Below are positions 1 to 34,985 of a DNA stretch of 34,985 bases, one piece after another. Under the pieces are notes generated by a model. It had not been told where the DNA came from. It did no database searches and was given only the letters and a program-made list of their open reading frames with translations. This stretch comes from Jimgerdemannia flammicorona (lineage: Eukaryota). Numbering within the stretch: the first letter of the stretch is position 1; each line of letters starts with the position of its first letter. The stretch spans positions 1 through 34,985 of the forward strand of contig RBNJ01000264.1 in the NCBI GenBank assembly GCA_003990765.1, read 5' to 3'. A program made the position numbers and the translations under genes.

Positions 1-45
1 GATTTGCCGATTTTGGAAATTTCGTCAAATGGAACGTTTTCCTTA

Positions 46-163
46 ATATCTCGGCAACACGTAATCTGATTTTAATGTTCTTGGTATCATTAGAAAGGCC
101 TTATTAAGGGCTTTCAAATGACACCAATATCATCAAATTTGGATGATTATTCATCAAGTTATT
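46..163. repeat. Imperfect inverted repeat / hairpin
   Basis: Core 81-127 is TTGGTATCATTAGAAAG-G-CCTTA-T-TAAGG-G-CTTTCAAATGACACCAA, with 2 mismatches in the 17-bp arms. Weaker arm pairing extends outward. Confidence 0.8.
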
Positions 164-208
164 GATGTAAACATTTAATTGTCTAATTTGGAAATCAAAA
201 CAATGGTT

Positions 209-325
209 GATTCGAATCCGATTCGAATCCGATTCGAATCTGATTCGAATCCATCCGGATGGGATTCGAATCTGATTCGAATCCGATTCGAATCCAATTC
301 GAATCCATCCGAATCCCATCCGGAT
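209..325. repeat. Tandem array of ~11-bp near-palindromic units GATTCGAATC(C/T)
   Basis: Directly visible, about 8 copies with variants. It produces the spurious FESDSN-repeat ORFs on both strands. Confidence 0.9.
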
Positions 326-860
326 TGACTCGTTCGGAGCACTACTCCCACCATACCCCTACAGATACAGCAAACCAATCTGAAGTAAAGGGGGTAATAA
401 TAAGAGAAAGGAAGCTCAGAAGGTTGCCTACCAAACCTTATGATCAGTAAGGTAGCAGAGAAAGGAGCTGATGTTCGTATGATTATTGCACATAGTAAAT
501 AGTTCAGGCAGCGGTTTACAGTTTAGAACGTCATATGCTCACCCAATCACATGATCATCTTCCACTTTTATGCATAACTGGTTATTGATGACGCTGAATT
601 GCCACGTTGACATTGTGACGTTGAATGTAAGCATAAGCCACAATTGATTACCACTTAATTCTGACGTATTCCTCGTTCGCTAAAAGAACACTCGATGGTT
701 CAAACATCATTTCTCCGCAAAAAACAACCATAAAGGGTAACTTGACTCAGGATGCGATTCTCGTTTGGCCGCCCCTTCAGACCTTGATAGGTTTTGGTGG
801 TAATAAGAGGAAGCAAGATCTGCTCGGAGTGACTGTTCTCTGGGGAGAAATCGCTCGTAG

Positions 861-886
861 AAAAAAAAAAAAAAAAAAAAAAAAAA
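861..886 (+). repeat. Poly(A) homopolymer (26 nt)
   Basis: Directly visible, downstream of the DAO stop codon. Confidence 0.95.
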
Positions 887-1011
887 GAGCATGCACTTGT
901 TTCGGACGACATGCAGCCATTACCCCTTGTAAGGATTCCTGACTGTCAGAAAATTTTAGGGACAAGTCTGGGTTCAGATCTCGATATCCCCAGATTTAAA
1001 TGAAATAATAT

Positions 1012-3003
1012 TCACAACTTGCTGTCTTTCTGCTGCAGCGCCCTCTCGATCAACTGCACGGCGGCCTCGCCGGACCCCCAGCTGGATTGAAATCCTGTAC
1101 CAGCACGATGGAGTGTCAGTGAGCACGCTGAATGTTACACTGCGCGTTTCCAGCTTATATACACTAAATGATCACGTACCAAAGCCGCCGTGCCCGTAGT
1201 TATGACATACGAGGATGGTTGTGCCATACGGAGAGACTACATGGATGGTGGCGCGTGGTAAGTTGCATGAAAAGCATTCTCCATATCCGCCTAGTTCACC
1301 AACCCTGCGCCCGCTCCCACGCGCCAAAAATACGGTAGGGGGGAAAGGCCTACGGCGAACTCACCTCTCCACTCCGTCTCCAACCGGACACCCCCTTCCC
1401 TGCATGGCCTGAAGCCGACGCAGTGGCGGAGAACCTCGACACCTTGGAGGTTCTTGAGAAGGTCTGGGCGCGTCGCAATGCAGCGCTGGATGATGTCGGA
1501 TACCGTGGTCTCGTTGACCGTGGCGTCGCTTTACGAATGTGAAGTGCGCGATTGCGATCAAGATCAACGCGCCACGTTGGTTGAATAACGAGAGATGAGG
1601 TTGTGAACTTACAAGCTGTGTTTATCCTGCATGATGGGGATGTCGATCGGCGACAGAAGGAAGGGGTATTAAGATTCAAATCCTTTACACGCGCCTTTCT
1701 CCGTTCAGAAACGACAAGTACAATAATCATAGACGTACATAGGTACCGCCCAGGATCACCTCGCCATTATCACGAGGTATTACGTAGGAGATGGTCCCAC
1801 CGCTCCCTATAGCGCAATAACCAACGTTAAATCCGTCAGATACGTTCCCAGCTTCAAAAAAGAGGCCAACAGATCAATTTCACAAAGGGAGATATACGCC
1901 AATCAGAAACATGGCCTCTCACTCACTCACCCAATCCATTCCCGCCCGAATACCTTTCGAACGTGAAATCGACGTGGGGCGCCTTAATGATGACGATCTG
2001 TCCGCGGGCTGGGAACACACTGCTGTCCTCGACGCCGCCCAGGGTGCGGGCGCTCAGGCCCGTGCAGTTGGCGACAATATCGACACCCGGGAGCATGACG
2101 TCGCCAATGTGCTGGACCAGACGGCGGTCGACCGTGCCGCCCAGGGCAGTGAAGGAGCGGAGGAGGTAGGCGAGGTACTTAGATGAGTTGATGCTGACTT
2201 TGGTGACAAAGATTTCATGTTTAGAAGATTGAGTACAAGAAGGAAACGACTCGCGCGCGACGAAATGACGTGTTAGTGTGCATACTAGTTTGGTAAGTGA
2301 TGCCAAATTCGGTGTTGGCGGGGAGCTCTTGCTTGGAGAGGTGGCGGTACTATGTGACGATGGAATAGGATAGTTGTCAGTAGTGATGTGGAGATTCACG
2401 ATAGTGGCCTTTGTAGGTTCTCCCTCTCTCTTTTATTTATTTATTTATTTTATTTTTACTTTACTTACGCCCGGTGTCAGCACTTTAAACCACGGCTCTT
2501 CAAAAACCTCGGGCACCTTGTCCCAGTAATCGAAAGCATCGATGATCCAGACGCCAGTCTCAGCAGAATTGCTTTGGCCGTCGTTCCAAAGCTTCCTGTA
2601 TGTCACAACATCCAACTCTTTCGGGGGGACGATTCGGATCAGTATATCGGCATGAACGTGAGGAGCAATCACAAGATGTCAGATCGGAAGCGGTTCGGAT
2701 CATATACCCCGCTGTCTGACGTCGTTCTTGTCGGCGTAGCTTCTCCAGTGCGCGCCGGCCCTGCAAATCATCAAAAAGTAATTGCAACGATTTGTAAACC
2801 ATTTGGTCTTGAGCGAAGAGTCGTTTCGTTCACACCCCGGCAAACCAAGAGGCCGACGCGTACCAGGGAGAGGTGTAGTCTTTGTTAAACTCGCCCGGGA
2901 AGTGGCGCGCGACGATCGTGACCTGGAAGCCCCTTTGCTGCAATATCAGAGCGGTGGTCAGGCCAACCACGCCGGCTCCGATGACGATGGCTTGCTTTCC
3001 CAT
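1012..3003 (-). CDS. DAO1: D-amino acid oxidase (FAD-dependent, peroxisomal), 10 exons
   Basis: Exons 3003-2864, 2760-2708, 2617-2469, 2349-2286, 2197-1931, 1806-1739, 1626-1613, 1528-1365, 1236-1180, 1094-1012, all GT-AG and in phase. Protein has MGKQAIVIGAGVVGLTTA (Rossmann GxGxxG), YTSPWAGAHW, NCTGL, PARGQ, YVIPR...LGGT, VGFRPCREGGVR and HNYGHGGFGFQSSWG, and ends ...DSKL* (PTS1). Confidence 0.95.
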
Positions 3004-3421
3004 GGTTGGTATGTACGAAGGAGAGGCTCCTGGCGAAGGGGTTTGTCATCACGTGGTCTGCGTTCCGGTCGCGGTTTCACATACACAAAGCACTACGAAA
3101 ACGGACTAACAACCCCAATTGCCTTGGCAGAAATTGATATTTTTGTTCACATGGTTACTGGCAAATTTGGGCCCACCAACCAAATCATGAAGCGGCGAGC
3201 AGACCCATCAGAATATTGCAAGGGGTTCTGTATATATTGCATTCCCAAAGGAAAGTATATAATTATGTAAATTAATTTGATATGGTGTGACATGCAGGCC
3301 AGAATTAATTGGGGGCTCGGCTCGGCCAAAAACGAGGCGTCTTTTGTCACAACAACGAATTTATGTCATTCGCGTTTTGGCTGCCTTCCTTCACTCTTTT
3401 TACACACGCACAAAGAGCGAC

Positions 3422-4167
3422 ATGGTAAAAAAGCATAAGCTCACCCCCGACGACCTCGAATGCAGTGAGGGCGGTATCCACGGTACGTCCCCGCTACAGT
3501 TGCTTCAGATTTCCCTCCCTTTGTTGAATGCCGTCTGACATTCCTGGACCTGTGCAGATTTCAAGCTCTATCACACGACTCGCGACATTTGCAAAATGAT
3601 CTGGTGTTGCCCCTGCATCCTCATTTTCGAGCTCTGCTGCGACTGTTCCTTGTGCGGTGCGGTACGTATCCTTCGCTTTTCACTGTACTCTTGTATTCAG
3701 CCTCGATCAAAGTAGGATTGTTTCGCAAAGTCCGTCACTCGACTCACCAACCACCTCCCCTTCCTACTCCACAGCGCGATCCAGAGCGAGACGGTTTCGG
3801 CGGGTGGGGTAAGGCGCATGGCAAGCGACCGTGCGTCAAGTGCGCGATGACGTACCAAGAGGCGAAGTCACAGTTGTCGGTGATGACGGACGACGAGAAG
3901 CAGCGGGTGTGGAACGAGACGTACGGCGAGCAGACCGTGTACTTGACCCGCGCCCAGGAACACCAACAGCAGCACTTGGAGGTCGTCGCCTCCCACCACG
4001 ATGCACAGCAGCTCAACGACGCTTACGCACAGACGCACGACGGACATCAGCGAAGGCAATCGGCGTCTGGGCCCACACCTCCATACCCGCGCACACAAAT
4101 GCAACAAGATCCACAGTACTCAAGGTCGCCGCCGGGTCATTTGGCGCCGCCGTCGTATAACCCTTGA
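3422..4167 (+). CDS. Small Cys-rich protein (185 aa, 3 exons), BRI3/LITAF-like architecture with C-terminal PPxY
   Basis: Exons 3422-3482, 3558-3661, 3775-4167, with GTACGT donors, CAG acceptors and matching phases. Protein: MVKKHKLTPDDLECSEGGIHDFKLYHTTRDICKMIWCCPCILIFELCCDCSLCGARDP...KRPCVKC...Q/H/P-rich tail...APPSYNP*. Family call is by pattern resemblance. Confidence 0.7.
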
Positions 4168-4365
4168 GTGGGACGGGGGGGAGGGAAGGGTTGAGGGGCG
4201 ACCTGGCTGTTTAGGTTCGGTTGCGGAGGGAGGATGGGAGGATGGGAGGATGTGGAGCGTTTGTGGGTCATGCATATTTGTCCTACATATTCCTTTTTTT
4301 ATGGTAACCATATTTTCCTCTCTATATTATATACCCTTTATCACATCACAAAATTATACGCACAT

Positions 4366-4469
4366 TTAAGAATGTTAGATGCGAGATTGATTGCCCCTCT
4401 TCTCGGCAATTATACCTCTCGACCTTAAGAATGTTAGATGCGAAAATGATTGCCCCTCTTCTCGGCAAT
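4366..4469 (+). repeat. Direct repeat, two ~45-bp copies with a 59-bp period
   Basis: TTAAGAATGTTAGATGCGA(G/A)A(T/A)TGATTGCCCCTCTTCTCGGCAAT at 4366-4410 and 4425-4469. Confidence 0.9.
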
Positions 4470-4680
4470 ATATGGGAGGATGTGTCATCACTTATTGCTG
4501 CATTTAGAACGGAAATTTCTGCCATGCTTTGGGGGACTTGACACGTGATGGCGTGATGGCATATATACGATTTTCGATGACGTGAGGCACTCCATGTGGG
4601 GATTATGTGTTCCCAGATCAAATTCGTCATCTTCCTGCTTTCTCCGCTCCCCCCCGACCTCCTCCATCACATCCTTGCCC

Positions 4681-5320
4681 ATGAAGCCCGCCGTCATATT
4701 GGTTCTATGCTGTCTGAGTATGCTTACCGCGGGGACACTGTAAGTGTCCTTTCCTTGCTCTTCGTCCCAAGAACACATATGCGCATCAAATCCATCATGC
4801 CACCCCCCTGCGGTACCACAGATACATGTTCTCACTTTATGGGCAGCAATTCGCGGCGAGGCTTCACTATACGCAGACCGAGACGAATTTCGTCGCCATA
4901 GCTGGTACTAACTATCTTTCCACCACGCCATTGTTTGACCCTCGGACCCTGGTTGTTTTCGCGACATGCCGGGTTTTCTCATCCACCGTCATTTCTCATC
5001 CATTCCTCGACATAGGTAACTACGGTATGACCTTCAGCGGCCCTCTGTGCGGCTGGGTTGTCGACGTTTTTGGCCCACGACGGTAAGGATCTAAAACATC
5101 TACGTTGGCAAGTGTAGGATCCACCGTGCGAGCGTACGGGCGCTGATGGCTCCAATCCTTCTTTGATAGAGGGAGCCTCCTTGCCGCCTTTTTCCTGGCA
5201 ACCGGCTACGTAGCAATGGCCCTGACGTACAATGAGATGTTGTTTTCGGATTCGTTTATACTCATGTCTGTCTACTTCGCCTTCGTCGGTACGGGAGGGA
5301 CATTCTCGTAGGGTTTGCTC

Positions 5321-5375
<55 letters not shown>

Positions 5376-6845
5376 TAACCGAGAAACCAACATCACCCTT
5401 CCCACCCTCCCCCCCTTCTCTAGCTACATGTCAACGATCTCGACCCTAGCCAAAACCTTCCGCACGAACCGCGGTGTGGCCCTGGGTGTCCCTATCGCCA
5501 TGTACGGCCTCTCAGCGTTGGTCTGGACGGCAGCTGGCCGGTTTCTCTTCATGGGGTCTGATGGGTTGCTGGACATTCCCGCGCTCCTGCTCTTCCTCGG
5601 CGCCGGCACCTGCGTCATCAACGTTAACTCCGCCGTGTGGTTCGCGGGGGCCGAGAACGCTGGGAAGGCGGCCAAGGATGTGGTTGAGGATAAGGATGCG
5701 AGGGGGCAGAGCGCGACGGAGGTGACACCGCTAGTGGGAGATCAGCAGGAGGAGCGGATGCATATGGGAGAGGAGGTGGTTGACCTGGAAGGGGAGCCCG
5801 ATTTGTCAGGGTTGGCGCTGTTTAAGAATCTTGAGGTTTGGGCGTTTGTAGTTTCGCTTATATTCTTGAGCGGGCCAGGTATGTGATCACGATTGAACCC
5901 AAGCGTTTTCCTTGACCCTCTCATTGCAATACGTCTTTTGAAATAACCACGTCTCGGAGGAGTTTAACATACGACCGGTTTACCCCCTCCATTTCTCCCC
6001 TATTTAGGCTTCATGGTGATCAATTCCGTCGGCGCGATCCTCGCTTCCCTCTACCAGCCCACCACCACCACGCAATCTTCGCTAGCTGCACTCCAAAGCA
6101 CGCACGTGATGATCCTCTCTGCGCTCTCAAGCGCCGGGCGCATCGGCGGCGGCGTGGTGTCCGATTTCCTCAAGCGCCATCACATATCGCGACTATGGAG
6201 TTACATCGCGTTCGGTGTCGTCATGTTCACGGCGCAAACCATCGGCGCGGCGTTTGTCGACAAGATCGAGGGAGTTGTTGCCGTGACGGTGCTGACTGGG
6301 TTGGTGAGTTGGCAGAGAAGAGGTTCAAGTTGGCACGTTGTCGATAGGAGGCGGCTTGTTGGATATGCTTGGTAACGTGAAGTGTTGTGTTCTGATTTCG
6401 AAAGGCCTATGGTGGAATGTTCAGCGTCGCGCCAACCATCACAGCTGGTAAGGAGAATTCGACTCTTTATATTACCTCCACACAACCGTGATTCCACAAC
6501 CCAACCCAACTCCTCCCTTCCTTCACCTCCCCTACCCCAGAATTTTGGGGTGCCCGCCGCTTCGCTTCGAACTGGGGCTGGGTTTCACTTTCTACAGCCT
6601 TGGGTGCCCTGGTCTGCAACCTAATCTTCGGCGCCCTGTACGACACCGAGGCCCAACGCCAGCACAGTGCACAATGCCGGGGGCCGGCCTGCTTCCAGCG
6701 CGCGTTTTTCTTTGCCGCTGTTGCGTGCCTCGCGGGGCTCGTTGTCGCCGTGGCGCTTAGCATTGAGAGGAGGAGGAGAAAGGCGGCTGCTAAGAGGGAG
6801 TGGTTGGATAGGGCGCGGATGGGACGATTGGTGGTGGGGGCGTGA
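4681..6845 (+). CDS. MFS transporter, Mch1/nodulin-like family, 8 exons
   Basis: Spliced translation MKPAVILVLCCLSMLTAGTL|YMFSLYGQQFAARLHYTQTETNFVAIAG|NYGMTFSGPLCGWVVDVFGPR (MFS motif A)...RGVALGVPIAMYGLSA...G|FMVINSVG...SSAGRIGGGVVSD...AYGGMFSVAPTITA|EFWGARRFASNWG...GNLIFG-like CNLIFGALYD...CRGPACF. Introns are canonical GT-AG, stop TGA at 6843-6845. Confidence 0.9.
5322..5375 (+). repeat. (ATT)18 microsatellite within an MFS intron
   Basis: Directly visible, between the donor at ~5308 and the acceptor at ~5423. Confidence 0.95.
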
Positions 6846-8158
6846 GGGATGGGTGTGAGGGTGTGGGTGTATAAATGGCCGTTATCGGTAGGCGGAAGTT
6901 ATGGTTGGTGAAGGAGGAATGAATGAGGAGGGAGGGAGAGCGTTCGGCGCGTCTGTAGTCGCGCCGAGATGGTCGATAAGGTTGGAATCCTCCGGTGACT
7001 TTGTCGGCATAGTTTAACTTTCCAGTCTCGTGTTTATGGCCACTTCGACACTCCAGCGCGATCCATCTTCTCATGCTGGAACGTGCCCAACGGCTGAAGG
7101 GAACTACGTGTGGCGACGCACTGGGTCGTTACAACCCAAACTGTGATCTGTGTTGTCGTCTTGGATTCGGATCATAGCTCTCTGGGTACCCAAACGTCAT
7201 GCCATACGACACGGGATATGGGAACCGGCATAATCATGGTTACGAATGGCGCAAGATCAAAACAGCGCCGGTTTTGTTTGAGATGGATGTGGCGAGATCG
7301 GTTAGCGGTTGTGTCGGGATATGGCGCGTCCTTTGGCGTTCGTGTGGACAACATGGTATTTATTCTGGACTCCATCTTGTCTCTTGTGACCAGGAGCAGG
7401 AGAGAACCCCCTTTGTCTGTCTTACAAATGAGCCCAAAGACAATAATAGATTCTCGTGGGAAAATGGGATCCAGTTATTATTGTATAGAATGTAAATAGG
7501 TTTTATTTCAACTTTCTTTGTTGTTAAAACCGGTTATGGAGATCCTAAACCGCATGTATGGGATCAATGCGACAGGAATTAGTGAGGTGCAGTAGGCAGA
7601 GCGGACGGGATTTTTTTTTTTTTTTAATGTTTCTGAATTTAAAACTAGCTCCACGCAAATCGCACGCCACGGCCACCAGCCCATTATCCGCGCCATTTAC
7701 GTCGACATGCGCGCGCTTCTAGTCCGAGGTCATGCTACTCGACAATATGCCCTGGGCATGCGGCAACGGCTCCCTAAGGGTGGTCCGAGGTCCAACGTCG
7801 ACACACCCATACGTGACCTGGACTGATTTATTTTTATTTGCCGAAGCCCGTCACTCATATATAGCTCCTTGAACGTTCCGCGACCATGAGAGGGAGACCA
7901 GAAATACGTCGTCCTGCCCCACACCAGGAGCCTTCGGATCTACATTACAATCGCTTCATCTCATTGCCGAACCGGGAAAGGTCCAAAAGATGGCAGACCC
8001 CTTTCCCTTCCAGTTTGGCGGCCCCAGGGTTGGCGGAACTCGTCTACTTTGGGGTACAAACTGAGATGACGTGATTCTTTGCAATGTATTTTAATTTATT
8101 TTTTTAAAAAATAATCCGAGCAGTTATCAGATAAATATGTGCGATACTAATCAAAGAA

Positions 8159-11100
8159 TTACGAATTATACATAGCCTCTAGCTCCTCCTCGTGCTCCAA
8201 CCTCGCATCGCCCTGTATTTCCTCGCCCTCCTCGCCCAACTCAATTGCCGAAGCTTCACTCCATGGTTCCTCATGAATGGATTCCAGCAAGGCCAGCTCT
8301 TCCTGCTCGCCGAATAGGTGCTTAAGCAGGGGCCCAATTTCGTCTATTTTCGTGGCGCAATCCTTCATAGCTATGTGGTACGCATACACACGGATGTACC
8401 CTGCCGTGTGCAGAATGTGCTCAGTCGGCCGTAGCGGGTCGATCCGCGCGCTGTCAATCACTTCGTAGAGTTTGTCGAGGAGTTTGTTGCGCTGCAGCGC
8501 GGCGCTTGGGAGTTCGTTGGGGAGTTCCTAGTGGATTTGTGTGAGCAACATGGGTTTAATCGATCAACGAAAATTATGTGAAAGGCGAACTGTCGGTAAG
8601 CAATTTACCATTTTTGACATGAGAGAACTTGAATAGATGTATAGCAGCGTTTGCACGAGGGTATGCATCGTATTCCTCATGTTGAAAGTAGGAGCCATGA
8701 TATTACGCATGACCTCCTTAGAGAACCCCTTGGGACCAATACACAACCGAGCGGTAACCAACCGGTCCGCAATGACCTGTATCAGGGCCACGAGCCTATG
8801 GTATATATCGGCCTGAAACGGCTTTTCCAGTCGCGGCTCAGCAGCCGCGAACTTTATGAGGGACTGGATCCGCACAATTGCCATTTGCAAACGGATCTCT
8901 GTCTTTCTGAGGTGAGCGATGGTCTCTACGGTCTCCAACTCTGCGGCATCGTGGGAGGCGGGGACGTCCGATTCTGTGGAGGTTATCTTGATGATGCTGT
9001 GGTAGGCGCATCCAACACCGGCGAGGAGCTTGGCGATCTGGATGCGGAGCTCGCGGCGGGCGAGGTTTGGGTAGAGAAGAACAGAGAAGACGAACACGAA
9101 TCCCAGGCCGATGCAGAGGACGACGAAGGCTTTGTAGGAGCGCTCGTAGGGGGTGCCGACGAGGTTGGCGATGGGAAGGGAGTTGCGGAGGACGTAGCTT
9201 GGTACAAAGATCTGCGGGGGATGTTGATGTCAGAAACGGTGGTGGATCTGGGTGTATTACTCGTTTAGATTGCAAACTTTGGTATCTCACCGAAGCGAAT
9301 GAGAGTAAGGCAAGAAGCCCAATTTGAAAGAAGCGTGTGTTTAGGAGGATATACATCATCGGGAAGGAGTCTGCGGAACGGAAAGCAAAAATATACACGA
9401 AATTCAATTTAACGTACTCCAACTCTAGTGGCAAAAATGCTAGAATCATATACATACTCACAAATAAGAATCATAAACGCCAGCCCATAACTGGCCCAGA
9501 TCGATTTCAAGAATAAAATGGTTAGATACTATATTCATATCACGCCATGGTAGTAACATAAGCCACACCCGAAATCCCTCATACATACGGATTATATCCC
9601 CAAGCGCCAAAGCAAACCAAGGCCCATACCATGCCGAACGTATTTCCGATCAACTGAAATATGAACGACGAGTAGGTCTGACCAAGTGTAGGGGACATAC
9701 AGACCAATATCTAGTCATGTGTAAAATATTGAAGTGAATTGGGTTAAGTGAAAGCATGATTCATAATCAGGATATAGTTCGTTTCCACACATACAATATC
9801 AGAATGACATAATAACCAGCGAACAATTCAACCTACAGTCGTGATCGTCGATTGCATGTTCCACTGCTGGAAAAACAGCCTCGATGGTCCGTCTAGCAAC
9901 AACAACAGAGTCACCATAGCGATGACCACTGTACACTTGACGCCATAAATGCTCTGTTTGGACTCGAGGAAGCAAAACATGCCTAAAAGCGTCTTCCGAA
10001 CCGCGCGAAATCTGACGGGTTGGGGCTTGGGCTTATCGGCGGTCTCTTGTTCTGGCGTCACAGTGGTGGTGACAGAGGTGGCGACAGAGTTGGCGGTGCG
10101 ACGACGGACAACGACGTCGACTGAGGAGGAGCCGCGCGAGTTGGAGCCTGGGGGATTGACGGGCGACTGATGTGCCTGGGGAGCGGACGATTTCTGGTGG
10201 CTCTTTCTGAATTTCGGGAGGAAGTGGCGGTAGTGCAGGCGCAACTTCGATTTCCGCCGCTCCGAGGGGTCGCCGTTGGTGGGAGAGGCTCCAATAACGG
10301 TGTCGCGTAGCTTGTTGACTTCATCGATAAACTCTCGCACGCCGAACATGAAGAAGTAGCATGCGAAGAGGCTCTCCCACATCCGTTTTTCCTGCTCGCG
10401 GTCTGGTGGGCGCTGCGATGCCGATGGTGGTGATAGCGGCGTTGGGGTTTTGGTGCCGGTGGGCGATTGTTCGGCACTCGGAACCGTAATGTCATCGGAA
10501 ATGTCTATTCCGTTGGCGTCGTTTTCCGAATCCAAAAATTCGGGTTCAAAAAGCTCAAACAGCATGTTGTACTGTTTCTCCTCGAACAGCTTCACGCTGT
10601 TTCGCAAGTTGTGCGTGCACGACCAGATGACTTCTCCAGGGTCCATGGCAGTGTTCCCGTCCTTGTCGTCACTGGGCACGGTTCGGTGAAGAATCTCGGA
10701 GAGATCGACACCTGACTTGGGCACATTATCGAATTGGAACTCGAGCTTCTGAGCCTCGGGGTCCGCAGAGTCGGCTGCGGGCGGGTGTCTCACGACGACA
10801 AACCCAAACTGCTTGTCGAACTTGTTAGCAATGATGGCCATTGCCTTGCGGGCGCCGATCTCGAGCAGCTCGAGCGGCTCCTTGAGCCTTGTGGAGAACA
10901 TGTCGCGGAACCTGGCTGAATTTTGAGCGAATTCGCTGTTGTTCTGGATGTTCAAGTGGACGGACAGGAGGTACTGCTGAAGGATGTGGATGGACCGGAC
11001 GAAGATCGCGTAGTCCTTGAGCGAGAACTCCGAGTAAGTGACCTCCGAGTCAACCTGGTTCAACGCGCGGGTTAACAGGGCCCGTTCGGCGGTCAGCACG

Positions 11101-12380
11101 TGTGAAAGCCGGTCGCGATCGGAGATTTCTTCGGGTGATATTGTAAGGAGGTAGGTCTTGATGATGTACGAGTTGAACTTGGAGAGGTTGATGCAGGAGA
11201 TGGCGAGCTGCTGACGGAGATCGGTTTCGGCGGTGTGCGGGAACAAGAAGACATTGACAGCCTGTGGGGAAAATATGATTAGTTGTGAATTGGAGTTGGA
11301 GCATTTCATTACACGATATTTTAACAGTTCGGGGCCACCGACTTTAAACTTACCGTATTTATCGCGATTCCTAAGAAAAAGGCATAAAGGCTCTCTAGCA
11401 TCAAGGTTTGATTGAATACCCCTTCTACAGATCCCCATGAATAAAAAGCAAAAAAAAAAAACCCCGTTTAGCACATAAAGTAGTACCCAAAGCCCCCCCG
11501 CCGGTCACCTCCCACCCAACTCACGTGTCACTGCCCCATACAAGCCCTGAAATCCCATGATGCTCGGCACAAGCGAGAAAGCGAACATGCGTGGCCCGCC
11601 TCTCGCACGAACAACGCTGGTGGCGTAAATGACGATGGAGAGCAGGACGAGCATGCCGGCATTGTTGGAGCCGCTGATGACATTGATCAGCGTCCATGCC
11701 AGCACCCCGAATATACCGCCGATGATAAAAAGGAAGGCGCCGTCTAGGAAGTCTCCGACGGTGCGGCCACTAGTGTTTATTGAGGGAGGTTGAGGTAGGA
11801 AGCACCAATGGAATCAGCGAAAGTAGTTGGCTAGGGAACGCAACCGTAGGCGGCTCTCGAAAAACGATACCTACGGACTCAGGACGATGGCCGACAGCAT
11901 AACGTTCATCCACACCGTTTGATATTTGAATATGCTTGCCACCGGGTCGATCAGGATGAATAACGCCACGGTCCAGAAGGCGAGAGTACCTGCGCAGGAA
12001 TTGGTTTTTCTGTTTAGTGGGTTTGCCTGCGCGATAATCGTTCCTCACCAAGACAACAACGCACCTTTGACCGTGTTCTTAAACGCTGCGGAACTGAGAA
12101 AGGTGCCGAAATTCTTTATGAACTTTCGGAAGCCGGCCTTGGGTATTGCAGGCTCGTTGCTGGCTGGCTTGTTGCTGAACTCACTCGCTCCAGTCTGCTG
12201 CTTCTCATCTTCAGGCGGGGATGGTTGAGTTTTTTGTTGTTTCCGCTCCGCTGTGCTTACGACCGTTTCTGTTGTGTTGACCAGAATTTCCGTCGTGCCT
12301 ATCTCAAATTCCTCCGTGTCAACCACCACTGCCATGTCGGCCTTCTCGTCGGCCTTCTCGTTGGAAGTTGTGTCAGCCAT
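8159..12380 (-). CDS. FUSC/aromatic acid exporter (ArAE)-family membrane protein, Bre4/YGL140C-like, multi-exon
   Basis: ATG at 12380. N-terminal TM bundle (...FKNTVKGALLS; GRTVGDFLDG; VVRARGGPRMFAF; AVNVFLFPHTAETDLR), long cytoplasmic exon (~11262-9838), second TM bundle (YGVKCTVV...CMSPTLGQTYSSFIFQLIGNTFG...LLYPNLARRELR) and C-terminal RVYAY...LKHLFGE, stop TAA at 8159-8161. Internal exon boundaries are approximate. Confidence 0.85.
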
Positions 12381-12632
12381 ACTGGCCTAGCAGATACGGC
12401 GTCAACAACTTTTAAATTCCCTCCCGTTTGTGACTTGTTTGGAGTGTATCACTCACTGGACGTGGATAGCTGCCACAAGCTAATAGAGTCCCATACTCGC
12501 AACCTTGATTACCAGATTTAGCTCAAACAAATCAATGTCAACTGGTGTCCCCTAAGGAACAGTTCCACTCAGCAAAATCTGAAGAAAATTCTCTAGGTAG
12601 ATTCAGATATAAAAATCATGTATTGCTTATTT

Positions 12633-12707
12633 CTCTTCTATCAATATCCCTCTCTATCAATATCTCTTCTCTATTGATATCTCTTCTCTATTGATATCTC
12701 TCTCTAT
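12633..12707. repeat. Tandem array of ~16-17-bp units (CTCTAT(CA/TG)ATATCTCT)
   Basis: About 4 copies. The CA and TG variants both derive from an ancestral CG (TATCGATA), showing CpG decay on both strands at the edge of the TE block. Confidence 0.8.
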
Positions 12708-12743
12708 ATATATATTTCAGCTTAATATATATATATATATATA

Positions 12744-13207
12744 TATAATAACAAAGTAGTTATCTATGATAAAACTATATATATGTTGATAGATTTGGAT
12801 AATCTGAGTAGACTATCAGCTCTAATCTTGTGAGAAAGTATTAAGTTCCAATACTTGTTACTGAGATATAGTCCAAGTTATCACTTTTAGATTCTTATAC
12901 TGAGTAGAGATATCATACTTATATTCTAAGTTAATTAGACTCAGAATTATTAACAAGTCAGATCTGAGGATTCTTGATAAGAATATTTCTTTATTCTTGA
13001 AAGGAGAAAGTAGAGCTAAGATTATATATAATACTCAGTATAGATAGTATTTATATAGATTAAAGTTATGACTAAATATAGTATACTGAATATATCTATA
13101 TATAGTTATACTATATTATATATATATAACTATTATATTGGTTGATAATTTTATTAGAAATTTCATTAGAATTTTCAGTACTTATAATTATATAATAAAC
13201 TATTATA
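12744..13207 (-). repeat. Putative 3' LTR of element A (~460 bp)
   Basis: Termini TATAATA...TATTATA (mutated TG...CA inverted ends), abutting a purine tract on the minus strand at 13208-13221. Minus-strand TATATAAATA near 13050 and AATAAA near 12990. No second copy in the window. Confidence 0.55.
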
Positions 13208-13248
13208 TTTTTTTCTTTTTTATCTAAACCTACTTATTCAATTCTGTA

Positions 13249-13668
13249 CTAAACTCTAGATATTTGTTCAAACTAAAGAGCTATATATTAGATTATATAA
13301 AAGGTAATATTATTCTAATATTTATTAGTTAGATTAGTAATATTTTTAGAGAATATTCTACAGAGATAATTGAGAACTTGAGATTATATGCAGAAAAGAA
13401 TATATAGTCTCTTAATAATGATATAAGTATAGTTATCAATAAAAAGACAGGATAACTATTTGGCTTTATTGAGAGAAATCTGTTGATAAATGATTTATCT
13501 TATTTTATAATATTTCTTTAGTTCTTATTGATAGCAAAAGGTTTGAAAGTATTGGATTCTTTTAAGATATTATTGGACTTCATTTAGATCAGAGCTTTCA
13601 GAAATTTATATATTAATAGAGAGTAGTTTGATAGAGATCTATTAGTATTTAATAGCTATGAGAATAAC
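13249..13668 (-). pseudogene. Degenerate accessory ORF between chromodomain and PPT of element A
   Basis: 140 codons in one frame, interrupted only by TAA/TAG, which are revertible to CAA/CAG/TGG. Includes YYKIR*IIYQQIS...DNYTYIIIKRLYILFCI*SQVLNYLCRIFSKNITNLT. Start codon is not resolvable. Confidence 0.6.
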
Positions 13669-13819
13669 TATATATATATAGTAATCTTATTCTTAGTTTA
13701 TTTATAGTATTATTATTAACTATTCATATTATAGATAAGTTATCTATATATATATAATATTTGAAAGTATTTATATTTATATATTAAGAGAATATATGGC
13801 TGCTTTTTGAAAATTTCAT

Positions 13820-14900
13820 TATACTATATATTTATATTAGATTATTACTTTTTTTTATATTTAGTAGGAGATTATCCTCTTTTTTCTAAATAGTATTATA
13901 CTTAGGATAATTTTTCTATTTTATTAGATAGTGCTGAGTGAACTTGGCAGCTTATCTAAATTATTAGTTCTTATAATCTAAGATATAATTAACTTTATAT
14001 TCTGATTATTAATTAATAATAATTAGATCTAGAAATAATATAATTTTTCTATTGAAGATATTTGAAATATATAGCTGAAGTTGAGATATATAGAATACTA
14101 GATAGATTCATTTTAGAGTTATCAGAAGTTCTAATTTATATATATATAACAGATTTATATTTCTCTAAGATCTTAAATAGTTCAATATAGTAAAGTTTAA
14201 GTTTCTTCTTTAGACTTATATTATCTAGAGTCAAATATTAAGTACTGAGTAATATCTATTTATTTTTTTTATAAGAGACTTCTCTTTTATTTTTATTAGT
14301 ATATATAGCTTATATATATTCTTTATACTTCTATGAGAATATTATATACTTGCTAGATATCATCTTATATAATATTAGCAATTTTTTATATAACTGATAC
14401 TATAGCTCAGATAATAGTTATGAGAGTCTAAGAATATTATCTATGTAGTTTAAATAAAATAGAGTTATTTTAGTACTTATACTTATATTATTATTATATA
14501 GAAACTCAGTTAAGATTAGTTTTTTGTCTCAATTATTCTACTTATAGCTATAGTAGATAAATATTTTAAGTTATACTTCTAGACCTTTAAAGAGTATCTA
14601 TCAGAAATTACTTATAATTTTGTATCTCTATTAGAGATAATTATTGATAATAATCTATAGAGATGAAATATATATACTATTTCTAAAACTATTATAAAGT
14701 AGTTATTATAGAAAAATGAGTTTACTTACCAAGATGATCTATAAAAATAATAATTACATCTCTTCTCTTTTTGGTTTTTAGTAACTAAACAATAAAGTCT
14801 ATTCAGATATAGTCTTAGTTTCAGATAAGTATTTATAGTAGCTACAGTATTCTAGCTAGAGCTTAATTACTAGATTTATATCTTTGACAGATATTATAAG
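13820..14900 (-). pseudogene. Integrase plus chromodomain of element A (inactivated)
   Basis: Motifs as listed for element A, with many stops and some frameshifts. Confidence 0.8.
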
Positions 14901-15767
14901 ATATAATATGTAGTTATATTTACTAAGATTGAAAAAATATAGTTACTTTGTAACAAAATAAAGATATTGTCCTTCTTTAGTAACTATAGTTATAAAAGAT
15001 TTATACTTATTATATATAAAATAAATCTCTTATAATTCAGATTCAAAGAGAGTTTCTTTAGATTTATATACTAATTCTCAGTTCTGGTAGAAGTTAGCTA
15101 GACTTTTGGAATTTAGTCAGAAATACTAAAGTAACTTAGGTATCATTATTAAGAACTCAGAGAAATATATATAGAGGAGAGATTTCTTATATTTGGTACT
15201 TAACTAAGAGCTAGTTTATTTCAAATATAATTGCTAAAGTATTTATATATATTGACTAGATAATAGTTTATAGATTTTAGCTAAATATATATAATTAAAT
15301 TAATATATAACTACTCTATTTATTCTGTATACAAATATATTATTTATACTCAGAATAGTTTATACTCAGAATAGTCTGTTTGCTTGAGAAATAACTAACT
15401 ATTAATTAGATAATATATAGTTAAGTAATATATTTATATAGCTTTAGTATTTAGGAGTTTTGATATATCATTTTTTATATCTTTTACTTATCTCATTTAT
15501 CACTTATTTATATACTACTTATTTATAATATTATTGTTAGATTATGTAATTACCATTTATACCTCAGAATATAATTTTATTATATTTCTCTCTTAGAAAT
15601 TAATATTTATATTAATTTCTATTTTATCTATCTTAAAGTTGAGAATTAGAGAAATGATATTATCTTTATTCTCATTATTAGCATCTGTCTAACTAGTATA
15701 TGATTTAGTAGAAGTATTAATATGTAGTATAGAAAAATCAATAAGGTCTGTAAATAGTTCTTAGTAG

Positions 15768-17315
15768 TGTCATATAGTAGTTACTGAGTTCTTCAAATAT
15801 ATCAGATTCTCTTCAAGATGTATCTCTTAGACTAACTCAAGTTTGTTATAAGTAAGTTCTTATTAAAGTATCTTCCCAAGGTCTTATAGTCCTCAAACTT
15901 CTTATCTTTAAACTGTCTTGTTATTTCTTTAGATTGCTTATATGAAATTGAGGGTAAGTGAACTGGAACTGACTTTATTTTAAAGAAAATAAGAGATATT
16001 TATATAAAATATAATTCAATAGTTGCTAAGATATAAAGCTAAATATAAATTCTAATAACTAAATTAAATACTGGAACATAGAAAACTACAGTTATCAGTA
16101 TAGAATCTAGTATTAGTATAGATAGTTGTATAAGTTCAGAGTGCTGGTAGAATTCAGTAGTATAGGAAAAGAATGCTGGAAGAATTCTGAGTCACATAAG
16201 ATCAGAATACTAGTAGAAGGATTAACTATTATATAGAAAAAGGATACTGATAGAATTTGGTATCACTAAGAACTTTAAAGCAGAATGTTCAGAACTATAG
16301 GAGCTTCATCTTCATCATCACTGAAAGAGATGAGATCTGTGAATATTTTATCTATTTTGTGATATATATCACATAGGATGACATTATCACTGGTAATATC
16401 ATTATATTTGATGAGAGCTTTCCAATCTATGACATTCTCTTCCACAAAATAAGGAACAAATGTGGGATCTTGAAAAGGTCTAACCTAGATACTGGAGTCT
16501 TGGAATACTGAGATCAATCTTTGCAAGAACTGACCTGGGTTGTCCTGGAGGATGGAATTCTAGAACTCTTCTATTTTGTTACTATTGAGAGTGATAGTAG
16601 ACTAAACCTCTGTAGCTACTATAGATTCTAGTATATTGATATGATAGGCTGATAGATCTCTGAAGTCTGAGACTTTGGTATACTTTAAGTTGGTGATCAA
16701 CTATAATATATATATATCTGAAGATCTGATGAATCTTCTTGACTATCCTTATTTCATGTATATCTATGGGAGTGGTATCTTATAGCTCTTGAGGGCTGGC
16801 TTGAGGGAATTTCTGATAGAGGAGATTTCCTATTTCATATTTTTGTCACATCTGGAGACATTCAGTAGCAATAGTAGTTCTTATTTCCATCTTGTGACAG
16901 TAGAGAATATAATGATAAAGGTCATCAGTACTCAGATTAATACTAGGAGTTCTTGTAGTGTGGGTCTTTATGGCTCTTTGGATGTCTTGGAACATTCTTT
17001 CCTAGACTGAGAGGCCTTGGTGGTTTCTTGATCTTGAGGTTTGGTGAGCAGTAGGCATTTTGTTTATAATAAGTCTTTGAGCTATTTTGGGATTAGTGGG
17101 TCTTGTTGAGTTACTGCTACTGCAGTTTCTTAATTCTTCTTTTATATTCCTCAAGATGTCTGTATTGTGATCCCAATGACTTATAGTTGATCATTATTGC
17201 TCATCTTATAGTCTGGATAAGTTATACTATATGATCTTCTTGTGCTCTGATTTGGTAGCTTGTTAGGAATTGCTATCTTTTATACTGATATTATCATTCT
17301 GAGGTCATCATTACA
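15768..17315 (-). repeat. LTR copy 1 (1548 bp) of the B/C family
   Basis: Aligns by eye with 24955-26479 and 32170-33717. Confidence 0.9.
16275..17058 (-). pseudogene. LTR-internal accessory ORF, copy 1
   Basis: ATG CCT at 17058, YEIGNLLYQ motif, TAA at 16275-16277. Length is not a multiple of 3, so at least one frameshift is present. Confidence 0.6.
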
Positions 17316-19405
17316 TCTTCCTCTTGAATAAGGATCTTCTTGAATATTCTTATTCATTGGTCCAGTTCTGAAAAATTTGCTGATCCCATAACTTCTGACA
17401 GAGGGTCAAAAAGTGATATTTATAGGCTAGTATCTTTTCTATGTATTTTGGTGTGATGGTGAAGAGTTGCTTCCTTCATATAGAGTAAGGGCCTGATTCT
17501 GATATTGACTAATCAGTTGACAGTTTGAACTTCTCTGGCTTCAAAAGTCTTACAGATAAGTAGTTGCTGATGCTGTATCTCTTAGAGAATAATCCAGACA
17601 GATTGTCTGCTGATTATAGAACATATTGTTACAATTTGCAAACTAGAACCTCATAAGTAGTTATCATATTTTGCTTCTCTTATATAGATTTATGGTACTT
17701 CTTGAGTCTGTTCCTATATACTATGGTAGATAGTATAGTCTCTGAGAGTTTTCTAAGCCAGAAGGTAGTTCTCTTGATATCTTGCACATAGAAGAGTCCT
17801 TCTCATTTGGGCTCTAGTTTTCATGACTATAAGGCTTCTACTATATTTTGATATAGTAGGACCTTTTCTCCAATTTGGATGGGTTCTAGAGTCTTATAAT
17901 TCTTTTCTATATTCTTTTTTGTTAGTGCTTATATATAACTTGATGATATAATCTTCAGCCTTCTTCCTGATTTGGTATAGTCTCCAAATTTCTGAGTCAA
18001 CCTATCTCTAAGTTAGGTCTAGATTTATGGCTAAGGTTCCATCAGAATCTTCTTCTCCAAAGAACAGTTCTCTTGAAGTAAAGTATATACTCTGTGACCA
18101 TATATCTCATAGGACAGAGAGGATAGTTAGGAGGTAGTTATCCCAATTCTCATATATATATATTTGAGATCTTTACCAGGATGTTCTTAAGGGTCTTGTT
18201 AGTTCTCTCTATCTATCCATTTTCTTGAGGGTAGTATACAGTGGTCTTGATGTGCTGAATCTTGTATTTCTGATATATTATCTTATAGAATTTATTGACA
18301 AATTCTGTGCTGCAGTCTATGGTAATTTGCTTTGGTGTCTTGTAGTAGTAGATAATTTCTCAGTACAGGAAGTTGGCTATAGAGAGAGTATTGGCTTTTT
18401 GTAATACTTCTACTTCTATCTATTTAGTAAAGAGGTCTACAATAACTATAATATAGTAGTTTTCTGATAGTGTTACTGGTAGTGGTCCAATGATATCCAT
18501 TACAGTATAGTGGAAGGAGATAGGCTCAATTCTTAATAACCTGGATATCTGGTCTTACTGATATTATTTCTATTTTTAGCACTTATCATATCCTTTGACA
18601 AATTGGTACAGATCTTCTTCTATCTTGGGCCACCACATGGTTCTTCTTGCCTTATTATATGTATTGGTTTCTCCTAGGTATCCTTGTTCATGTACTTCCT
18701 TCATTACTTAATACTTTTTATATTTAGGTATTACAAGCTTTTCTCCTTTTCTGAGTATGATGTTGTCTAGTTCAAACTATTTCCAAGTCCAGTTGATGAT
18801 GGTGATTATCTAGGATTCAAGGTGGTTAGATATCTTTCACTGCTTAAATAGCCGATTAATTCATAGTATAACTCCTTATTCATATTGAATAGTCTTGATG
18901 GGGGTGTTTTGAGGTGTCCTTAAGAGTGTATCAGCATTAGTATTAGTTCTTCCTGGGTGCTACTTGAGAGTATAGTCATACTCTTGCAGCCTATAGATCT
19001 ATCTGGCATATATTTCTTTAGAGTTCAGAGTATAGAATAGCCAGGCAAGAGTGGAATGATCTGTTTGAATAGTGAAGTATTTTCTGACTAGGTAGTAGTA
19101 GAACTTGTCTACTGCCCAAACTGCTGCTAAATATTTGAGCTTGTATAACTTATAGTTCTGTTCTATTCTATAGATATCTTAGCTTACATAAGAGATAACA
19201 TATTCATGTCTATCTTTCTTCTAAGCTAGGACTGCTCCAAGTTCTATAGTACTTACATCTGTCTGCAAGATGAACTCTAGGTTCCAATCTGATCTTCTGA
19301 GGATGGGTGCTTGGGTCAACCTGGTCTTGAGTTCATTGAAGGTTTCTTGGTATTTCTTGGTCCATTCAAATTTGGTCTCCTTCTTCAGTAGCTCATAGAG
19401 GGGTA

Positions 19406-22400
19406 TTTTGTGAGAAGTGGGAAGAGGTCTGGACATTAGTGACTAAATATCTCCTTACTAAGTGAGGTATCCCTATGAGAGATATGAGTAATAGATATTA
19501 GTACTAGGATATATAGTTAGAGAGAAACAGGACTAGGGATTAGGAATTACTAGATATGATTTAAGTCTGAGATACAATAGTACTAGAGAGAGGCAGAAAG
19601 GATGTGGGGTACCTAGAAGAAGCAAATAAGGTGGGCCTCTCAGAGGTTGGTAAGAGTGTTGGCAACTTGGGCAGATCTGGCAAATGAGGGAGTGGAGGGG
19701 GATTGGTAGCTACAGTAGACCAGGCTAGAGATAGAGAAACTGAGGGGCATTCTGAGACAGAGAGAGGATCTACAAGTTAAGAGCATGGCTGCCAGGCTAC
19801 AGTAGCAGAGATTGGAGAAGAAAGAATGGTTTACTAAGTTTTTATCATAGCTGTTGCAGGTGAGGAAAGTCTGGCAGTAGTGGGAGAGAGTTCTGGATGA
19901 GGCTGGGGAGTTGGTTGTAGGGACACTAGAGATCCTGGACCAGTTGAGCAAGCAGTGGGGACATCTGTGGAGTAAGAAGAATGGTGGAGAGGGAGTATTG
20001 GATATTGACAGATACTTAGAGGAATGGTACTCTGATCTGGTAGCAGGTTTAGAAGATCTTGATGCTGCTGTCTAGAGAAAGGAGATTCAGCAAGTTTTGT
20101 AGATAACAAGCTCTGAAACTATACCTGGAGAGGATGGTTTATAGTGGAATTTCTGTAAGAAGATGATAGGAGTTGAGCTAGCTCTGGAGAAAATAATGAT
20201 AATATGTGATGAAGTAATAGGCTCTGGAGTATAGATTGGAGGGCAGAGCTTAGGCCTTATGGCTCTACTGTTTAAGTATAAGGAGAGAAGAAAGGAGTGA
20301 AAAAACTGGAGGCTAATCATACTTCTAGATATAGATTACAAATTGGTCATGAAGGTACTGATGGCTAGGCTGCAGAGAGTGGCTCAATAGATTCTATGGG
20401 CTGAGCAGAGAGGATTTATAGGGGGTTGCCTAATTAGAGATAGGACAGTCTGAGTATATAGTATTATTGAGGATATATATACTACTAGGGTAGATGGATG
20501 ACTGGTTTTCTTAGACCAGGAGAAGGCCTATGACAGAGTCCAGCAAGTATAGTTGAAAAGGGTACTAAAGTATATTAGAGTCTCTCATGGGGTCTAGTAG
20601 GCTATAGTCAGTCTGTTGGAGGGAAGTTGGGTAGTAATTATGGTAAATAGACATAGAGAGTATTCTTTTTCTCTGAGCAAAGAAGTGCTACAGAGAGATC
20701 CACTATTACCAATACTATATGCACTGTCTTTAGAGTTACTTCTAGATAGAATATAGTATAAGGTGAGAGGGTTGGACATACTAGGGGTTAATTAAAAGGT
20801 GGGGGCTTTTGCTAATAATATAGTGGTCAGGCTTAAGTCAGTTACAAATGTTATAGTACTAAAGAGTACAGTAGAGTGATATGAGGGGTGCTCTGATACT
20901 AAGCTCAACTAGTATAAGTATGAGATCTTAGTACTGGATAGAGAAATAGTGAGTGGGAATATAATTGGAATAATTGTCTCAGTAGGAGAGACTGTTTACT
21001 ATCTAGGAATTTACTTTTCAGTATATGACTTCTTATTACTATACAAGTAATAGGAGCAGAGATTGACTGAGTGGAGAAGTACCCTCTTGGGGTAGGGTAG
21101 TTAATATATTTCTCTGGCAGGAAGGATAATAATAATGAATATATACTAACTATCTAAGCTATAGTATTTAGGATATTACTTAGACTTTCTAGTATAGATG
21201 GTCAAGTAACTTCTAAAGATAGCCAGAACCTAGATATGGGTAGAGTGATAGAGTCAGATTAGTTGAGAGATATTGACTTAGTCAGTGGATAGGAGAGGTC
21301 TAAGGCTGGTGAATTTTCTCAAGTATCTTTACTGCTTGAGAGTATGGTGGCTGAAGTGAGTGAGTAAGTTGAGGGACAGAGAGTGAGTTCTCCTCATATA
21401 GGAGATATGGGAAGTCTGATTCTCTCCCCATGATGCAACCAGAGATCTTCTGTCTTTGGTGACTTTGAAGGATAGTCAGAGGATATTATATAGGAGATTC
21501 TGATGGAGAGTAATTGTTGGGATATATTATATTGATCTCTGATAAAGGAGAAATAAGAGAGAGAAGAAATAGAGACTCCAGATATAGAGGTAGAACTAAC
21601 TTCTATTGGGTGGAGTACTAGTGAATAATTTCTACTTAGAAGATAACATAGAGTGTCTTCAGGAATACAGGAGAGACTTGTGGCCAGAGGCATGACAGAG
21701 GGTAGAGATTGGTAAGAAGTGGGACTGAAATAGTATTTAGCAATGGGGTGAACAGATAGTAAGATAAATTCCCCCCAAGTTCTGAGTAGTATAGTAGAGA
21801 GTTTTATAGTATAATATTATATTAAACTACCAGATAGACTACTTGGTAGAAGAGAGTACTTAAGAGTGTGAGAAGTGTCTAAATATTGAGTAGGAGAGAG
21901 GAGTGGTATAGACTCCTGAACATTGACTGAGAGAGTATAAGGTAATGAGAGACTTTTGAAGAGAGATTGAGGTGCAGTTAGAGGTGCACTCACTAGAACT
22001 AATAGCAGGAGGGAGGTGGGGTGATCTTTGAAGGAGGCTGGTGGGGGGGTGGGAGATGAATAGCTAACATTAGGATAAGTGCTGGTAATTAGAGTTAATA
22101 TAGTGAGTCATTGGCTTTTGGTATTTGAGAAGAGTCAACAGCTATTATTGAGGAGAAGAGTGGCTAGATAGAAGTGGCTAATACTGAATATATTAAGTGG
22201 GTAGTAGAGGGGTGAGGGTATAGATAGAAGATATCACTAGTGGCTAGAGATAATCTATACAAAGAGTGAGAGAAGGATTGGGATGGTAAAGAGATGAGTA
22301 GTATTTTGGAATAATAGTAAGAGAGAGAGGGATTTTCCAAGTAAGATTGGGTGAGGAGTACATTTGTATTAGTAGTATATTATAGATAGTTTGATAATAA

Positions 22401-22441
22401 ATTAGAAGTCTACAAGACTATAAAAAAAAAAAAAAAAAAAA
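19406..22441 (+). mobile_element. Degenerate non-LTR retrotransposon (LINE, L1/Tx1-like), 5'-truncated ORF2
   Basis: Plus-strand RT motifs PGEDGL (~20124), KNWRLIILLDIDYKL, LDQEKAYDRV (~20511), VLQRDPLLP (QGDPLSP) and AFANN (FADD, ~20805). C-terminal CEKC...TPEH...(C) knuckle near 21870-21940, AATAAA at 22396-22401 and an A20 tail at 22422-22441. Confidence 0.9.
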
Positions 22442-22900
22442 TCCAGAAATGACAGTAATCTTATTCCTAAGAAATTATAAAATAGAGCTAAGCCAGATAT
22501 CTCACACCTATAGATATTTAGAAGTGAGACTTATATTCTAGATAAAAGTAGTAATAGAGATAAATTTGAATCTAAAGTAGATAAATATATACTTCTTAAA
22601 TATGATAGAGCAGTATATAGATTATGAAATCCATAAAAGTAATATATAGTTATCTCTTATAATATTCAATTTAAGGAGACTAAAGAGTAGAAAATTTATA
22701 TAGAAATTTCTATCTTGAACAATCTAATAATATAGCCAATAATATCTATATTAACTTCAAAGATATCTTTAGTATATATATTAGTATCAGTACAACTCAT
22801 ATATATATCAATAAGGCTATTAGAGCTAAAAATTACAGAAATTATAAATAAAAATGATAATGAGGATACTTCTCTAAAAGGTAAAAAAAATATATATATA
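22442..22900 (+). mobile_element. Ty1/Copia pol fragment (post-integrase region)
   Basis: IPKKL*NRAKPDISHL*IFRSETYI...RDKFESKVDKYILLKYD...YRL*NP...VISYNIQFKE, reverting to the Copia pattern TPxExWxGxKPDISHLRVFG...K..K...C.LLGY...YRLWNP...SRNV.F.E. Right boundary is approximate. Confidence 0.8.
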
Positions 22901-23616
22901 AATCTAGGCTATATAGTGAGATTGAAATATAGAAATATATAGAAAATAGTACTATATATATATCTAGAATATACTCCAACAGAGTATATAATAACAGATT
23001 TATTAACTAAAGTTCTTTCAAAGACAAAGTTTGACTTATATATACAAAAAATGAGACTTATAGATAACTCTATACCAATGAGTAATTCTATACAAGTAAG
23101 TAGCAATTATATTTTAGTAAATAGGAACTATTTACCAGTAAGTAACAAGTAATAGTAATAATGACAATATAGCAATAATAAGAAGTTTTTCAGAGTGCTA
23201 AAAAACATCTCACTATATCTTATATATATTCATTAACATTACTTATATTTCTTTATTTATAAATAGATCTAAATTATATTGAGAGTAATCTTTCATCAAT
23301 ATTACTCAGAATTACTAATCTTTTACTATATTTTTTATCTATTTTCATACTTATAAGTAGAAAATTTTGATCTTTTTTGGTCATATAGATAGTATCTAGT
23401 TGGTCATATCTAGTTAGTATTTTATTTGTATTCTGGGATATATATATTTTATTGAACAAGAGTGTGAAAATATCTTAATTATAGCAACTCAATATATAAT
23501 AGTACAGCCTGACTATATTATTATTATAAGATATATATTATCAATATATATATAAATATATAAGCTAGTAATAAAGAATACTACTATCTCTTCTTTCTTT
23601 TAAATATTTCATAACA

Positions 23617-23848
23617 GAATTGAATTAAGGGTCATTTGAATCAAATTGAGAGTTATTTAAATTGAATTGAGAGTTATTTGAATTGAATTGAGAGTTATTT
23701 GAATCAAATTAAGGGTCTAATTTGAACTCTATTTTCAAAAAAAAAGTTTAAATTAAATCTCAAATTGAATTAGACCTTTGATTTAATTTGATTGAATTAA
23801 ATCAAATTTGAATCAAATTCAATTTAATTTGAATTATTGAGAGCACTA
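23617..23848. mobile_element. Decayed hAT/MITE-like terminus with subterminal repeats (21-bp tandem units)
   Basis: About 4 copies of ATTTGAATTGAATTGAGAGTT, then inverted copies, ending in GAGCACTA at 23841-23848. This is the CpG-decayed equivalent of TTCGAATCG arrays (compare 209-344). Confidence 0.55.
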
Positions 23849-23876
23849 TACTCAGTAAGCCATAGAAAGATAATAG

Positions 23877-24330
23877 TATTCTACTGAGCTGCAAGCTATA
23901 GAGGAATTCTTTGACAGTATTCAAAGTATTATATAGACTCATCTATTACAAATTTTATACTTTAGAGTCTACCAATATTATGCTAAGTTTCAAAAGTACT
24001 TCAAGTTGGAAAAATTACTAAATAAAAAAGACATGACTAAAGAAGAATAAATTGCAAAGTACCAGATATTTTACACTCAGATTACTATAGCTAAGTAAGT
24101 CTATAAACTATTTAAAAATAATAAGTAAGCTTTAGTCTATTTCTAAAGAGAATATAATTGAGCAGATTATATAATATAAGAATATACAATTGATCAAAAT
24201 ATAGAAGTTTAAATAAGATGATTCAGAAGTGAAATAACTTATTTAAAAAAAAGTTATAATAATTGATCTAAATTAAAAATAACAATCAAAAGATAGATAT
24301 TGATTGTAGTATCTAAATCTAATTTTTAAT
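23877..24330 (+). pseudogene. Degenerate ORF resembling the accessory ORFs of elements A/B/C
   Basis: One frame: ...QKYFKLEKLL...YTQITIAK*VYKLFKNNK*ALVYF*REYN*ADY. Stops are revertible by transitions. The host element is not identified. Confidence 0.4.
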
Positions 24331-24954
24331 ATAGTATAACATTATAGTTTAGCAGTTACTTAATCTCTCAGTTATATAATTTGTATAATTATATAAAAAG
24401 TATAGATATATAGATATATTGATCTCTCAACTATATGAAATAACTTATAGAAAAAGAAGTTTTAACTTAACTACTATATAGCTAGTAAACCTATATAAAT
24501 ATATATCTTTAGTATATATTGTAATATAGTGGACATATGTATAACTAGAGAAATGCAGCAGATTTCTATAACTCTTCTTGACTTCTCAGAGTCATAAGTA
24601 ATATTTATCTAATCTCATTATCAGACTATCAGAGTGAGGTTCAAACTTTTTAACCTAAGGTTTATTCACTTTAGATACTGAAATATTTATATAAGTTTGC
24701 TAGCTATAAAGTAGCTAAGTTATGACTATATTTCTTATGAGTCACTTTTTATAAGTATAGATTCTCTATATCTGTAAAATCTCTATATTTGTAAAGTTTC
24801 TACATTTGTGAAATAATTGTAATCATATATCTATTTCCTATTTCTATTTTATACTATATATTACATCTTTCTCCTAAATAGATTATTTTTGATGTAAAAA
24901 TACCTATTCAAATTTCTACATCTCAATATTTATATATTTGTTCTCTCTATATAG

Positions 24955-26479
24955 TATCATATAGTGATTGCTGAGTCCTTCAAATATATCAGATTCTCTT
25001 CAAAGTATATCTCTTAGACTAACTCAAGTTTATTATAAGTAAGTTCTTATTAGAGTATCTTCCTAAGATCTTATAGTTCTCAAACTTCTTATCTTTAAAC
25101 TGTCTAATTATCTCTTAGATTGCTTATGTGAAATTGAGGATAAGTAAACTTGACTGACTTTATTTTGAAGGAAATAAGAGAGGTATTTATATAAAATATA
25201 ATTCAATAATTGCTAAGATATAAAGCTAAATATAAATTCCAATAACCAAATAAAATACTGGAACATAGAAAACTACCAAGTTCTAGTATTAGTACAGATA
25301 GTTGCACAAGTTCAGGATACTGGTATAATTTTGGTGATATAGGAAAAGAGTGCTGGAATAATTCTGAGTCATATAAGGTCAGAATGCTAGTAGAGGAATA
25401 GCTATTATACAGAAAAAGAATGCTGGTATAATTTAGTATATATAACTAAGGGACTTAGAGTAAAATGTTCAAGACCATAGGAGCTTCATCCTTATTATTG
25501 CTAAAGGAGATGAGATCTGCAAACATTTCAGTCTCATTATATAGATTGCACATTTTACATATATTGCACAGGATGACATCATCACTGATGACATCATCAT
25601 ATTTGACAGTAGCAGGGAGAGTGAGGAGATCTGAGACTCTTCAGTCTATAAGGTTCTTTTCCACAAAATAGAGAATAAATATAGAGTCTTGGGGAGGTCT
25701 GATCTAAATGCTGGGATCTTAGAATGTGGAGATCAATCTTTGCAGGAATTGATCTGGGTTGTCCTGGAGAATAGGATATCAGAACTCTTCTATCTCATCA
25801 CTATTGAGGGTAATAGTAGACTGGGCTTTTGTTACCACTCTGGCTTCTAGTATATTGATATAGCAGACTAACAGATCTCTAAAGTCTGTGACTCTAGTAT
25901 ACTCTAAGTTGGGGATCAATCATAGTGCATACCTGAAGATCTGATGAATCTTCTTAGCTATCCTTATTTTATATATATCTATAGGAGTGGTATCTTGTAA
26001 CTCTTGAGGGCTGGTCTGTAGGAACTCTTGATAGAGAAGATTTTCTATTTTATACTCCTGCCACATTTGGAGGTATTCAGTAGCAATGGTAATCCTTATT
26101 TCTATTTCACAGTAGTAGAGAATATAATAATAAGAATCTCTAATATCTAGGTTGAGACTAGGAGTTCTTCTTGTGTAAGTTCTCATAGCTCTTCTGATAT
26201 CTTGAAACATCCTTTCTTCAACTGAGAGGTCTTAGTGGTTCCTTGATCTTGAGGTTTAGTAAGCAGCAGGTATTTTGTTTATAGTAAGTTTTTGAGTTAT
26301 TTTGAGATTGGTGGGTCTTATTGAGTTACTGCTACTATGGTTCCTTGATCCTTCTTTTATATTCCTCAAGATGCCTATACTATGGTCATAATGACTTACA
26401 GTTGGTCATCATTACTCATCTCATAGTCTGGGTGAGTCATACTATATGATCTTCTTGTACTCTGATCATCACTGTTACA
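24955..26479 (-). repeat. 3' LTR of element C (1525 bp)
   Basis: TATCATA...TGTTACA, adjacent to the PPT. Has a ~45-bp deletion near 26465 relative to the other two copies. Confidence 0.9.
25455..26273 (-). pseudogene. LTR-internal accessory ORF, copy 2 (273 codons)
   Basis: Start mutated to ATA at 26273. The supplied ORF 25920..26210 is part of this frame. TAA at 25455-25457. Confidence 0.7.
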
Positions 26480-26489
26480 TCTTTCTCCT

Positions 26490-29400
26490 AAATAAGAATC
26501 TTCTTAAATATCCTTATTCATTAGTCCAGTTCTGAAAAATTTACTGATCCCATAACCTCTGGCAGGAGGTTGAAAAGTGGTATTTATGGGCTGACATCTT
26601 CTCTATATATTTTGATATAATGGTGAAGGATCACTCTCTTTATATAGAGCAAGGGTCTAATTCTGATCTTGATCAATCAGTTGATGGTTCAAACTCCTCT
26701 GGCTTCGAAAGTCTTATAGATAAATAGTTGCTGGTGCCATATCTCTTAAAGAATAGTCCAGACAGATTGCCTGCTAGTTATGGAATATGCTGTTATGATT
26801 TGCAGACTAGAACCTCATGGGCAGTCATTATATTTTACTTCTCTTATATAGGTTTATGGTACTTCTTGAGTCTGTTTCTGTATACTGTGGTAGGCAGTAT
26901 AGTCTCTATAAGTTTTTTTAGCCAGAAGATAGTTCTTTTGATATCTTATACATAGAAGAGTCCTTCTCATTTAGGCTCCAGTTTTTGCAACCATGAGGCT
27001 TCTACTATATTTTAATATAGTAGGACCTTTTTTCTGATTTATATAGATTCTAGAGTCTTGTAATTCTTTTCTGCATTCTTTCTCATCAGCACTATAACTT
27101 GATGATGTAATCTTCAGCCTTCTTCCTGATTTGGTATAGTCTTTGGATTTCTGAGTCAACCTGTCTCTAAGTTAGGTCTAGATTTGTAGCTGAGGTTCCA
27201 TCAGAATCTTCTTCTCTAAAGAGCAGTTCTCTTGGAGTAAAGTGTATACTCTGTGATCATATGTCTTATAGGATAGAGAGGATAGTTGGGAGGTAGTTAT
27301 CCTAATTTTTATATGTGTCTGAGATCTTCACTAGGATGTTCTTGAGAGTCTTATTAATTCTCTCTATCTGTTCATTTCCTTGAGAGTGGTATACAGTGGT
27401 CTTGATGTGCTGAATCTTATATTTCTAATATATTATCTCATAAAATCTATTGACAAATTCTGTGCTGTAGTCTGTAGTGATTTGCTTTGGTATCTTGTAG
27501 CAGCAGATGATTTCTCAGTATAAGAAGTCAGTTATGGAGAGGACATTGGCTTCTTGTAATATTCCTGCTTCTATCTATTTGGTAAAGAGGTCTACAATAA
27601 CTATAATATAGTGATTTTCTGATAGTATTACTAGTAGTAGTCCAATGATATCCATTGTGATGTGGTGGAAGGAGATAGGCTCAATTCTTAATGACCTGGG
27701 TATCTGGTCTTGCTGATCTTATTTCTGTTTTTAGTACTTATCACACTCTTTGACAAATTAGCACAGGTTTTCTTCTATCTTGGGCCACCATATAGTTCTT
27801 CTTGCCTTATTATATATATTGATTCCTCCTAGGTATCTTTGTTCATGTACTTCCTTCATTACTTGATACTTCTTGTGTTTGGATATTACAAGCTTTTCTC
27901 TTTTTCTGAGTATAGTATTGTCTAGTTCAAACTATTTCTAAGTCTGGTTGATGATGGTGATTGTCCAGGGTTTAAGGTGGTTAGACATCTTCTACTGCCC
28001 AAGATAGCTGATTAATCTATAGTATAACTCCTTATTCATATTGAATAGCCTTAATGAGGGTATTTTAGGGTGTCCTTAAAAGTACATCAGTATTGGTATT
28101 GGTTCTTCCTGGGTGGTACTTGATAGTACAGTCATACTCTTGCAGTCTATAAATCTATCTGGTATATATTTCTTTGAGGTTCAGAGTGTAGAATAGCCAG
28201 ATAAGAGCAGAATGATCTGTTTGAATAGTGAAGTATTTCTCAGCTAGGTAGTAGTGGAACTTATCTACTGTCCAAACTACTACTAAGTATTTAAGCTTAT
28301 ATGACTTGTAGTTCTGTTCTGCTCTATAGATACCTCAGCTTATATAGGAGATGACATATTCATATTCATCTTTCTTCTGAGCTAGGACTGCTCTAAGTCC
28401 TATAGTACTTATATCTATCTACAAGATGAACTCTAGGTTCCAATCTGGTCTTCTGAGGATGAGTGCTTGGGTCAACCTGGTCTTGAGTTCATTGAAGGTT
28501 TTTTAGCATTTTTTGGTCCATTTGAATTTGGTCTCCTTCTTCAGTAGCTCATAGATAGATGCTGCAATATTGGAGTATCCTTTGATGAATCTTTTGTAGT
28601 AGGAGGTCAGTTCAAGAAAGGCATGGACTTTCATAGTTATTCTGGGTCTTAGGTAGGCTACAACAGCCTCAATCTTTGTGGATTCTGGTCTGGTTGATGA
28701 GGTATCCTAGGTAGGTAATTTCCTGAGCTACAAACTTATACTTCTTAGACTTGATGTAGAGGCCATACTTCTTGAGCTTCTTGAGGGCCAGCTATATATA
28801 GTTGATATGTTCTCATATAGTATTGCTGAAGATAATCACATCATCAATATAGACAAAGAGCCATTTTTCAATTTCATTACTGAAGACTCTGTTCATCATT
28901 CGCTGAAAACTTGCTAAGGCATTATACATTCCAAATGGCATTTGCAGATAGATATAGGTAGTATTAGATATAATGAAGGCTGATTTCTCACTGGCATCTT
29001 GAGTGAGACCAATCTGATAAAAGTCTGAGAACAGATCCAAGGTGGTGTAGTATTTGGCTTTACTTCCAAGAGTGGTAAGAATTTCTTGAATATTAGGTAA
29101 GGGCTGTCTATTCTTCTTGGTGATTGTATTGAGCTTTCTGTAGTCAATATAGAGTCTTGGGGCAAACTCTCCAGGCTTGTTTCCTTTCTTTGGAGCAAGG
29201 ACAATGGGTGAAGCCCAGAGACTGATAGCTTGCTTGATGATTCCAGCTTCTTTTATTTCCTTGAGTTCTGCTTGCAGCTATTCTCTATAGACAAGTGGTA
29301 TAGGTCTGGTTTTCTGATAGATGGGCTTGATATTACTGGTGTCAACTTCATTGTAGTACTTGGGTTCTTAATTGTAGATATCTCTGAAGTCTGTAGCAAG

Positions 29401-32100
29401 TACTTCTTCATTCTGGTATAGAATCTTAAGAAGTTGTTCTTCCAGGAGAAAGTTTTTTCCAATGGTATATGTGTGCTTATTCTGATTCTTGTCTTTCTTG
29501 TACTCAAGTTTGGTAATCTTGGTGGTAGCATAGGCTCCTCTTCCAGTAGATCCAAAGCCTTGTTCTCCTCTCTTGGTCTTAATGAGTTTAATGGCTTCAG
29601 TAATCTTGGGCTTCTTGATTTCATGGATCAGCATCTGGTCAATCCTGTCATACTTCTTGACTTCAAATGGGGTGGTGGGGTTGTGATTCCTGACTATGAG
29701 GAAGATCTCATCAGTATAATCAGATTCAATTACTCCTCCTTTAGCTGAGATTTTGCTTTTGGCCAGACTGCTCCTATCTTAATAATTCCAGTATAGATCT
29801 CTGGCAACTTGACTCCAATTTCAGTACCAAGTAGAGTGGTAGTCTGTAGTTCAAGGATAACATCTTAAATGCTAGCAAGGTCCATTTCTATGACTCCTTC
29901 AGTCTTATATTCTAGGATCTTAGCTTCAGGATAAAACTTCTTAACCTTGAGAGTGATGTCTAGTTCTTGTTCCTCCTCATCATCACTGTTAGCTTGAAGC
30001 TCTGGGGGCTGGTCATCTTCTTTGGCTTTCCTTTTTGCTTTAGCAGCTTCTTGCTTATACTTCTATTGGCAGATTTTCCTGACTTCACTGATATAGGACC
30101 AGCAGTCATTCAGGTGTTCAGAGTAGTATCCTAGTACCATGGGGGCATCTTTCTTGAGGAGTATAGCCATTGATGATCTTATTGTACCACTGCTCATCTG
30201 TGAGCTTGGGTGTCTTATTCTTGTTTTTATTCACCAAGTACATGAAGACTTCTGTGTTCTCTTCATCTCCTTTCTTCATATCTAGTAGAACTTCTTTGTG
30301 GACATTGATAGAGACTTGTACCTTTCTTCCTCTATAATTAATCTACATCTTCTGAAAATTGAGGTCAATGATGGTCTTGGCCTTATGAAGCCATTAGTTA
30401 CTGGTGAGGATGTCATAGTTAGTGGTACTTGTAATAATCACATCTACTGGAATGGTAGCTCCTCTTATCTTGATGAAGACTTCTTGGATTTTACTAAGGG
30501 GAGTAGCTTGTGTACCATCTGCTGTAATATAGACCATCTTGGTAGACTCTTCAATGTCTCAACCTAGGCAGTCAATTGCCTTCTTGCTTATGAGGCATCC
30601 TCCAGCACTAGTATCAATGATGACATCAAAGATACAATCTTCAATCTGATATAGAGTATAGGCTGATGTTTTGCACTGGTCTTCAGGTTTTTCACCTGAG
30701 TCTTCTTGATTATCTTTTTGTATATTGTGAGCTTCTATAATCTTATAATCTTGATTCTTGGCAGTAGTTGCAAGTCTTACTCTCAACTGTTATCTAAAGA
30801 TAGGGACTTTGGCTAGTTATCCAAAAGTAGCATTGACCTTCTGTTCCTTGAGGTCCTTATAGATATCATACTGGTAGATCTTAGTCTTGTACAACTTCTA
30901 TTCCTTCTTGCTTTTACTTTCTTCTAAGACTAGAGTAGTACCTTCAATAATTTGACAGGCAGCTTTATCTAACTCTATATCTTGATCAATCTCCTTAAGT
31001 TGGGTCTTACTTTAGATAGTGATAGCTGGAGTCTTCTTCAGTCTTCCAACTGGCTTACTGTTGTTCTTCTTGTCATAGAACTTGGACTGGGTTCTGGTAC
31101 CTTCAGTAGTAGAGTAGAATTTAAGCTCTTTATAGTATTCTTCATCATCAGTATCATCAATCTCCTTGATAACTACTATATTAGTTTGTTCTTTGGTTCT
31201 GGTAGTATTACTTAGTTGGACTTTACATCTTATTTTAGTTATATAACTCTTTGTATAGTAGCCTTCTTCTTCATATATAAAGTATGTAATATTGCTTTCT
31301 TCTATAGCAGCTGCAAATCTCTATACTGGTCTTCTGTTGGTACTTCAGACTTCTCTAACAATATCACTAAGGTATGCAGTCATCTTAGCAAACTATGTAC
31401 TTGGTGAGTTCCTCCACTAGGTTAGCTTTGGCTGCCTTGGGGATAAGTGGGAATATTTGTCTGTTTACAACTATAGTAGGTATGATACTAGTTGGCTTTG
31501 ATGGCTCCATCTTGATGCTAGTTATTTTCTCTATTGAGTGTTTGGCAGAATATCAGACAGTCCAATATCTCTATGCAAAGACCACTTTCTGATCAAGAGT
31601 CAGTGCAGCTAGGGTAGATTAGATTGCTAGAGCAATTTCAGAGTAAACTCCTTTAAAGAAGGTTGAATCTGCTATTTGTTTCTTGAGGTGGTCATCATAG
31701 TCAGCCAAGATAATCTGGTGGCAGATTTAGGTATAGAATGAGTTGGGATCTTCACTAAGTTCCTGGCAGATAGTGTTGAGTTGATCCTTGAGAGCTTGCT
31801 TGATTACTTCAGTATAATATATAGTTCTAATGAAGGTCTTCATGTTGACAAGTCTGGCTACACTAGCATCACAATGATGACTATATTGAACTTATCTCTA
31901 GCAGGTCCTCTGAGGCTGACTGATAGAAGGGCCAATTGTACATCTACATTGAGGGCTTGTATAGTGGCAAATTGTTCAAAGTTTTCAATAAAGGTCAGGA
32001 TTGACTCTTCAGTAGTATATCCATAGAATGTAGGGGGATGTATTTCTATCTTATCTTGAATTCTTATAAGAGTAACTCTTGTAGTCAGAGTAGTTGTTAT
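26490..32100 (-). pseudogene. gag-pol polyprotein of element C (many stops, a few frameshifts)
   Basis: Approximate domain order: gag 32100-30800, PR 30680-30300, dUTPase 29957-29542, RT 29400-28500, RNase H 28480-28060, IN 27900-26850. Confidence 0.88.
29542..29957 (-). pseudogene. Trimeric-type dUTPase domain within pol
   Basis: All five motifs are recognisable: (AG)MDL, RSSLA, GVIESDYT(G)EI, DRI(A)Q and RGEQGFGSTG. One 1-nt frameshift near 29778. Confidence 0.9.
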
Positions 32101-32373
32101 GGTGGTTGTTCATTTTTTAGTTTAAAAGTAAGGAATTCATCTTGAATTACCAATCAATGGATACCAAGTTATTACATAGTAGTCACTAAGTTCTTCAAAT
32201 ATGTCAGATTCTCTTCAAAGTATATCTCTTAGACTAACTCAAGTTTGTTATAAGTAAGTTCTTATTAGAGTATCTTCCCAAGGTCTTATAGTCCTCAAAC
32301 TTCTTATCTTTAAACTGTCTTATTATCTCTTAGATTTCTTATAAGGAATTGAGAGTAAGTAAACTTAACTGAC

Positions 32374-32408
32374 TTTATTTTGAAGGAAATAAGAGAGGTA
32401 TTTATATA
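32374..32408 (-). promoter_or_regulatory. LTR core promoter / poly(A) signal (TATATAAATA at 32408-32399, AATAAA at 32379-32374)
   Basis: Motifs are conserved in all three LTR copies, ~210-240 bp from the LTR 3' end. This places the LTR ORF in U3. Confidence 0.55.
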
Positions 32409-32663
32409 AAATATAATTCAATGATTGCTAAGATATAAAGCTAAATATAAATTTCAATAACCAAATAAAATACTGAAATATAGAAAACTGTTAAGTTCCA
32501 GTATTGACACAGATGGTTGTATAGGTTCAGAATACTGGTATAATTTCAGTAATACAGAAAAAGAGTGCTAATAATTCTGAGTCACATAAGGTCAGAATGC
32601 CAGTAGAGGAATAGCTGTTATATAGGAAAAGAATGCTGGCATAATTCAGTATAACTAAGAAAC

Positions 32664-33461
32664 TTAGTGCAGAATATTCAGAACCATGAGAGCTTTATCT
32701 TCATTAGAGGTCAGAATGTCTTTGAAGGAGATAAGATCAGTTTTGTCATATATTTTACATATGTCACATAAGATGATATTATTGCTGATGATGTTATCAT
32801 ATTTAGTAGTGGGGAAATCAGAGGCTCTCCAATCTATAAAGTTCTCTTCTACAAAATAGAGAACAAATATGAGATCTTAGAGAGGTCTGACCTAGATACT
32901 GAGGTCTTGGAATATGAAGATCAATCCTTATAGAAATTGATCTGAGTTGTTCTGGAGGATGAGATATCAGAACTCTTCTACCTCATCACTATCAAGAGTA
33001 ATAGTGGACTGGGCTTCTGTTGCCACTCTGGCTTCTAGTACATTAATATGATAGACTGACAGATCTCTGAAGTTTATGACTCTAGTATACTCTAAGTTGG
33101 AGATTAATCATAATATATGCCTGAAGATCTGATAAATCTTCTTAGCTGTCCTTATTTCATATATATTCATAGAAGTAGTATCTTGTAACTCTTAAGGACT
33201 GGTCTGTGAGAACTCCCAGTAGAGAAGGTTTCTTATTTCATACTTCTGCTATATTTGGAGATATTTAATAGCAATAGTGATCCTTGGTTCCATTTCATAA
33301 CAGTAGAGGATAAAGTGATAAGGATCTCTAGTACCCAGGTTGAGATTAGGAGTCCTTCTTATACAGGTCCTCATGGCTCTTCTAATATCTTAGAACATCC
33401 TTTCTTTGACTGAGATACCTTAGTAGTTTCTTAACCTTGAGGTTTGGCAAGCAGCAGGCAT
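32664..33461 (-). pseudogene. LTR-internal accessory ORF, copy 3 (266 codons, no frameshift)
   Basis: Runs ATG CCT GCT GCT to ...AAT ATT CTG CAC TAA over 798 nt. Every internal stop is TAA/TAG/TGA, revertible by a single transition, and most are sense codons in another copy. TATAAAAG lies upstream at 33549-33542. Confidence 0.75.
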
Positions 33462-33721
33462 TTCATTTGTAGTAAGTCTTTGAGCTATCTTGGAATTAGT
33501 GGGTCTTGTTGAGTTGCTGCTACTGTGGTTCCTTGATCCTTCTTTTATATTTCTCAAGATACCTATACTGTGGTCACAATGACTCATAGTTGATTATTAT
33601 TACTTATCTATAGTCTGGATAAGTCATACCATATAATCTTCTTGTGCTCTGATCTGGTGACTTATAAGAAATTACTATCTCTTATGCTGATGTCATTATT
33701 CTGAGGTCACTATTACAACAG

Positions 33722-33911
33722 ATAGAGTAGAGAGAGAATTGGGATAGCTGGAAGAATAGTAGTATTCTAGAGAAATAGAGAGAAGAAGAGAAGAGACCTC
33801 TCAGAAGATTGAGTGAGGGGAGTCTATATTGATATAATATAAATTGGTAATCAGATAATAAAGTGGAAGTCTAAGTAACTATAAAAAAAAAAATAATAAT
33901 AATAAAAAAAA
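33722..33911 (+). mobile_element. Short 3' fragment of a LINE related to 19406-22441, with a degenerate A tail
   Basis: GATAATAAAGTGGAAGTCTAAGTAACTATAAAAAAA versus GATAATAAATTAGAAGTCTACAAGACTATAAAAAAA at 22393-22441. Upstream ATTGGGAT...AGTAGTATT also match. Confidence 0.75.
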
Positions 33912-34700
33912 AGAGATCTACTTTAATATATACTAATAAAAAGATAATTAAGAAATTATAAGATTTTAGAGACTGAATGAGATAGTTGAAAGACTGAAGT
34001 CTAGAGGTTAGTGAGTTTATTAGTATTATTTTATAAAGTAATATATTTGACAAGACTATATTTTATAGTAGTCTAAAATACTATAAATATTAGAATAATT
34101 ATTCATAATTATAAGAATAAATTTGAAATCTTTAATTCTGCCAAAATGTAAATAGATATAATAATTATCAGCACAATATAGAATATTACAAATTGAGTGA
34201 AAATTATTAAAAAATATACTTAAATAAATAAATAAATAAATAAATAAGATATTAAATCAATTATTAAAAAGAAGTCTTATATATATAAATCTACAACTAT
34301 TTTATTTTGAGTACATATAAGTCTATTTATTTGAATATATTTGAATATATATAAGTTATAAGCTAAAGCTATTAAAGTTGAATTTCTAAAAAAAATCTTA
34401 GTTCAAACTATATAAAATAAATCAAATTAAATTTTACTTTGTTTAATATAATAATAATAATAATATATTAAATATTTTAATTTTAATTTTTATATTAAAT
34501 AATTATTATAAATTTTATACAATATTATAAAATATATTATTTCCATTTTAGAAATTATAACTAATAGCCAAAATTTAACTCAACTTTATAAAAAATTCCT
34601 CTGAATTTATAACATTATTAAATAAATAAGTAAATATTTCTATAAAACCCATTTTTTATTTTTTATTTTTTATTTTTTTTATGGTGTTCTATACTTTTTA
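33912..34700. other. Extremely AT-rich, CpG-free, unassigned decayed repeat sequence, including (TAAA)n near 34221-34246
   Basis: Composition matches the mutated TE block and no diagnostic motif was recognised. CpG reappears at ~34763. Confidence 0.4.
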
Positions 34701-34985
34701 AAGTTTGCTGAGGTTTATAGATTGACAGAACTGTAGATGAAAGTTACCTGTTGCCAGATTCTCGAGAATGAAGTTTCTTACCTTTAAATATCGGCCCTCT
34801 CTGGTTACTTGAATTTTCTCAACTGTTATCTTTGAAGTTCCGATGCTCTTTCCTTAACGCTAACAAAAAGGCTCGACCTCAAACTTGAGCGAAGCTAACT
34901 AACTGAAAAAATGATCGATGGTGATGCATCCAAAATGTTGTACTCATAAAAGCCAATACTCTATCTAAACAGATGATACCAAAAA

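What the first reader, a model, noticed from the sequence alone, without database searches (positions are those of the whole stretch)
12540..34750. RIP-like transition hypermutation of all repeat classes in an apparently non-ascomycete fungus
Seen: only a handful of CpGs in 22 kb (noted by eye at 18853, 26706, 28901) and strong TpA excess. Differences between LTR copies are almost all C/T or G/A (TGTCATATAG / TATCATATAG / TATTACATAG). TGG, CAA, CAG and CGA codons are converted to stops in Gypsy, Copia and LINE alike, so non-CpG sites (mainly CpA/TpG) are hit too. The load is stratified, with element A far more AT-rich than C. Established: classical RIP is an ascomycete process (CpA>TpA, RID-dependent), and CpG-centred variants are reported in some basidiomycetes. 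Inference: if the host is Mucoromycota, this points to a poorly described repeat-directed mutator or very heavy methylation-driven deamination.
Basis: partly seen in the sequence, partly recalled or inferred. Interest (0 to 1): 0.7.

Follow-up and report, generated by a model that had tools for sequence, protein, structure and literature searches.

The report
Repeat-confined C-to-T decay in Endogonales
In this early-diverging mycorrhizal fungus, transposons of every class are slowly destroyed by C-to-T mutation, fastest at CG but also at CA and CC, while neighbouring genes are spared; the pattern fits DNA methylation by DIM-2-type enzymes better than the burst-like RIP defence known from ascomycetes.

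Summary
Observation confirmed. 12540-34750 holds 3 CpG (529 expected). The twin LTRs of one Ty3 element differ by 219 transitions and 8 transversions. The host is not an ascomycete: proteins match Endogone and Jimgerdemannia. In young Ty3 copies, C>T per site is CpG 35%, CpA 7.8%, CpC 5.6%, CpT 1.4%, against T>C 0.19%. Unique-DNA controls show no such context bias. It is not classical RIP, however: CpG leads, CpC is close to CpA, and mutations show no strand bias or clustering in four of five tests. No RID was found; three DIM-2-type methyltransferase genes were. Best reading (0.6): heavy DIM-2-type methylation of transposon chromatin, then one-at-a-time deamination. Main rival (0.27): an enzyme-driven DIM-2 mutator, as in Zymoseptoria. 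No methylome exists here, so the mechanism is inferred. The scan has noted this before on at least 8 other pieces of this genome. My searches found no paper describing it in Endogonales.

The parts
1..345 (.). End of a young, high-copy MITE-like DNA element; CpG retained (internal control)
   Evidence: 4607 candidates, best 40 scored at 97-99% identity; 16-24 CpG per copy in 30 fetched copies, many with CpG-null flanks
346..12498 (.). Unmutated host gene region: D-amino-acid-oxidase-like (-), NFD4/MFS-like (+), BRE4/FUSC-like transporter (-, start codon at 12380); last CpG at 12498
   Evidence: Pfam DAO E 9.5e-6 and NFD4_C E 4.6e-4 (both below cut-off), BRE4 E 7.3e-6; 49% to an Endogone protein; spliced contigs; CpG o/e about 1
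12540..15760 (-). Element A: most decayed repeat, probably Ty3/chromovirus integrase-chromodomain region
   Evidence: GC 20.8%, 0 CpG, CA/TG o/e 0.61; multi-copy; no Pfam hit; class assigned from recalled motifs only
15768..19399 (-). Element B: LTR plus integrase region of the same Ty3 family as C, cut by the LINE
   Evidence: 81.9% to 24952-28555; 276 transitions vs 7 transversions against C internal
19400..22440 (+). LINE (non-LTR) remnant ending in a poly-A run
   Evidence: RVT_1 E 6.9e-12 read through stops; 25 copies aligned, ts/tv 6.0; 0 CpG
22450..23100 (+). Copia-type fragment
   Evidence: SH3_retrovirus E 8.3e-14; RNase H C-terminal motif recalled; GC 22%, 0 CpG
23100..24950 (.). Unassigned AT-rich decayed repeats, with a 21-nt tandem array and an inverted repeat
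   Evidence: GC 21.8%, 0 CpG
24955..33717 (-). Element C: full-length Ty3/Gypsy with twin LTRs (24955-26480, 32170-33717), dUTPase, RT and integrase; 4-bp target duplication ATAG/ACAG, itself differing by one C>T
   Evidence: RVT_1 E 2e-17, dUTPase E 8e-15; rve E 7.9e-6; LTR alignment and flanks
33718..34750 (.). Second LINE 3' end (33724-33903) and AT-rich tail; CpG resumes at 34763
   Evidence: 69% to 22263-22442; GC 18.2%, 0 CpG

Best explanation
Transposon DNA is marked as heterochromatin and methylated by the host's DIM-2-type methyltransferases, most heavily at CpG, partly at CpA and CpC, little at CpT (inferred; no methylome). Methylated cytosines deaminate one at a time on either strand and are often left unrepaired (inferred). 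Copies therefore lose CpG first, then CpA and CpC, and drift to about 20% GC with many stop codons (shown). Genes, including duplicated genes outside this chromatin, are spared (shown for the cases tested).
For: Rate order CpG >> CpA > CpC >> CpT in two overlapping sets of young Ty3 copies; the same order among non-CpG sites in older Ty3, LINE and family A, where CpG is saturated. This matches the methylation order given for Dim2 in Zymoseptoria: CG highest, then CA, CC, CT almost none (PMC8016269, passages and S8 legend). Phycomyces, a Mucoromycota with DIM2, methylates transposons in CG and CHH (PMC11258239 passages). No strand heterogeneity between copies (chi2 16.5/29, 20.8/24, 18.7/19, 15.8/19), no same-strand runs, half-to-half strand correlation 0.00; one-strand bursts averaging 3 or more are disfavoured at p<0.003 in those four tests. 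Load is graded: CpG survival 0-45% in the older set, youngest MITEs 4% CpG>TpG and under 0.5% elsewhere. Three DIM-2-type loci with PCQ and ENV motifs, intact CpG in the two checked. Kinase duplicate 89.7% identical over 1.7 kb: ts/tv 3.2, flat contexts.
Against: Rates are very high for passive decay: CpG 195-321x and CpA 27-43x the T>C rate, against roughly 10-15x recalled for mammalian CpG. A TDG/MUG-type glycosylase exon is present (motif reading recalled), so repair is not plainly absent. In Zymoseptoria methylated CG was not mutated while CA was, so methylation does not map simply onto mutation. One test showed CpA strand overdispersion (chi2 53.1/29); it vanished on longer alignments of a largely overlapping set. 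Load varies about 4-fold among copies without tracking transversions (rho 0.13), so age and chromatin effects are not separated. No methylation data for this organism were seen.
Confidence: 0.6

Rival explanations
1. An enzyme-driven, RID-independent mutator: one of the three DIM-2-type paralogs, alone or with an unknown deaminase, actively converts C to T in transposon chromatin, distributively, in mitosis or over many weak sexual rounds.
For: Magnitude of non-CpG rates, 27-43x T>C at CpA. DIM-2-type genes are present in three divergent copies, 27-34% identical, against one Dim-2 listed for Phycomyces (PMC7862722 table). DIM-2 alone drives C>T in Neurospora premeiosis (bioRxiv 10.1101/115501 passages) and in Zymoseptoria mitosis.
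Against: Both known DIM-2 mutators are strongly CpA-specific (>98% CA in Zymoseptoria; 'very strong' CpA preference); here CpG is about 7x CpA and CpC is 0.65-0.7x CpA. No clustering. No APOBEC_N match (one family only, weak).
Confidence: 0.27
2. Classical RIP: homology-triggered, RID-dependent, premeiotic bursts.
For: Nearly pure transitions, all repeat classes hit, sharp border 118 bp upstream of a gene start. Amselem 2015 found CpA signatures only in species with RID/Masc1 (PMC4352252 section 12). The assembly is fragmented, so RID could be missing from it.
Against: Neurospora RIP clusters are 91.9% one-strand (PMC7296669 passages); not seen here. Three searches returned 7 distinct contigs with cytosine-methyltransferase matches, none RID-like. 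A 90% kinase duplicate and 98-99% identical MITEs keep their CpG. Host is not an ascomycete.
Confidence: 0.06
3. APOBEC/AID-type editing of retroelement cDNA, or reverse-transcriptase error.
For: Three of the four main elements are retroelements.
Against: Both strands are hit equally at CpA (0.075 vs 0.083); twin LTRs of one insertion have diverged, which needs mutation after insertion; TpC is the least favoured 5' context for CpA and CpG, the opposite of the recalled APOBEC3 motif.
Confidence: 0.03
4. Ordinary neutral drift with a genome-wide transition bias, or an assembly artefact.
For: Unique DNA is itself transition-rich: 24 of 29 listed strain differences.
Against: Those differences are context-flat (CG 8, CC 7, CT 5, CA 4) and ts/tv is lower than in the LTR pair (Fisher p 0.009; kinase pair p 6e-9). 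CA vs CT odds ratio is 10 in the LTR pair and 0.6 in the kinase pair. The same spectrum recurs across dozens of contigs.
Confidence: 0.02

Closest known systems
Dim2-dependent mitotic C>T mutagenesis in Zymoseptoria tritici (PMC8016269)
   Same: DIM-2-type enzyme, transposon-confined, nearly all transitions; its methylation order CG > CA > CC >> CT equals the mutation order here
   Different: There >98% of mutations are at CA and methylated CG is spared; here CpG dominates and CpC is substantial. Ascomycete with RID vs Mucoromycota with none found
Tuber melanosporum transposon signature (PMC4352252 section 7)
   Same: Transposon-rich genome with CpG plus CpA C>T signatures
   Different: Tuber has RID/Masc1 (section 12); no CpC signature is reported in the sections read
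RID-dependent RIP and its DIM-2/DIM-5/HP1 branch in Neurospora crassa (PMC7296669; bioRxiv 10.1101/115501)
   Same: Repeat-confined C:G>T:A, stop codons, AT-rich relics
   Different: Clustered, one-strand, CpA-centred, homology-triggered; none of the first three holds here
CpG-only signatures in Basidiomycota with Dnmt1/Masc2 (PMC4352252)
   Same: CpG is the top target; no RID
   Different: Non-CpG sites are also hit here at 18-43x T>C; TpCpG, the recalled rust/smut hotspot, is the weakest CpG context here (0.21 vs ACG 0.51)
Transposon methylation in Phycomyces blakesleeanus (PMC11258239)
   Same: Same phylum, nearest named homologue of two of the three host enzymes, 5mC in CG and CHH on transposons
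   Different: No mutational decay described in the passages read; one DIM2 plus one DNMT1 there

Membership tests
Classical RIP | Repeat-confined excess of C:G>T:A transitions | tested here: met
   ts/tv 27 in LTR pair, 15.8 in 30 Ty3 copies, vs 4.8 and 3.2 in unique controls
Classical RIP | CpA is the preferred target | tested here: not met
   CpG about 7x CpA after saturation correction
Classical RIP | Clustered, one-strand mutations per round | tested here: not met
   No strand heterogeneity in 4 of 5 tests, no polarity runs; very many tiny rounds cannot be excluded
Classical RIP | RID/Masc1 gene present | tested here: inconclusive
   None among the loci from PF00145, TIGR00675, PF12047 and a DNMT1-type query; no RID sequence was available as query, search is exon by exon, assembly fragmented
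Classical RIP | Triggered by homology whatever the sequence | tested here: inconclusive
   One 89.7% x 1.7 kb kinase pair among 30 loci is spared; one case, under purifying selection; MITEs are short and selected for youth
Classical RIP | Premeiotic timing | not testable with these tools
   Needs crosses or progeny sequencing
Zymoseptoria-type Dim2 mitotic mutator | Intact DIM-2-type gene | tested here: met
   C8187, C3657, C11271 carry motif I, PCQ and ENV; best PDB hits 9BAQ/9BAP (recalled as Neurospora DIM-2) above animal DNMT1; tree had no fungal Masc2 reference and is a quick tree
Zymoseptoria-type Dim2 mitotic mutator | Mutation restricted to CpA, CpG spared | tested here: not met
Methylation-driven transposon decay | 5mC on the mutated contexts | not testable with these tools
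   No methylome
Methylation-driven transposon decay | CpG-first, strand-symmetric, cumulative loss | tested here: met
Methylation-driven transposon decay | CpG maintenance enzyme (DNMT1/Masc2 or DNMT5) | tested here: inconclusive
   No separate canonical DNMT1 found; DNMT5 not searched with a suitable query

The most novel reading that the evidence does not exclude
Endogonales run an active, RID-free repeat mutator built on an expanded set of three DIM-2-type enzymes. This would place DIM-2-mediated mutagenesis before the split of Mucoromycota and Dikarya and make it the likely ancestral form of RIP.
Probability: 0.25. Interest if true: 0.85.

Novelty: new variant of a known kind. Interest (0 to 1): 0.55.

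Why it matters
Papers read here state that RIP-like signatures are confined to Ascomycota (PMC12543289 abstract and section 9) and undetected in Mucoromycotina (PMC8647823 passage). This genome shows strong repeat-confined, non-CpG C>T loss with no RID found, an exception to the reported CpA-with-RID link (PMC4352252). Standard RIP indices mostly miss it because CpG decay refills CpA/TpG (3 of 43 windows pass). It offers a natural test of whether DIM-2-type methylation alone can destroy transposons. It also warns that LTR dating here is badly inflated: element C's LTRs differ at 15.9% of columns but only 0.56% by transversion.

Tried and rejected
Ascomycete host: rejected. CpA loss as a mere by-product of CpG decay: rejected, since columns whose 3' neighbour is invariant A still show 19.2% T vs 0.44% T>C. 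Strand-biased bursts: a hint did not replicate. LINE G-richness as one-strand mutation: rejected, all 25 copies share it and the strand rate ratio is 0.93. Missing T:G glycosylase: not supported, a TDG/MUG-type exon exists. C1744 as RID or DNMT5: it reads as another DNMT2-like gene (by resemblance to L002/L003). C11271 as canonical DNMT1: it groups with C8187 and Phycomyces proteins. Pfam could not classify element A. A structure search with an intron-containing frame found nothing useful. Orthologous transposon copies from another strain: the four public runs did not give usable cover of the block beyond other copies of the Ty3 family. Only 1 of 20 extended loci held both LTRs (93 transitions, 9 transversions). 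Literature searches for Endogonales plus RIP terms returned no paper describing this; the library lacks most subscription papers, including the original Endogonaceae genome paper, which I did not see.
Full report
OBSERVATION. The block 12540-34750 has 3 CpG at the stated positions, against 529 expected from its base composition and 853 in the first 12.5 kb. GC falls from 51% to 31%. The border is sharp: the last CpG is at 12498, 118 bp upstream of the start codon of a minus-strand transporter gene. TpA is only moderately raised (o/e 1.11 vs 0.73), and 3 of 43 sliding windows pass strict RIP indices, 22 of 43 a composite index above 0.

ANATOMY. The block is a nest of dead elements: A (20.8% GC, class from recalled motifs only), B (LTR plus integrase, cut by a LINE), a LINE (RVT_1), a Copia-type fragment (SH3_retrovirus), unassigned repeats, and C, a full-length Ty3 with twin LTRs, dUTPase, RT and integrase.

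HOST. The window's transporter has one hit, an Endogone protein at 49%. A methyltransferase exon from the same genome is 99% identical to a protein named Jimgerdemannia flammicorona. The host is thus Endogonales, Mucoromycota. No DAO/MFS tree was built.

SPECTRUM. C's two LTRs were identical at insertion (4-bp target duplication ATAG/ACAG) and now differ by 219 transitions and 8 transversions in 1430 columns; per-site mismatch is 0.39 at CA, 0.37 at CC, 0.06 at CT. I fetched 30 of 40 scored Ty3 matches (2965 candidates), 25 of 40 LINE (3576) and 20 family A loci (1655); these are best BLAST hits, not random copies. Pairwise ts/tv is 15.8, 6.0 and 4.7. To exclude CpG by-products I used only columns whose 3' neighbour is invariant: in Ty3, CpA 19.2% T, CCH 14.3%, CpT 4.4%, against T>C 0.44% and C>A 0.2%. 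Querying with the least mutated copy gave 30 younger copies, 93-98% alike: CpG 974/3130, CpA 762/11802, CpC 400/9239, CpT 141/11299, T>C 96/38128. Twenty longer copies, most of them from the same set, gave 0.352, 0.078, 0.056, 0.014 and 0.0019. Corrected for saturation, CpG is about 7x CpA and 195-321x T>C; CpA is 27-43x T>C. A 5' A favours and a 5' T disfavours mutation at CpG and CpA. Column labels came from frequency thresholds, so very heavily mutated columns are under-counted.

CONTROLS. Of 29 strain or allele differences listed for 400-12500 (table 3 shows only the best supported; 107 rows were not shown), 24 are transitions, spread CG 8, CC 7, CT 5, CA 4. These are transcribed regions under selection and unpolarised. 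Among 30 of 150 kinase loci, one pair is 89.7% identical over 1.7 kb: 98 transitions, 31 transversions, flat contexts, CpG kept. A young MITE at 1-345 keeps its CpG even inside CpG-null flanks (53/1340 CpG>TpG, 6/2443 non-CpG; 30 best of 4607 candidates, so biased to youth). Across 20 hand-spaced contig starts, 164 of 365 500-bp bins have CpG o/e below 0.1 and 86 have 0.6 or more: the process is genome-wide.

IS IT RIP? Neurospora RIP gives clusters, 91.9% on one strand (PMC7296669, passages). Here copies do not differ in strand ratio: chi2 16.5/29 (older Ty3), 20.8/24 (LINE), 18.7/19 for CpA and 15.8/19 for all non-CpG in the longer young set, with half-to-half correlation 0.00. Neighbouring mutations share polarity about as often as the null (largest excess 0.564 vs 0.535 +/- 0.012 at 2-10 bp). 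Against this, the 3-kb young set gave CpA chi2 53.1/29, which the longer alignments did not reproduce. Independent one-strand bursts averaging 3 or more are disfavoured in the four negative tests. Many very small rounds remain possible.

ENZYMES. PF00145, TIGR00675, PF12047 and a DNMT1-type protein query found three DNMT1-superfamily loci (C8187, C3657, C11271) and DNMT2-like pieces (C58, C2181, C1744). All three large genes carry motif I, PCQ and ENV. The C8187-type protein has RFD, DUF7893, BAH and methylase domains and hits PDB 9BAQ/9BAP (recalled as Neurospora DIM-2; E 6e-39) above animal DNMT1 (1.5e-25). A quick tree puts all three with Phycomyces, Gigaspora, Basidiobolus and Trichoderma proteins, apart from two long outgroup branches; it lacked a fungal Masc2 reference, and the naming of the Phycomyces pair is disputed (PMC7862722 passages), so 'DIM-2-type' is the safest label. 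No RID-like locus appeared, but C11271 itself was missed by PF00145, so sensitivity is limited. APOBEC_N gave 0 candidates. A TDG/MUG-type exon is present.

MECHANISM. Shown: repeat confinement, context order, strand symmetry, graded load, enzyme genes. Inferred: methylation in these contexts and its conversion to T. The context order equals that reported for Dim2-dependent methylation in Zymoseptoria (PMC8016269, abstract, passages, S8 legend), and Phycomyces methylates transposons in CG and CHH (PMC11258239, passages). I give passive deamination of DIM-2-type methylation 0.6 and an active distributive DIM-2 mutator 0.27; the size of the rates is the main reason the second stays open.

LITERATURE. 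Badet and Croll 2025 (PMC12543289; abstract, section 9, passages, three rows of supplement 1; files 13-19 not searched) call RIP-like signatures unique to ascomycetes. Their table holds three Endogonales, but k-mers were counted only on scaffolds above 50 kb and the two Endogonaceae assemblies have N50 near 11 kb, so little of them would pass (my inference). Dallaire 2021 (PMC8647823, passages) says RIP signatures are undetected in Mucoromycotina. Elya 2024 (PMC11105155, passages) reports index-based hints in Entomophthorales, so claims outside Dikarya exist. Amselem 2015 (PMC4352252; abstract, sections 7 and 12) links CpA signatures to RID. Also seen as passages only: PMC13297926, PMC7928374, PMC12210899, bioRxiv 10.1101/115501. 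Searches found no description for Endogonales; the original genome paper was not seen.

EARLIER SCAN NOTES. Eight notes on other pieces of this genome report the same pattern (run after my reading was formed). They are not independent evidence.

VERDICT. Real, genome-wide and apparently undescribed in this lineage; works like methylation-linked transposon decay with an unusually strong non-CpG arm; not a member of classical RIP. New variant of a known kind, interest 0.55.

Noticed in passing
window 29368-29778 (-): The Ty3 element carries a dUTPase domain upstream of RT (E 8e-15).
   Followed up: no
window 1-345: End of a very young MITE-like family, 4607 candidates, best copies 98-99% identical, often at contig ends; looks like a recent burst.
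   Followed up: partly
window 15768-15900: Run X1 (guessed RNA) has contigs of depth about 5000 on this LTR end, carrying G/C where the window has A/T; possibly a transcribed, less mutated copy.
   Followed up: no
window 19400-22440: The LINE coding strand is very G-rich (G:C about 2.8:1) in all 25 copies, a family trait rather than mutation bias.
   Followed up: partly
G000 C8187, C3657, C11271: Three divergent DIM-2-type methyltransferase paralogs, 27-34% identical, all with catalytic motifs.
   Followed up: yes
G000 C58, C2181, C1744: At least two DNMT2-like genes; C58 and C2181 may be halves of one gene split by the assembly.
   Followed up: no
young Ty3 alignment: Third-base effect on non-CpG loss: CAC/CAT 0.09 vs CAA/CAG 0.045; CCT 0.065 vs CCG 0.027. 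May report enzyme flanking preference.
   Followed up: no
window 34763-34985: CpG resumes in an AT-rich stretch at the contig end; identity unknown.
   Followed up: no

Follow-up and report, generated by a model that had tools for sequence, protein, structure and literature searches.

Retroviruses offer familiar examples of accessory genes situated in U3 or overlapping it, such as MMTV sag, HIV nef and foamy-virus tas/bel. The foamy-virus Tas protein, of ~300 residues, combines a DNA-binding part with an acidic activation part and has its own internal promoter. Extra ORFs are also widespread in plant Ty3/gypsy elements, where they are of unknown function and occur either upstream of gag or after pol, ahead of the 3' LTR. 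In the LTR retrotransposons of bdelloid rotifers, according to the parts of the study by Rodriguez, Kenefick and Arkhipova (2017, PMC5408684) used here, extra ORFs (ORF3) are common to diverse retroelement types, and their sharing across lineages was read as modular gene sharing. Among fungal elements, the portions of Novikova et al. (2010, PMC2864245) considered here describe PosPlaTy3-5 of Postia placenta, with a dUTPase between PR and RT, and further dUTPase elements in Phanerochaete and Tuber, and the legend of a figure of fungal Ty3/gypsy structures lists an 'add. ORF' of unknown function.

We investigated a nest of retroelement remnants in a stretch of DNA of 34,985 nucleotides, termed the window hereafter. 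The explanation that we regard as best, and hold with moderate confidence, is that the window contains dead dUTPase-type Ty3/gypsy elements, B and C, each LTR of which carries a complete orphan gene of ~265 codons, and that a distant relative of this gene is present at a further locus, A.

A gene inside the LTRs of a dUTPase-type Ty3/gypsy element

The features of elements C and B are the following.

24955..33717, minus strand: element C, a full-length dead Ty3/gypsy LTR retrotransposon (three-way LTR alignment and Pfam)
33717-32170, minus strand: 5' LTR of C (1548 bp)
33544..33549, minus strand: TATAAA at LTR offset ~170, 87 nt before the ATG of the LTR ORF
32664..33461, minus strand: LTR ORF in the 5' LTR of C (ATG 33461, TAA 32666-32664, stop-interrupted; hmmsearch i-E 2.1e-93)
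32374..32406, minus strand: TATAAA (offset 1312) and, 25 nt later, AATAAA (offset 1337-1339), in 3/3 LTR copies, ~260 nt past the ORF stop
~32166, minus strand: TGG-starting primer-binding-like site after the 5' LTR of C (LTR alignment)
30645-30346, minus strand: RVP_2 in C (Pfam, stop-as-X translations)
29775-29542, minus strand: dUTPase PF00692 in C (Pfam E 4.6e-13)
29190-28702, minus strand: RVT_1 in C (Pfam)
28520-28134, minus strand: RT_RNaseH_2 in C (Pfam)
27880-27386, minus strand: Integrase_H2C2/rve in C (Pfam; rve alone 22.3 bits against a curated cut-off of 32.6)
26489-26480, minus strand: polypurine tract AGGAGAAAGA of C (LTR alignment)
26479-24955, minus strand: 3' LTR of C (1525 bp)
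25455..26273, minus strand: LTR ORF in the 3' LTR of C (ATA in place of its start codon; hmmsearch i-E 3.7e-102)
15768..19200, minus strand: element B, a 5'-truncated copy of the same family as C (repeat families D1-D9 and LTR alignment), comprising the 3' LTR (17315-15768), IN and a portion of RNaseH that reaches ~19200
17316..17325, minus strand: polypurine tract AAGAGGAAGA of B, abutting the LTR start TGTAAT (read from the LTR alignment)
16275..17058, minus strand: LTR ORF in the 3' LTR of B (ATG 17058; two hmmsearch pieces, i-E 7.8e-41 and 3.1e-55)

Pfam searches of stop-as-X translations recover the domains of C in the order PR-dUTPase-RT-RNaseH-IN on the minus strand, and the placement of the dUTPase between RVP_2 and RVT_1 bears out the predicted dUTPase-type carrier. 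In B, the integrase profile matches 18914-17635 and the RNaseH segment match reaches 19200. No Chromo match was obtained in C with Pfam, and an intact IN of the same element family (P0014, 73% identical) ends ~40 residues past the GPY/F module without a chromodomain. The ~1.55-kb LTR is present in three copies in the window, two in C and one in B, all starting with TGTAA. The two LTRs of C are 81-90% identical, and all window copies of the B/C element and its ORF are dead and heavily mutated. The 5-bp flanks of C mismatch even when transitions are allowed, and it is not certain at which base the LTR ends on its 3' side.

The ~265-codon ORF occurs once per LTR in all three copies, at LTR offsets 257-1052 of 1548, and in B/C starts ~530 nt after the end of IN. 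The i-E values of the three copies were obtained with a profile built from 4 database proteins. The copy in the 3' LTR of C, read from 26405, has 7 stops within 316 codons, and that of B contains a 4-base insertion and a frameshift near 16712. The TATAAA ahead of the ORF keeps a constant offset in 3/3 LTR copies (170 in the 3' LTR of B, 169 in the 5' LTR of C, and, in the 3' LTR of C, which has a 51-nt deletion, 119 plus those 51 nt). A related copy on the metagenome contig L001 has TATAAAAG 80 nt before its ATG, and the ~22 bases just before the ATG are conserved between this contig and the window, though the frame differs by one base; in the MAFFT alignment the TATA boxes of the two fall in different columns. 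From their position, the downstream TATAAA and AATAAA are the putative promoter and poly(A) signal of the element, with the caveat that both are short A+T words within A+T-rich DNA. As the ORF is situated inside the LTR and upstream of this conserved pair, it probably lies in U3, in agreement with the original prediction.

The LTR-ORF protein family

The LTR ORF belongs to a genuine gene family that has been kept open in diverged relatives. Four intact database proteins match the B/C ORF at E 1e-47 to 1e-89 (53-65% identity), and searches of billions of metagenome proteins uncovered 11 intact environmental relatives, 20-80% identical. Just 6 clusters were found at E<=1e-3 among 1.84 billion representatives, with lengths of 138-342 and none fused to pol; one further relative came from an additional search, and contig L001 bears an intact family copy of 291 codons. 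The family set used here comprised P0002-P0005, P0008-P0013 and the L001 ORF. Its known members are thus far confined to this window, the eleven environmental proteins and contig L001, though protein databases usually mask transposons and the family's rarity there says little about real abundance. The environmental relatives derive from contigs of <=2.4 kb, and the LTR location is seen in the B/C copies.

Members are unified by N-terminal blocks at fixed spacing (Y-E-I-G-x-x-L, A-K-K-I-H-Q-x-F-R-H-x-P and V-x-D-x-x-x-L-S) within a helical domain that the B/C copies match at E 1e-41 to 1e-102. A C-terminal acidic tail with DLIxF and LNFLL (DEAPxxLNFLL) motifs is shared by the B/C copies, the relatives and a remnant at 15766-15602, whereas P0012 is without it. 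Five family remnants are recognisable in the window, namely the three B/C copies, the N-terminal domain at A and this tail; the family profile matches nothing else there, the gag region of C included. All raw motif strings on which the original prediction was founded were recovered at their places: IKRLYILF at 13416(-), YKIR at 13509(-), YEIG at 16839(-), AKKIHQIF at 25958(-), YEIR at 33242(-) and 33161(-), and AK*VYKLF at 24090(+).

The protein is acidic and by prediction soluble, and three parts can be told apart in the model: an N-terminal domain (~residues 15-160) confidently predicted to be helical, a short region of beta structure, and a tail that is disordered and strongly acidic. An AF2 model built on 10 sequences reaches pLDDT 81-95 over residues 61-160 (mean pLDDT 66), and the net charge of the last third is -10 to -21 in 6/6 proteins. 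A membrane-like segment is absent from the same number of proteins (maximum 19-residue Kyte-Doolittle mean 0.55-1.05 in 6/6), which rules against an env-like glycoprotein, as had been anticipated.

The proposal that the family is uncharacterised likewise withstood comparison with known domains. No match was found in Pfam or among PDB sequences. The best score against solved folds was Z 3.9, while helical models commonly reach 14 by chance, and the HTH chains recovered (ParB/KorB/SopB/VirB, sigma-4, TetR and MarR, at Z 2.7-3.9) fall inside the chance range stated for the tool; the best hit in a viral fold library had E 0.2.

Distant remnants and their carriers

Beyond B and C, the following features bear on the spread of the family.

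13234..13590, minus strand: A ORF, what is left of a distant family member's N-terminal helical domain (profile columns 35-158)
14722..14997, minus strand: weak integrase-like stretch lying before the A ORF (transition-aware score of 25.3 bits, integrase profile from 3 proteins)
15602..15766, minus strand: remnant Z, C-terminal tail of a family member (profile columns 225-277, motifs DLIxF and LxLNF)
22487..22687, plus strand: pol remnant with a retroviral-polymerase SH3-like domain (PF25597, E 6.2e-13, 48.9 bits against a cut-off of 27)
23985..24146, plus strand: third ORF, motif-level resemblance to profile columns 57-112 (profile scans)

Judged by profile comparison, the A ORF is a true distant relative of the family's N-terminal helical domain, as first proposed from its motifs. 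It sits in DNA of 19% G+C, and its detection depends on distant members: profiles of 4 or 6 close proteins leave it at noise level (18.5-19.2 bits against noise of 17.6-19.7 with the four B/C-type proteins). When distant members are included, A scores 29.0-35.8 bits against a window mean of ~13, a score reached by none of 1500 codon shuffles (Gumbel p 4.6e-5 to 8.8e-7). A profile of distant members alone gives 32.3-38.9 bits (p 2.7e-6 to 5.1e-8; 0/400 shuffles). A is top-ranked of 1206 windows in 4/4 scans, and plain HMMER on raw translations yields E 0.019 and 0.0069 (468 windows). The predicted equality of motif spacing between A and B/C holds, because the alignment is colinear across ~105-120 codons with one 1-residue gap. 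As a yardstick, against P0012 alone the B/C copies score 30-40 bits and A 24-27 bits, with the same end column, 132. The acidic C-terminal tail was not found after the A domain.

The tail remnant Z, absent from the original prediction, is on profile grounds a newly recognised member of the family, with HMMER E 0.0014 among 468 windows (P0009/P0010/L001 profile) and E 1.9 with the close profile. It begins 2 nt past the end of B's LTR, so B inserted into it.

In contrast, the third family member that had been proposed (23877+) was not upheld. This ORF scores 20-21 bits over 45-54 codons, which 23 and 42 of 1500 shuffles reach, with HMMER E 1.9 and no colinear extension in other frames. It ranked third of 702 windows in one scan; of the four 1206-window scans, two placed it 5th and 7th, and in the other two it fell below the top 7. 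Once the search space is counted, it would thus be no more than chance. The pol remnant at 22487-22687 lies on the same strand, ~1.3 kb before it. No RVT_2 was found. Visual inspection shows, ~300 nt past this remnant, what looks like the usual C-terminus of a copia pol (..PTE..ADLLTK..), which suggests an internal deletion; we take PF25597 and this motif to denote copia-type pol.

The original prediction is therefore partly confirmed: the family does recur at B/C and A, but its sharing by unrelated retroelements, or as an exchanged module, is not shown, because the third ORF is not significant and the carrier of A is untyped. Indeed, we give close to an even chance to the view that a single old accessory gene of one gypsy clade diverged together with its carriers, B/C, A and the tail being LTR-borne copies and the apparent differences in carrier and position an artefact of a single, extremely mutated copy. 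This would explain B/C, A and the tail equally well. B/C is the sole typed carrier, and the only pol signal at A is the weak gypsy-type integrase-like stretch, on the same strand and ~1.1 kb upstream, in a layout resembling that of B/C. That stretch is itself suggestive only of a pol gene near A: 2/500 shuffles reach its score, the best control elsewhere gave 22.6, and in it the zinc-finger C..C is read C..Y, with two D of DDE and a W read as a stop. For the chromovirus type originally proposed for A, no chromodomain or other Pfam family was detected at E<=1 in six frames of 12500-15801, though 19% G+C could hide a true domain; the position before the PPT proposed for the A ORF depends on one copy. 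The 20-80% spread of the family also fits a long history of vertical divergence. Against a single clade, A is no nearer to B/C than to the most distant environmental member, no LTR pair was found around the single copy at A, so that its placement in an LTR lacks support, and the carrier of the third ORF, were that ORF real, would be copia-type.

We consider it very unlikely that the gene is confined to B/C and that A and the tail reflect chance similarity among A+T-rich, K/I/N/Y/L-rich translations. The close-family profile does miss A, the raw HMMER E values are modest (0.007-0.02 for A, 0.0014 for the tail), and A was originally picked by motifs that the profile also rewards; yet composition-preserving shuffles never attain A's score, its first rank in every scan was obtained with sequences outside the input of the original prediction, its alignment is colinear, and the tail has both conserved C-terminal motifs in the correct order and spacing. 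About as unlikely is that the ORF is a host gene, whether captured or overlapping, or else a known type of retroelement protein (gag, env or ORF1-like) that has diverged very far, for although gene capture often accounts for the additional ORFs of retroelements in the material consulted from PMC5408684, and the fold searches leave room for a diverged helical capsid-like domain, there is no other kind of relative among the 1.84 billion representatives, no Pfam, PDB-sequence, PDB-fold or viral-fold match, no similarity to C's gag region or anything else in the window, and no membrane segment.

Proposed function and comparison with known systems

Returning to the favoured reading of a complete gene in each B/C LTR with a distant relative at A, the gene in U3 would have its own TATA box ~85 nt before the ATG and would share the LTR poly(A) signal. 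On this reading any LTR, even a solo one, would form a transcription unit of its own, and genomic RNA would additionally carry the 3' copy of the gene. The likeliest role, held with low confidence, is that of a trans-acting regulator in the nucleus, whose helical domain would bind nucleic acid or chromatin and whose acidic tail would act as effector. Such a regulator would stimulate the LTR of its own element or counteract silencing by the host, by a mechanism analogous to that of retroviral accessory genes overlapping U3. The AF2 model would accommodate the originally proposed roles as helical DNA-binding transactivator or anti-silencing factor; the solved-fold search lends no support to DNA binding (best Z 3.9). 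We deem it improbable that each LTR is a gene for a fold-level orphan regulator passed between unrelated lineages (the dUTPase gypsy, a second gypsy-like and possibly a copia lineage), equivalent in function to foamy-virus Tas or to a suppressor of silencing; if true, solo LTRs across a fungal genome would keep expressing a transposon-derived regulator.

Among the known systems, the extra ORFs described for plant Ty3/gypsy elements lie outside the LTR and that of B/C inside it. Like MMTV sag, HIV nef and foamy tas, the LTR ORF encodes a small non-structural protein at the 3' end, reaching into U3; this likeness is one of layout alone, with no similarity in sequence or fold (best viral fold E 0.2). 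Unlike these retroviral genes, the whole gene and its putative promoter are inside the LTR, and in a retrotransposon without env. The dUTPase between PR and RT places B/C beside PosPlaTy3-5, and the 'add. ORF' of the figure legend may or may not correspond to its ORF (PMC2864245). With bdelloid ORF3, as far as the sections of that study used here extend, the B/C ORF has in common that it is neither gag nor pol and lies towards the 3' end of an LTR element, and a dUTPase occurs in some of the bdelloid lineages as well (PMC5408684). The bdelloid ORF3 products described there are recognisable as enzymes or env-like proteins (GDSL lipase, DEDDy exonuclease, paramyxovirus-type fusion protein), and their hosts are animals (PMC5408684). 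Here, in contrast, neither family nor fold of the protein is a known one, the host is a probable fungus, and the gene resides within the LTR itself.

The hypermutated nest and its B/C elements

Bases 1-12500 of the window are normal in composition (G+C about 50%, CpG observed/expected 1.06), and from about 12900 onward G+C drops to 19-42%, with CpG observed/expected values of 0.00-0.01 in four separate stretches. Together with the excess of transitions among single-copy differences between three copies of a long terminal repeat (LTR; 425/535), the absence of CpG indicates that the right two thirds of the window are a transposon nest hit by transition hypermutation, as the original prediction had assumed. 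The hypermutation prefers CpG first, a pattern that differs from classical RIP with its preference for CpA. Within 13000-15700, the oldest stretch, depletion extends to CpA (0.61) and TpG (0.52), with CpT and ApG enriched (1.72 and 1.92). The G+C skew is strongly positive (0.35-0.42) over 19-23 kb. Pfam searches on the plus frames of 1-12500 gave no match.

Features of the nest and its surroundings
209-316: tandem array near the left end of the window, an 11-nt unit (GATTCGAATCC) repeated 10 times
1923-2399, minus strand: ORF, probable host gene; its FAD-oxidoreductase (DAO) match falls short of the threshold (26.1 bits against a cut-off of 27.9)
5322-5375: ATT x18
9828-11474, minus strand: 548-codon ORF, probable host gene, whose product is similar to FUSC_2/BRE4 membrane proteins of fungi (Atlas score 0.89, no more than a lead) and gives the one pointer to a fungal host
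12637-12707: 17-nt tandem array, at the border of the nest
19200-22449, plus strand: non-LTR-type retroelement, with RVT_1 at 20289-21011 (E 3.6e-11) and a 20-base A run at its end (22430-22449)
22487-22687, plus strand: retroviral-polymerase SH3-like domain (PF25597, E 6.2e-13)
22487-23110, plus strand: copia-type pol remnant, with the SH3-like integrase domain followed about 300 nt on by an apparent pol C-terminus (by eye)
23617-23726: tandem array of 4-5 copies of a 21-nt unit, within the copia-like stretch
33843-33910, plus strand: second copy of the last ~68 bases of the non-LTR-type element with an A-rich tail, just past element C

A repeat of about 1.55 kb occurs three times on the minus strand (17315-15768, 26479-24955 and 33717-32170), and stop-as-X translations between the last two copies contain the Pfam domains RVP_2, dUTPase (E 4.6e-13), RVT_1 (E 2.6e-26), RT_RNaseH_2 (E 2.2e-24) and Integrase_H2C2/rve, in that order. 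In both 3' copies a purine run, AAGAGGAAGA, abuts TGTAAT, the start of the repeat, and a stretch starting with TGG lies just after the 5' LTR copy of element C (24955-33717). The repeats, the domain order, the purine run and the TGG stretch together identify element C, though dead, as a dUTPase-type Ty3/gypsy element of full length, which bears out the carrier type originally predicted for B/C; element B (15768-19200, minus strand) belongs to this family too but is truncated at its 5' end. No target-site duplication was confirmed for C. The 3' LTR of C shows a 51-nt deletion just past its start. An intact integrase protein, 73% identical to that of C, ends shortly past the GPY/F module, so that the B/C family is without a chromodomain. 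The integrase query for further relatives retrieved three proteins only, since the mutated query has few exact words in common with them.

The LTR gene and its protein family

In each LTR copy one minus-strand frame is poor in stops (30-34 against 36-50 in the other frames of the region read), and this frame aligns codon for codon across the copies. When the ORF of the C 3' LTR, with stops as X, was searched against 5.8 billion proteins, four intact matches were obtained (53-65% identity, E 1e-47 to 1e-89). A family profile run exhaustively against 1.84 billion representatives returned no more than six clusters at E<=1e-3, including the distant P0011 (E 1.6e-10) and P0012 (E 4.1e-5); the members of all six are 138-342 residues long and include no pol-fused form. 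A third protein search added one further family member. These protein relatives all come from environmental assemblies, on contigs of at most 2.4 kb. Among the metagenome contigs searched, the sole match was L001 (1535 nt), which bears an intact 291-codon copy and is normal in G+C and CpG; no relative was found among the IMG/VR viral contigs, and the sequencing-run search listed no RNA run and one soil-metagenome run with 0.08 of the words. The fact that the frames stay open across 20-80% divergence argues that the LTR ORF family is a real gene under selection.

L001 is close in size to the window LTR (1548 nt), and a 33-nt direct repeat (82% identical) at its positions 170-202 and 1481-1513, 1311 nt apart, flanks the intact ORF. 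Between the window copies the ORF part of the LTR is 77-81% alike, as against 86-90% for the ~500 nt downstream of the ORF. The differences in the ORF are nearly all transitions (166 over 909 compared columns between the two C LTRs), and the lower similarity probably reflects a coding part that offered more C/G targets.

The family proteins begin with M-P-x-x-R, corresponding to LTR offset 257, where ATG is retained in B and in the 5' LTR of C and ATA stands in the 3' LTR of C; the stop lies at offset 1039-1052. All three copies have TATAAA at offset ~170, 87 nt ahead of the ATG, and again at offset 1312, in the second case with AATAAA 25 nt further on; all of these are short A+T words in A+T-rich DNA. 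In L001, TATAAAAG lies 80 nt upstream of the ATG, and the aligner put the upstream TATA boxes of L001 and of the window LTRs in different columns. About 22 bases ahead of the ATG are kept between L001 and the window copies, in different frames owing to a one-base indel, which speaks for a conserved untranslated leader and not for coding sequence. Judged by position, the downstream TATAAA/AATAAA pair may be the promoter and poly(A) signal of the element, which would place the ORF in U3, and the upstream TATA may serve a transcript of the ORF's own, ending at the same poly(A) signal. Of the U3 location originally claimed, the placement inside the LTR and upstream of the TATAAA/AATAAA pair thus stands in all three copies, and U3 itself is a reading of position.

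The protein matches no Pfam family, and PDB sequences gave 0 matches at E<=1. An AlphaFold2 model built on a 10-sequence alignment (mean pLDDT 66) comprises a helical domain at residues 61-160 (pLDDT 81-95), a short beta region and a disordered tail. Comparisons of this model did not rise above chance with Foldseek against PDB (best E 0.7), with the VIA wide structural alignment, run exhaustively over 48161 chains (best Z 3.9), or against a viral fold library (best E 0.2), and the ESM Atlas gave no identification, its best score (0.88) falling on an unnamed cluster. Helix-turn-helix proteins occur among the weak fold rows, as a lead and not as evidence. Each of the six family proteins considered is acidic as a whole, its last third carrying a net charge between -10 and -21, and none has a membrane-like segment; their acidic tail bears two conserved hydrophobic-acidic motifs, DLIxF and DEAPxxLNFLL. 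The acidic charge and the want of a membrane-like segment agree with the earlier view that the protein is not env-like; its function is inferred.

Distant relatives in the nest and their carriers

Two further ORFs, the A ORF (13590-13234, minus strand) and a third ORF (23985-24146, plus strand), had been proposed as members of the same family. For every pairing of a window codon with a profile column, the score was the log-odds of the codon given the column residues, used in local alignment, under a model in which C to T and G to A transitions occur with probability p and no reverted sequence is built; codon shuffles of the same stretch and all other stretches and frames of the window served as controls. 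With a profile of the four close proteins, plain or transition-aware, neither ORF rose above noise, and the A ORF can therefore not be tied to B/C directly. With a nine-member profile including the distant members, the score of the A ORF is 29.0 bits without transitions (p=0) and 35.8 with p=0.3, against a window mean of ~13 bits and best unrelated matches of 19-25.5, and none of 1500 codon shuffles reaches it. With a distant-only profile of five sequences the score is 32.3-38.9 bits (Gumbel p 2.7e-6 to 5.1e-8), and the A ORF ranks first among 1206 windows in all four scans. Plain HMMER on raw translations assigns it E 0.019 and 0.0069 when 468 windows are searched, and i-E 0.047 when whole frames are. 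As a yardstick, against P0012 alone the undoubted B/C copies score 30-40 bits and the A ORF 24-27, with the same end column. Its alignment is colinear across profile columns 35-158, with one single-residue gap. Corrected for ~700-1200 windows, the chance probability is estimated at about 1e-2 to 1e-4, according to the profile. We conclude that the A locus holds the N-terminal domain of a family member from a third, deeply separated branch.

A profile of two environmental proteins (P0009 and P0010) and the L001 ORF detected a C-terminal tail at 15766-15602 on the minus strand (E 0.0014 among 468 windows, and E 1.9 with the close profile), in which both tail motifs (DLIxF ... LNF) occur in order; its upstream, N-terminal part was not found in the window. 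This tail begins 2 nt past the end of B's LTR, and the adjacency implies that B inserted into another family member.

The kinship of the A ORF thus survives from the predicted shared family, and that of the third ORF was not established. The latter scores 20-21 bits over 45-54 codons, a level attained by 23 and by 42 of 1500 shuffles; in two of four whole-window scans it comes fifth and seventh, and in the other two it falls outside the top seven. Its HMMER E is 1.9 with P0012 alone, and it shows no frameshifted continuation in other frames. Since PF25597 and the pol C-terminus, both of which we take to be of copia type, lie on the same strand, the third ORF stands ~0.9 kb downstream of a copia-type pol end. 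Such a placement fits the idea of different carriers but cannot rescue a score that chance reaches. The pol C-terminus comes only ~300 nt after the SH3-like domain, so that RT and RNaseH seem to have been deleted from this remnant, which starts directly after the poly(A) of the neighbouring element.

The carrier of the A ORF had been taken for a chromovirus unrelated to B/C, with the ORF ahead of the polypurine tract; neither the chromovirus typing nor that position was confirmed. In the A region, Pfam searches of the six frames of 12500-15801 gave no match and no chromodomain was seen, and single-sequence profiles of the protease, dUTPase, RT, RNaseH and integrase of C yielded only noise (<=19.7 bits) against 12500-15767 and 22450-24954. 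A three-protein integrase profile gave one match, at 14997-14722 on the strand of the A ORF (25.3 bits, reached by 2 of 500 shuffles; best control elsewhere, 22.6 bits), with the zinc finger and two catalytic aspartates in place. This integrase-like stretch is suggestive at best; if real, a gypsy-type integrase would lie a few hundred bases ahead of the A ORF, in a layout resembling that of B/C. Ungapped 150-nt purine/pyrimidine identity, for which the B and C LTRs give 1.0 as a positive control, detected no direct repeat or LTR pair within 12500-15767, and no repeat between 12500-15767 and either 22450-24954 or 33911-34985 (maximum 0.68-0.71, null 0.69-0.71). Gapped Smith-Waterman alignment on the same alphabet, a method without power here, scored as the shuffled null, and blastn on the collapsed sequence was discarded for its thousands of matches with meaningless E-values. 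One old accessory gene diverging with one gypsy clade and an exchange between unrelated elements explain these data equally well, and a family common to unrelated carriers, the weakest point of the finding, is therefore unproven. The nest holds a real, uncharacterised LTR-borne accessory gene in at least two deeply diverged lineages.

Significance and known systems

To our knowledge, most of the extra ORFs known from LTR retrotransposons have no explanation, and fungal cases are hardly described. Among retroviruses, sag, nef and tas are genes that extend into U3. In open-access texts we found no description of an ORF within a fungal LTR. A complete gene inside the LTR is present twice in every full element and is left once in every solo LTR, so that it could act long after the death of the element. 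Being open across 20-80% divergence and without a known match, the family offers a clean case in which to ask which functions besides gag and pol a retrotransposon requires, be it transcriptional activation, escape from silencing or targeting. The A ORF also illustrates that, in transition-hypermutated DNA, a distant homology barely seen by ordinary profile search can be put to the test by a mutation-aware score together with controls of matched composition.

A study of bdelloid rotifers describes extra ORFs in LTR retrotransposons, with the same type of ORF in unrelated retroelements (PMC5408684), and a study of fungal gypsy elements places a dUTPase between PR and RT and lists, in a figure legend, an 'additional ORF with unknown function' (PMC2864245). 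Set beside the rotifer, fungal gypsy and retroviral cases, in which extra ORFs or U3 genes are already known, what is new here is the protein family and its position, as an entire gene within the LTR of an element that is probably fungal.

Follow-up and report, generated by a model that had tools for sequence, protein, structure and literature searches.

The LTRs of a decayed Ty3/gypsy retrotransposon of Jimgerdemannia flammicorona house a real protein gene, which lies wholly inside the LTR, runs in the same sense as pol, was once under constraint and is inactivated in all three copies present in the window, by which we mean the whole stretch of 34,985 nucleotides that was analysed. One element has the complete ORF in both of its LTRs and a second one has it in its LTR, in each case on the same strand as pol; the gene is an LTR accessory ORF placed like sag of MMTV, and it is dead in the window. 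We put at roughly 0.8 the probability that the ancestors of the element had an intact version of this gene, constrained at the protein level, that it is still intact in relatives known from environmental data, and that the copies in the window were killed by RIP-like hypermutation. Fungal LTR retrotransposons are usually viewed as gag-pol machines with purely regulatory LTRs, and to our knowledge an LTR-encoded gene is unusual for fungal Ty3/gypsy elements. Should an LTR house a conserved protein gene in its entirety, coding capacity could extend to solo LTRs, of which many genomes contain far more than full elements; a check for genes would have to precede the masking of long LTRs, and retroelement biology would gain a new orphan protein family.

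Architecture of the element and its terminal repeats

Self-BLAST of the window reveals a repeat of about 1.5 kb in three copies (15768-17315, 24955-26479 and 32170-33717), hereafter copies 1, 2 and 3, the third being 82.2% identical to copy 2 and 79.0% identical to copy 1. The region flanked by copies 2 and 3 codes on its minus strand, in this order, for protease, dUTPase, RT, RNase H and integrase. The element is thus of the Ty3/gypsy type and lies on the minus strand, copy 3 being the 5' LTR and copy 2 the 3' LTR. The parts of this element and of a second, truncated one are the following.

32170..33717, minus strand: 5' LTR (copy 3) of the full-length element, with a TGTAAT start and a ...GTAATA end (self-BLAST and alignment)
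32150..32167, minus strand: candidate primer-binding site TTGGTATCCATTGATTGG, a TGG-containing stretch 2 nt past the 5' LTR
26480..32169, minus strand: internal region of the full-length element, with protease, dUTPase, RT, RNase H and integrase, decayed and in three frames
24955..26479, minus strand: 3' LTR (copy 2) of the full-length element, with the purine tract AGGAGAAAGA directly before it
17316..19399, minus strand: 3' part of the internal region (integrase side) of the second element, ending abruptly near 19400
15768..17315, minus strand: 3' LTR (copy 1) of the second, truncated element, with TG...CA termini kept and the purine tract AAGAGGAAGA before it

When the frames of the full element were read through their stops, Pfam domains were recovered for RVP_2 (5.5e-6), dUTPase (2.6e-13), RVT_1 (1.5e-26), RT_RNaseH_2 (1.2e-24), Integrase_H2C2 (1.2e-6) and rve (9.1e-5). 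They follow the Ty3/gypsy order of protease, RT, RNase H and integrase on the minus strand, with the dUTPase located between protease and RT. No chromodomain was detected at the C-terminus of the integrase at E <= 0.01 in the read-through frames, an absence which is uninformative in so heavily mutated a region. The second element carries an RNase H match at 19221-19442 (RT_RNaseH_2, 7e-12) and shares direct repeats with 26475-28303, and its segment 19150-19399 is 90% identical to 28306-28555. All three LTR copies begin with TGTAA, the terminal CA is found in copy 1 and TA in copies 2 and 3, and purine tracts adjoin both 3' LTRs. A target-site duplication was not recognised for the full element, its flanks (TCTGT and CTATA) being mismatched even with transitions allowed. 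To the left, the first 12 kb of the window consist of ordinary genic DNA with a GC content of about 50%, in which a BRE4-like domain at 8564-9229 on the minus strand is consistent with a fungal host.

A decayed coding frame and its intact relatives

Each LTR copy contains the same long frame, interrupted by stops and closed by a TAA that falls in one alignment column in all three.

33461->32664, minus strand: LTR ORF of copy 3, 265 codons and TAA, ATG CCT start, nine internal stops (pseudogene)
26273->25455, minus strand: LTR ORF of copy 2, 272 codons and TAA, ATG lost to ATA (ATA CCT), seven internal stops
17058->16275, minus strand: LTR ORF of copy 1, about 261 codons, ATG CCT kept, seven internal stops

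The lengths agree with the original prediction, which had described a frame of 261-273 codons running to a common TAA. Its features are indeed present between 32664 and 33549, where it had placed them, and they lie on the minus strand, which it had left unstated; the plus strand of this interval is filled with stops. In copy 1 a 4-nt insertion near 16713-16717 shifts the frame, and a search of the region from ATG to stop returns no ORF of at least 60 aa. Nevertheless, the frame of interest is far from an arbitrary one. Including the terminal codon it holds 8 stops in copy 2 and 10 in copy 3, against 16-26 in the other two sense frames. When alignment columns that mix C with T or G with A are read as C and G, two internal stops are left in this frame and 9-17 in each of the other five. 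One of these two is an artefact of a three-way column in which copies 2 and 3 read E and K, and the other is a TAG at codon 190 that is common to all three copies.

Insertions and deletions between the copies point in the same direction. Within the frame they measure 24, 15, 12, 9 and 4 nt, four of the five being multiples of three, whereas in the remainder of the LTR this holds for a single event (51 nt) out of ten (Fisher p = 0.017); the events were counted by eye on a MAFFT alignment whose C-terminal part is uncertain. Substitutions are harder to read. Transitions between copies peak at the third codon position, with counts of 63-77 as opposed to 32-37 at the second, an excess which may be due in part to the placement of CpA, TpG and CpG within codons, and transversions between copies 2 and 3 number 9, 7 and 6 at codon positions 1, 2 and 3, with no third-position excess. 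No part of the LTR is less conserved at the DNA level than the ORF, which has 63-82% identity between copies compared with 81-92% in the non-coding parts. Followed along the LTR, identity amounts to 76-82% in the first two thirds of the ORF, 63-73% in its last part, 81-88% in the flanks and 91-92% at the 3' end.

The mode of decay is written in the differences between the copies. Among 1476 gap-free LTR columns there are 352 with transitions, 47 with transversions and 8 that are three-way. Of 203 mutated C, 101 have an A on their 3' side, compared with 41 of 153 invariant C; of 148 mutated G, 82 have a T on their 5' side, compared with 21 of 130 invariant G. The TA/AT index reaches 0.97-1.03 for the LTRs, whereas the genic DNA of the window has 0.66; a value of 0.89 is given as the RIP threshold for this index in the accessible text of one study (PMC8365987). 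The element has decayed by RIP-like C>T and G>A hypermutation. CpG is entirely absent from the LTRs, as it is from every 500-nt bin from 19001 to 24000, and for this total loss methylation-driven deamination would also fit.

In order to look for intact relatives, a profile was built from four read-through pieces of the window copies, with stops entered as X. It retrieved six proteins from a set of 5.8 billion (E 2e-110 to 7e-35) and four representatives from a set of 1.84 billion (E 8e-107 to 6e-28), and a wider profile reached nine clusters among the 5.8 billion, so the family is tiny. The intact members, all from public environmental data and available as protein sequences alone, are P0005 with 271 aa, P0006 and P0011 with 247 aa and P0014 with 342 aa. 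The remaining relatives are shorter pieces from contigs of 600-1200 bp. Compared with P0005, P0013 is 47% identical over 72% of the length and P0014 is 37% identical over 99%; the three have blocks in common such as EIWHEYEI, AKK[IV]HQVFRHAP and WNP[IL]LxDxPDQWLQ, and P0014 also retains DLIxFS and MVLNF.

These relatives explain the stops of the window copies. All 23 of the stops align to Gln, Trp or Arg in the intact relatives, each being one C>T or G>A step away from a stop, and the TAG at codon 190 that remained in the consensus aligns to Q in six relatives and to R in two. In columns where Arg occupies at least 75% of the relatives, the window copies keep R in 36 of 60 cells and show C, Y or H in 16 of 60, the latter being the expected product of CpG loss. 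The consensus proposed in the original prediction matches P0005 in most blocks, but its LCDxCK motif is found in no intact relative and may be partly a mutational product. Likewise, what had been called a full protein-coding gene is a real gene, as its intact relatives attest, but none of the copies is full here, all three being pseudogenes. Viral and prokaryote genome collections yielded no relative, the prokaryote pattern scan being irrelevant to fungal hosts. The only locus returned by a scan of metagenome contigs, L001, with 30% identity over 78 residues, was rejected as a chance pattern match, given its GC content of 25-32% and its crAss-like phage proteins (crAss_MUZ_C, ART-PolyVal, DUF192).

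Part of the LTR was also recovered in one public soil DNA run (share 0.07), which holds 789 short contigs of the LTR family at 80% likeness, with all 30 bins covered. No RNA run appeared among the matches listed in the sequencing-run search, which says nothing about expression. Soil contigs and copy 3 differ at 156 sites, comprising 61 A>G, 34 T>C, 29 G>A, 15 C>T and 17 transversions, directions which imply that the window copy is the more A/T-shifted of the two. Among the 40 best-supported of these 156 differences, 32 fall within the ORF and affect 31 codons, of which 16 change toward the residues of the relatives, one away from them, 11 are synonymous and three are neither; the 16 include two stops of copy 3 that the soil majority letters turn into sense codons, TAA into CAA at codon 90 and TGA into TGG at codon 118. 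As the soil differences mostly undo RIP in copy 3, their codon positions are unfit as a test of constraint. The depth of soil contigs is low at 32483-32846, a thin cover that constitutes no evidence.

Other accounts of the repeat and its frame were weighed against this body of results. It is highly improbable that the 1.5-kb repeat is no LTR, the ORF being an ordinary gene in the interior of an element in tandem arrangement; the full element does lack a recognisable target-site duplication and its primer-binding site is a candidate only, but the repeat encloses a complete region of protease, dUTPase, RT, RNase H and integrase in direct orientation, the TG start comes right after a purine tract in both 3' copies, and copy 1 ends in CA. 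We attach a negligible probability to the view that there is no gene at all and that the frame looks open by chance in AT-rich repeated DNA. That no window copy is open and that the predicted structure is poor would both be in keeping with it; against it stand independent records with intact ORFs of 247-342 codons and E values down to 1e-110, the single transitions that account for 23 of 23 stops, and the 9-17 stops that persist in the other five frames under the same treatment of C and G. It is improbable, though less easily dismissed, that the ORF is a captured host gene or a passenger, carried by the LTR for some time and of no use to the element. The protein is an orphan unconnected to any family of retroelement proteins, the LTR varies most in its ORF, and the intact relatives are known from protein sequences alone, all of which would suit a passenger. 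On the other side, the frame is open in relatives that are only 37-47% identical, the copies differ by in-frame indels, and no longer or fused form, such as a cellular one, was found among proteins of 600-2000 aa, the last being weak evidence. The reading that we prefer remains that of a gene once maintained at the protein level in the LTR and then killed by RIP-like hypermutation in the window. Such LTR genes are hidden from ORF finders in RIP-affected genomes, and the one described here was recovered only by reading through stops and by a profile search with decayed copies.

Transcription signals and position within the LTR

The signals that might drive and terminate transcription of the gene are listed below.

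33549->33542 (copy 3), 26361->26354 (copy 2) and 17146->17139 (copy 1), minus strand: TATA box TATAAAAG, putative promoter
32399..32408, minus strand: second TATA box TATATAAATA, putative promoter of the genomic RNA
32373..32379, minus strand: AATAAAG, putative poly(A) signal, the sole AATAAA common to the three copies

The original prediction had set TATAAAAG about 80 bp ahead of ATG CCT (ATA in copy 2) in all three copies and the frame upstream of a TATA/AATAAA pair belonging to the LTR itself. Both statements agree with the alignment: the distance from TATAAAAG to the ORF start is 88 nt in every copy, and the second TATA and AATAAAG both lie 3' of the ORF stop. In copy 1 no ATG occurs between the first TATA and the start. 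TATAAA is common to all copies at two sites only, 88 nt 5' of the ATG and 29 nt 5' of AATAAA, the places required by a model in which the LTR is its own transcription unit; as a count this is the chance rate (2 seen versus 2.5 expected for the composition), which speaks against that model.

Live copies would initiate transcription at the TATAAAAG box, located 88 nt ahead of the ATG, and the transcript would end at the single AATAAAG of the LTR, about 300 nt past the stop. We give slightly less than even odds to the resulting model, based on the arrangement of these motifs, in which live copies would make an mRNA of about 1.2 kb contained in one LTR, from TATAAAAG to AATAAAG. Both LTRs of an element, and solo LTRs as well, could then express the protein. 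The putative placement of the ORF in U3 follows from one feature, the downstream TATA/AATAAA pair.

In another arrangement, which we regard as unlikely, the ORF would belong to R/U5 and not to U3: TATAAAAG would drive the genomic RNA, the full-length transcript would have the ORF as its first cistron, an unusually long R would measure about 1.2 kb, and short LTR-only mRNAs would arise through use of the poly(A) signal of the 5' LTR. It draws on the fact that TATAAAAG is one of the two TATAAA sites common to all copies and that the single common AATAAA lies 3' of the ORF; moreover, the sequence does not show which TATA drives the genomic RNA. A short R-U5 is, however, the usual layout of LTR elements, and the second TATA, which precedes AATAAAG by 29 nt and the LTR end by about 240 nt, would provide just that, whereas an R of about 1.2 kb would be exceptional. 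A further alternative is that the ORF was expressed from a spliced or read-through RNA.

The predicted product and its counterparts in other elements

Judged by its sequence, the product belongs to an orphan protein family with no Pfam or PDB match. For the window copies no Pfam family was found at E <= 1 except Pol_alpha_B_N at chance level (0.084), for the nine relatives searched none at E <= 0.1 except ATG5_HBR at 0.088 in two of them, and neither set matched the Pfam superantigen family; a sequence search of the PDB also returned no relative. Structure prediction, which the original prediction had suggested as a check, turned out to be of little help: AlphaFold2 with nine sequences gave no confident fold (mean pLDDT 40.5, pTM 0.29). 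Its helices, at residues 18-31, 54-83, 89-95, 100-115, 136-149 and 173-185, are of low confidence, with only residues 61-110 reaching 56-65. Likewise, with the ESM Atlas the model scored 0.35, the feature scores of 0.83 for P0005 and 0.85 for P0014 lie within the range of shuffled proteins, and TM scores were at most 0.33.

More can be said of composition. The proteins are strongly acidic, with net charges of -20, -21 and -27, and their C-terminal 60-90 residues are acidic in close and distant relatives alike, with DLIxF and LNF[LT] motifs. Residues 1-60 carry a charge of +8 in P0005 and its close relatives, where they are Arg-rich, versus +2 in P0013 and +1 in P0014. From the layout first described, a basic N-terminus, a helical core and an acidic tail, the tail is therefore common to the family, but the basic N-terminus is confined to the close subgroup and the helices are of low confidence. 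The acidic character, the predicted helices, the Arg-rich N-terminus of the close subgroup and the acidic tail prompt our best guess, which we nevertheless consider far more probably wrong than right, that the product was a non-enzymatic regulator or adaptor serving the element in a transactivator-like role. The nuclear transactivator of the original prediction is compatible with this layout, which falls short of demonstrating it, no domain having been assigned to the protein. It might have served the element, for example, by activating the LTR or by countering host silencing. A broader proposal is also doubtful in our estimation, namely that a fungal Ty3/gypsy lineage possesses a self-contained LTR gene, with a TATA of its own and the poly(A) signal of the LTR, through which each LTR, a solo one too, could supply a trans-acting factor to the whole family. 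If true, fungi would have their own equivalent of the accessory genes known from complex retroviruses, perhaps with the role of a transactivator or of an anti-defence factor directed against RIP, premeiotic methylation or silencing.

By position, the closest analogue is sag of MMTV. The likeness consists in a complete sense ORF of a few hundred codons inside an LTR of more than 1 kb, hence present in both LTRs. In contrast, the element described here is that of a fungus, a Ty3/gypsy element without env, and its product is acidic and shows no sign of a membrane protein, whereas sag is a type II membrane glycoprotein; furthermore, neither the window copies nor their relatives match any Pfam family, retroviral ones included. 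The nef gene of HIV/SIV and bel/bet of foamy viruses resemble it in idea, being non-structural regulators located at or in U3 and expressed apart from gag-pol. They overlap the LTR only partially and are expressed from spliced RNAs or from an internal promoter, whereas the LTR of the window encloses the entire ORF together with its putative TATA and poly(A) signals, and no sequence relation to them was found. A search of the literature for ORFs located in LTRs turned up entries that nearly all dealt with MMTV sag.

Extra genes other than gag and pol, of obscure function, are likewise carried by other LTR elements, among them the aORFs of plants, the ORF3s of bdelloids and brtn of BcGypsy1/Boty in Botrytis. 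According to the accessible parts of the sources, extra ORFs are known in LTR elements of plants (PMC7264820) and rotifers (PMC5408684), and in fungi there are brtn of Botrytis (PMC8365987) and an 'add. ORF' in a figure legend (PMC2864245). As far as these texts describe them, none of these ORFs is located in an LTR, and the phrases 'in the LTR', 'within the LTR' and 'inside the LTR' are absent from the plant review (PMC7264820). The brtn gene is described as antisense in a title cited in PMC8365987, and this description sets it apart from the sense-oriented ORF of the window. The same study gives BcGypsy3 an LTR of just 258 bp, and this element was accordingly discarded as a candidate for that of the window (PMC8365987, accessible text).

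The internal region has better-documented company. In the part of PMC2864245 that is available, a dUTPase between protease and RT is reported for the fungal gypsy elements PosPlaTy3-5 of Postia placenta, Tmt1 of Tuber and elements of Phanerochaete, a position shared, as far as such descriptions can be compared, by the element of the window; the same part makes no mention of an LTR ORF in these dUTPase-bearing elements. A truffle paper contained neither LTR ORFs nor a dUTPase, and a Talaromyces 'LTR ORF' was set aside, the expression referring to polyprotein ORFs. Searches in the text of openly accessible papers turned up no account of a gene housed in the LTR of a fungal retrotransposon. The crapaud element of Podospora, which resides in a RIP-affected genome, is drawn in the accessible text with two ORFs, gag and pol, and with an LTR without ORF (PMC10787394), and differs in this from the element of the window. 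According to the same text, the 5' (U3) half of its LTR is variable and the 3' half conserved (PMC10787394), a pattern resembling that of the window LTR, in which the ORF part is 63-82% and the 3' end 91-92% identical between copies.

CpG loss and mode of decay

No CpG dinucleotide (a C followed by a G) is left in any of the three LTRs, at 15768-17315 (copy 1), 24955-26479 (copy 2) and 32170-33717 (copy 3), nor in any of the ten 500-nt bins of 19001-24000, these being the parts of the repeat DNA (13000-34700) in which CpG was counted. Since CpG is wholly missing from these repeats, their sequence indicates that decay strikes not just CpA but also CpG, in the manner of repeat-induced point mutation combined with methylation-driven deamination. 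The genic 12 kb of the window has a GC content of about 50%, and the following host gene sequences lie in this GC-normal part:

1923-2432, (-) strand: partial FAD-dependent oxidoreductase (E 1e-5)
8564-9229, (-) strand: BRE4-like domain (E 7e-6)
9828-11504, (-) strand: 558-codon open frame, with no Pfam match

Structure of the repeats

Within the repeats, three features were delimited:

17277-17284: second TATAAAAG of copy 1, near the LTR 5' end
19400-22500: C-poor block truncating the first element (skew read on the + strand)
29368-29778, (-) strand: dUTPase domain encoded by the gypsy element (E 8e-15 and 2.6e-13)

The second TATAAAAG sits in a 51-nt stretch common to copies 1 and 3 and missing from copy 2, in which the gap follows position ~26468. 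The truncating block is strongly depleted of C on the + strand: each 500 nt contains some 50 C and 125-176 G, giving a GC skew of 0.35-0.42. A Pfam search with the longer of its stop-to-stop frames yielded no match, and 22263-22442 shows 69% resemblance to 33724-33903, which flanks the full element. At 13000-16000, 23000-25000 and 33800-34700 lie blocks with a GC content of about 20%, a TA/AT of 1.1-1.2 and simple AT-rich repeats; these are probably older repeats decayed past recognition. The stretches 24398-24502 and 24683-24790 form a 73% inverted repeat. In the gypsy element the dUTPase domain is placed after the protease and before RT, an arrangement reported in PMC2864245 for a few fungal elements, PosPlaTy3-5 of Postia among them.

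A metagenome locus

The metagenome scan for relatives of the LTR ORF returned a single locus (contig NFYX01008856.1, 35809-48834), which was rejected as an unrelated, crAss-like phage contig of 25-32% GC. Because in-frame stops are numerous under the standard code, its sequence suggests that a stop codon is reassigned in this phage.
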